The notes under the pieces are model-generated. The model saw nothing but the letters and a program-made list of their open reading frames with translations. It had not been told where the DNA came from and did not search any database. DNA of 64,000 nt from Podarcis pityusensis (taxonomy: Eukaryota): the NCBI GenBank assembly GCA_964106645.2, contig OZ067039.1; one strand, written 5' to 3'. This document shows positions 1 to 64,000 of this stretch, in pieces; within the stretch, counting starts at the first letter, position 1, and every line of letters starts with the position of its first letter. The position numbers and the translations under genes were made by a program.

Positions 1-110
1 AATGAATTCTTCCCCACTCCTGAAACTAATCAAATGGATACTTGTAAAAAGTATAGCATAGGCACCTGAATACACAAAAAAGGCTAGAGGAGGACCTTCA
101 TCCCCTAAAG

Positions 111-430
111 CAGGGGTAGGCAACCTAAAGCCCATGGGCCGGATCCGACCCAATCGCCTTCTAAATCCAGCCCATGGACAGTCTGGGAATCAGCATGTTT
201 TTACATGAGTAGAATGTGTCCTTTTATTTAAAGTGCATCTCTGGGTTATTTGTGGGGCCTGTCTGGTGTTTTTACATGAGCAGAATGTGGGCTTTTATTT
301 AAAATGCATCTCTGGGTTATTTGTGGGGCATAGGAATTCGTTCATTCCCCCCCCCCCAAATAGTCTGGCCCACCACATGGTCTAAGGGACGGTGGACCGG
401 CCCACAGCTGAAAAAGGTTGCTGACCCCTG
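111..430 (+). mobile_element. Non-autonomous hAT (Charlie-like) MITE, family A copy 1
   Basis: Ends CAGGGGTAGGCAACCT...AGGTTGCTGACCCCTG. Perfect 8-bp TSD ccctaaag (103-110, 431-438). Internal ~71-bp tandem duplication. Confidence 0.92.
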
Positions 431-721
431 CCCTAAAGAAAAATACTGTATTCGTTGTGGGATTAGCACTATATTGCTGCAAGAAACTCATTCGCGTACC
501 ATATTTCAACAAATAGTCTAGTTTTATATGGTTATAAACAGGTCTGGAGAAAATATTTCAAATCCCTAGATTCCAGCATTAGGTTTCTAGATTCTTTCCA
601 GCCTTTGTTATAAATTGCGTCTTCAGTCATTTCCATCTCTGATTGCAATTCAGGTACTAAGCAGCCATCAAAATTTCACCCAGAGTGAGATTTGAAGCAA
701 ATTTGTGTCTTTTTCCTAAGG

Positions 722-908
722 AGCACAGGAAGCTATCTTATGCAGTGTCGGACCCTCTTAACACATTGTTGTTTGCAGTGACTGGCAGTGGCTTTCCAGG
801 GTTTCAGAGAGGGGTCTTTTCCAGTCTTACCTGGGGAAGCTGGGAATTAAACTTGGGACATTTTGCATGCAAAGCATGAGCAACGCCACTGAGTTATGGC
901 CTCTTCCC
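722..908 (-). mobile_element. tRNA-derived SINE with CR1-like tail (Squam3-like), degraded
   Basis: Homologous to 28495-28686 and to the reverse complement of 13572-13745 (acaggaagct..., gactggcag, ccagggtttcaga, ttttgcatgcaaagca). Confidence 0.7.
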
Positions 909-1974
909 TGAAGGGGAACTGCAGTAATACACAAAGCAAAATAGATAAGGAATTTTGAGAGAAGCCAAAACAGCTCTGCTAAACCGCAGTTATATTTTTT
1001 CAAAGTTTCCTTAAATCTCTAGGATGTCACCGGATTTTGCCTAAAGTGAAATTCAGAACAGTTTTTGAGGCTTTTGCTCTTGGTGAAACATCTGAGGGAC
1101 TGCAATGAAAGTGCGGGGCGGGGGGGTTAGTTTCAGTAAGGCTAATTAAGTTCCTCAGAGGGGATTCTGCACATTCCTAGCCCTATGGAAGCAATTGTTT
1201 GATTTTATTAATCCCATCACTGGTGGTGAAGAGAGCCGACCTCAAATTTAAAAATGCCTGCTCCTTGGGTGGGACCTAGCACAGTTTGGCAGGGCTGGGG
1301 GTGTGGTATATAAAAGCAGAAAATAAGAACTCTTTGTTCAGCCAAGTTATCATTGAGAAGGCATTGCTCCATTTTACTGCTAAGCAATATATTGACTGAG
1401 GGAGAAATACTTTTCCATTACCAGTTAATGAATCAATGCTAGGAAATTCCAAGTACAAATACAAGAAGCTCTTGTTTATTCTTATCAGTAACATTTCACA
1501 GCGGGGCTGAGCAATATAATTGATATAACTGATCATATGCAGAGTGACTTTCCCTAATGCAAACAGCAACCCATCATTACAAACTTTACTTTTTAGTTCT
1601 TTCTCACAGGGCCAAACTAATGTGATATTATTCATGTAAATAGCAATTGTACTGTGTTCGTAACCATGGAGGCAGATTAAAAATTATTGTTCTACACATA
1701 TCCTTGCATGTGGCATGCATTGAAACCAGCCTGATTTGTTTGTGAGACAAAACAGTGAAAGAGGAAAATAATAATGGAGGATTTCTAATTAGGTAGCCGA
1801 GAGAGAGCAATCTTGTACTCCAGTTAGGTACCAAGAAGGGGAGGCGATAGTCTGTGTTTACTCTGGTGGAATCGACCACCATATATGCCTGCTCAGATGA
1901 GGAGAGTGAAAACATCCCACCAGAACATACACACAGAAGTTGAAAAATGGCAGACATGCCATTAATCACAATTC

Positions 1975-2100
1975 ACTATCCCTTAGCCTCAGGGTTGCTG
2001 TGAAAATAACATGGAGAAGTGGAGAAGTGAAGAAGCATGTAAGTCACCCTGAGTTCCTTGGAGGAAAGATGGAATATAAATGTAATAATGAATAATAAAA
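1975..2100 (+). mobile_element. 3' part of an old L2-tailed SINE
   Basis: cctcagggttgctgtgaaaataa...caccctgagttccttggaggaaagatggaatataaatgtaataa. Possible minus-strand relatives at about 10525-10630 and 30400-30540. Confidence 0.5.
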
Positions 2101-4913
2101 TCCTGCCAATCAGGAATTGTGCTGGTGATGATGCCCTAAAGTAATATTATGCACACTTTAAGTCAATGGGGCTTCCTTCAGAATAGGCGTTACAGGATGG
2201 TGTTGCACATGATTATGGGCATGTGCTTCCAGTCCCTTATGGTATGTATGTGAGGGTCTGTACCCATCCATAACAGGAAAAGGTTGGGAAGGAGAAGGCA
2301 GAGGCAAGTCAGGAAGAGATGGGGCTAAAGCCCATTGCATAGCAAACCCCTCTCCCATTTCTAGTATGTTTTAATTAAAAATCAAATCAACTCAAAGATT
2401 CTGCATGTGATTCTTAATCAGTTCGGAGTCTCCAGGAGAATAAAGTAATTATACCAGTCATTTGGTTACAGTAATTAAAACTTTAATTAACATCACTTCT
2501 TACCCCTTAGCCTCCCTAAACAGCACAGGGACTTGAGTGCTTCCACCCTGGCACCCTTGGAATCTGCCAAGACCACTGCTGCCTTTTTGATATTGGCATC
2601 AAAGGAACTGTTTGTTTTGAGGCGCCGTCCCCCCATTCCCTTTGCTTGTTTTTAAATCATAAGGCTGCTTAGAGAAACCATGCAAATATCCCTCTTGAAA
2701 CATTTGCAAGGCAACTGTACTTTGGACAGATAAATGTCTTATGGCTTTTATCGCAAAATTGGGCTGGCAGGCACTGCTTCTGTGTGTAGGAGCACTTATT
2801 TCAAAGATGCTCTGTTTTTAGGCAACATTACAGATCTAACAAACCTAATGGAGGAATCTTATTTCAGAGCTCTCTCAGTTCCATAGCACTCTGTAAAAGG
2901 AGACCCAGTAGCAAAGAATATCTCTTGATAGTTTCTGTTTAGCCGTTCATTATCTCTGTGCTTCCTGTTCTTGCCATTGTCTTGCAAGACAAAAATGCAG
3001 GTAATTGTGCTGGTTCGTTTTTTTAAAAAATAAATAAATCCAAAAGCAACAGTGGTGTACTGCCATATATTAGGATAAAAGTAGCGAGTTCAAGTTCTGA
3101 AGAACTTTTCCCCCCCAACTAGATGCTTAGGAAACTTAATAAAAAGTTAGTGTTGTGGGGGTGGGGGGAAGAGAAGCAGAGGTATAATGTTTCAGGGAAT
3201 GATAGAAAATCCCAAAAGTCTGCAGTTCATGACAGTTTTACAGTGAGGCTTTTCCATCATGTCCTTGAAGCAAATGAATAGGCATAGGATGTATTGTTTT
3301 TAAATGCATTTGCTGATTTGCTTCCAGCACCCTTTTCTGAACTTCCAAGGTAGTCACTGTGGCACCATCCAGATGTGGACTACAACCCTCATCATCCCTA
3401 ACCATTGGCTATGTCGACTGGGACTTATTGGCATTGTAGTCATAACATCTAGAGGGCATCACCTTGCCTATCCCAGCTGTAGTTGTTCAGTGGTGAGCAA
3501 AGGGCACTTTGCTTGTGTTCAGATGTGAGTTTCTTTCAGATTCTAGGACTTGAGCCCTGGCACTGAAAACAGGCTGCCTTGGTGAGCTCTGGGTACAAAT
3601 TGCCAAGGTGAGAGGGAAGAGCAGGCAAGCCTATTATAAGACAACGTGTGTTTTGTGTTTTTGTTTGTGTGTGTAAAGTTGTGAGTGGAAACCCCTTTCC
3701 ACTTTTGTGAAGACCTGCTGGATAGAGGAGAACTACTGAGGAGTGGGTTGAGCGGAGGGTCACAGAATTAATTATATGTTCTTCAGTTGTAGCTTCCTGG
3801 CAGTGATGGTGGAGTCAGTGCTTATTTCCTAAAGAAAGAGGTTCCAGGGTGTTAATCAGAAGATAGGACATCATTCTGTAAACCCTGGGTTGTACTGAAA
3901 GTAGCACTATGGAGAAAGTTCTGTCAGGACAAGTATTTCCCTTTCCACAATGGAACATTCTCCTCCTTTCCTCTCCCTATGTGACTGCCCTAAATCTGTT
4001 CTGTGACTTTGTCCAATCCTCTGGAGCAGATTTGAGAACTGTGTATGGCGGGGGCTGGAGAGGAGGGCACTCCTGTTGTATTAGTGCTAATTCTTGTGCT
4101 ACAGCAATTATTTAGCTGAATGTCACCCTCTGCCTCCTAATTATAAATATGTGAGACAGGAGGTAGGCCACAGTTGCTCTGAGGAGAATGGGAAGCACTC
4201 TGCATAGACTTAGAAACGTTCTTATCATTACATATGGTCATTACAGCCTTGGGAATGAAGCCCACCGAAGCTACCTACAGAGGAGGGATGAAAAACATGG
4301 CATTGTTATGGTTGGGGGTGGAGAAGGTGGCTTCACTTAAGGAAAGCAAGCCAAGCCACAGCCCACATGACCAATTTTATAGATGGAAAACATTGAGGCT
4401 GAGAAAAAGCCCTAACAATCATTGATGGTAAAAAAGAGAACCAAAATGCACATGAAGCAGGTATGTAGACTAGATAGCTCACAGAAGTTATCCAAACTAT
4501 ATACTACAGGATTAGTCACAGGTGTGTACTACATCTGATCAAGGAATTAACTGCAACAAACTAGATGCATTTGCATAGATACAAACCTAACCCACAAATG
4601 GTGCATGGGTAAAAGAGAGGTCAGAGTTTACCAAGTTTTACAGCTGAAATTCTTTTTTTTAAATACATGCCAATTAACCAGTCCCCTAAGATCTGAACTC
4701 TTCTGACTCCCAGATCTGTTGTTTGGAGGAGGTGAGTATGTTGTTTCTGCCTGCGGAAGCTACGTAACTGGGTCTTGTGAGGGCAGGTCAGAGGCAGCCT
4801 TGGGTCTGCTGAGTCCAAAGGCAATTCATTCCCTTGAGAGGCCATAAGATTGCACCCCTCAATTATGCCAGTCTTGAGCTGGTGCAATTAACTTTCAGCT
4901 CATATAAATTCAG

Positions 4914-4957
4914 GTGTGTGTGTGTGTGTGTGTGTGTGTATGGATAGATAGATAGAT

Positions 4958-5004
<47 letters not shown>
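4914..5004. repeat. Compound microsatellite (GT)13 + (GATA)~15
   Basis: Read directly from the sequence. The GATA tract has one GAT interruption. Confidence 0.97.
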
Positions 5005-7775
5005 GTGAGTATCCACCCCACCCCCCCATAAAAAAACAACAACCCAGCCTCTTTCCCTGGTCGGCAGGAGCTGTCAGGGTTTATTTGGAAGTAGTAGATT
5101 ATCTACCATTTCACTCCTTCACCCCCAGTTGAGATTGCCTGTGTGTTTATGTGCAAGAGAATTAGACATCTAAATGGGAGGCATTTTAAAGTGTAGTTAA
5201 GTACTGTACTCCCTCTTTTATTTGCTTCCAGCCACAGGATTTGATTCTCTTTTTATCAACAGACTTCCTTCCCTCCTACATACTTCTGATTGGACATGCA
5301 TGCAGTTGAACCTTCATGATCACTTGCACAAGAAGTCATAACAACTTTTGGTTGTGATTTTGGTAGATAAATAGAGGAAGGCCTAATTTTCAAATAAGCA
5401 GGTTGGAGGGCATGCAAACTTAGGGGACAGCATGTAATTTTGCTTTTGAAAGAAGCATGGATCCTTTACGGTCATCTTTATTTTCCCCCTGAAATGAGCT
5501 CCAAAGCTCCATGAAGCACTATTGCTGAAATACCATTTAGTATTTAGATAGTGTTCATGGCTGTTTAATTGGATGCAATTTGTCAATCATGAACACCCCT
5601 CCCCCCGAAAAAAGAAAAAAAGCCTGAGAGACAATAAGACAGCCATGAGAGACTTGTTCCCTGTAAAAAGATCAAATGTGTCTGAACCAGCTAAAGCTCA
5701 ATCTCGTCAGCACAGCGAGGGCTTCCTTTCTCCCTAGGCAGTCTTGAATGGGCAGTGGATTTAGCTCACATTATGTACGTTTGTGCTGTGATGTACTATG
5801 TGGGAAATGACTTACCAATTGCACATAGTAGAAATAATGGGTTTAACACTCACATGGCAGGTGCCAAGTCATTTGAAAGACACTGGCGCATGCTGGGATC
5901 AGGTTGTCTACCTGTTCGAAAGGCTTTACGAGCCTGTGAGATTGTGCTGAGTTACAGTACAGGGTTATGTCAAGAAGTCTCGCGGCTAAATAGGATTCTG
6001 CATGTGACAAAGGGATCTTTTAAACAGCCATAATAATCTTTTCCACTGACAGAAGATGTGTTCTGTATCTGTTTCCTATGGCAGTGTTACGGTATAGCGG
6101 TGGGGTTGCCAGGTAAGTGGGGTTTGATGTAGCCAGCAGTAATGAATATTTTGTTGGTTATTCTTTCTTCGACTCCGTATCTATAGCTCTTTCTTCCAGC
6201 ACTAAAGGCCATCTGCAAAGATCAGCTTATGCCCTACTAATCTCACTTGGCGTTAAGATTCTACTTCTGAACAGTTTTCAAAGGTTTAATGTGATTTGAT
6301 GATTAATTAAGGGTTGGGAAATTAATGATTGTTAAGAGTCCATCAGGCCAATGAGATTATTATTTCACTGCCCCCACCCAAAAAAACTGTTGCTTGAGTG
6401 TTTGTGAAGAGAAAGATAAATTGAAAGGGGCTCTAATTTCATTTTGTTCTGCCTGTTGTAGCCTTCTGTTTAGTAATTACGTTACAAGTTGTCCCAAAGT
6501 AACTACTTCCCTTCAGAATTGTCCGCTTTAACCCACCTTTCAAAAGCATAACATTGTACATACTGTGGGTATTCTGGAGTACTTTCAAAAGGATCTACCC
6601 TAAGACCACTTCCTTCATCAGATGCTTGGTAACCATGAAACTCCTTTTCTGTGGAAAGTTCAAAGGCGCTAAATACATATGCTAAATGTTGATAACTCGA
6701 GTTGAGCCTGAAGAGTTGTCTTTTTAAATGAGTTCCCCCTCTTTCTTTGATCTGATTCTAATAGAAATTGCAGACACTGTATCTCGTAACCACTGTACCC
6801 TTACTGCATTCCCATTGAATTTAGTGGAACATCTGCACAGGAGTGGACTGCATGCTTTTGCTTTTAATTTGTATTGCGACTCCCATCATCCCTGACTACT
6901 TCACATGCTGGCAGGGGATTGATGGGCACTGGAGTCCAACAACATCTGGAAGGCTATAGTTGCCGCATCCCTGCACCTAAGACGTTGGGATGAGGACAGG
7001 CTGAACCTTTAAATACAGAAATTAAGTTACAATTGCATAGCCTTTTAGTGAATTCACCTGCCTGCCCACAGTTTTTGAATTGAGTGCTTTCCCTTCTATG
7101 CATATCATTTAGTTGCTTTTAATGTTTGCCCTTTCTATGTGTTTTAGGTGTGCTGTATTTTAACGTGTGTTGATTGCTACATCCCTGTAGCAATAATAAG
7201 CACACTAGACTGTCAGCTTGTCAGAGAGCATATTAATGTCATTTATTCAATTTGTTGTTAATTTCACTTCCTCTTGGCAATTTTGCTTTAACCCCCTTCT
7301 CTTTGTTCTTGACAATTAAGAGATGAGGCCTCATAAGGAAGGCAACTTGTGTGGCTAATAGGGGTTCTAGTTACTTGAAGGGGTAGTTAATAGAAAGGGG
7401 CAATGATATAGTTGTAAGTAATCCACTCACGTATGTATGAATATCCTTTCTCGTTCTGTTACTTATACCAGCATGTTTGTCACACACAAATTAAAGCCTT
7501 GCCCATGAAATTTCCTGGGACAATTAATGCAAACTCCACTGGAATATTCCCATTGTTCTCCAGAGCTGAGAAATGCTCTTGGGTAGCAGTCCGCTGTGGC
7601 AGTCCCGGTGAGTGTGTTCTTTGTGAAAATGCTTTGGATGCCCTGTCCTTTCCTTTTGATTCAGTCACAGGCACCTTGACCTGATGCAAGTTATACTTTC
7701 TCAGGGAATCCCTAACACTACCGGCTTAACACATGAAGTCCTTGTGTTTCATGTGGATTCCTGGTTCTGATAGAG

Positions 7776-8670
7776 CAGTGGTGGTGAACGTATGGCACGT
7801 TCTCTGTGGGCATGTGCGCCATCACCCCTGCAGGGCCGTAGCTTCCAAGCTGGGGGAAGAGGAGGACTTGCGCCGTCCAAAGCCTTCGGCACCAGGGCCT
7901 GGTAAGCAAGCGAGGGGCTGAGGGTTTACATGTTTGCTGGGCTTTCCCATGGAAGCCAACAGAGAAATTCATTCCGTGGAGGCTGCAATCAAACGGCAGC
8001 TGAAGAAACGGCAAATAAAATAATAATAAAAAATAAAAAATACCCTGGCCATCTGGCTGGATTTATTTATTTATTTACTTATTTTTATTTGTATGTGCGC
8101 ACGCAGACAATCATTATCTCATATTAAAAATTGGGAGAGGGTGGCTCTTAGTACAGCTCTCCAGTGTTCACTAGTGCCAAATTTGTGGAACCTTCTGGAA
8201 AAAATGTATTTCCAAGGTTTGATGGCTCATAACACCACTTTGTTTTGGAGTAATACCAGTGCTTTTTTTCTGTGGGGACGAAGGGGGACGCATACCCCTA
8301 AACATTTTGCGAATTTAATGGGAGAAGAAATTCACTGTATTTATTTTTCCCAATTTGAACTGCATTTATTTTTCCCCGGAGGTGATTTTCTTGAGTCAAA
8401 ATGAGAGTACCCCTAAACATTTTTTTAGAAAAAAAGCACTGAGTTATACCATAAAATTATATATCAATGAAAATATAATTTAATGAAGAATGTAATGCAA
8501 TTTTTTTAATGGATTATTTATTCCAACAGCAGTCATAAAGAAGAAACGTGAAACACACAGAAAAAAAAAGAGATATACAGGTTAAATTGCCATGTTGGCA
8601 CTTTGTGATAAATAAGTGGGTTTTGGGTTGCAGTTTGGGCACTCAGTCTATAAAAGGTTCACCATCACTG
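7776..8670. mobile_element. Non-autonomous hAT element (895 bp including a nested MITE)
   Basis: TIRs CAGTGGTGGTGAACGT / AGGTTCACCATCACTG (14/16 complementary). Perfect 8-bp TSD tgatagag (7768-7775, 8671-8678). Confidence 0.88.
8257..8441. mobile_element. 185-bp hAT-type MITE nested inside 7776-8670
   Basis: Perfect 15-bp TIR CAGTGCTTTTTTTCT / AGAAAAAAAGCACTG. TSD agtaatac/agttatac (1 mismatch). The motif tacccctaaacatttt occurs near both ends. Confidence 0.88.
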
Positions 8671-9674
8671 TGATAGAGGTTATCCCAATATATATTTTTG
8701 GTATACCTTCCTGTGGCTATCCTGCACTTAAGTACTCTAGATAGAGTAATTTCTTGAGTCCAAAGCTGGAGAAGTCTCAGAAACTGACCCCCCTCCACTT
8801 TGTAGATGGCTTTGTGAGAGGGAGATTTGAAGCCGTGCTGTGGAAGGCAATTTTAGAACCTAACCTAAAATGCAACGTGACAAAGTCTGTGTTTGGCTCA
8901 ACCCAATCTGGTTTCAGTTGAAGTTGTATTTATAAAATGGAAATACTATTGGTTTCTTTTTTTGCATCAGTTTAACAGAGATCTGATGCAGGACCTGCTT
9001 CTTCTCACTCAGAATGGAGAAAGAGAAGCCTGGATGAAACAGCAACACTAGTTTAAATAAAGACGGCTTAAATATCCCCCAAGGAACGAGAAAAGACATG
9101 GTTTCTTTAGTTGGATTGGAGGCAGGAAAAGAGAATCATTCATCAGAATGAGATGCAGACTTTACTGATTGGGTGTGTGTACTGAGGTTTCATTTCACCT
9201 TCGTGGGACAAGGCAGTGAGAAATAATCAAAACACAGCAGTGATTCTTTTCCTTCTGGCTGCTAGAAGAAAAACTATTCCATAGGGAAAGCAGTTGTTAG
9301 AGTTACACCCTGATCTTTACCATGTTTGCTTCAAAACGGGTAGTCATGTTGGTTTCAACAGGGTTGCTCCAATCCAGCTTTAATTGTGAATAGTATGATT
9401 GAAGATCTGCATTTGAATGACCACCAAGATGTGCATCCAATTGTTTTCAATACAGTAGCATCACACAGGTATGCATTTAGATCCACGTCTGAACGTTCAT
9501 CTGAATTACACTGGTGGTTCATGATCCAGCAAATGATAGGTGTTAATAAGTCTGCTTACGTAGGCGGATCCCCTTGGCTAGATTGCCTGATAGCTTACGC
9601 ACCATTTCTTTCCACTTTCCAAATAATGGGATGGTTGAACTTGGGAATTGTGTGTGAATGTGATTTGTCTTAGT

Positions 9675-9993
9675 CATGGGTTGGCAAACTAGGGCCCGGG
9701 GGACAGATCCAGCCCAATCGCCTTCTAAATCCTGCGGACGGTCTGGGAATCAGCATGTTTTTAAATGAGTAGAATGTGTCATTTTATTTAAAATGCATTT
9801 CTAGGTTATTTGTGGAGCCTGCCTGGTGTTTTTACATGAGTAGAATGTGTGCTTTTATTTAAAATGCATCTCTGGGTTATTTGTGGGGCATAGGAATTCG
9901 TTCATTTTTTCCTCTTCAAAATATAGTCCGGCCCCCCACAAGGTCTGAGGGACAGTGGACCGGCTCCCTGCTGAAAAAGTTTGCTGACCCCTG
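9675..9993 (+). mobile_element. hAT MITE family A copy 2
   Basis: Same internal sequence as 111-430. Perfect TSD gtcttagt (9667-9674, 9994-10001). Confidence 0.92.
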
Positions 9994-10939
9994 GTCTTAG
10001 TTTTAGGTAGGGACGCTTGAGATTTCAACAGTTTGCTGCCAGAGGGTTTGAGCTTTTGCTTGATTTGAGTGCTCATGAAAGATTGAAGGTGAGTGCAAAG
10101 TGCCTGGCTCATCTGTCTGCCCCAAAGTCCAAGAACTCGTTTTGGGGAAAGGTGGAAGTTGGTACTCCACTGGATGGAACTGCTTGGGACTGCAACTGGG
10201 TCTGCCAGTCCCAGAGCCCCCAGTGGGAAAATGACACTGTTCACACTGGGGAGCATGCCCTCCAAGCCCCAGCTGTGCTGCCCTCAGTGCTGCTTACAAC
10301 CATTTGACTAGGGGAGCTGGCCTTTGGGGGTACTTTTGCGAGATTTGCTTGCAACATCCTTGATCTAATATTTAACCAATCCTTGAAAGATAAGTATGAA
10401 TTCCTATGCAAAAGGCATTCATAAAATAGCATGTGAAGATGTTAAATATAAACATATTGTTCAGCTAACCCTGTTGTCCTCTCAGTATTTAAATGCTTGC
10501 CAAAATAGAAAGGCAATGGTGATGTCAATTTTACAAATCAGGAACTGAGGCTGAGTGAGTGTGACATGCACATGATATGTTTCATGGGTGACATGGGACT
10601 TGAACCAATCTCCAGATCTGCACACTGGCTCTTCTGATCTTCTGTTTCCTGTTGGACAACAAATGAAATGGCTCCAGGAGTATCATAAAATGTATTGAAT
10701 TTGTTTCTGCTGAAGGTCTCCTTTGAGTTGTGGAAATTATTTGCATGCTGTAGTTTTGTACATGCTGTCAAGTGAATCTTTCAAATAAGAGCAGCTTTTC
10801 TTGCGGAGATCTCGCTCAGGGAGAGCTTAGGTGTTGGATCTATGGAGTTTGCAACAGTCTGAATGCCCCCCCCCCCATGTTGAGAGCATCACTCTTCCAA
10901 GCTGTGTCACTTGTGATGTGAGGTTTTATCAGCTATAGA

Positions 10940-11086
10940 AAGCCATGGTTTGCCTTAGCATGTCATCTGAAACCATTAGCTGTGACCACAATTCCACCCC
11001 CTCCCCAGTTTTACAAATCTTAGTTTATCTGGAGAAGACAAAGCAAAAACCAGGTTTGGATGAAATGCTAAGCCAAACCATGTCTT
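10940..11086. repeat. Imperfect ~33-bp inverted repeat pair, probably an old MITE
   Basis: agccatggtttgccttagcatgtcatctgaaacc versus ggtttggatgaaatgctaagccaaaccatgtct. Similar aaaccatggttt-type motifs cluster at about 54790-54905. Confidence 0.6.
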
Positions 11087-12925
11087 AGCTTACTGCAGTG
11101 CAGCAGCAGAGGACCAGCACAGGAATGTTTGGGTGAGTCCCAATAACTAAAGCACTGCAAAACAACAGACATTCATTCCTCAAGAGCGCTAAAGCTCCCT
11201 ACTAAACAAATCTATTTGAATCTGTTTGCTCACGGCACGCAGGCCTTCCTTGTGAGCATAGCAGCCCAAATTGCCTGCCCCCGGGTTCCCTGTGGTATCC
11301 TGACTCTGTGAAAAAGGGTGAAGGCTAAGCATTGATTTCCTTGTCAGTCCCCCACCTCACCCTCCCTCAATTGACTCGACGGAGAACAATGTTGATTGGA
11401 AAATAATTGCAATAATAATAGAGATATTTGCTCCTGAGTAACTAGGCAATACAACCTGGGCACGAAGCCAGAAGAATTTTGAAGGGCAAAGCATGGAAAT
11501 CAATGGCTCAAGACTGCTGGAGCAGCTGTCAGCCTCGGGAGGAGGGAGCAGGGCAATGGCGTGAACAGAGAAGATGAAGTTGCAAGTGCGAAGGATGGTT
11601 TTGGAATGGCTGTGGGAGGATTGAGCTTTTGCAGAGGGGGAGCTGAGGGGTGGCATAGTGCTGCTATAGTGTGATGGTAAAGAGTGTCAGCTGTGAGCTG
11701 GAAAGTCCTCAAATCAAATCTCGTTTTAGGTATGAAATTACAGGTGGACTTTGGGTAGCCATTGTCTTTCACTGTTTCTCTTACCTTACCAAGTTCTTGT
11801 AATGGTTATTGGGGTGATGTATATGAATCTCTTTCTATGCTTTACAGCATTTCATAAATTCTAAGTATTATTGCTATTGGTGGTGGAGGATTAGGTTATA
11901 GAATGAAACACCTCAGTGTGCTGCTGCTGCTGCTTTTTTTCTCTATATGAACATTTTATGGCTAAAACTGCTTTTGTATTTTACACATCCTGCATAGGTG
12001 GCAGTGTTGCCGTGCAATCTGCCCAAAGCCGCAAAGCACTGAGCTGGCAGCTTTCCAAGGGACAATCTCCAGGAAAGCAACATTACCGGCTTTTCAGGGG
12101 ATTGGGAGGCTGGTCTACAAGTTACAATTCCCATGTGGAGGCTGCTTGAGCTGAAACGGCTTCCAGGTGGCAGCTGCTCCACATAGTGGCATGTTGTATG
12201 TGGCTGGCGCTCATGGGGCTGTGCCTAAGGGCATTAAAATTGGACATTAGTTCAAGGAGTAGTGTCAGGAAGCTGAATAGCCAGAGGGTGGTAATTCCCT
12301 GTGTTTTCACCTGCTAAATCCAACTCAATCCCATTTACAGGATTAGGGTCTAAATGAGATGAACTTTCCAGGTCAGCTTCTGGTGTGCAGTTGCCCCAGT
12401 GAGGAAGGTGTTTTTAAGACACGGTCTCAGATCTGGCCACAGTGACAAATTAAGTCTGAGAGCCACTGTGTGCAGGCTCTTCTTCCCTGTTTTTATCATT
12501 GTTACTGATTTTAAAGAAGTGCAGTTGCAAATATTTCCACTGATTCTGTTAGAGCTTTTGGATCTCTTTTAAGGGGTCTGTCCCTGGCTTTTTAAATTCA
12601 CCACGTGTGTGTTTTTGGGAGGAGGGCAGTCCCAAAGGTCCTTGTGCCTGCTTCTTAACAGTTCTTTTGCACAATGAAATAGACTGTTAACCAACAGTAG
12701 GTGAGGAATGATCTACCTTTCGTAGCCTCTCTGTAGAATGAAGTGCTTTACAGAGCCTAGTAAAAATGCAAAGTTGATGTAACATCCCTTGTTCAGATAG
12801 GGGACTTGTGGATGTGGCTGCACGGTGGCAACTTTGCTGGTATGTTTTACTTTGGCTAGGAGATCTGCCCCTTGATGTGTGTGGGTTATCTGCTGCAGAT
12901 GCCAAAGCATCTACACACAGTAGAG

Positions 12926-13258
12926 CACGGGTCAGCAAACTTTTTCAGCAGGGGGTCGGTCCACTGTCCCTCAGACCTTGTGGGGGGCAGGACTATATAT
13001 ATTTTTTGGGGGAAATGAACGAATTCCTATGCCCCACAAATAACCCAGATAACCCAGAGATGCATTTTAAATAAAAGCACACATTCTACTCATGTAAAAA
13101 CACCAGGCAGGCTCCACAAATAACCCATAAATGCATTTTAAATAAAAGGACACATTCTACTCATGTAAGAACATGCTGATTCCTGGACGGTCAGCGGGCC
13201 AGATTTAGAAGGCGATTGGGCTGGATCCGGCCACTGGGCCTTAGTCTGCCTACCCATG
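12926..13258 (-). mobile_element. hAT MITE family A copy 3 (inverted)
   Basis: Reverse complement of family A. Perfect TSD cagtagag (12918-12925, 13259-13266). Has a private ataacccag duplication. Confidence 0.92.
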
Positions 13259-13571
13259 CAGTAGAGTATGGTCATCTCTAGAATTTATTTGCTGGTATCT
13301 ATCTACCTGTCAGGATTGATGTTGCATCTGGTGGTGCAGTGTTCTTAATTCTTAAGAGACAAGGTTTTATTGGTACCATCCCTCTGTCTTCCTGCCATTG
13401 ATGAAGGGGCGACTACAGATGGTGCACCTGGTCATCCAAATGAGTAAAACGACTCTGTGCATTTGTTCCTATTCCCAACTTTCATGACTCCTTGTCCTGC
13501 TTCTACTGCTGTAGAGAATTTGTTACCCATTAGTCCACCACTGACAGGCTCTTAATCTAAGACTCTTGGTA

Positions 13572-13745
13572 GGGGAAGAGCCTTGGGTCGGTGGCAGAGC
13601 ATCTTCTTTGCATGCAGAAGGGTTCCGGTTCAATCCCCAGAATCTCCTGGAGGGCTGGGAGAGAGGAACCCTTGTCTGAAATCCTGGAGAGCTGCTGCCA
13701 GCCAGTGTAGATCCTGAGCTGGGTGCAGCCAGCTTTCTATGTTTG
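13572..13745 (+). mobile_element. Squam3-like tRNA-derived SINE
   Basis: tRNA-like head tggcagagcat...tttgcatgcagaagg with B-box GGTTCAATCCC at 13627. Body cctggagagctgctgccag. Confidence 0.72.
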
Positions 13746-14433
13746 TGTGTTCCCGAGAACAAAGTCTGCTTCTCTCCAGATCGGGCAGGTCTCCGTGCAG
13801 TCCTGATGGGGCTGCGGTGCCTGGGCAGGTGTTTATTCTTCGTCACATCCTCTCTGTAGTTTCTTCACCCCCCCTCTCCCCTCCTTCTCTTGTTATTTGC
13901 CTCTGCTGACACATTCTCCCCGAGATCCGTCTGCCCCAGAGAAGGGTTTTCATGTCGAGAGCCAAAATTGTGTTGTAGGCACGCACACACTTCGGCTGCG
14001 TGCAGCTCTGCTGACGCAGCAGCCCCACTTAGTGCTGGGGTCATGTTTGGAGCCCATGAATAAGCTCACACAAGGATCATTTGGGGATTAAAAAAAAAAA
14101 AGTTTGACTTCGTTGCACATTGGCCAAGATCCAGCGTTGCCCTCCCCTGCAGGGAGGGAGATTAATAGCCCTCAGCAGCAGCGGCGGCTTGGGAAGAAAG
14201 GGACCATTGTCTTCTATCTGTTTCTTTCGTAGGGGATAGGGGTGAAGGCGATTACTTGGGAGGGAGGAGTGGATTGCTGCAGCTCTCCAGCAGCTCATGC
14301 CTGGCTCAGTGCCTAGCAAATGATGGGTGGAGGGCAAGGGGCTGGGAGTGTGAGATCCACTGTCTTTTGGTCTGTCAAATGCAAGGAACAAGGAGTCTTC
14401 TTAACTCTATGTTGTGCAGCACAAATGTGTGCT

Positions 14434-14435
14434 TT

Positions 14436-14477
<42 letters not shown>
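14434..14477. repeat. (TTTC)11 microsatellite
   Basis: Read directly from the sequence. Confidence 0.96.
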
Positions 14478-14481
<4 letters not shown>

Positions 14482-14637
14482 TGCTTAGGACTGTCAGGTG
14501 GAATCCTTCAGCTGCTTGGACCTCCAAGCTTTTGTATCACCACCTGAGAACTGACTTCATAGTAAGCCTGAACTTAGGTTCAAGGGGAAATCTTAAATAC
14601 TTCTAAAGTTTGAAGAGGCAGAGTATTTTTGTGATTA

Positions 14638-14875
14638 CAGTGGTACCTCTAGTTACGAACTTAATTCGTTCCGGAGGTCCGTTCTTAGCCTGAAACTGTT
14701 AACTAGAGGCGTGCTTTCGCTAATGGGGCCTCTTGCTGCTACTGCGCTGCCGGCACACAATTTCCGTTCTCATCCTGAGGTAAAGTTCTCAATTCGAGGT
14801 AACTCTTCCAGGTTAGCGGAGTTTGTAACCTGAAGCCTTTGTAACCTGAGGCGTTTGTAACTCGAGGTACCACTG
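14638..14875. mobile_element. Tc1/mariner (Tigger/pogo-like) MITE, family B copy 1
   Basis: TA|CAGTGGTACCTC...GAGGTACCACTG|TA, with subterminal (t)aacctga repeats. Confidence 0.9.
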
Positions 14876-16827
14876 TAGTTGGGATTGATTTTCACCTTCC
14901 CTCTGTCCTTTATCTACTTTCTCATGAGTCATGGGGGGAAGTTAAGGAAACCTGAGCTCTTTTGATTACTGAATAAGAAGAGGTGCTGAAAGAAAACCAC
15001 CTTTGAAAATCTCAAATGAATTCTTATGGTCAAGGGAAGCTTCATTTTGTAAAGCAGCATACTTGTAGTCTCAAACTTGTTTAAATAGACAAACCTGTTT
15101 AAGTAGTTTGCAGAAGTTGCCTTGATGTGACCTAGTCATTTAAATGAAGATTGCTTTTTGTTGTTGTTATTGTTGCTTTTGACAAATATTCGAGTTTTCA
15201 CCCTTTGAGACCATTTACCTGAATTCACATTGAGTGTACTCATCAAAATTGAAGCAGGCTTTTTGTTTCCTCCATTGTAGCACAGCACACACGGTATAAC
15301 TGGCCAGTGACTACTCCTGCAGCAGCTTCATTCAAAAATGAATGGGTGTTTCATGGCAACTGTGCTGGGTCGATTGTACTTAGAGAACTCAAAAAACCAT
15401 CAAATTACAAATCTGGGAATGCTAAAGAGAAAGGCAATCACAAAGTGACATTTTTAAGAGTTTGAAAGCAAAGTTCAAATACTCGGTGTTAAAAATGAAT
15501 TTACTTGTTGAAAACGTTGGCTGGTCAAATTTGGATGCTGTTTTCGCTCTACAATGAACTTTCACTGTCTTCTGAGCGCACAATTGAAGTTTGACCGTTA
15601 TGATTTTGCTTCCTCCTGTTCCTCTACATTCTCAAATCTTAGAGCTGGTTCGCACTTTCTGATGGCAGTATTCAGAGACACCTTTTTCGCACTTGTAGAC
15701 CATTCTCAGCTGCAGCATCTTCCATGATCTTCTGACCACCCAAAATGGACACTTTGGAGATGTTATAGTAGGAGGTTGCAGCGTCGAGTCTAATGTCAAG
15801 TTCACATGTCCTGTCTTTAGTGTCTCTGTTAAACTGACAACTGCCCCCAAGGACTTCAGTAGAAAGGAGAGAAGCAGAGGAAACAGGCCTGAAATTAATA
15901 TTAATGGCATTCAATACATGGGCAGAAAAGCACCTGGCTCCTCTTTCTGGTGTAGTGAGGCCTTTGGTTTGGGTATGTTGCAGCAGCAGCAGCTGCTTGG
16001 GAAGTGGAGGCTAGTGTTGTATGCTACACAATGATTCCCAAAAGGGGGTCTCGAGTTTCTTATTCTCACAGCTTGGTTTGTGCAGCTGAGTTTTATTATG
16101 TCTCTGAGAACAATATTCTCCCTGCCATGGAGCTAACATTTGGGGGCCTTTCCTGGGGCAGACATTTCCTTTGCTGATCTCAAATTCACCTGCTTTCTTT
16201 CCTGGCTCTGCTTGTTGACAGCTAAGAGCACAAAGAGTTGTGAATTGAGCTCTGTGTGTCTACAGCAGTATGAAGGTGTCAGCCTTTCATACACATGGAG
16301 TGGTCATAGGTTATTCAGAGAAGGATCTGAGGTGCTATTTGTTGTGGGCAAAGAATACATGCACTTGGGTTGTACAGCTGCTTTCTTTTCTTGGAATTGG
16401 CATTTATGAAGAAGACAATGCTTGCCTTACTGGGGAAAAGGGCCACAAGTGAAACTGTTTTGACATGTAAATCAAAGCCAGGAAACCTTACATTTCTGTC
16501 CTCCCAAGTATGATTGGAACCAGCACTTAATCATGTGATCCACTGCCAACTCATTGGTTTAAAAAAATCATTAATTGATGGCATCAGAACCAACTAGGAT
16601 GTCCTGTTGCTGTCTAGTTCCTAGTTTATATTTCTTACCAAGATGATCAAAGCAGTTTCAGTCCTCAATCTAGGTTGGCACCTAGATGGCAGTGGATCCA
16701 GATTATTCACTTCATAAAAGACCACCTGGAGTTGGGTTGTTGCAATACACTTTAGCACCTTGTTTAAAAAGAATAGATTAGTCACTGGGCGATAATAATA
16801 CACCATGGAATTATTCATGGAGATATA

Positions 16828-17735
16828 CCGTATTTTTCGCCCTATAGGACGCACCGGCCCATAGGACGCACCTAGATTTTTTTTGGGGGGGGGAATAAAG
16901 GGGGGGAATTATTTCCCCCCCCGGCGCGGGGCTGGGGCGGGGGAAGCCCGAGCTTCCCCCGCCCCCAGCCCCCAGAGCAGGTCGGAGAGCGCTGGCGAAG
17001 GTGAGCGCACCTTCGCCATCGCTCCCGGAGCTTGCAGGGCTGGGGGTGGGGGAAGCCCGAGCTTCCCCAGCCCCCAGAAAGGGCCTGAGAGCGCTGGCGA
17101 AGGTGAGCGCACCTTCGCCATCGCTCCCGGAGCTTGCGGGGCTGGGGGTAGGGGAAGCCAGAGCTTCCCCCGCCCCCAGCCCCCAGAGCAGGTCGGAGAG
17201 CGCTGGCGAAGGTGAGCGCACCTTCGCCATCGCTCCCGGAGCTTGCAGGGCTGGGGGTGGGGGAAGCCCGAGCTTCCCCAGCCCCCAGAAAGGGTCCGAG
17301 AGCGCTGGCGAAGGTGAGCGCACCTTCGCCATCGCTCCCGGAGCTTGCGGGGCTGGGGGTGGGGGAAGCCAGAGCTTCCCCCGACCCCAGCCCCCAGAAC
17401 AGGTCGGAGAGCGATGGCGATGGTGCGCGCACGTTCGCCATCGCTCTCGGAGCTTGCGAGGCTGCGGGCGGGGGAAGCTGGAGCTTCCCCAGCCCCCCCC
17501 CGAACGGGTCGGAGAGCGATGGCGAAGCTGCGCACAGCTTTGGCATCGCTCTGGGAGCTTGCCGGGCTGGGGGGATAGCTTCCTGAAGCCTGGAGAGCAA
17601 GAGGGGTCGGTGCGCACCGACCCCTCTCACTCTCCAGGCTTCAGCGAAAGCCTGCATTCGCCCCATAGGACGCACACACATTTCCCCTTCATTTTTGGAG
17701 GGGAAAAAGTGCGTCCTATAGGGCGAAAAATACGG
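16828..17735 (+). mobile_element. Tc2/pogo-like MITE (family E copy 1) carrying a GC-rich hairpin tandem array
   Basis: Perfect 27-bp TIR CCGTATTTTTCGCCCTATAGGACGCAC (16828-16854, 17709-17735) with TA on both sides. Orientation is arbitrary, defined relative to copy 2. Confidence 0.92.
16929..17570. repeat. Six-monomer GC-rich tandem array; 102/109-bp alternation gives a 211-bp higher-order unit
   Basis: The anchor GAGAGCG(C/A)TGGCGA recurs at 16985, 17087, 17196, 17298, 17407 and 17512 (spacings 102, 109, 102, 109, 105). Confidence 0.93.
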
Positions 17736-18370
17736 TAATTTTTCCCTAGTATCTGTAATAGTTTCCCCAGAGCTTCCTTTAACACTGCTGGCATGTGATC
17801 AAGCATTTATCACCTGCTTCACTCCTTTAAACAGCCTTCTTTGGCAGTTTTAAGCCGGCATGATGAGCAAGGCTTGAGTATCCATGTGGTTCACCTCAGG
17901 CTTCCACGAATCTTGCCCACTTCCTAAGGTGGAATGAAATGAAAGGCATCCATTACAGTTGTACTTCAGGCACAGCCATTGATCTGGGGCCTTAAATTGG
18001 AATGGATGCAAGTGGTTTCATCCACAGAGTGCCTGTGCTAATGGATGGCAGCAGGTCACCAAGGAGTCCTCCCCACCTTTCTGAGGGTCAAAACAGAACA
18101 AGTGCCCTTTGCCACTTGAAATACCTCTGTAATTTGTGCAGCCCACTGTGCTCTTGCAAGAAGAGTGTTTTGATTCCAGAGGTTGACTAGGGCTTCAACA
18201 GGCCTGTTCCATTGCTGGGAAGCTTCACCAGAGCCATCCAGAATCTCTTTAGATCATAAACATCTGAGGGCAGATCATTGTAGTAGGTCAGGAGTTCTAG
18301 CAAATCTAAACTTTATTGGATAATGCCAGTAGCGGTGGGTGGGTGTGGTGTGGTGGAGATGCTGCTGCTC

Positions 18371-18742
18371 CTTTAAAGCCCTAAACGACCTCGGCCCAGT
18401 ATACCTGAAGGAGCGTATTGTTCACCCCCATTGTTCAGCCCAGACACTGAGGTCCAGCGCCTAGGGCCTTCTGGCGGTTTCCTCACTGTGAGAAGTGAGG
18501 TTACAGGGAACCAGGCAGAGGGCCTTCTCGGTAGTGGCGCCCGTCCTGTGGAACACCCTCCCATCAGATGTCAAGGAAATAAACAACTACTTGGCTTTTA
18601 GAAAACATCTGAAGGCACCCCTGTTTAGGGAAGTTTTTAATGTCTGATGTTTTTAATGTTCTGTTGGGAACCACTCAGAGTGGCTGGGGAGGCCCCGCCA
18701 GATGGGTGGGGTATAAGTAATTAATAGTAATAGTAATAATAA
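18371..18742 (+). mobile_element. 5'-truncated L2 LINE 3' end with (TAA)n-like tail
   Basis: Encodes FKALNDLGPVYLKER...QGTRQRAFSVVAPVLWNTLPSDVKEINNYLAFRKHLKAPLF (the L2 C-terminal RAFS..AP.LWN.LP motif), then a short 3' UTR and taatagtaatagtaataataa. Confidence 0.88.
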
Positions 18743-19971
18743 AAAAAATTATATCTGGACAGGGCTGGGGCAGGGCAGCAGCAAAGTCACATGGGTGCAC
18801 TGGAGGGACTAATCTGAAGCCCCTTCCGATGGACTGGCATGTCCTCAAGATCACTGCTGTCCTGCCTCAGCACTATCTAGATACGTAGCAATGACATGGC
18901 TGTATGGAGGGTCGCTGCACCTCTGCTCATGACAAGTAAGTTTGCTTGTTTGATTTTTGAAAAAAACAACAACATATATGTGATGAAACATTGGAAGGCC
19001 AGAAGGGGTACACTTTGCAGGGTTGGTTTACCAGTATAGCAATTGGCCCCTTTAGCAGGGGGGTGGAGGGTGTAAGTATGTCAGACTTGGAGACACAGCT
19101 TTGTATTCTGCCGTGGAGATCATGAACCCTAAGGCCACCCCAGTTGAGAAGAGTGTTGTCTTTTATTTCAGCAGGACCTGGGGTCTGACTTCAGACTTGG
19201 CTCGCAGGGAATCGTGGTCTAGCTTGATAGGGCCTGGCATATAGTGCGTGTGGGCAAGCAATTAAATTGCTAATGCTCGTAGGTAATCCTGCATCTGGTG
19301 TGGTCTCAGGCTGAGCAGGAGCTGCAAATTTAGTAGGCTCGCCCGGAGCTGTGGCCAAGGCCTAGTCATGCAGAGTGGGCCCATTAATAATGTTCACTTT
19401 AAATCAGTTTAGATTAACCAGTGTCATATCTGTCAGGGATGGTGAGCTGTGAGAGTTTGTTGCTCTTATGAACATTGATTTAGATTAAGTATCTCCCTTG
19501 CTTTTTTTCCCTTTGGCCTTATTATGCTGATATAATTAAAGTTCCAATATTTTCTGGTTTGTGGCAATGCAGAGTCTGGGACAGACGCCGCACTCGTATT
19601 AATCTTTATTAAATGGGAATGTATTTCTCAGAATAGAGGACAACAGCTAATCTTGCCTATCCCCAAATATGCTATCGATGTGGAGATGCTGTAGAGTCAA
19701 TGTGTGAGAGGAAGGCTTTAGAGATCTGTGCTCTGTGCTTTGCTAGGAAACCTGATTTATAAGGAGCCTGGCATATTCTCCCCCACCTCCCCCACTAAGC
19801 ATTTGGGAGAGCTGAAACTCCAGGATAATGGTCTTTGTTTAAAGGATTGCTCTGCAGACCTGTGGAAGGAAGATTTGGCTTTGGCTGCAAAGGAAGTGCC
19901 CCTTTGAACCAAACAATTGTAGAACTTCACCCTAATGACCATGTGGACTATAGCAGGTGCACCTGCACCTG

Positions 19972-20016
19972 CATGTCAGGTGGTTTTGAGTTCTAGAACT
20001 CAAACCACCTGACATG
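19972..20016. repeat. 45-bp near-perfect palindrome with no spacer
   Basis: catgtcaggtggttttgagttct|agaactcaaaccacctgacatg. The left arm has one extra T. Confidence 0.93.
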
Positions 20017-20929
20017 AAGGTTGATTCTGGATTCTGTCACATCAGTTCATCTGTCTGTGCAGAATGGAGAGAGCTGGTTCAGGGCAACAAATCAAAAGAT
20101 ATGTTGGTGAGGATCATTAGTGTGCTCCCATGCCAACCCCTCCCCTGAAAGGCTACTGTTTGACTGTCCTTTGGCATCCATCCTTTCTGACAGGACAACT
20201 GTAGGAGACGGACAGGATAATTAATTGTGCCCCCCCCCGCACATATTTTCATGATGATGGGATTGTGTTCTCTTTGGCTTATTCTGGGACTGGGTGTGTG
20301 AGCTTATGGAAACTAAAGGCTGCTGGCTCTGGATAAGGCTATCAGCAGGAAGGAGATCCATGAGCTTCTATCACAAGGCTTCTGCCAGATTTCTAGTTCC
20401 TGGCCAGCTACATTCCAGCCACACACCCAAGCTCTTCATTTGCAATCCTGTACAAGCTAAATTTCCAGTCCGACTCATGCCAGCACTTGTATTTGACCAT
20501 CGGACACTTGTAGGAGCCTCAGCTGTCTCTTGTTTTGATACAGTCCGACAGATGGACAGACACATTTGGTGCTGCGCATTGGGTATAAGTAATTACCTGC
20601 TTTCATGGGTGATTCAGGGTTGCATTGCCTGCTGCCTGATCTTGGGAGAGATCTCACAATAGCCAGAGCAAAAGATCACTACAAAATTACTAGCTCAGGG
20701 GTTCCTAGCAGAGAGCTTCCTTTCCTAAAGCTATCTGTGTTGTTGCTAAACTTTCCTGACTTTAGTGATCCAGGTCCCAAGTATTCCAATCCTCCTCTAA
20801 CAACTAAGGAGGAAAAATAAATGAGCTGAGGATGTTGTCTCGTGGGTAGGTGGAAGATGACATCTACCACCAAAGCAGCATGGTCTTGATCCAAAATACG
20901 CTGGTAGTAGACCCCTGGTTTTGCTTGTA

Positions 20930-21182
20930 CAGTGGTACCTCGCAAGACGAATGCCTCACAAGACGAAAAACGCGCAAGACGAAAGAGTTTTTCGTTTTTT
21001 GAGTTGCTTCGCAAGACGAATTTCCCTATGGGCTTGCTTCGCAAGACGAAAACGTCTTGCGAGTTTGTTTCCTTTTTCTTAAAACCGTTAATACCCAGGG
21101 TAACCGTGCTTCGCAAGACGAAAAATTCGCAAGACGAAAAAACTCGCAGAACGAATTAATTTCGTCTTGCGAGGCACCACTG
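20930..21182. mobile_element. Tigger/pogo-like MITE family C, rich in CGCAAGACGAA motifs
   Basis: TA|CAGTGGTACCTCGCAAGACGAAT...ATTTCGTCTTGCGAGGCACCACTG|TA. About 10 direct or inverted copies of the inner TIR motif. Confidence 0.9.
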
Positions 21183-21344
21183 TATAATGGAAATATGCAC
21201 AATGTTCTCCTTTGGGAGACTGAGGAAATATTGTGTAGTTCTGGTACTGCTAATACTGCAAGGAACTGCTTTGATATTACTGTTCATTGCCAATTGTTTT
21301 CTAGAAAAGGTTGTCAGTTGGATAAATAGAATATATATACTATA

Positions 21345-21696
21345 AAAGGTAAAGGTAAAGGACCCCTGACAGTTAAGTCCAGTCGCAAACGACTCTGGGG
21401 TTGTGGCTCTCATCTCTCTTTACTGGCTGAGGGAGCTGACGTTTGTCTGCAGACAGTTTTTTCAGGTCATGTGGCCAGCATGACTAAGCCGCTTCTGGCG
21501 AAACCAGCCGTTTATCTTCCCACTGGAGCGGTACCTATTTATCTACTTGCACTTTGACGTGCTTTCGAACTGCTAGGTTGGCAGGAGCTGGGACCGAGCA
21601 ACAGGAGCTCACCCTGTCGCGGGGATTCGAACCGCTGACCTTCCAATTGGCAAGCCCTAGGGTTAGTGGTTTAGACCACAGTGCCACCCACGTGCC
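21345..21696 (-). mobile_element. Sauria SINE (lacertid type), internally deleted
   Basis: The (ACCTTT)n tail reads aaaggtaaaggtaaaggg on +. B-box GGTTCGAATCCC on -. TSD tatatatactata/tatatacactata (1 mismatch). Confidence 0.9.
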
Positions 21697-22163
21697 TATA
21701 TACACTATAGAGACAAGCATATCCAAAGCTCCATAGCTTTTTTAGAAGCAGAACTGGATTGGTGCTTGTCAGTGGTCAGACAGGGTCATCATCCCAGGAC
21801 GTTTTGCTGCCTGAAGTGAAGGACAAGATGGCAACCTCCCCATTCCACATAAAGAAGTTAACCAGACTGGCAGCTGAATCTTCTTCCACTGCATCCTCCA
21901 ACTGAGTAGGCTGCATCACTCTGCTTACTGATAGGACTGGCCCTCCTGGCTGAGCTGAGCTGCAGGCGGTCATTGAGTGGTAGTGGGATCAGGCATCAGA
22001 GCTGGGGGATAGAAAAAGGCCAAAGCGGGTCAAGACACTCATTGAAAAGGCAAAGGCCTAGCCTGAACAGAAAGCTGGTGAGGAGAGCTAATGGCCAGCC
22101 TGGATGGAAGGAGCCACTCCCAAGAGCCAGAAATCCTTTACTGCCTGAGGAAATACTCTAACC

Positions 22164-22275
22164 CAGCTTCCCCAACCTGGTGCCCTCCAGATATTTTGGA
22201 TATAGAACTTCCAGTGGGAGTTGTTATGGGAGTTGTAGTCCCAAACATCTGGAGGCACAAGGTTGGCAAAGGCTG
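22164..22275. mobile_element. ~110-bp palindromic hAT-type mini-MITE (family P, best-preserved copy)
   Basis: Ends CAGCTTCCCCAACCT / AGGTTGGCAAAGGCTG with a fold-back core (ctccagat...atctggag). Perfect TSD ctctaacc (22156-22163, 22276-22283). Degenerate relatives lie near 3345-3475, 6875-6975, 26225-26280, 31015-31150, 33740-33835, 38285-38390, 42598-42700, 44775-44830 and 59025-59190. Confidence 0.8.
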
Positions 22276-24332
22276 CTCTAACCTGTAGTCAGTGGCTTAC
22301 TACATGTGGCAACACTGCAGAAAGCTATCAATTCCAGGTTCCAGCCCCAGCAGTTCCTGATATCAGCTCTTCAAGAGCTAGCAAGAAAGTTGTGTCTTGT
22401 TTGTACATGCCAATTATTTCAAACAGTGGCAATATGGAATTGCCCAATTTTTAAACGATGAAGAGACTGTTCTAGTTTGTTTGGCTCTGGTGAACATTTC
22501 AGTCCTCTGTTTCCATCCTTCCTTCATAAAGGGTTTATCTCTCTGTTTCTTTGTTGAACGAGAAGTGGGCCTTTTCTCTACTTATGATCACTAAAGGTCT
22601 TCTGCAATCATGTTGTTTTAAGTTTTTTTAAAATCAGTGTTTGGAGCTATGAGATACCTCTGTGCACAGCCATATTCTGCTGGTTCACCCCTCCCTCCCT
22701 GATAAATTGCTGCTTGTGTATGATAAATATGGTAAAACTTGGGGGTGACTGCTACTCATTCAATCAGAACAAGCCACAAATTACTGGGTAGTGTAGAGTC
22801 TTAATTTCTTGTTATTTCCGTGTGGTTTCAAAACGGCATAGTAATGAACCACAAAGTGTATCGTCTGGGTAAGCCCTTGGACAGATGTCATTGGGGCTAA
22901 TACTATTTTCTCAATCCCCCAGCCTGCTCACTTCAACAAAGAATGATCTTCCCTTCTTGTCATAAGCTCGTGTTTACATTGCTGCCGTGTGTAGCATTGG
23001 CTCCTTTGCTCCACCCCGGAACGGCTGAATCTCAATGGCGATGGAAGTGGTTTCCCTCTGTTTGGGAGCTGTTGGGATCAGAGTCGCTGGGTTCATGGAG
23101 AGATGATTCCATATCAATCGCCTTTCAGATCTGCTGAAGCCCTGAGCACCCCACCAAGACACGTGGCTGAGCAGTGATAGCTGAGCTTCCCTATTAAATG
23201 CTTCCTGCTGTTGTCTGAATGTACAGCCTCTGTTCTCCCCACCTGCGTTGTCTTGGATCCTCTATCTGAGCCCTGCTGGGGTCTTGGGGCAGGGACCAAA
23301 ACAAAGTGCTTATTTTATGAATGGGGAACGCCAAGTGCCTGAAGCTTGAAATGCACATGGCTCTGCCATGGTCCAGTGCAAAAGTCCATGTGGAGAGAGG
23401 GGGCAGGCAGGCAGGTAATGGTTGCTGAACCTTTGCTTCCACTACATCCAAATTCTATATCCTGCTTCTGATGGTGGCAAGAGTTTCTTAAGGCAATGCA
23501 TAAGCTGGAGATGATGCAGAGTTGTGTGCTCCTTTTGGTTTTTCTGTGTTTTTGAATTTTGGTAATGGAGGTGGTAGCCTTTACCTCGAAGATCAAATAC
23601 ATTCTGGGTCCATGGTAATGAACATTCATTACAAAATGTGGCAAAATGGAGGTCCTGCACAACAAACCTTCTTCCCCCAAATGCTGGACTTTTTGTGATA
23701 AGGGGAAATGCACTGTGAAGTGTTGGACAACACTTGCTTGACATTGTCTAATCTCCCTGCAAACAAAGAAGGGTGAATGCTCAGCAAGCAGGTCATCTAC
23801 AGGGGTCCTACAACTTCAATTGTGCAACCTGAATTTGCCAGCGTGTGATTGTATCCCACCCCAAAATAGTGACGTTCTGAAACCACCCTCAGTTTTTAAT
23901 AAAGCAGCAAAGTTAAGAAACAGATTGTGTTGGGAAGGAAGGGAATGCCAGGGCTGATTCAAAAAAACATTTCCTCCACGCATAAATATCTGCGGAACTG
24001 ACTCACCCCATCTCTTCCAGCAGGTGTCAGCGCAGAGCACAGAACGGTAGCTTGGGGATGGACAAGTAGAGAAGAAGGGAGGGGGGGCTTTGAAATGCAG
24101 TACCATAAAAAAAGCCCTCCTTTTGCACTGCTTCTCAGCACCCTGTGAGCCCCGTAGAACTGGGAAGGGTTCCCCTGAAAAGGCTGCAAAGTGTGTTTCA
24201 GGCAGATAAGTCTTTGCCTTTGAAGTATGGCAGCAAACTAAAGCGCCTCCCTCTTGTTGTTGCTGCCAGCCACTGAGAATTAATCACAGCCACATACAGA
24301 TAAGAGTACAAAGCAACACAGAGCATTGTGCC

Positions 24333-24349
24333 AGAGAGAGAGAGAGAGA

Positions 24350-24384
<35 letters not shown>

Positions 24385-24392
24385 AGGCAAGC
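24333..24392. repeat. Compound (AG)n(GGCA)n microsatellite
   Basis: Read directly from the sequence. Confidence 0.95.
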
Positions 24393-24695
24393 AAGAATGA
24401 GAGACATGTGGTGGGGTGGACCCAGGGAAAGGAAGGACGGATCCAGAGTAGGAAGGTCAGGAGGAACAGAATTTGGCAGGCAGGCAGGAGGTGCGAGTCC
24501 TATTCGGAGTCCTCTGGCAGTGTGGAAATGTTGGCAAACTGTTCTGACTCTCTTTCCTTTGTACTTTGCATCTCTTTGCTTGATGCAGCTCTCATTTTAG
24601 GGAACATTCTATCTTTGACTCCATAGAGCAGAAATACAAATTTGTGGTCTTTGGGAGATCTTTCTCTCTCTCTCTTTCTGTGTAGGATATATATA

Positions 24696-24936
24696 CAGTG
24701 GTACCTCGGGTTAAGTACTTAATTCGTTCCAGAGGTCCGTTCTTAACCTGAAACTGTTCTTAACCTGAAGCACCACTTTAGCTAATGGGGCCTCCTGCTG
24801 CTGCTGTGCCGCCGGAGCACAGTTTCTGTTCTCATCCTGAAAAAAGTTCTTAACCTGAGGTACTATTTCTGGGTTAGTGGAGTCTGTAACCTGAAGTGTA
24901 TGTAACCTGAAGTGTATGTAACCCGAGGTGCCACTG
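24696..24936. mobile_element. Tigger/pogo-like MITE family B copy 2
   Basis: TA|CAGTGGTACCTCGGGTTA...TAACCCGAGGTGCCACTG|TA. Collinear with 14638-14875. Confidence 0.92.
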
Positions 24937-27900
24937 TATATGCCTTCCACTCAAGGGCTGTGGGGGTAACGTGTTTAGGCCTACACATTGGCAGTGGGCA
25001 AAGCCAAAGTCAGCTGTAGATGAGATCAGAAGCAAAAGTGGGCAGGACCACATCTTCTCTCTCCTCACCCCCTGTTCTTCCCTGCTCAGGAGGCTGCCAG
25101 GGGAGATATAGATTGGTCTTGCTAAGGGACTGAACTGACTGCTTCCAGAGGGCTTCCCACCCATCCCTTCTTCTATTGCTCCATCCATTTAGGCCATTTG
25201 CCCCATTTCCACCCTCCTTTCCCTCAGGGCTCCCCCGACCCACATGAAATTATGTTGAGGGTTGCATGAATTTAAGCTAACAGCTGCAGTTTGAGCATTG
25301 CTGATTTTTTACTTTTGCAACTTGCCATATTTGGCAGGTGTGTTTGCTATCTTCAGACAGAGCTTGTGTTTATGACCATGTTATATCTGCAGAGAGCCCA
25401 ATAAAGCATGTAAACACCATTATTGAAGGAATATCGAGTCTGCAGCATCAGGTGGGTGGTTGGGGAGTCAGGAAATGCCAATAATAAGTTTGCTTGTGTA
25501 TTTAGCTTCCTTGTGTATAGGGCTGCCATCTGATCATCTTTTCCAAAATGACATAGGAAGTTTGTAATGCAGCCAAGAGATAGTAGGCAATAACAGCAGG
25601 GACAAAGGGCTAAAATCTTTTTATCCGGCATAAAATAATTGATCTGTTGAATTACAGTTCGGTGGAGTCTCAACACAGTGGGAAGTGGGTCAAGTTGTTG
25701 TCCTTTCAGAATATGAACCTGATGGAATTGTTCAATTATCCATGAATATGCGAGTGGTAAATAGCAGCATCAAACAAAAGAATAGTATTTGCTGCCAGTG
25801 ATTTACCTAACCATTTGGGGCAGATTGGCCACTAGCCACCATCTATTTGCGGCAGGAAGCTCTGGATACAGATACCAGTTCATGGGAGGGCTTTCTTTTC
25901 TTGGCAAGTCTGTTTGTTTAGTTGCTATAGTCTGGAAAGATTCACATTTAAGATTGAAAGTCACAGGACAATCCTATGCATGTTACTGAGAAGTAAGTCC
26001 CACAGATTTTAATGGGTCTTACAGGCAGTCAAGATTGCAATCCTGAATGCACTTACTTGGAAGTAAGTTCTTCATAACATGTACAGGATTGCACTGTGCA
26101 GTCTACTTGATGCTATAGAGGTGTCCATGCTAATATCACTTCTGAACATGAGTCATTCTCCAGTTTCTAGCCTTCACAGGTGTTTATTGTACTTTGCCAG
26201 CTGTGCTAGTTGGCAGAACTGTCTGTGGCTGACAGGAGTTGTTGTTTGGAACATCTGGAAGGTACCAGGTTGGAAAAGCTGGTCCACAGTAACACCTATT
26301 CATCCTTTTGCAAGTTCCATCCTGAGTTTCTGAACTTCCCAAAGGTGATTTGTGCTTTTGTTCGCTGATGCTTGGGATTTTTTTCTTTATGAGATAGCAC
26401 CTCTTGTAGAGCAGGTTGCTTGTGTCTGATGGTTAGCCAACGCCGAACTGAATATTTTCCCTGTACAAGGGGATGGTGTCTGACTTACTTCAGAGCAGCA
26501 CTAACATTATGATGACCTCTTTTTACTGGGGTGAGTCAGGCCCTTTTACTGATGGTTTGTATCTCTTTTAATAGCTGCGTTGTTTTTAACACAGAAGGTT
26601 TTCACCTTTATCACTGCTTATTGTACAGCTCTTACAATTTCATTGCTGAGTTGTGTGTTTTTGTTTTTCTCATAATAATCCATGTTGCATGTCATGTGAG
26701 CAGCAGAGAGGATGTCTTTTTGTGTGCTCTTCCTTGGGAAGGAGTGTTACTTGTGGGTCAGCACTTCATTACCCATGTTATGCAATCACTCTGCAACTCA
26801 CTGTTTGCTACTCCAGACTTGACCTAGTTTACATGATTTTCCCTGGGTTTCATTTGTAGGCCATCTTAAGAGTCCATTCTGTTTTCTGAATCCTTCTGCT
26901 GTATGTCTGGGACACATTTAAGGCAAGTGTGTTCCCATAAGCTCAAGATTTCTAATTTGGAAAGAAGTCCAGAGCTACAAGTAAAGAAACCAGAAAATTG
27001 TTTGCATGGAAGAATAATAATTTGAATGCTAAGTGAGGAAAGAATTAAGTAGCTATTTACACATGGCATCAGAATGATCTTTTTGCACCTGTGTTCTAGG
27101 TGTGTAAATGAAAACTCCATGCTACTCAGTTGTGTAACATGATTTTAAAGAGTTTTTCCCTTTTATAAATATCAGGTTTGAATTTTCTTCCTGTGTTCTT
27201 CTGCAAAGCTACTGCTCAAGTTTGGGCTACACCTATGGTTAATAAATCACTGAGGATGCTCATCAGTGGCCAGGATGTTTAAGCCAGGAACACATTATCT
27301 TCTTATCTCCTGTTTTTATATTGTTGTATATTCTCTAACCATGTTACATTTTAAGATTCTTCCCTGAATAATCCAGCCTAGTGCTGTGACTGACTTACAT
27401 GAGGTGGAGTGAATATGAGCAGAATTCTCAATGAGAAATTAGCTAGAGTAATTATTAGTATTTGAGTAATTATCAGCATCAGGATAAGGAGAAAGGTTAA
27501 TAAGGGGCTTTTTTTGGTAAATGTTTATTCCCCTGGGTGGAAGTGTGGAATGGAGGGCAGGAAGGAGGATGTTTCTTAGGAGTGTTGCTCTGATTTACAG
27601 ATACCCTTCTTCACATCTCATGCCTCTGTACCTTCCCACACCTGGTGAGAGATGGGGTGTGGAAGAACCTAGATGGATAGGACTCCTTCACAGTGCCACT
27701 GCGCCTTAATAGCTGCTTGGTTTCAAAGAAGGATCAAGAAACTGTCAAATTCCAGCTGTGTTAGAGTCCTACCCTGCTTCAAGCAGGTGAAGGTGGAACA
27801 GTCCTGGAGAGGTGTGAGCTGTAAGTCATTTACTGCATCTCATCCCATTCTTCTGGTACTGAATTTGGTATATATATATCCTTCTCAAATGCATTGTGGT

Positions 27901-28494
27901 TCCCTGTTCCTTCCTCTGCTTAAGAGGCCTGTTTCCTTAGTTTTCTACTGAAAGTGTTTTTGCCTACACTGCAAATGAAGTTCTAGGAGATAAAACCAGA
28001 ATTCCCTCTGGGACAATAGGAAAGAGACCAAAACTGTTAACACATTGTGGCAGGTGTGCCCACTCCTCTACGAATGCCTGGAGGATAGCAAATACGAAGT
28101 GTGGCAGAAGCATCTTGTCCATGGGTTTTTGTCATCTGATTCCTTGAGCAGGAGCAGCTTGCACAGGGCATATTTGTTGGTACACTTACCGTGCCAGAAG
28201 TCTTCTGTTTTTCCTGCGCAAGACACTCGGTCCCCACCATATCTAGCTTTCTTTTCTTTTCTTCTTTTTGGAAGTATAGAGGTGCAGACTTGCAAACAGC
28301 CATTCACTTTTTCCCTACAGCAAGTAAGAATCATTGCTGCACAACCAGTTAGAGCAACTCTGTACAATAATGAAATCTTGATGACCATGTTGCAAAAGCA
28401 TCATGTTTGCTGCTTGGTTGTTGCCACTATTACATGATGATAAACATGCACCTGATAGTATGCATTGACAGTTCTATGACCCTATGAAACCACA

Positions 28495-28686
28495 GGAACA
28501 CAGGAAGCTGCTTTATGCTGAGTCAAACTATTGGTCCCTCTAGCTTAGCACTGTGTACATAGACTGGCAGCAGCTCTCCAGGGTTTCAGAATGGGATCTC
28601 TTTCAGGTCTACCTGAAGGTCCTGGGGATTGAGCCTGGGACCTTTTGCATGCAAAGCAGATGCTCTGCTGCTGAGCAGCAACCTTT
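28495..28686 (-). mobile_element. Squam3-like tRNA-derived SINE
   Basis: Same family as 722-908 and 13572-13745. Further 3' fragments at about 52905-53056 and 57885-57965 (+). Confidence 0.75.
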
Positions 28687-29318
28687 CTCTCTGACCCTGT
28701 TTGTTTTTTTAACTTTCTTACCTGGGCAATTACAAACTTTTCATGAAAGTAATTACTCTTAAAGGGTATTTCTGTCATCAACATGGGTCTCTATACACAC
28801 CCCAGGGCTCTGCAGTAAAACCCACCCCCGCAGATGTTGCCTTTGTTCTAATGAGAATAAATCTGAATAAATCTGAATATTATCATGGTAGCCAAACTCA
28901 AGTCCAAATCTGGACTAATGCCACTCTAATGTGCAGAGTTTGCCTACACTGCATATGAATTTCAGGGATATCTACCAGAATGCCCTCTGGTTCCATAGGA
29001 TTGCCCCCACTTGTCCCAAGCGGTGGCACTCTATTCTGCTTAGCTAGAGTGCAGGCATCAGCACAGCACTGGAGCAGAAGTCTAGTTTTTTACTTCCATA
29101 GTCAGATCCTTCTGTTCAGGTATAGTAAGTCACTATTGCCTTTGCTACCTCTGCTGCAGATTAGACACCTGTGGAGTAACATAACCCATCTCTTACAGGC
29201 CACTCTTAGAGATATTTACTCAGAAGTAAGTTCCATTGTGTTCAATAAGTGTGTTTAGATTTGGGGCCAAAGTTTCCTATGGACTTTACGGGAATTTCCT
29301 CCTCTTACAGAAGAGGTA

Positions 29319-29669
29319 AAGGTAAAGGGACCCCTGACCATTAGGTCCAGTCGTGACCGACTCTGGGGTTGCGGCGCTCATCTCGCTTTATTGGCCGAGG
29401 GAGCCGGCGTACAGCTTCCGGGTCATGTGGCCAGCATGACTAAGCCGCTTCTGGCGAACCAGAGCAGTGCATGGAAATGCCGTTTACCTTCCCGCCGGAG
29501 CGGTTCCTATTTATCTACTTGCACTTTGACATGCTTTCGAACTGCCAGGTTGGCAGGAGCAGGGACCGAGAAATGGGAGCTCACCCCGTCGCGGGGATTT
29601 GAACCGCCGACCTTCTGATCGGCAAGTCCTAGGCTCTGTGGTTTAACTCACAGTGCCACCCGCGTCCCC
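29319..29669 (-). mobile_element. Sauria SINE, full length and young
   Basis: tRNA-like head with B-box, conserved core and ACCTTT tail. Perfect 12-bp TSD acagaagaggta (29307-29318, 29670-29681). Many intact CpGs. Confidence 0.93.
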
Positions 29670-32559
29670 ACAGAAGAGGTACCTAAGCTTGAAAAACAAG
29701 TGTCTGTTTCTGGGATGTCCCACACACCCGGAGCTTGGAAAGTTTGTTTCAAAAAGTAACTAGTTATAGTTTAAAAAAAACACACAAAAAAACCCCACAA
29801 CCCCAAAAAACCCTCCCCTCTCCTCCCCTCCCCTCCCCTAATTGCACTTGATGTTTGTCCTTTTGCAAAATAGATTAGTTCAGTTCACATTCAGTTCAGA
29901 TTCATCCAAATAATCCTTGGTAAGTTTATTCAGCATTTAGAAAGTTACAAGCTTCTGAGCTGAAGTGTAAGATACAAAAACCAAGAAACTAAGAAAAGAC
30001 ACACATAGTGAAATGTGAGTTGTTTATAACGCCCCCCCCCCACTTATTCTCTTTCAGGTTTAAGGCCCAAAGAGTCTATAAAGAGGGTTTTTTAATAAAT
30101 AAAAAAATCTAAGGGAGGAGCCACCTGAAATTATCTCACCCTTTTCTCAGGCTTTAGACTGAACTAGAAATCGTTCAAGTTCTATCCCAATATGAACTTA
30201 ATTAATGTACACTTCACACAGGCAGTTATGGGAACTGCTTTCAGATGCAGTTCAGAGATTTTTGAACTAATTCCGTGAATGTCATTAAAACCGAACTAGT
30301 TCCTACTAAGCACTGAGCACACCGCAAGTCAGCTCACATCCATCATATTTGTATTCTGCTTGGGGATCAGTGTGACACAGATGGAGTTCCCTCCCTATAC
30401 CCTCAAAACAGTCTTCTGAGGAAGGTTAAGCTGAGAGAGACTGTGGTTGACCTAAGGTCACCCAGTCAGCTTCACGGCTGATCAGGGATTTGAGGCCAAC
30501 TCCAAACACAGCATGCTATCTTCTGTGCCACCCTGGCTCTGATAGCTGCTTCATTGACGCCGTTGTACAGGCTTTTTATGTTTTGCTATTGGAGATCTCA
30601 TCCACTTACCTAGCACTACATGGCGGATTAATATAATTGTAGAATTACCCCAGTAGTTAAATGTTACTGCTGGAATGACTTAACACACCCACAGATCGAT
30701 TTCAAAACTAGGGTAAGAGTGTATTGATCGCTTGTGCTATGAATACAGCCCATAAAATGACCGGAAGGGTGCATTCGACATGACAGTGCATCTTAGGTGA
30801 AATTGTTGCCATGTTGAAGAAAAGAAGAGCCTATATCCAGCTTCTCACAGGTAGTGCCTGTAGCTGATAAAGCCACCAATTATAGTCCCAGATAATAACA
30901 AGTATGAAATAGATATAATAATGTATTTTTAGCAAACCAGTGGGTTTTTATAGAAGTATGCAATGTTTAGCGTTGTAATGAGTTCCTTATCAGATATAAT
31001 GGACTCTCTTTATAACAGATGTGGATAATGTGGGCCTTCAGTTGTGGACTACAGGTCCCATCAACTCTAGCCAGCAGGGCCAGTGGTGAGGGATGGTGGG
31101 AGTTGTAGTAGTCCAGGTACCTTTGGAGGGCACAGGATAGCTACCCTTTTCAGAATGAGAGACGGAAGTGAGCTACAGTGGACAGAAAGTCAGACTTGGA
31201 CCAGGGGGAACTGGGTTCAAATCTCCACTCAGCCAAAAGTCTCAATAGCTGAACTTGGTCAGTCTTAATCTTCTTTTGGCCACAAGTGAATACTTTTTGA
31301 ACTCTGAAGGTGTGTTGGGCTTGGGATGGAACATACCTTCAGAAACAGGCTCCATCTCTTATGTTCTACTCCTGATTTCTTCAGTGGACCAAGGAGAGCT
31401 TCTTTGTTGTGCCCCCAAGTATCTTCAAGACATCAGCTCACATGCAGAGAGTCAACTCCACAACAACATTCCCTTGGAGTACTGCTAAAGCTTGGAACCC
31501 GAACACCTTCTTTTTGGACTAGGGCAACTTTGTGTTACACTTGTAAGCTACTTTGGATGTTTTAATAGAAAAGTGGTATGTATGTAAATACGGACAAGAA
31601 TCTTTCGGAAGTATTCATAAGGCTTTTCATTTGGGCTGGTTTTGGGTATTTTGTGTGGGTGTTTATATTAGTTGTATCTGTTTTTTATATTCTCCGTTCG
31701 TATACGTTTTAATGTAATGTTCCTGGCACAGAGTCTTTGGAATTGGAGAGGCTTAAAAAAAGAAAAAAAGAAAAATCTCAGTTGCATGTACAAAGCGAGG
31801 TTGATTGCTAATGCAGATATTCTAGTAACTTCAGGTAGTGGCCTATTGACAAAGCTTTTAGCATTCAAATAGAAATAATTGACCAGCAGGGGGTTACAGA
31901 CTCTTGTAATGACCTATATTTGATATGCAGGAGAAAGAGCTTGCGGAATCAATGGAAGCTCCCCTTTCAGGGCCTTGGATTTCAGGCTAACTCAAAGACT
32001 CCTACATGTTACAATAGAAGCATGTGTTTAAAATGTAGCATATATCTGCTTGCTTCTGTCCTGTGCTCTGTGGCACAGCTTCCTTTCACTGTGTCTGCAC
32101 GGTGGGAAACATGCAGCAGGGAGACAGGTCAATAGCGGCTCCCTGCTGTATGTTTCTGTGGTATACATGCAGTAAAAAAGAGCAGGTATGCCTGTCTCCT
32201 CTCGCAAGGATGGTGCACTGAGGGAGGGAGAGACAGGCCCGTAGGAAGGATGAGGAGGGAGCTGTTGGCAACAAGGAACTCCTAGATGCGGGCCTGTGAG
32301 TGAAATAGTGATTTTAGGGTCAGGCCCATCCATGGACTGGGATACGTTTTAGCACAGTAATTGGAGGGACCATTGCAGGACTTCCAGCAGGAATTGGCAG
32401 CTGCAGAGTCGCATTCCAGTGCTTCTCTCCATTTTTGCTGTGCAGCTGTCAGGCCGCGTGTGAGGGCTCCTCACAATTGCACCTGCATTCCTGGACACCT
32501 TCACCACAGGCCCAGGCCCTGTTCCCTGTAGGGGGCCAACCTCCTCACGTCTCTGCCTC

Positions 32560-32870
32560 TGTCTGTCAGCCTTCCTTAGCTCAGGGGTGTCTCTCTTAAT
32601 CAAATACATTTGTTTTGTAAAACTGACTAAAAATAATCCGGGGCTGATGTGTGCTGGATGTTGGCGGTGAATCAAAGGCGCTGCTCTAATTAAACGGGCC
32701 CCAGTTTGTTTGTGAGCCGCATACATTTCCATGCTAATCAGCCACACGCCAGGATCCTGCCTCCTAAGCCCCACTTCCTTTGCCTGATTGAAAAGTATGC
32801 AAATGGACGGATGGAGTCTATTTATTGCAACGAGGGAAATGAAGCTGCAATGCGCGCTGTGGGGCTTTAT
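32560..32870. promoter_or_regulatory. Candidate intronic enhancer / conserved non-coding element
   Basis: Non-repetitive and CpG-retaining. Clustered ATCAAAG (32671), TAATTA (32687), ATGCTAAT (32731), ATGCAAAT (32797) and TGTCAG motifs. Based on motifs only. Confidence 0.35.
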
Positions 32871-33870
32871 TTGGGGACTAGGGTGGGGAAGCGCTTTGGT
32901 TGGGGGCGGGTTGTGAAGATGAAGGATGTCCCAGTTACTAAACATTGCCAGTGGAACTAGAGGGAACAAAATGAATTACTCATTTCCGATTAAGTAATAG
33001 CATAGCCAGGCACAATTTTGTTTTTGTTTTTATGTGGCTTTGAATGTGTCACTTAGACTTTTCTCCACAATTTACCTACTACTACTGAGATCCAGTGGGA
33101 ATGAATGGAAGGCTCTCTGACCGAGGCCCTCTGTGCTTTCGCTTCCAAATCAGTAGACTATTCCCCTATATGGGAACACCATGAGAAATCTCCAAGAATG
33201 GGAACTACATGGATGGTAAAGTCAGGAGGTGGGGCTTGGTTAGGGCCTAAAATTGAACTATTGTTGTCTGTTGGACATTTGATGGGTGCTGTGTGGAAAG
33301 TGTTGCTTTCTACGTCTGGGGAAATAGAACTGCTATTTTCCTGGTTCCACTTCAGCTTCACAGACAGGTTTGTTTTCTGTAATGTAATATGCTGTGTCCA
33401 TCTTTTGGAGTGAGATTGAGGGTGATGGGTGCAGAATGAAGAATTCCCACTCTTACTGCCAAATGTTGCACTTGCCTGACAGAAAGACTGGAGAAGCGGC
33501 TTTAGTACCAGGCGCAAGAGACAATGGTGGGATTTGGTGCGAATTTTATGTGCCCACATTTGGTTATCCAGGAAGCTGATAGGGTGAAATAGTTTCTGCT
33601 TTCCTATATACGTCTCTCTGTGTAGGAAAGTACTTACGACATGCATCTCCCAGAAACATATAAAAGACGAACTGAATTTCTAGAGTCTGTTGGTAACTCA
33701 TGTTAGCCACTGCTAGCATGGTAGATCAATATCTCCTAATTTGTTACCCTCCAGACATTTTGGACTATCAGACCCAGCCAGCACGAGCAGTGGCCAGATT
33801 GTGGGAATTGTAGTCCAAAACATTCTAGAGGTTAGTGGGAAAGTTGTGGCATATCATCACTTTAACTATA

Positions 33871-34096
33871 CAGTGGTACCTCGGGTTAAGAACTTAATTC
33901 GTTCTGGAGGTCTGTTCTTAACCTGAAACTGTTCTTAACCTGAGGTACCACTTTAGCTAATGGGGCCTCCCGCTGCCGCCACGCCGCTGCCGCGCAATTT
34001 CTGTTCTCATCCTGAAGCAAAGTTCTTAACCCGAGATACTATTTCTGGGTTAGCGGAGTCTGTAACCTGAAGCGTCTATAACCCGAGGTACCACTG
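33871..34096. mobile_element. Tigger/pogo-like MITE family B copy 3
   Basis: Perfect 18-bp TIR CAGTGGTACCTCGGGTTA with TA TSD. Has one fewer subterminal repeat than copy 2. Confidence 0.92.
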
Positions 34097-35445
34097 TATG
34101 TCATAGAATTAGATAGGTCCAAAAGGCCTCTGAGTCTAGTTTCTTGCTGTGAGACAGGACTAGGTTACTGACCATTCCCCTCACAGTTCAACTTACACAA
34201 GTTTGACCATAAGTGTGTCACAAGCAGATACTTTCTGGGCAAGTAAACGACTCATGCTCAGCAGCCAGGTGGCAGTTAACTTTAGAGAATTAACCCTATT
34301 GTATTTCCTCCCTGCCGTGGGTTGGCTATGACCCTGGGGTGCCTTTTTAATGTGGTTATGGCTTCTATAGTGAAAGCAAGGTCTTTAGGATAAGCTTTAT
34401 TGTCACTGTGAGTGGTAATGGGATTAGAGCATTTACTATATCCCTTGCCCAGCACAAAGGTGCTGGTTTACCTTCTCTTCTGTTATGAAATACAGGCTAT
34501 GGGGAGGCAGAACATGGGTCCTTGACCATAAAACAAAGGTGATTATATGTGTTAACTCTCCACTAATGTTACATTAAATGCACTATGCCGTTGATACTTA
34601 GGGAAAGTGTACTAGGCTATAAGCTTTCTGATGCTCCACCTTTTTTCCACATCAGAGGACATTTTAAGAACGGCACAATTGCTAGGTTGCTGGGAAAGTT
34701 CAGCAGGGGAGAAATGCTGATCAAAACAAAGCTTAAATAATCCAGGTGTGTGACAAATGGGGTTGTGATAGCTGTCCTGCAAGTGTGTTGAGAGAGTTAA
34801 TGTTAAGATGAGTAAAACATTGCATACAATGACCATATGACAAAGAAGCTAGGTTGTGATGATTGTGTCCATACAGATATTTGGCAATATTTCTGTAGTT
34901 GCACATTAGGTGGGATGAAGTTCCCAGTAGATTAAACTCTTCCTCCACCTAGTGCTCTCCCAGTCTAGATATGTAATGGAAGGCTCACCCCAGTTAAAAC
35001 AGAGCTTTGTGTTTCATCTCCTCTGCAATGCCTGTGTGGCTGCCACTATTTCTCTGCACACCCCTTACCCGCCATTTGCACTTTCTTTGGAGCTATTAAC
35101 ACATTATCCAGAAGTCCCCTGCTTCATTTAAAGTTCATTAGATTTAATTGAAGAGCATTAATGTGCACTGAAGTGCATAATGTAGTTTTATTTTAAATGG
35201 AAACCAGGTGGAGCTATTTCTTGTCCTAACTCTTTCTCAAGGAGTAGTTTGATTAATGAAAGGAGGCAAAAATAATAATAATAAAAAATAAGGCAACTTG
35301 GATAAGGGTTCTAAAGCAGCAAGGGGATTGGGAGGGGCTCTTTTTGGCTGGCAAGATTAGGTTGGTGGTTCATTATTTCCCCTTAAATAAAATATTTAGA
35401 AAAATGCATGAAAGATGGGTTTCTGTTTTGGAGAATCACCCTGAC

Positions 35446-35768
35446 CAGGGGTAGGCAACCTAAGGCCCTGGGGGCCAGATGCGGCCCAATTGCCTTCTCA
35501 ATCCAGCCCACAGACGTTCTGGGAATCAGCATGTTTTTACATGAGTAGAATGTGTCCTTTTATTTAAAATGCATCTTTGGGTTATTTGTGGAGCCTGCCT
35601 GGTGTTTTTACATGAGTAAAATATGTGCTTTTATTTAAAATGCATCTCTGGGTTATTTCTGGGGCATAGGAATTCGTTCATTTCCCCCCTTCAAAATATA
35701 GTCCGGCCCACCACATGGTCTGAGGGACGGTGGATCGGCCCACAGCTGAAAAAAGTTGCTGACCCCTG
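35446..35768 (+). mobile_element. hAT MITE family A copy 4
   Basis: Family A sequence. TSD accctgac/atcctgac (1 mismatch). Ends about 370 bp upstream of exon 36137. Confidence 0.9.
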
Positions 35769-36136
35769 ATCCTGACTCTGCATTTCCTTCTCTGCTTCTA
35801 CCTGTGGCAGCCAACACATGCTGTTGGGATGGGGTTCTTGGAATTCCCATTGGGCTGATTTATCAAACATCAGCCCATGACTTTGACCTAGTTGGAAGTC
35901 ATTAAGTTTTAAGGAACATGGTGGTGGTTGACAGGGTAAGGGCTGACTATCATATACTGTATACCTAAAGCTCCTCATAGGTTTTTCTTTCTTTCTGTAG
36001 AAAGAACTGTTCCCCCAACAGCTAGCTATTGGTGTGTATTGGCACATTATTCCTTTGCCACCCAACAAATGTCTCCCATCTTGATGATACTAGGCATCAT
36101 AACAGCAAATGCTAACGCTGCCGCCTTTTCTTTCAG

Positions 36137-36277
36137 ATCCTTGTGGACCCTGCCAATCCCATTGGACGTTCAGCATTGCAGTATGAGAATGTCATAGCCC
36201 ATGATGGCAGCTCCATCCTGCGGGACTTAGTGCTCAGCCCTGATCTCCAGTACCTCTATGCTATGACTGAGAAACAG
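36137..36277 (+). CDS. PLXNA1: Plexin-A1 internal coding exon (C-terminal Sema domain), 141 nt, phase 0-0
   Basis: Acceptor ttttctttcag| and donor CAG|gtaaga. Translates to [47 protein letters not shown], matching the plexin-A1 segment [36 protein letters not shown] as I recall it. Confidence 0.95.
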
Positions 36278-38483
36278 GTAAGAACTTGAGTTTGTCCACA
36301 GCTGGCCCTTTTACGTGATTTTAAGCTTAGCAGTAATGAGGCACAGCCTTTTCTCTCTGCATAGTACATCTGTGTGATATTTCTCCAGCACAGTGTGAGG
36401 CAGGACTGTCAGATTCTCAGAGCAACCAAATAAAAATACTTTCTTCGAATACATCACTCCCTTTATTAGTACAGTTCTGATTAGATGTCGAGCTCATGGA
36501 GTGATCATGGAGCTCATTGCAATAAAAGTGCTTGTATGAGTGATGGGCTACACCTTTACTTGATTCAACACCAGAGCGACAGCTCTCCTGAGGGCTCCTT
36601 TTTAATGAACAAGCAGATTCCATCATCTGATGGGTGACAGCTTAGGCAGAACTCTGTGTGCGTTGAGTTTCAGCACGCCCTGCAAATGGACAGAATCAGC
36701 CAAATGTGCAAGTGTGTTAAAGCTCAGTGTGCGCTGCCAGCCATCACACGATTGCATATGGTACAGGTGGTCAACACAAGCAAGGGCCATGGCTGGTCAT
36801 GAAAAGAGGCTCTTGGTCCACTCATTTTAACTCCGCAAGAAACTTCTCTGCTGTTTCTATGGCAGCACAGTGCAAGTGCTGTACTTTGCCATTCCCCCCC
36901 ACCAACAACTAAAGACCCAAACTCAGCTTTCCTCATTAAACCTTGCCAAAATTGGTATGGTGTGCATTAGTCACGAAAACATTTGTATTATCAGTTTAAG
37001 CTGCTTAATCCTTCTTGGGCTGCTGCGCATATTATTAGTTACTCTTTTCCAGAATAACTAATAATATATACTGAGTGTCCGATGCCAAAATTATTATTTT
37101 TCTGTGTTTTCTTAGTCATCTCATGAATGTAATGTTCAAACTTGGCAGGACAGTAGCAGACCAGTCACATATAAAGTGAGATCTCATCCTTAGAGTAAGT
37201 AATACATGGGTGAGGGAAACTAAGGCCTCTCGATGCCTACCACTCCATGCTTGTGTAAAGTTTCCCACAAGCACCTTTTACCCAGTTGATCTCACTCATT
37301 GAAATCAGGGGAATGAGAAAGCACCCAATGGTGGAGGCCATAGGTAGACGGACCTTAGGTAGGTAAGCCACAAACAGTGGAAGTGCCTGGAAACTCCATC
37401 CACCTTGTTTTCATGAAGCAGTGGGCCCTCGCTTTATACACAACGGAGGGAGACCTGGGTGTAAATGAATAGGTCTGCTGCTACCATGGCTGGTTTGGCT
37501 CTAAGAGTCCCCCCTCCCCCCCCCATTTTGCTCTCAGGTTTCTTTTCATAGAATGAATAATATCTATTTGAGTCTGTCCTGAGGGGAAACAAACTTACTA
37601 TTAGGAAGCAGATGAATCATGGATACATGCAACATCTCTTCTAAAGCAGACTCATTAGGTCTGTTTTGCAAAAGCTCTGTCATTTGACAGACTGTCTCTG
37701 CTACAGGTATTGGAAAAGTTTCTTTGCACTCCTCCAGCAAGATAAACTGGTGTTTATATGAGTTAGGAGCACTGTGGCTGCGTAGCCCAACCTTAATTCT
37801 GTTGGGCTGCAGTTTCTTTACCTTTTTACACTGGGATTGCTTTATTCTCCTCTTGCAGTCTGTCCTGTAGCTAGGTCTGAGGATCCTAACTGCCCACTAA
37901 ACCAGGAGAGGGAGAACTTCAGCCATGCATGATTTACTTTGTGTTTTACTAGAACCAGCCGGAGCCAGGTGCAAAAGACATAGGCTTATAATTAAAGAGC
38001 TAGGTTCCTTTTAGCAGCTGCTGAGGACCAGGATTGTTTTCAGTATCAGAGCTGTGCTGAGCTCACAGCCCTTCTACACAAAAATTCAGTCCCCAGTTGC
38101 CCAAAGCATACTTCAGTGCAGCAGTCTAATTTCAGGGAGTCGTTTTGTTGTCTCTGTTTTTAAAGAATTGGAACTGAGAAATCCTTGCCAATCCATGCAT
38201 ATAACGATGGGTTCACACAGGGGTTTGGGCAATGACAGTGCTCTTCCTTCTCCCTCTTCCCACTGCCATGCCTATTGGACAGGGATAGTTAATATGGTGC
38301 CCTCCATACGTTTTTGGACTCCAACTGCCATCAGCATGGTCAGAATGAATGTGAGTTGTAATTCAGCCTTGTTGGCTACCCATGATTTAGGGTCCTAAAG
38401 ATAAAAACTAGCACCTTGGGTTGAGCCTGGAAGTGTACAGTATCACTGAAGATCAAACAGGACCAGATATATATGCTCTATCA

Positions 38484-38850
38484 GGGTGGCTCTGTGGTCT
38501 AAACTGAGCCTCTTGGGTTTGCCGATCGGAGGGTTGGCAGTTCTAATCTGCGTGACGGGGTGAGCTCCCATTGCTCTGTCCCAGCTTCTGCCAACCTAGC
38601 AATTTGAAAGCATACCGTCCTGAGTAGATAAATAGGTACTACTGCGACAGGAATGTAAACAGTGTTTCTGTGCACTCTGGCTTCCGTCACTGTGTTCTGT
38701 TGCGCCAGAAGCATTTTAGTCATGCTGGCCACATTACCCAGAAAGTTGTCTGTGGACAAACACCGGCTTCCTTGGCCTGAAAGCGAGATGAGCGCTGCAC
38801 CCCATAGTTACCTTTGACTGGACTTAACCATCCAGGGGTCTTGTACCTGT
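38484..38850 (+). mobile_element. Sauria SINE, older or different subfamily
   Basis: Reverse-complement homology to 29319-29669 (gacggggtgagctccc, gtagataaataggtac, tagtcatgctggccaca, agcgagatgagcgc). Confidence 0.88.
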
Positions 38851-40322
38851 CCCGTTCTAGACAGTAATCTGACAACAACATTTTGAGTCAGCTGAAGCTT
38901 CTGCATCTTTTTCTGCGGCAGCCCACTTGTTCTACATTACAGTAGTCCTGTCTAGATGTTACTAAAATGTGAATGACTTGCTAGAACAGCTTTCTTTAGG
39001 GAAGTTAGGTCAAAGGCACTCCTAGTCATACAGCCACCTAATTAAGCTCACCAGTTCTAATGCTGGCATTTTACGTGCAAGAGTAAATTGGAACAAAAGC
39101 ACTAGGTTCAGCCATTTAAAATTAAAAGGCAAAAAGACAGTCTATGACTTGGCAGCACAGCATGTCATTCCTTGAGTTGTTTTTTTCTTTTTTTTAAGGC
39201 ATTCACATTAACACACAGCCTGCCTTTTATGTAAAATGTTATGTGGCAATTTGAGGTGTCTCGCCTAACTTGGTCGATGCAGTTGTTGGCCAATCACAAG
39301 TACCTTTTTTGCGGGCACTTCCATGGGCACTGCCCTGATGCAGCATCGATAGAGGCATATATAAAGGTAAGGGATGCACACAGCATCTGGCAGAAACGCT
39401 GCAGTGATAAGTCTGAATTAAGGAGTGAATGGACTACTTATCCCAAATGAGCCAAGGAAGCTGCCCCAAAGGCCTTATCTGAGAGGCACCTGGAGGCAAC
39501 ATATTATAACAAACATGCTTGCCCTTTAAACTAGAGAAATAGTAGAAGGAGCTACAATAGAAAATCTACTCTACATACCTTCACATACCTCCTTCCTTTT
39601 GAGCTCTGAGACTGTCAAATCAAATTTTTTTTTTTAATATAACATAGAATTCTTTCCCCTTTCATCAATGATTAGCAGCATTTACTGAAATCCCTGCTCC
39701 CCTTGGAATGCATGCCTGTCTAAACCTTTCAGGCTTGCCTGCATGGCTGCTAAATAGCTCTGTAAAAACAGCTTTGTTGTTTGGTAAGGAACTGTGGAGT
39801 GGCACACCTGCTACTGATGGAAGCTGTTCTAATGGTCAAGCAGGGCTGGAAAAAACCCAGACACTTTGATTGCCCAGGATCCTAACTTCTGATGCCATCA
39901 CTAGCAATTTTCTGTATTCAGCTCTGTGCAAGACTGATTCCTAGAAATTTAATACTCCCCCCCACCCGAACTGGTCAGGTACCCCCCCAGCCCTGAAAGA
40001 GATCTCTGGATGATGTGATTTTATTTTTTTTTATTTTATTTTTGCCCCAGTTGCCTTTAGGTCAAAACAGCAAGCTATCCTAATGTGGTTGCAAGGCAAG
40101 TTGTCTCCATTGCATGCAGCAATTGAAGAAAGGCGTACCAGATATGGAGAGTGTAGCTTGAGGCTGCTTCATTAGCAAAGTGAGGTGCTTAGACAGGATA
40201 TATTTAGAGATTCTTCTGCTTGTTTACAGAGTTAAATATATGTTGTTGTAGGAGTGATCTGGGAGGAAAAAAGTACCTGTCCTTTCAAGATCATAGGAAG
40301 ATACAGACCTTTTTTATATATA

Positions 40323-41095
40323 CCGTATTTTTCGCTCTATAGGACGCACTTTTTCCCCTCCAAAAATGAAGGGGAAATGTGTGTGCGTCCTATGGAGCGA
40401 ATGCAGGCTTTCCCGGGCTTCTTGCAGCTCCGCGCCACCCTCCAGACCCCCGCGCGAAGCCGCGCGGGGCTCCGGAGGGTGGCGCGGAGCTGCCTGCGCC
40501 CCAGGGCTTCCTGCAGCTCCGCGCCACCCTCCCGATCCCGGCGCGAAGCCGCGCGGGGCTCCGGAGGGTGGCACGGAGCTGCCTGCGCTCCAGGGCTTCT
40601 TGCAGCTCCGCGCCACCCTCCAGACCCCCGCGCGAAGCCGCGCGGGGCTCCGGAGGGTGGCGCGGAGCTGCCTGCGCCCCAGGGCTTCCTGCAGCTCCGC
40701 GCCACCCTCCCGATCCCGGCGTGAAGCCGCGCGGGGCTCGGGAGGGTGGCGCGGAGCTGCCTGCATTCCGAAGCCTGGTGCGCACTGAAGAGCGCGCCCG
40801 GGCTTCGCGCACCTCTCCACAAGCCTGGGGAGACCGGCTCGGTTCCCTAGACTTGCGGATAGCAGGCTGTTCTGGGGGCTGGGGTCGGGGGAAGCTCGGG
40901 CTTCCCCCGCGCCTGCCCCGTGCCTGGGGAGGGAATTTTTTTTTCTTTATTTCCCCCCCCCAAAAAAAATAGGTACCTTGAACGCACCTTGTTTTAGAGG
41001 GAGAGAACAAGAAAAAAAATTTTTTCCCTGTTCTCCCCCTCCTATGATCCGGTGCGTCCTATGGTCCGGTGCGTCCAATGGTGCGAAAAATACGG
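40323..41095 (-). mobile_element. Tc2/pogo-like MITE family E copy 2 (inverted relative to copy 1) with a different internal array
   Basis: TA|CCGTATTTTTCGCTCTATAGGACGCAC...GTGCGTCCAATGGTGCGAAAAATACGG|TA. The first ~90 bp are the near-exact reverse complement of 17646-17735. Confidence 0.92.
40415..40765. repeat. Four 89-bp hairpin monomers, A/B alternating (178-bp higher-order unit)
   Basis: GCAGCTCCGCGCCACCCTCC recurs at 40424, 40513, 40602 and 40691. Monomers alternate AGACCCCCGCG / CGATCCCGGCG. Confidence 0.93.
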
Positions 41096-44000
41096 TAGAT
41101 CAGGCTATTCATCCAACTAGAGTAGTATGTCTCCTCTTGACTAGCATTGGCAAGGTCTTTTCAACTGCCTTTTGAATCTGGGACCCTCTCAGATGTTTTG
41201 CTAGAAGTACAGTACACTGTAGTGGTAACATCCAATTGGGAGCAGCTGCTGAACAGCTATGGCCTGACAGCTAGTGGGCATGTTACACTTACTGTACAGA
41301 GACCACTTGAAATGGTCTCTTGGTACTGCTGGGAAGGTGTGGAGCGTCTTCACATTAGCCACAGCCAGGAATGTGTTTTACATGTTACAACAGCAGGGCT
41401 AAGCAACCACATGGAGTCCACTTCCTAGTAAAAATGCAATGTCTAGACCAGCTGTCTCTAAATCCTGGCTACGTGAAGAAAAGCGAAAAGCAGCATGAGC
41501 ATTAGAAAGAACCACACAGGCCTCTTCTGAACCCAATATGCCAATCCAATGTAATGAGCATTGCTGTCCAGGACTCTTCTGCTTCCCTGATGACGCCTGC
41601 ATGTACCATGATGCATCATGACATGCATGTTCCTGAAGACAGGGCAAAATGATATGAAACCAGAGTGTCCCCCCCCGTGTTTGCATGTACTTCCTGTGAG
41701 GAAGGAGATCAGTGTGGGGACTTAGTAGGGAGAATATTTTTATTGGAAGGGCAGCACAAAGGTGGGAAGAAATTAAAAGATGGGGCAAGCTTCCCATTCC
41801 CTCTGTAACTGGTGGGCTCAAGGGTTTTTTTCAACATGGACATCTCTGTTAAAGTCTTTTGACAATGGGGTTATTTAATCCTCAAACTAGTGGCAATTAA
41901 TTTTGCAGCCAGAATCCAGACCACACTGGATATAATGAGGGGAGATTTTGGAAGGTTGCTTAAATGGCTGTGAGGACATTCTTTCTGCCGTTTGCAGGTC
42001 CCCTTTCTCTCCCTTTGGCTTAATAAAAACCACTCTCATCCACAGCTTACTGTTATCAGGTTGTTGGTGGAAAGTAATTAAATGAGCAGTCGTAACAGAG
42101 CTCAAAGGGCCTGCAGAATGAGGGGATTTTAATCAAATCTGGAGGAGCAATTAATAAAGAGCTTGTAACCCTTTAAGGCAGACTCCTGCTGTCAGTTTAA
42201 GAAGAAAATGGGTTATGACCAGTGTCTGGAACAAGGACAGGGCAATGCAGATGCCCCCAATATTTTTTTTATTAAACTAGGCTTCAACCAGCTGTGTGAT
42301 GATTATCTTCAAGAGGGTGATAGGTAGCTAGGAACGGAGATGCCTGAATGAGAGAGTGCTATGCCTTTTCACTGTTTGAAACTAGGTTTTGAATGCTGTA
42401 CCTAAATCATATCCGGCATGGCATATGACCCACCAAGTCAAATACTGCTCAACAGCCCTGCATAACAACCCACCTGGCACTTCATTCTTGCTTGTCTAGA
42501 CCCTGGAGGGAGGAATCAACTGATTGTAGATGAACAGGTTGTTCCTCACCAGTTCCCTTTCTGATGGGTGCTTTGTGCAGTGCCATTCTTTTATCCTAGG
42601 CTTTGCCAGCCTGGTGCTCTCCAGATGTTTTAAACTATAGCTCTCATCAGCTCCAGCCAGCTTGGTCAAGGTTTTAGGGCCCTCCAACAACTTCTGGAGG
42701 GCAGAGCACCACAGATGCTGTATAAAAGGAAGCTCAGTCTACTGTTCCTGGAGACCTCTGTGCTGATCATAGTAGGATAATAACAAACAGAAGATTAAAG
42801 TAACTCATCTGTCTCAGAAGCCAGTATAGTCTGTGCTGTAACTCCTTGAAGCTAGAGGGCAGCACAGAGGTTTAAGTGATGCCTTATGTACACTAAGATC
42901 CCATGTAAACGAAAACTGTGAACCACAATGCCAGCTTGTGGCCCTGCACTTGCTGTGTTTGTGTATGCTTGTCAATAAGTTCTTTTCCAGCTGAGAAGAG
43001 GAACAATTTCTGCAGCTTTGTAAAATACAGTCTGGGTGACTGTTCTGTTTTTGGTGTTGGGGGTTGTTCTTGGATCATGATTCATCTTGTTCTGATCCAT
43101 TCCTCTGCTTGGGTAATTAAACCCACATAGACGCTGATCCATGCATATTCTCCCATGAATCACACTTAGAAGGTACCCCGTTGATATTTAGTATTAAAAC
43201 TGAGCAAGTGCCCTATTGCCCAGAAGCCAGCTTTCATTCCATATTTTTGCTGGCTATCAAGACTATTGAGATCAGTAGCAGTCAAGAGTGCTGTGATAGA
43301 GATAGAGATCAAGAGAGGGGTATTGGTCTTTGGTGTAGTTCTCTCTCTCTCTCTTGTACACACAAATCTACATGCACAGAAGGCAGGTCTCAGCCTCCAC
43401 TGGTAGCTGGAGGTTTTCATAGCCACGGGGTCAACTTCAAGAGGGGAAATTAGGGGAAGGGAAGATTGCACTCGAGTTCAAAAGCCATCTGTAGACAGAA
43501 CTTAAAAGCAGCTTTGTTAGTAAGTGGAGGAAGGGGCTTTGCCTCCTGAACATCCCACATTGAAATGCAGGGGCTTGGTGGTAGAATCAAGAATAGTTCC
43601 ATTCTTCCACAACCAGTCTGCTGCATTTGTATGCTTGTGAAGGGGGAAGGTGAACAAGTTGGGGAAGGAGAGACATAGCTTGGAGATGGTCAGTTTCCCA
43701 AATATGCCATTTGAAGGTGGGGAATATGTATGCTACCCCACTCCCGTTGTCTGTGGAAGTGTTGGTTTCAGGCAAAATGGCTGTATAATGGCTAAGGAAT
43801 GACACACATCTTGAATATTACCATCCTAAGAGAGAGAGCCCTCAGACAGATTGTTGTAGTCCTGTCCCATGGAACCTGGGCTTGCTGGCACCTTGAAACC
43901 CTCTTCTCATGACATGCTCAGGGTGAGTGGGTGCATATACAAGGGAACAGGATCATAACGCCGGGCCCCACCTCCCTTCTGTGTTTCGTAGATACACAGC

Positions 44001-44970
44001 CTGGAGTATTTCTGTGCGTAGAACAGATTTGCAGCACCTCCTTTTAGCCCTGTTCCCAGGCTCCCGCTGTTTCCTTCCTCCCCCTTCGAAGCTGCCATGG
44101 CAGATTTTGCTTCTCAGCAGATGTTCAAAGAGGCTGCTCTGTGGTGGGGTCTGGACTAATAGCCCCCGTGCTTCATTTCCTAGGCACAGGGATGCCTCTG
44201 GGGAATGGAGAGGGACTTGAAAGCTTAAGAACAGGCCTCTGCATCCCCCCCTTCCCCCCTGCTCTGATCACCAGCCTCAAAGAAATAGCAGGACGCCTCA
44301 GTTAACACTGGGCTTAGAAAGAGCCTTGGGCTTTGACCTATATTTTGTTGACCCTTTCATGGCTCCTGATGGTGTTTGGGTTTTTAATGTGGTGATAGCA
44401 AGGCATGGGATCTGGGGAAATTATTTTAATCCATGATCAAAGCGTGGCTCCTGCCCTTCTGTTTCTTCCTCCCCTTCCTCCACCACATGCACAGAAACAG
44501 CAGGGTCCTTGTGAGGTTTCCCAAATCTTTTGTTGCCCTTCCCACCTTCCATCGTACCTGTAATTTAGCTTTTTGTAACATTTGGAGCTTCCTTTTTTGC
44601 CCATTCGTGGTCCTACACCTTTAGTAATTTCAGTATGAGCTCCTTCAAGACGGCAACCTCTGAATATGCAGTTCTACAGATATCTAACTATTCTGGATTT
44701 CTGCCAATTTTGTATCATTGTATACTTTGTGCCAATTAAAAAGTTGTGACTATGCCATGTTCTCCAACAGCAGAGGCAGCCAACATAGTGCCCTCCCGAT
44801 ATTGTTGGACCACAATTCCTATCATCCTGAAGGTTTTCAGCCAAGCTGACAGGATGTGTGTGATAGGAATCATAGAGAAGGGACAAAGGTTCATGCAGAT
44901 GATAAAGCCTTGAGTAGCCTGGAATTTCCTGATAGGAAAAATAATTTAACTGCCTGTCCTTGTCCCTCAG

Positions 44971-45071
44971 GTGACCCGTGTGCCAGTGGAGAGTTGTGAG
45001 CAATATACAACCTGTGCGCTATGTCTGGGCTCTAGGGACCCTCACTGTGGCTGGTGTGTCCTGCACAACAT
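44971..45071 (+). CDS. PLXNA1: Plexin-A1 coding exon (start of PSI-1 domain), 101 nt, phase 0-2
   Basis: Acceptor tgtccttgtccctcag| and donor AT|gtaagt. Translates to [33 protein letters not shown](I), containing the PSI motif C..C...DP.CGWC. In frame with the previous exon. Confidence 0.97.
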
Positions 45072-45459
45072 GTAAGTACCCAATGCCCTCTTCATATCCC
45101 TACAAGACTGACAATTGCAGGAAGCCTTCTTTCTTACTCCTTGAATGCTTTTGAAGCTGCATTAGCAAGAGCTGGTAGCTAAACTACAACTGCTGTTTTA
45201 ACATCCTTTAATATGAATTATGTGCATATGACAGAACACAAAAGTGACATAGTTTCTGCCCAGGACACTTACAGTCTGCATGAAATGGACAGGCTAGGAA
45301 TTGGGAGAGATTGGGGAGAGATAAGTGAGAATTGGGGATGAGGGAGAGGGAGGGGATAATTCAGGCATAGCAAACAACATGGCAGATGGCACAGGGTAGG
45401 GAGTAGACAAAGGTGGCAATATGAACTGGCAAGAGGTGAGATTGTATGGAGTATAGTTG

Positions 45460-45640
45460 TCATGGTGGCTATCCGTGTTCCAAAGCAGTATATGCCACTG
45501 AATACCAGCTGTTGGAGAGCAGCAGCAGGAGAGGGCAGTTTTCTTGAAGCTCTGTGTGCGGGTTTCCTGGAGGCTCCTGATTAACCACTGTAGGAAGACG
45601 AACACAGGACTAAATTGGCTTTTGGTCTGGCCTGTTCCAC
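45460..45640 (+). mobile_element. Old CR1 LINE 3' UTR fragment
   Basis: Degenerate reverse-complement match to 45650-45860 (catggtggctat, ctgaatacca, ggtttcc, cactgt, ggacta). Confidence 0.65.
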
Positions 45641-45649
45641 TAGAGGTAA

Positions 45650-45928
45650 TAAGAACATAAGAAGAGCCTGCTGGATTAGGCCAGTGGCCCACCTAGTCCA
45701 GCAACCTGTTCTCACAGTGACCAACTAGATGCCTGTGGGAAACCTGCAAGCAGGATTCAAGCACGAGAGCGCTCTCCCCCCCTGGAGCTTCCAGCAAGTG
45801 GTATTCAGAAGTATTGCTGTCTCCAGCTGTGGAGGCAGAGCATAGCCATCATGGCTAGTAGCCATGAATAGCTCTCTTCTCCATGAATTTGTCTAATCCT
45901 ATTTTAAGACATCTAAGCTGGTGGCCAG
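45650..45928 (-). mobile_element. CR1 LINE 3' end
   Basis: Begins with taagaacataagaa (reverse complement of the ttcttatg tail). Ends in ccatgaatttgtctaatcc..tttaa...atctaagctgg, the reverse complement of the CR1 ORF2 C-terminus (L..LK..LDKFME). Confidence 0.82.
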
Positions 45929-47012
45929 GACTGCCATGATCTTCTTGAGGAATTCCAAAAGGCAGATTTTGCCTTAATCAGGAACTCACCAAGATGTGTT
46001 TTTTTGGGGGGGAAGCCACTGTCTCTTACCCTTGGTTGACCTGACACACCCACACCCTGTCTGCAGTATGTGGATAATTATACTCATCTACCTCACAGGA
46101 TTGTTCTCAGGATTACTGTGATAATGTATGTGAAGTGCTTTTAGCGCTCATAAGAAGTGCTATAATTATGATTCTGTGATAAGGCATGACATATTTCCTA
46201 CAAGGAGATTATCTCTTTATAGGAAAATCCATGTATATCATTGTGTGAGGTATGGTGTGATCATTGTATTTTTTAAAATACTTTTATGAATGCCACGGGT
46301 TGAAGAAGCTGCTATCTCTACTGACTTCCCAACCTGTATAATAAACATTCATGACATGCTTTAAATATGCAAGGGGGAAGTGTGTCTGATGTGGCTCGTG
46401 GTTTGGTGTAAGCCTGAGGACTAGAAACCTTGTGAAGAGATTAGTAATAACTTTTGCAAGATATAATGAAAATAGATAAATTTTGGATCTGAAGCTTTTC
46501 TGTGACTTTCCATTTCTGGGCTCAACATATAATTCTGCAAAAACCATCATTCCCGGTCTGCAGTTTTTTCCCATTCACTTATCTTTTGAAGACTGCCCCC
46601 ACTCCTCTCTCCTGCAGCTTTGAGTATCTTTGCCAGAGATGCACTATTGGCAAATTAGCTGCTTTGCTTGGGTGACTAGTCTTGCAGAGGTCTCAACCTG
46701 GAATCTCATGACTTGAAGGGAGGGGAGCGGCAAAAAGTCCAGCTCAGCAGATTTCGCACTGACTGTACCAGTGTCTAATAGCAGTGTCCATTGCGGCTTC
46801 CGGTAGAGTCCCTTTCTTACCCTGCTGAGCTGACACGAGCCTTAATGTGGAACTGGACACTGCAGGAGACCAAGAAGTGAATTGGCTAGTCTTTGGCAGT
46901 CTGCATCAGGCAGGGGCAAGTGGGCCTTATCTGTCCAGCGTTGCCTCTACAGTCCATCTTACATGCTGCAGAGCTGATTGACAGCAGCCTGCTCCAAGCT
47001 ACCAGTTGTCTA

Positions 47013-47062
47013 GTGCACACACACATACGTGTGTGTGTGTGTGTGTGCACACGTGTACGCAT
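47013..47062. repeat. 50-bp uninterrupted alternating purine-pyrimidine tract, partly self-complementary
   Basis: gtgc(ac)n atac(gt)n gcacacgtgtacgcat. Confidence 0.88.
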
Positions 47063-48164
47063 TCTGAATATCAGGCATGTAGGGTAGTTTGAGATCTAAA
47101 AACGCAGCTTCCTGTCCTGAAAAGCAGCAGGAATCTTTCCCGCTCAAAGCATAGATGGACAAAAGCCATGCGTCCAAAAGAGAACTGCTCATGTATATAA
47201 TTGTCAGGCCTTTTTGTGAGAGACAGCATCATCTTAAGAGCATTGTGTGTGTTTTAGTAAAAAACCTGCTCTGAGTCCATTGAATGGCATGAAACAGAAG
47301 GCGACCATTCAAGTCCATCAGCCCTTGGATATGAAAACATCTTATTCTTGTCTTGCCTGTAGTTCAGAGGAAAACTTATTCAAATCTCCTTTAAACACAT
47401 ACCTACTTCTTGGCATGAAATGCCAAGGTCTCTGGCAATGGAATGTTTCTAGCTATGATGGCTGACAGCACCTAGCTGCAGATGCCACACTGCTCCCTGT
47501 TTGTCAGATGAGGAGAGAAGTCAAGGACTCTAGAGATTATTCCCTTTGACAACTGCCCTGATCTGCGGAGATCTGGAGAGGCTGTCTTTCTTCAGAACTG
47601 CAACCCAGGACCATCTGTCGAGCTGGTAATACCTTAGGAATGAATAGTAAGGAGTAATCCTGTTTTAGTTAGCTTGAGAAAGAGAATATGGGGGCTCTGC
47701 GTCTCTAAATATTAGCATGCAGTATGTCCCTTGCAGACCAACATCTATATACTGAACCCTCTCTCTCATTCTCTCCCTTTGCTAATATTTGGTCCTCTTC
47801 TGAAAATGGCTTGCACTTGCCATTTAGCTCCCTGCTAGTGATCTAATTTGGCCTGCGACCCAAAGGCCCTTAAACCCAGCAAATGGGCCTCCCCACATGG
47901 GAGCAGAGTTGCAACTTGGAATAGAAGGAATGAAACATCAAGGAAAAGGCATGGGGGAGGAGACGTTTCCTCTGGGCTAGAGGGAAAAACCTCCTCGGAA
48001 GCCGCCAAGTCCTGACTGTTTAGCCATGTGGAGCATTTTAATTAAACTCAGAAACATCTCTTTCCCTGAAGCACCTTGGGGAGATGGGTGGGATGCAGAA
48101 GTGGTTCAGGAACTCCACAGCGCGATGTCATGCTGGCACTTGCTCAGGAGATAAATCACCAAGA

Positions 48165-48325
48165 TTACCGGGACCTTGAAAGGCGCATGTGTATCTGCTC
48201 TTCTGTATTGCCCTCCGCTTAATTAAAATGCTTTTCCGTAATGAAATAATGTTATCGCAGATGCAGGGAGGAGAAATGAAGGAAACTCGTTTAAACTCAT
48301 TAAATGGAGGCAGCGTTACCTGGAT
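48165..48325. promoter_or_regulatory. Candidate intronic enhancer / conserved non-coding element
   Basis: Non-repetitive AT-rich block with several retained CpGs and multiple TAAT/ATTA cores (cttaattaaa, cgtaatgaaataatg, ctcattaaat). Based on motifs only. Confidence 0.3.
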
Positions 48326-48574
48326 AGAACAGTGCTCTGGGGGCAGGGGAGTGCCTCTCCCCCCCACCCCACCCTTGTAGTAAAGCAAGTGGGATGTGGG
48401 ATGGCTTCCCATAGGGCAGAAAGGAAAGTGAAGCAGAACTTCATCTAGGATAAATTAATGCAAGGGATTAGAAGTGCATGGAGCCAGGGTGGTGTAGCCT
48501 GTTAGTGGGAGAGCCCTGTGATAAGCAGATTTGAACATAACAATGCACAGGTACCTGCTTGCATCTCTGGCATA

Positions 48575-48806
48575 GAGTAGTGGTTGAGAGCCTGAGCTAT
48601 AAATTAGGAAATCCCTGGTTTGAATCTCACCCCTAGGTGGCCTTAGGCAAACCAGTCACAGCCTCAGTTTTTCTGCTTCCCCTATTTACAGTATGGGAGA
48701 TATCAATACTGGCTTATCCTACAAGTTTATTGTAAGTGTTACCGCTGGAAAACGTATGCGAAGTGCTCTGAACACTAGCAGGTGCCATACAAATGTTTAT
48801 TATTGT
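48575..48806 (+). mobile_element. MIR/CORE-type SINE relic
   Basis: A-box-like tagtggttgagagc, B-box-like ggtttgaatctc, core gcctcagttt, and a 3' end gaagtgctctgaacac...caaatgtttattatt. Related fragments at about 46058-46168 and 11660-11872. Confidence 0.65.
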
Positions 48807-50105
48807 TATCAGGCCATTAAGTGTTCTGAATAGGTTTTTAGTTTGGTTTATTGTGTTAGCTAAAGGCTTTAATAACCAGCATAGAATTCAGCTGCTATAT
48901 GTAGATGAAACAGATATCTCATAACAGTGCTGTCCAAATAAAAACAATGTCCATTTTAACTAATTTAGTTTGGACCAGAGAAATCAGTACTTCAAGTCAT
49001 TGGAGGGGGGGCAGGGGGAAAGAATATAAATAGTGATAAAAGTTAAAAAATAATGTGGTTTTTAAAAAGACTTGGTTTATGAAGAAAAGGGAACCGAAGC
49101 CTTTCAATTACCTGAGGCCAGAAGAGCAAAGCTGCTGCTTTTCCAACAATTTAATTGCAGTAATATGCAGATCTCATAACTAGATAATAGCTTTCTGACA
49201 GCAGAGAGAACTTTTTCTGATGCCATTGATATGTTATACTTTTTCACCCCACCACCAAGATTAATTTTCATAGTGGAAAAAGTAATGTGTAAAATAACCT
49301 TCAGAAGCCCAGTTTTTATTATTCAGATATGTTTTGAGACATTGAAGTACAATAGCAAACCGTTATTATACTGCCCTGCAACTAAACAAGATGTTTCTTT
49401 GTAGTGTTAGAACCTGCTTCAAGCACCAGAATACGATATAGAAATAAGAAGCTAAATTGCATGAGAGAGATGCTTACAGCAGGGATCACCAACGTAGTGC
49501 CTGTGAATGAGCCTGCAGAGGCCTTCCCTGGTGTCAACCAGATCCTCCCACCCACCCCAGCTCAAGTTCAGCTTGAAAGAAGCATTCTGTTGTGGCCAAT
49601 AGTATAGGTTGCGCCTTTGTCTCATTTCTGTAATGTAATCATAGACCCGAACAAAATAAAAGCAATGACCATAAAATAAAATGGGTTGTGATGCATATAT
49701 AGATATATGATACAATATGTCAGGAATATTAAAATGTGGAAATTAAAAGCAAGTCAAAAGGAATCTTATAAATAAATAACATAACATAACCAAATTAAAA
49801 ACTGTAACAGCAGCTGTACAGGATAGGTTTAACCAGGGGAGATTCTGCAGGCAGAAGGAGAAAACTAGTCATAATCTCTGTGGCTGGAAATCTTGAGAGG
49901 ATCTTGAGAAAATAGGAGTAACCAATCTAATTTGGTCATTAGAAGAGGTTGCTGCAGCTGTTGTGTGGCACCCAGAAACGTTTGCAAAAAAATAGGTAGC
50001 AAAGGAGCAAAGAGAGAACTTGGGGTGTTGAAGTAACACACACGTTACTGCTCATAACTTAAAACCACAACAGTGTAATGGATGCTGCCTTCTGCTTACC
50101 CACAG

Positions 50106-50229
50106 CTGCTCACGGAAGGACCGATGTGAAAGAGCTGATGAACCTCAGCGCTTTGCTTCAGATCTACGCCAGTGCGTCCAGCTCACCATCCAGCCCAAGA
50201 ACATATCGGTCACCATGTCAGAAGTCCCG
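50106..50229 (+). CDS. PLXNA1: Plexin-A1 coding exon (end of PSI-1), 124 nt, phase 2-0
   Basis: Acceptor ttctgcttacccacag| and donor CCG|gtaggt. Translates to (I)[41 protein letters not shown]. The phase completes the split Ile codon AT|C. Confidence 0.96.
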
Positions 50230-50429
50230 GTAGGTGGCTTAGCTTCACTTTGGTTGCCCTTGCTTAATACCAGTACATTTCTTTAGGATGTTGAGTCCAT
50301 CTGGAACTGTCTGGACTTGGGAGAAGGTGCACTATGTGGTCTTTGTTCTTAGATCTTTTGTCTTAATGAACCATGGAACAGGTGTTTGCTTGTTTTCTGT
50401 GTGTGACGTTCTCCTTCCTGTTCTCTCAG

Positions 50430-50583
50430 CTGGTTCTGCAGGCCCGGAATGTCCCTGATCTATCTGCTGGCGTGAACTGCTCATTTGAAGATTTTACGGA
50501 GTCTGAAAGTCGCATTGAAGATGGCAAGATCTACTGTAGTTCTCCTTCTGCAAAAGATGTCATCCCTATTACCAGAGGGCGAG
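50430..50583 (+). CDS. PLXNA1: Plexin-A1 coding exon (IPT/TIG-like domain 1), 154 nt, phase 0-1
   Basis: Acceptor ctccttcctgttctctcag| and donor G|gtgagt. Translates to [51 protein letters not shown](G). Lies inside ORF-track ORF 50373..50678. Confidence 0.97.
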
Positions 50584-52284
50584 GTGAGTTTGGGGTTTCT
50601 TGTCAGCTTGCACCAATGGAGTCCAGAGCAAAAGTTCTGGGGGGTAGGATATTTGATTACATACTTCAGAGAACATGAGTTTTCAAAAAACAAAACAAAA
50701 ACAACCCCATTTGAGTAACACAATAGCTGAGCTAATATCTCTCAGTTTATTTATTGCCATGATGTAAGATGCTATGGATTATCCAGGTTATTTTTAAACC
50801 TGTTTGCTGCTGTGGGAAGGCTCTTTCTACTGTGCTTGTGTATGTGATTTTGAGGGTATTCATATCCTATAATGCTGAGGGGGAATTGTAAGTTGTAGGC
50901 ACCTTGGGGTGCACTTCCCCCTCCATTGGTATTTGTAGAGTGAAAATAGACATTAACTTCCCTTGAAGGAGCTGAAGTGGCACAGAGGAGGAGCCAACCG
51001 CATCCTCTGCAGTGCAGTTGAATCTGGTATAAAGGCTTTCACTCTGGACAGCCAAGAACGTGAACTATGCAAAAGTATTTTTCTCTTTCTGTCTCCGCAT
51101 GGAAGGCAGGCAGTCTAGACCTTTGTGCCATGGTAGGCTGTCCTTTGCTCAGTTCAGATAGCATGTCATATTTGAGGCACAGAGGAGTTCAAAATACCAA
51201 TATCTATACCTTCTGTGAGAAGGATCAACATATTTGTGAGCAGGAGAGCAGAGACTGAGGCAGAGAATTTGAAGAAAGGAGAAGACAGGGAGAAAGAAGG
51301 CAAATGACTGAAATGGGTGCATTTACAGAGTGGCAGGGAATATATTGTTACTATTCTATTTAGTAAGGAATGTATGTGCTACCCTTGGCCACGGTTCGAA
51401 ACTCCCACTGTTCTAGGCACATTTTGCGACAGGGAATTTCATTAGCGCGAGCAGTTTCTGAGCTGTGGGCGCAGTACTACGCCTAAGATTTCAGATTAAA
51501 ACTGCAGAGTGGAAGGAAAGGAGGACCTATTTCTACCTCACCACTTCCAGCTGCTCTCTGAAGTCTGGAGAAGAGACCCTCTTAAGAATATTAGGGGGAC
51601 GGGCAAGGGAATACTAGATCGTGTGAGAAATGAACATAATATTTTAGCTGCAGTTCATTCATTTTCAGCTTTGTATTCTTGTTACAAAAAAGCGTGCCTA
51701 GACATTCTGTTGTTGTGCCCATAACCTAGGTTTAAGGTGCCATTTAGCTTCTAGCTTTCATATCTCAGTTTCTAACACTGGTTCTCACTATAACTGGGGA
51801 TAGCAACATGAGACTGGTCCAGTGGTTTGCTTGGGCTGATTGCTGAGTAAGGCATTGTTACACACCTCCTAGATTCCTGGCCTCAATATGATCAATAACC
51901 CACTGGTTTCCCAATAATTCCACAAGAGGCTCCTAAATTTGACAAAGTCAGATTCCCTCCTTACCTGTGGAGGTAGTAGAAAGCCAAATGTTAACTCTGA
52001 ACTAGGCAGTTGGAGGCCTGTGGTACTCTTCTTCCACCTGTCATTTTACTTACATGCTGAGCAAGATCACCTATCCTCTGCATCCTGCTAGATTTTTAGT
52101 GCAGGTCAATCACACTTCTCTTCAGCATCAATAAACTAGTGTTTTTGTCCGCTAACTAGGATTCATTGGAACTGCCCCTCAGCTCAAACAAAGTCACTGC
52201 AAGCCTTACTCATTTGTGTGCTGCCAAACCCTGCACTCTGTTTTCCCAGATGCCCATGCTGCTATTTCTCTCTTTAATATCTGA

Positions 52285-52413
<129 letters not shown>

Positions 52414-52794
52414 TAAGTGATATAAAACAACTTCCCCTCCTCTGGTTTTTGAGCTTATTCTGGGTGAAAGCTGCAAATAGCATGTGGCAGACATAATAAA
52501 ACTGGGAGAAAGGCAGATGTGTGCAGTGTAAAATCTTGTTAAATACAGAGGGGGGTATTTGGGGGTTGCCACACTTATTGTAAGGAAAGCCAAGCCACCT
52601 TGCCTTGCTGTTAAAGTTTGCTTTGGGCAAGAAGCTGCTTGGGCATCAGAAACCACATCAAGCTGAGAGGATTATCCTTTTCTTTTGTCTTTGTGAAAAG
52701 AAACTGCACTGTGTTCATTGACTACTGGTGTAAGAAATGGTTTAGTCAGGAGCATCTGAGTAAACAGGTTTAGCATAATTGCTGGACTTCAATG

Positions 52795-52796
<2 letters not shown>

Positions 52797-52831
<35 letters not shown>
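52797..52831. repeat. (TG)17 microsatellite
   Basis: Read directly from the sequence. Confidence 0.96.
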
Positions 52832-52834
<3 letters not shown>

Positions 52835-53767
52835 GCTCTGCTTGCCAGTTGGAAGTGTAATTTCGCCTGCAGAACCCTATTTATGAATTCTTACCCATGA
52901 GGAGAACTTGGGTATCCCCAGTTGAAAGGATCAAATAACAGTTGGAGTGAAATACTTCTTCCAAGGACCTTAGAGACCCCCTGCCTCTCAGATTAGACAT
53001 TACTGGGCTAGATGAGCAAAGTGTCTGGCCTGCTAGAAAGCAGCTTCCTATGTTTCCTGTGTAGGTGTGAATTGATGATTGGTAGCACAGTTTGATCTGA
53101 CTGCATCTGCTAGAGGCCTAACCTCATGTATAGCTTTAATACAGCCCATAAGCACCCAGCAGGTTCTAATTTAGAACCTCATTTTCATATAAGCCGCACT
53201 GTAAAATAATAGCCAGTTTCTCATATTGAAAACTATAAAAACTAAATCTGTGATCTCCCAATGTTTATGCTTTACAGCAATCTATAGACGGGAGCGATCT
53301 CTGTGGCATCAAGTGTTTCTGTGACAGAAAGCTAAATAGGGCAAAACTGTCTGTGCTACCCAGAAGGGAGCGTTTGCATGCTGGATCCCAGGCTGCAATG
53401 GTGAAATGGAAGATCCTGGTTACCGAAGGCATTTGTTAAGAGTTTCTCCAAATGAAATAAACAAGGCCTTAGCTTTGGCATCTGCTTTCATTGTGCCTTT
53501 GCATGCTATTGGTGCCATATCTCATCCATAATGGGGTTGTGGTATGATCTCTGAAAGGAAGGATTTTCTGTGCCCGAGTAACCAGTCTGAACGCTTCTAC
53601 CGAACGCTGCTACAGTTCACTCGTTTGGTTTTTGTTGCCTGTTTGTAGCTTTCATAGCCCCAGCCCTGTCCTACAGCCTCTAGGGCAGTGGAGGGTATGG
53701 CTATACTGAAGCCACACCATGTCAAAGTACACAAGCCAGTCTGGGAACAGTCAGCAACACCCTAAAC

Positions 53768-54066
53768 CAGGGGTAGGCAACCTAAGGCCTGTGGGCCAGA
53801 TGCGGCCCAATCACCTTCTCAATCCGGCCCACGGATGTTTTTACATGAGTAGAATGTGCCCTTTTATTTAAAATACATCTCTGGGTTATTTGTGGGGCCT
53901 GCCTGGTGTTTTTACATGAGTAGAATGTGTGCTTTTATTTAAAATGCATTTCTGGGGCATAGGAATTCGTTCATCCCCCACCCCCCACCCCCAAAATAGT
54001 CCGGCCCCCCACATGGTCAGAGGGACGGTGGACCAGCCCACGGCTGAAAAAGGTTGCTGACCCCTG
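53768..54066 (+). mobile_element. hAT MITE family A copy 5
   Basis: Family A sequence with two small internal deletions. Perfect TSD ccctaaac (53760-53767, 54067-54074). Confidence 0.92.
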
Positions 54067-57000
54067 CCCTAAACCATGAATGAGATGCCCCCCCCTTGCT
54101 CCCAACCGCATGTCAGGGGTGGGTTGGGCCGACTGTGGGTGCTGGCGCATGCTGATGACTTCACGCACAGGCACTGTGTGCTTATCAGCTAGCCCAGTAA
54201 CTGGCTGGGGGTGAGGGGTGTGCCCATTTAAATCCCTCACAGAGAATGCACAGTAGGGGGAAGAGAGGAAAAGAGAGGAGGAGAGAGTGGGGGGTAGCAA
54301 TATTGTGTATTCAGTTTGTTTCTCGAATATAGGCCATCCAGGGAGATAACCAGAGGGGCAATAAATACAATCTTAACCACTTAGGTGTTTTGGTATTGTT
54401 TTTTTGTTTTCCAGATAAGAGTGCAGGTTAAGTACAGATTAAGGTGGTTTTGATGTGCCCCTCCCCAGGGAGCATATGTTAAAGAGCTAAAACATCCTAT
54501 ACTTTAAATGTGACTTTGTAGGCTTGCTAAATTACTTGACTGACCCTTGGGCTGTGTTCAAATGTAGTGGCTTGGGGAAAATGGCATCACAGGTGTAATG
54601 GGGAGGACTAGTGAACCATGTGTGGCCATCCTCCATCATACCCAGGTTTCCTATCCCTGATTATATTATTATGAGAATTAAGTTTCAGTGATCTTTTTGC
54701 TTATGTGTTCTCCCGTTCTCTGGTGCAACCGAGAGGAGGAGATGGGAATTTTCTTACGCTTTCTTGACAGTTTAGTTATTGCACAAATCCTAAACTGTGG
54801 TTTATTTTATCTATGGTTAGTTGAAATAAGTCAGCCTCATAAACTGTGGTTTGAAGTTGGCTTGTTTCAGCAAACCATAGTTATATTTAACCACAGTTTG
54901 TCTGGTTGCCGGTGACACAAGCAGCAGTTAGTTGTAAAAAAATTGAAGCAAAAGCTTCCAGGCTCCAGAGAAGGGGGGTAGTGCAGGAGTCCGGGGTTTG
55001 CTGAGGCTTGTTATGATTTAGCATTACATTGGAATTTAATGTTGAAGTTCAGATTACTGAGTAACCTATATTTCTAGTCATACAGTTACAGTGCGATAGG
55101 TTGGGAAGATTAATGGGCAGGAGAAAATAATAATCAAACAATTAGAAGGGGTAGCCTGAAGCTATTCTGCATAAAATGGCTTCAAAGGCAGCTCTTCACA
55201 CAAGATGAATTCTTTAAACTTTAAAAAGGAAGGAGCAGCCAAGAGACGGAAGAATCCCAAAAGGTGCCAAGATACCAGAAGTGAAACCTGCTATTTCAAT
55301 ATTGAGGCCTGCTGGTGAAATGTCTGTCAGGAAAGGCGGGGGGAGGGGGGAGGAAGAGAGCCTGCGGGGGCCTGCCTAGACTTGTCTGCTGGGAAGATGC
55401 TCTTATCCAGCAACATGCTCTAGTCTAGGGTATAAAAGTTGGACAGCAGGTTGGAGCAGTCAGGACTCTGATCCGGGCAACAGAGTCTGTAATATGCACA
55501 AAGGAAAGTCCCATCAAGGCCCTTTCTGACACGGAGGAGATGCCAAGTCTGCTGCTGGGAAATTATTCCCACCTGCTGTTCCTTCGGAGCGCAGATCGTG
55601 GCTCCTGGGGGATGGGGGGAAGAGAGGAGGCGGGGATTCTTTTGAGCTAGGTTTTCTGCCTTACCAAGGTTTTCTTACCTTGGTTTTCTTCGAAGGAGAG
55701 ATTTCTTACTCAGTCTTTCATGTTTGTTCGATCTTGACAGTTGGATAAGTTTTGGCACAGGCAGGTTTCCAGTTCAATTTGGTGTTCAGGTTCATGTCTG
55801 ACCTGTTAAATCTGAAGCTCTCTTTCACCCACATTGGCTAAAATGCAGGATCTAAAAAGAAGTCATAAACTTTCCTTTCCTTTTCACATAAGTTGGTGAA
55901 ATTTGCAGGGAAATAGAGCCTTTCCAGGGTGGGTTAAGCCTGCCAAATTTCAGGGAGATCCAGCCAGTGTTTTGTGTGTTTGCTTGCTGGGAACCTTTAA
56001 AGAGTTTTTTCTTAAAAATGGAAAAGTCTCTAACTTCTATATTTTCTGCCAGAACTGGATTCAATTTGTTGTCATAGCTGCCCCTTCTGAGGGAATGATG
56101 TGTGCCAAATTTCAGAAAAATAGGCACAGTGGTTCTCCTACAAGGGCTGACTGTTTTGAGGTGAGAATATAGAAATCGCATTCCCTTCCCTAATTTTGTT
56201 GCGGGACAATCAGGAGGACAGATGAGAGAGGTTTCCTTTGGTAAAAAAAAACAACTTGCCAGAGTTCAGACAAATATAGGTTATTGTGCAGCTAGGTGAT
56301 TTTACCTCTTTTTTTTTTTTTTTTTTTAGAAACTGAAAAAATCACCTCACAATTCGAGGTACACTCAGAGCCAATACATATGCCTGGTATATACCACTGT
56401 TTGACACAAATACCCAATAAAAAAGTAAATGGGGTTTTAAAAACCCAAAAGTTGTCTCTTTAAACTAGAACATTGCAGGCCAAGCACGATGAGACATTTT
56501 TTTTTTAAATGTAATGTATGCAGAACATAAAAAGCAGAATAACCTGCAGTTAAGCAGCAACTGAGGCTGATTTATAGCCAGGTTGAATTTTAATTTTAGA
56601 TGAATTATTTTAAAAAGCAAATTATGGTTGTATTAATATTTATAAAATCATTTTAGAGCTATTGATGACAGTGGTTGTTTATAATCGGGTTTTTTGCTTT
56701 GTTTCCTTCTTGCCTTGCTTTCTTTGGGATTTAAAGGTCTTCACAAAGACCAATCATGGAAAAAAGAAATATTAGTCACCATGTACTAGATGCAACCAGT
56801 TAGCAATCCGATTGGAACTGCACTTGCCTGCAAATAATTCCCCATGCCTGTTGCTAAGTGAATTGCTTAAGCAAAACACTTCCTGTGAATTTCCAAGCAC
56901 AGTTGCCTACTGATGCCAGTAGTGTCTTTTTGTAACATTTTCTAAAAACCCAAACAAGATGCTCTGTTTCTTTAGCCTTAACTTCTCTCCCCCCTGAACT

Positions 57001-57202
57001 ATGTTAATCTTGGCTAGGCTTCGAAACTATGCACACGTACTAGCCTGTTTTCCAAGCTGAGGAATGTAGGGTCTGGCCTCATCTCTAAAAGGAGGCTTGT
57101 GGAGGAAAATCAGATTCTAAGTGATATTGTGCCTCACATTTTCAGCGACCAATTCATTATCTGTCAGGCAATAACTAGTGCTATACATACAGAGTGGGGA
57201 AC

Positions 57203-57406
57203 GTAAGCAGAACTGTGGTTAACTGGACCAAAGGTCATCCAGTCCATCGTTGTGCTTCAAACAGTGGCCATCCAGATGTGTCTGAGTGCTTGCTAACGTA
57301 GCATCAAGGCAACAGCACTCTTCTGTTGCTTGTCCTCAGCAGCTAGAATCCCAGGCATAACAGCCGCCATGGTTGATAACCATTAAAACATTTACCCTTC
57401 ATGAAT
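57203..57406 (-). mobile_element. Highly degraded CR1 3' UTR fragment
   Basis: Patchy similarity to 45650-45890 (ggaccaaaggtcatccagtcca, acagtggcca, cagatg, catgaat). Confidence 0.5.
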
Positions 57407-58723
57407 AGCCATGTGACAGCGTTTGTATATATATCTATATTTGTGTAGGCTCTGTGGGTATTAAAAGGTGCACCAGGCAGCAGTTGCAGATTGGTCTTTG
57501 TCTGTGACCTACAAGTGCTACATGTTTCTTGGATATGTTTTGACACGGCCACTTTCCTGATGGTCACGTTAGCACTTAGCGGCCACCTTTTTGGCCCGCT
57601 GCTGCAAAACCATTATTCGTGAGGTTTAGTTTCTAAAAGGTAGCTTTTCAGTGTCTTTGACAGAACCCCTGGGGTCCCCATGACTTCTGGCATCTTGGTC
57701 ACTGACAGGTTAGTTTGTTCCGTTTCTTTTTTAGAATATTTGTTTATTTAGGTTTTCAATTAAGTACTGACAAAATGGATAATGTAAGAAAGCAATAGCA
57801 CCAAAGTGCACGTAAATGGAAACATAAATTAACATGAACATTTCTATTTGATCACTTATTTGCCATAGCATAGTGGTGGGGCGTCCTGGAAAGCTGCTGT
57901 TAAGTGTAGGCAATACTGAACTGTATGGACCAGTGGCCTGACTGTATAAAGCAGCATCCCGCATTTGTTGAATATTTCTGTCTCTGTGTGCTCACTTTAG
58001 TTTCTTTGTTTTGATTTATTAGTTGCTGGTTTTTTGTTTTTTTAATGATGTTTGGTAAATTAGTTATTTTTAAGTCTATTTAATACATTTTATAGTTTTT
58101 GTGTGGGTTTTGTTTTTTAATAATGTATATGCTACTTCTGTAAGCCACTTTGAATCCCTGCACCCACCCTGGGCAGGATAGAAGTTTTTAAAATATTTGA
58201 AATCAATCGTAAATAAAATTTACAGGTCAAGAAGTTTTAAAGCATTTTAAACTGTGGTTCCCACATGTCAGAATTTTTTTATTTTTTGCCAAGAAACATG
58301 ACAGTATGCAAGATGATACACTACATTTAAACACTGTTTATGAGCAGGCCAATTCAGTGGGTATCTTTTGCGATCGGGATCAAGAGCAATTTGCCTCTCA
58401 ATGAGGCTAATGTTCTTTCTGTGGAGTTTTCTGATCACTGGGCATTGTGTTTAACTTTTATTATCTGGGCAGCCAGGTGCATGAACGTTATCAAATCACT
58501 TCTCTGCTCAAGACTGAATGTTTTATAAGTGATGTTCAAATGATTAAAGGGAATCAGAAAAATCAGAACCATCCAAATGTCTAATTTGGACAAAGCTGGC
58601 ACTGTTAGTTGGCACCAGCTAAAGAACTGGCCTAGTATGTATTCATCAGTCCTCCCAAGCCTCCAAGTGTTTGCAAGGTAAATAGCTTTCAAAAACTGGC
58701 TGCTTGCACGGTGTATCAAGTGG

Positions 58724-58727
<4 letters not shown>

Positions 58728-58767
<40 letters not shown>
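58728..58767. repeat. (TC)20 microsatellite
   Basis: Read directly from the sequence. Confidence 0.96.
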
Positions 58768-58772
<5 letters not shown>

Positions 58773-61700
58773 GGAAGACATGGGTTCCTTGTATATTTCA
58801 CAGGACTGCTGGCACCTTGAAGGAATGTAGCAGGTTCTGTGGAAGATTCCCCAAAACTGATTCCAACAAACCTCCAAAAGCTCTTGGGACATAGGGTCAG
58901 TGCCTGAGAATGCTAGTCTGTATCAGATGTAGCACCGTGGAACAATTAGAAGGGTGTTCTTTTGTTGGTTTTAGATATTGTAGTGAGTTGTAGAGGAGAA
59001 AATAGTCTATTAGATCTCATAGAACAGGTGTTCAATATGATGCCCTCCAGAAGTTGCGGACTACAACTGCCATCAGCCACAGCTTCCATGGCCAGTAGAA
59101 TGGGATGATGGGTGGCTGTAGGCCAGTGTTTCCCGACCTTTGGTCTCCAGCTGTTTTGGGGCTACAATTCACATCATCCCTGACCATAGTTAAATGCTAA
59201 GCACATGTTTTAGCATTATGTGTGAATCAGGCTACTGTTAGCATCTCCTGCTGGATAAAATTAAGATTTTTCACTTCCAAACCTTTTAAAACATGGCCAA
59301 CTGGGTTAAAACACCATGGAGTTTTGTTATTATATATCCAATTCTGATTTCGAGCATACCTTCTGAAAAGGGGAGAATACTGATGTAGGGAAGAGAGGTT
59401 TACAGTAACTATGTCACTTTTGGAGGGGGGAAAACCTGCTCTAGCTATTAGTCAAGGGAAATGGGGAAGCTTTGAGTCCTTCTTGCTAAGTACCTCATGA
59501 ATCGAGGACAGGGTTACACTTTGGTTACAACCCCCCCCCCCCAGTGTGGTGCTATGTGTTGAGCTTGTCAATATTTTCTATATGCTGAAAAAAGAGAGGT
59601 GGAGGTGGAACAACTCTCATGTCTTGCATTGTGCTTTCAGTAAGAGGAATTGTCATGGTGGTAGGAATTAGACTCCTGTCGCACCTCTAAATACAGATTA
59701 TCCAGTTCCCACCAAAGGCTTGTTGCCTGTTGTGACACGGTTACCCCACAAGATGTTTGTCAAAGCCAGACCTTTGCTACATATAGGGAGTTTGTAGGAA
59801 ATGATCTAGCTGTGTGTTAAAAACCTGGAAAAAGAGAAACCAGCTGTCTGATTTTAAGCATGGTTTGGCACACAAGATGTTTTTGCAAAGCCTGTTATGA
59901 ATTCCCCCCGCCTTGTGTGATGAAGCCGTAACTATTAGATGCTGCTTGATTAGATGCAACCAAGTTTCTCTGATGTTGCTGCTGCTATGATAATGATGAC
60001 GGTGATGATGATTTCAATTTCTTGCCCACCATTCCAACAGGAGGTTCCAGAACGGGTTACCACGATTTAAAAATACAATATTGAAAACTGTTAAAGCAAA
60101 TGACAAACAAAAGTTGCCAGTTAAACGACAGCTGTTAGTCAGAAAAGTAAGACTAAGTTCTGGCACTGTAGAATGTCCTAAGACTATTTACTATGTATGC
60201 CTGTGTTTCTTTCAAACACATTTTCATTATTTACCATCTGTACAGAAGTGTGCAGAGTTTGTTTGTGCTTACAGAGATGCCAGGATCTTCTGCAACCCTC
60301 ACTTTGATTAGATTTCTCTCTCCCACCATATCATGTAGAAAGCTGATCACATGCTATCACATGATTTGTTTGTTTCGGTCCCTGTTCTGGTCTATAGTTT
60401 GCAGGACAATAATACAGCTGGGATGGCAGAGATATTAAGCAACCATACAGTTGCTCTTGTCTTCACCAAACTATTCTGTTTTGTGGGTGGGAATATAGCC
60501 TGATCTTCAGGGAAATAAATCATGATGGTTTTGTCCTCCTATAAGTGCTTCCAATGGAGATAACTTTGTGGTTACTGAAGGCACCTTAAAGAGGATCCAG
60601 TTGGGTTCTGATGCTCTGATTCAATCACATCTTGTCCAGAGTCTGAATGCACAGGTGTAGTGATCCTCTTTGTTAAAGGCTTAAGCTTCATCTTCAGAGT
60701 GTCCTCCAGGAAACAGAGTCCTCTTTGTAGATAAAGGAACTTTAAGCTTCATGTCTTTTATCAGCCTTGCTAAAGACTAGCTGTGCTCTCCAGCTAGGAA
60801 GGCAGATGAGAAAGATGTTTTGCGGAGGAGGCTGGGGTCCCAGGAAGAAAAGAAACAAGAGACTATAAATATATTATGTCCTGGGAGAGGTGCGTCTGAA
60901 AAGAGAAATCCTCAGAACTCAAATAACTAGATTTGCAGGAGGAAGAATTAATCAGTATGAATACAGGGCTGTATCTAATGTGAGCTTATAGAAACAGAGG
61001 AACTGCCAGAGCCTAATATCGGGTCTCTAAGGGTGGCCAGTCTCTAGCACTTCATGTGCAGATACTTTGGAGGAGTTAAGCCATATTTTGTTTCCTTTAG
61101 GCACTTCAAATGTGTGCTTTTGGCACATAGCCAGAAAAATGCGGAGACATTGGAAATGTTCTATTTAAATACTGTGCTGATGGTATTTTTAAAAACCACA
61201 TGTATACACTGTCCCTTATAGGGTTTGCTTGTGTGCCTCAGTTGCCTTTTTGGGGTAAGCTGTTCTCTTCTCGTGCCAGCTGCATGAAAAAGAAGGTGCA
61301 GGTCAGACCAGCCCTATGTGGTAGCCCATCACAATTATGTTGTTGTGTCCAGTACTTACTGGGAAGGAGGCTCAGAATGTCTCCATCCAAGCCAAAACTA
61401 TGATACACATGGTGAGGGGCTTGGGTGCAACCTGAGCACGGTGCAAAATGAAAGAGGATACAGCAGAGTCCCATGGGGGTTGCCTTTCGTTTTCCCTTAG
61501 GAGGGGTACTGCCAGAATTGGAAACAACAACTTTCCAAGAGAAGTTGGTCAGGGAGTGGGGCTTCCAAGCAGAAAGCAGCCCATGAAGTTCCTTGTGTGC
61601 CACTTTTCATCTGGCTCTGGGAGGTGCAGAGATGGGTGCGACCTTTAGGCTGCCCATTTGGCCATGCCTGTATTGGAACAGAAATAAATATGGTGATTGG

Positions 61701-61987
61701 GGTGGGTGGGTGTGGTATTCAGCAAGCAAGAAAGCGGAAGAATAGCCACTGGGGTTGGGTTGGGATATAGGGATATATGTATTTCCAGCAACCACATCAG
61801 GGAAAAGTAGCCAAAGAGAAGAGTAGCTTACTGTTTCTAAATTTAGGGATGGGGAAGTCTGGGATGAAGATGCTGCATTTGAATGAAATAGATTTTTCTT
61901 ACTAAGTTTTTATCAGGAACGTCAAATTCATACATCACTGGGGACTGTGTGGCAGCAACAGGAGTTGGTGAAGGGGCTACTCAAGAC

Positions 61988-62227
61988 TAGAGATGGGAAG
62001 GCCGGGGAGGGGGACAAAAAATTGGGGAAAAACCAGGTTTTTCCCTGCCCCCATTTCCCCCGAAAGTCGCTTTTTTCCAGAAAATTTGAAAAAAAACACA
62101 GTTTGATGTAGTTTGAATATTCCACCCCCCCATTTCCCCCCAGAAAAAACGGCTTTGGAAAAAAAAACCAGGAAAAACCTGCCCCCCCCCAATTTTCCCA
62201 GTTTTTTCCCAGGCCTTCCCATCTCTA
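61988..62227. mobile_element. 240-bp hAT MITE with Ac-like TAGAGATG ends
   Basis: TIR TAGAGATGGGAAGGCC / GGCCTTCCCATCTCTA (extends to 20/21). Perfect TSD ctcaagac (61980-61987, 62228-62235). Confidence 0.9.
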
Positions 62228-63328
62228 CTCAAGACATTCTTGAGTCTCTGCTCAAACCTGCTACATTGTTGCATTTATTTATTTTTATAAGAAAAACGTT
62301 TTTGAAATAGAGGCAGACATGGTATGCTTTGCAAGGTTTCCTGGCAAGTGAATAATGACTTCTTAACCGTTCACATAACTTGCTATCCCTGCCCCAAGAT
62401 GTCTTGGTTACCATTAGGTTTTCCACCACTTTTAAAGAGTAGTAGAAAAGCTCCTTGCCTATATTCATTTCCTGTCCCTTCGATTTTGTAGTGATGCAGC
62501 TCAGCTGACAAACCCACAAACTTACAACTAAACAAGATGATTTAAAACCAGTCCTGTGATAACAATTGCTGAAGTCTCCCACTACCAAAAACAAAAAACC
62601 CTCTCTGCCTGGATGAGATAATGCTGATATTGTGTGTTTTTTTTAATCAGAGCATAAAATTAGTATGAACTGGCATCTTAGAGCCATACATATGATTTAC
62701 ATACTTCTTATATAAGATTTTTATGCTGATTTTTCATGGCTATCTGGGCAAAGGTCACAAGCAACACAAAGAATATCTTCTAGTCTGAAATGCGTCACTT
62801 GTAAATGTTTAAGCAGGATAGAATTTAGATTCCATTTTTAATTGAGTTAATATCAAACCCCCCCCCCCAAGTGTAGGATGTGCGTGCGAAACCCAAAAGT
62901 GTTCAGGGGTGGGGTGGACTTACCTCTAAACACCAGAGGTTCAAGCTTTTCCTTTTTCCTTTTTTGAACAAATACGTAGGCTTTGTCACTGTTTCAAGGA
63001 AAGGATTGACTTCTTTAGTGGCACTCCCTTTGAAATTTGGGACAAATGTCTCATGGGAATGATCCCATGTCACAATGTAGTGTTGTATTCCCATAAATGT
63101 TCTTGCATGTGGCGGGGGGAGATGGCTGCTCCCATTGGCCAAGTCACTCTAGAAAAACTACACTAGTACTTCAGGGGGGGAAAACCTATATTTCCCAGCA
63201 TACCTGGCATAGCAGTGTTCGGCCCTAACAGTGTTGGATTTGGAGGAGGGAGTAAAGGACTGGGCAACAAAAGAGGGACAGGAGCTTGTGTTTTGATCTG
63301 TTACTGCTTTGGTTATGTTACTCTATAG

Positions 63329-63518
63329 CAGGGGCAAGCAACATGGTGCCCTCCAAAATCATAGAAACATTGAATTGTAGAGTTGGAAGGGCTCTGAGGG
63401 CAATCTGCTCCAATACCTGCAGTGCTGTTGGACTTCAGTTCCCATCAGCATGGTCAATAGCAAGGGATGATGGCAACTGTAGTTCAATATCTGAATGATG
63501 CAACATCTGATACCCCTG
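63329..63518. mobile_element. Family P palindromic hAT MITE interrupted by a short CR1 3'-tail fragment (~63356-63420)
   Basis: Ends CAGGGG...CCCCTG. TSD ctctatag/ttttatag (6/8). Internal tcatagaaacattgaattgtagagttggaaggg resembles the reverse complement of a CR1 tail. Confidence 0.65.
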
Positions 63519-63700
63519 TTTTATAGATTGTGCTTAGTGACCGAATAAGAATAATAAATCTCCATGGGGCTATTGTTTCTGTTTGTTAGTATGCTATATA
63601 TTTTTGTGTTTTTATGTTGTAAAGTATAATCCATCTTGTGATCTTTGGGTGAAGGACAGTATTCAAATTTAATCAATAAAATATAAAAATAATTAAAATA

Positions 63701-63886
63701 CAGTGGAACCTCGGGTTGTGTACGTGATCCGTGTGGGAGGCATGTTTGTAACCTGCAGCGTTTCATTGCTTCTGTGCATGCGCGAGCGCCGAAACCCGGA
63801 AGTAACCCATTCTGGTACTTCTGGGTTCGGCGCGTCCAGAACCTGAAAACGCACAACCTGCAGCGATTGCAACCGAGGTATGACTG
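63701..63886. mobile_element. Tigger/pogo-like MITE family D
   Basis: TA|CAGTGGAACCTCGGGTTG...CAACCGAGGTATGACTG|TA (imperfect TIR). Internal hairpin aacccggaagta...tacttctgggtt. Confidence 0.75.
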
Positions 63887-64000
63887 TAAAATAAAAGATG
63901 TGTCACACGACTTTTATGTTTATACTCAGGGGTGATGTTCTCAGTCCGCACATGTCTGGGAACATACTCTGTAGCATATTCAGCATAATTTTGCCCTGCT

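Follow-up and report, generated by a model that had tools for sequence, protein, structure and literature searches.

Gene-less Passer derivatives with shared ends, diverse hairpin interiors and variable arrays in a lizard genome

Introduction

Members of a MITE family are expected to be short and uniform in both length and sequence. The family described here breaks this usual picture of one uniform consensus, and standard repeat libraries would therefore split or miss it. Each of its ingredients has a precedent, in DTC84, miDNA4 or the hobo elements of Anolis; for the family itself, or for its combination of features, no description was found in the literature searched, and an entry in Dfam or Repbase, which like subscription papers lay outside that search, may exist. 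In DTC84, a MITE of the clam Donax trunculus, the flanks are described as a "cassette" for palindrome-bearing internal repeats that vary in number, and no two copies are alike (PMC3879986), much as seen here. In the passages compared, however, DTC84 has one core repeat, present in at most five copies and in fixed order, is pearl-like and targets AA, whereas the present family comprises at least 20 monomer families and about 100 hairpin families in free order, and has an identified transposase. Tandem amplification of an internal monomer, the trait of satellite-seeding MITEs that recurs here in variable number, is also described for miDNA4, a Tc1/mariner MITE of Xenopus tropicalis, and for Xmix/Xstir of X. 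laevis (PMC9659126). As that review presents them in the parts compared, each such family has one satellite monomer that gave rise to satellite DNA, whereas monomers here are many and none was seen outside a transposon shell.

Among lizard DNA transposons, non-autonomous hobo (hAT) families of Anolis likewise have common ends around interiors diversified by recombination between elements, an exchange that could, it was suggested, give new autonomous families (PMC3014272). Their cargo is described as captured transposon fragments, in about 16 stable families, whereas here it consists of palindromes; the text of that paper, searched for "palindrom", returned no match. As in the present case, template switching during gap repair or replication has been proposed, for the Goblin MITE and Pack-TIRs, to generate inverted copies of subterminal sequence and chimeric elements with TIRs (PMC3814204, PMC8277862), although the portions compared concern single founding events and not the recurrent remodelling of an entire family. 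The formation of hairpins and the inversion of their loops have also been ascribed to template switching (PMC10710096). Passer (PS) belongs to the pogo superfamily, and its described elements are autonomous (PMC9976928, PMC7386202); the hairpin chains, variable arrays and chimeras found here do not appear in the passages compared. Coral CMITEs (PMC2872659) and Zv817 of Zootoca (PMC10058329), as far as their descriptions were compared, are other elements than this Passer family. TcMar-N4 of Anolis is described as Tc2-related.

Two Passer Derivatives in the Window

The window, that is, the whole stretch of DNA analysed (64 kb), contains two elements whose coordinates, TA flanks and inverted ends proved to be as a sequence-only reading had given them. 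Neither carries a gene, and both derive from a Passer (pogo, DD35D) transposon, within a large family of cut-and-paste elements. Copy 1 (16828..17735) is a non-autonomous element of 908 bp, which runs on the minus strand with respect to the autonomous element and is flanked by TA at 16826..16827 and 17736..17737. Two related organisms lack the element at this site, where runs X17 and X24 show a 910-base skip (908+2) that confirms the flanking TA as a target-site duplication, and the junctions of copy 1 were found in two organisms. From left to right, copy 1 consists of the 3' TIR with a 17-bp inner repeat of the TIR motif (16828..16872, minus), a "C-type" 3' subterminal region (16873..16925, minus) with a homologous stretch inside copy 2, an array of six two-hairpin monomers of 109, 102, 109, 102, 109 and 103 bp (16926..17573), the 62-bp palindrome H1 (17583..17644), which is the commonest module and whose 48-bp core has 338 exact copies genome-wide, and a conserved 5' end (17646..17735, minus), made up of the TIR and an inner inverted TIR copy and homologous to the autonomous 5' end. 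Relatives of copy 1 carry one, two or three units of its two-hairpin monomer.

Copy 2 (40323..41095, plus strand), a non-autonomous Passer element of 773 bp flanked by TA at 40321..40322 and 41096..41097, belongs to a chimeric subfamily of which 21 copies were examined. No empty-site joint for it was present in the four runs examined, three of which lacked flank coverage. Its conserved 5' end (40323..40412, plus) leads into an array of four 89-bp single-hairpin monomers (40411..40764), then into an interior related to the C-type lineage (40765..40974, plus; 88.6% to locus L044) with a short hairpin (40886-40909) and an internal C-type 3' subterminal region, and finally into a 121-bp 3' end of another lineage (40975..41095, plus; 91.8% to L060b). 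Copy 2 is a chimera that joins two lineages and has two alternative 3' subterminal regions. Its 5' end is the variant typical of the lineage that donated its interior, its 28-bp 3' TIR agrees at every base with that of the youngest large autonomous group (L229-L236), and its own two ends show 3 mismatches in 27 bases.

The two copies are oppositely oriented, such that the 90 bp common to them at 97.8% form the right end of copy 1 and the left end of copy 2. Copy 2 had been said to keep only one hairpin of copy 1; the hairpin is indeed common to both, but so is a block of 106 columns, at 84%, in which a subterminal region lies. The arrays, of about six and about four monomers, were recovered by TRF with periods of 102/109/211 (copy 1, 16926-17573) and 89/178 (copy 2, about 40411-40764), and since neither is spanned by a read or contig the exact monomer counts are those of the assembly. 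Both elements fold far beyond shuffled controls (z of -35 for copy 1 and -21 for copy 2). Of the A/B dimer arrangement proposed for the arrays, the alternation is real in both copies and enriched in the copy 2 subfamily, where 81 of 147 neighbouring pairs switch type (59.5 ± 4.7 when shuffled, the observed value being reached in 0 of 2000 shuffles), yet it is not fixed, as strings such as BBBBBBBB and BAAAAABA attest. Open frames run across the arrays, as is expected of GC-rich repeats, and an Rfam scan of the window gave no matches.

An Autonomous Passer Partner

A search for an autonomous pogo/Tc2 partner with the same TIRs had been suggested, and a pogo-type (Passer) transposase, located through a subterminal motif, was found, stop-free and full-length in 13 among 90 matches. 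A genome search with the Pfam domain DDE_1 had returned mostly Tigger elements with other ends, the partner being in none of the 30 loci fetched, and one with BrkDBD had returned two weak, unrelated matches. The transposase measures 425 aa; of the two proteins scanned, both have DDE_1 and HTH_Tnp_Tc5 and one also has BrkDBD, and by our own count 35 residues separate the D of LDQF from the D of QPLD (DD35D). The TIR is shorter than 30 bp, starts with CCGTA and, compared by eye, agrees at 24 of 28 bases with the Passer consensus TIR oligo, while the family's ends resemble those of lizard PasserC, given in the same supplement as that consensus. The assignment to Passer is made by TIR, TSD, domains and DD35D spacing.

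Two pairs of transposase genes on different contigs are 100% identical over 1278 nt, and autonomous copies whose genes are the same or nearly so differ in length (2637, 3906 and 4162 bp). MITE matches to the autonomous element are almost confined to the ends, and these shared ends suggest that the Passer transposase mobilises the MITEs. Autonomous 5' regions are linked to MITE interiors only by the element L237 and a few matches of the L072/L008/L041 type. Derivation of the short hairpin from the autonomous 5' region was considered on a likeness seen by eye and dropped, a motif search of that region having found none.

Diversity Across the Family

Exact end matches number 2,822 genome-wide, and TA stands on both sides of 169 of 180 elements. 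The elements are non-coding, have TIRs and a TSD, reach high copy number and enclose interiors unrelated to the autonomous element, all of which are MITE traits, but uniformity is absent: lengths run from 237 to 1771 bp, and 110 of 135 copies differ by an indel of at least 20 bp from their nearest neighbour. The ends are kept for about 50-110 bp per side, and the middle consists of GC-rich hairpins that cover a median of 58% of the interior (0.3% in shuffled interiors of 109 copies). Eighteen loci without a paired end, several of them truncated or with decayed ends, were left out of the counts, and autonomous and DDE loci out of the element set behind the TA, length and indel figures. Among the 135 end-selected copies there are 106 different hairpin orders, 93 of them seen once, and 48 copies carry arrays; 49 array-bearing elements yield 20 monomer families, and of 36 common hairpin families, 16 are found in company with more than one kind of 3' end. 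Within the copy 2 subfamily, monomer number ranges from 3 to 17 across 21 loci. The proposal of one family with shared ends, in which palindromic modules are swapped and amplified, is accordingly borne out by the hairpin orders, the chimeras and the variable arrays, and the same monomer range, hairpin orders and monomer families do not describe two fixed, invariant subfamilies.

Other parts of the sequence-only reading fared less evenly. Hairpin-driven amplification as a requirement did not hold, since autonomous Passer copies have variable arrays that contain almost no hairpin, and an unrelated Tigger family includes an array with none; hairpins are thus not needed for amplification. As a source of new minisatellites, the family does amplify monomers in variable number, but the 89-bp arrays examined (21 of 21, among the 100 of 393 matches listed) all lie inside transposon shells and reach 17 units at the longest, and TIRs occur on both strands at 15 of 15 H1 loci, so that no array or module outside a shell was seen among these 21 arrays and 15 loci. 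L224, considered as a multi-kb array, held only 4.3 units. The elements qualify as portable CpG islands by composition only (121 of 135), and their CpG sites mutate 3.3 times faster than other sites, which suggests germline methylation.

Chimeras, Nested Insertions and Signs of Template Switching

In L237 a C-type (MITE-type) shell encloses a transposase gene that is intact, and this element has a junction in common with L053. Intact nested insertions were also observed: L286 sits inside another copy, at its subterminal TA, and L272 interrupts a 5' subterminal region. At the subterminal TA site of L286, L237 and L053 read TA-CCG-TA or TA-CCA-TA, and the copy 2 junction reads TA-CC-TA; both end-swap junctions lie at subterminal TA sites. 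Taken with the intact nested insertions, this means that ends may be swapped without any template switching. Subterminal regions were also seen as inverted copies.

Within the hairpins, a reversed loop accompanied by a perfected arm occurs in 2 of 178 monomers of the copy 2 subfamily, and at least 4 of 50 hairpin families, family 11 not being counted among them, contain in-place flips. Shared non-CpG changes comprise 24 two-sided cases (18 mirrored, 12 of these transversions, and 6 not) and 156 one-sided, where slid controls gave 5-11 two-sided; when hairpin pairing was used to pick homologues the counts were 25 mirrored, 4 not and 75 one-sided, the excess thus being smaller without it, and because the copies are related neither set of counts is independent. 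An earlier, narrower mirror test was small (7 of 12 paired). The word AAGCC/GGCTT stands at 203 of 1054 block ends, against a background of 8.0%, and is absent from about 80% of them. Loop flips, perfected arms and mirrored changes are signs of template switching, and the flips and mirrored substitutions fit it.

Origin of the Hairpin Interiors

We consider it probable that this is a recently mobile Passer family whose hairpin interiors were reshuffled by template switching, likely with help from nested insertion. Common ends, an autonomous partner, varied interiors, variable arrays, two chimeras, nested insertions and in-place flips are all present; the mechanism we propose for them is conditional. 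The transposase would need the ends alone, leaving the interior free to change. A polymerase stalled at a hairpin could jump to the other arm or strand, creating new palindromes, copying arm onto arm and flipping loops, while jumps between short common words at hairpin bases, within or between copies, would delete, duplicate or swap modules. Slippage or unequal exchange would alter array length, with or without hairpins, and transposition would multiply each new variant, so that every one would found a small subfamily. The likely trigger is a break that remains when an element, or a copy nested in one, is excised, and the scheme needs no host function. Gap repair after excision, put forward earlier as one possible cause, agrees with the signs of switching; its timing is another matter, since ordinary replication predicts the same products and the moment of switching is not readable from sequence alone, and nested insertion was observed as a second route.

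Nested insertion could be given a larger part, in which insertion at TA sites, use of outer or mixed ends and deletion of inner ends make the chimeras, and slippage and deletion do the rest with no switching between copies. L286, L272, the TA-bounded junctions and the donor-lineage variant at the 5' end of copy 2 all speak for this. We nevertheless regard it as unlikely as a full account, in that interiors are poor in TA sites (14.3 per kb) and loop flips, mirrored substitutions and inverted subterminal copies are left unexplained; it complements template switching more than it replaces it. A point against template switching is that a module shared by several lineages need not have been swapped, since the ancestor may have had it and other descendants may have lost it through deletion. 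Selection at the level of the transposon, whereby folding would aid excision, repair copying or escape from silencing and mirrored variants would spread, would also yield mirrored changes, which are indeed commoner among shared variants than in controls, and hairpins are present in 133 of 135 copies at the cover noted above. This explanation seems improbable to us, however, for young autonomous copies multiplied with almost no hairpins, a short one-hairpin subfamily spread too, and flips with arm copying are single-step mutations that require no selection.

Least probable are ordinary fixed MITE subfamilies, many and under-sampled, or arrays that are assembly errors. Some groups vary little beyond the array itself (1.4% divergence in that of copy 2), 25 of 135 copies have a neighbour without a large indel, and no read spans either array; against this stand the range of monomer number, the recurrence of 18 of 89 monomer variants at other loci, array pieces that contigs from public runs reproduce with 0-1 differences, and the copy 1 junctions in two organisms. 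Fixed subfamilies are largely refuted by monomer range, indels and hairpin orders. Returning to template switching, a bolder extension, which we hold only tentatively, is that of one recombining pool, in which the ends would be a reusable shell, switching would invent and mirror-correct modules, modules and the transposase gene would cross lineages, the L237 shell would have regained autonomy and spawned MITEs such as L053, and new higher-order minisatellites would arise sooner than point mutations build up.

Hairpin birth, loop flips, mirrored substitutions and the growth of arrays are naturally replicated here well over a thousand times, in the germline of a vertebrate whose genome also has a very young and intact transposase, and whether MITE interiors and tandem repeats come from excision repair or from replication is therefore testable. 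L237, for its part, may be a non-autonomous shell that regained a gene, a route to new autonomous families of the kind proposed for Anolis (PMC3014272).

Two Passer Elements and Their Autonomous Relatives

Both hairpin-array elements lie exactly where the sequence-only reading placed them, copy 1 at 16828-17735 (908 bp) and copy 2 at 40323-41095 (773 bp). Both have inverted ends flanked by TA left and right, and they lie in opposite orientation. They have in common 90 bp at 97.8% identity and a second block of 106 columns at 84%, and the two ends of copy 2 differ at 3 of 27 bases. TRF returned array periods of 102, 109 and 211 for copy 1 and of 89 and 178 for copy 2, with array lengths that rest on the assembly, no record spanning either array; folding z-scores were -35 and -21, respectively (20 shuffles per element). 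Contigs of organisms A and B contain the copy 1 junctions. Organisms C and G have an unoccupied site, seen as a skip of 910 bases; copy 1 is thus a recent insertion with a true TA duplication.

In the 1.515-Gb genome, a search for TA followed by the 27-bp end gave 2,822 perfect hits, and the reversed-end control gave none. Of the 28 bases of the Passer consensus oligo, 24 are matched by this end, which is also similar to the PasserC ends that the same supplement lists for Anolis and Zootoca (PMC9976928), a similarity that makes a lizard host likely. A subterminal motif search led to the autonomous pogo-type partner that had been sought: 13 stop-free full-length frames among 90 matches, including two pairs identical over 1278 nt whose members sit on different contigs. 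The 425-aa transposase carries DDE_1 and HTH_Tnp_Tc5 in both proteins scanned, BrkDBD in one of the two, and a DD35D spacing counted by hand on the protein. Ends, TA target, domains and spacing all agree with published descriptions of Passer (PMC9976928; PMC7386202), and by these sequence features both window elements may be assigned to that family. The 109 short elements compared with two autonomous copies share little with them beyond the first 85-90 bases and the final 50-110, and are presumably mobilized by the 425-aa transposase.

Several side observations concern the family at large. Autonomous genes at L227/L228 and at L229/L230/L231 are identical or near-identical on different contigs; the enzyme may have remained functional, and is a possible candidate for a tool. 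Seven related Passer derivatives (L207-L213) occupy 250 kb at G000:C2:116.01-116.26 Mb, through either local hopping or segmental duplication. Position 14 of the inverted end tends to covary across both ends and an inner inverted copy (of 135 elements, 59 read C,C,C, 37 read T,T,T and 2 read A,A,A), a pattern suggestive of sequence copied from one end to another or of ends that follow what the transposase prefers. The insertions inside L044, L213, L080 and L141 are, we assume, retroelement-like.

Variable Interiors

Uniformity is a usual trait of MITEs, and the Passer hairpin elements depart from it. We extracted 180 paired elements, of which 169 have a TA at each flank. For 135 of them the loci had been picked by end patterns only, a sample biased to copies with one near-perfect end, shorter than ~1.8 kb and located on contig C1 or C2. 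Lengths span 237-1771 bp. Of the 135 copies, 133 contain hairpins, and median hairpin coverage of the interior is 58% (0.3% in shuffles of the first 109 elements); the hairpins fall into roughly 100 families at the thresholds chosen (92 in one clustering, 101 in another). There are 106 distinct hairpin orders, 93 of them singletons, and 110 copies carry an indel of at least 20 bp relative to their nearest neighbour. Arrays are present in 48 copies, and the 49 array-bearing elements that include both window copies comprise 20 monomer families. Copy 1 has six monomers and its relatives one, two or three; the copy 2 subfamily (21 copies, 1.4% divergence outside the array) has 3-17. Given these orders, families and counts, the cassettes are variable, as had been proposed, and do not form two fixed, invariant subfamilies. 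The alternating A/B dimer organization, real in the two window copies, is a tendency in the copy 2 subfamily: 81 of 147 neighbouring pairs switch type, against 59.5 +- 4.7 when shuffled, in an order that is free. Monomer lengths in array-bearing elements cluster at 89, 99, 106-110 and 118-119 bp, steps of ~10 bp that may be due to shared ancestry.

Origins of the Variety

Two chimeras bear on how such interiors arise. In copy 2, the 3' 121 bp are 91.8% identical to lineage L060b and the adjoining 290 bp 88.6% identical to lineage L044; the element thus contains two alternative 3' subterminal regions, and loss alone is therefore insufficient. At L237 (G000:C1:128372611-128376885), an intact transposase gene is enclosed by C-type ends, one lineage of 3' subterminal region, and hairpin modules, while the interior retains the ancestral 3' subterminal region; L053 has the same junction without the gene, and L237 was the only copy of its type among 20 loci fetched. 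Moreover, at least two kinds of 3' end accompany 16 of the 36 common hairpin families, though some of this sharing could be due to common ancestry. Nested insertion, rather than template switching, is a real rival explanation of the end swaps, since both chimeric junctions fall at subterminal TA sites and intact nested copies exist at such a TA (L286) and within a 5' subterminal region (L272). Nesting probably also introduces breaks within elements. That the family recombines as one pool, with the transposase gene itself passing between shells, is a tentative proposal, to which we give somewhat less than even weight.

Template switching has traces of its own. Two of 178 copy 2-subfamily monomers have a reversed loop with one arm replaced by the other's complement, perhaps one inherited event, and at least 4 of 50 hairpin families include hairpins flipped in place between colinear flanks; loop inversion has been attributed to inter-strand template switching (PMC10710096). 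A mirror test of non-CpG variants common to at least two elements, with slid controls, gave 29 two-sided variants (25 mirrored) against 75 one-sided, and 1-3 in controls; with homologues picked by identity only, it gave 24 (18 mirrored, 12 transversions) against 156, and 5-11 two-sided in controls. The excess of mirrored substitutions is real in direction and modest, related copies not being independent. AAGCC or GGCTT stands at 203 of 1054 ends of shared blocks, against a background of 8.0%, compatible with jumps at hairpin bases, most block ends being unexplained.

We consider it reasonably probable that ends-only recognition, template switching, slippage, transposition and nesting together generate the variety. 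Recognition of the ends only would leave the interior free to change; template switching would create, mirror, flip and swap hairpins; slippage would set array length; transposition would multiply each variant; and nested insertion would add further end swaps. The products of these steps are directly observed; the switches themselves would presumably accompany excision repair or replication.

The Passer hairpin-array family is real and unusual. Precedents are DTC84 (PMC3879986), miDNA4 and Xmix/Xstir (reviewed in PMC9659126), Anolis hobo recombinants (PMC3014272), Goblin (PMC3814204) and Pack-TIRs (PMC8277862). Our search of published accounts, with Dfam and Repbase outside its scope, found none of a family with ~100 interchangeable hairpins and 20 amplified monomers.

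Arrays, Hairpins and CpG Content

The sequence-only reading offered hairpin-driven slippage as one example of a route to amplification, and hairpins prove unnecessary. In autonomous Passer copies, the 91-bp and 113-bp arrays contain little hairpin sequence, and lengths of 2637, 3906 and 4162 bp were measured for copies whose genes are identical or nearly so. Among the loci examined, no array or module lay outside a shell: all 15 loci of H1, the 62-bp palindrome of copy 1 and commonest module, had ends on both strands, and all 21 of the 89-bp arrays examined were enclosed (among the matches listed, 100 of 393). Portable CpG islands hold by composition, with 121 of 135 copies within loose limits and 64 within strict ones, but CpG sites mutate faster, changing 3.3 times faster than other sites in H1, which suggests methylation.

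A hairpin-free array of ~146 bp (144-157 bp) occurs in seven of eight Tigger copies examined (L165, L171, L173, L176, L177, L183 and L187), within the first 600 bp, upstream of the gene; arrays within DNA transposons are therefore not special to Passer here. The window itself holds, at 20929-21185, a TA-flanked Tigger-type MITE of ~255 bp with 16-bp inner repeats, whose ends match Tigger elements that carry near-intact 575-aa frames and are very common among 150 DDE_1 matches.
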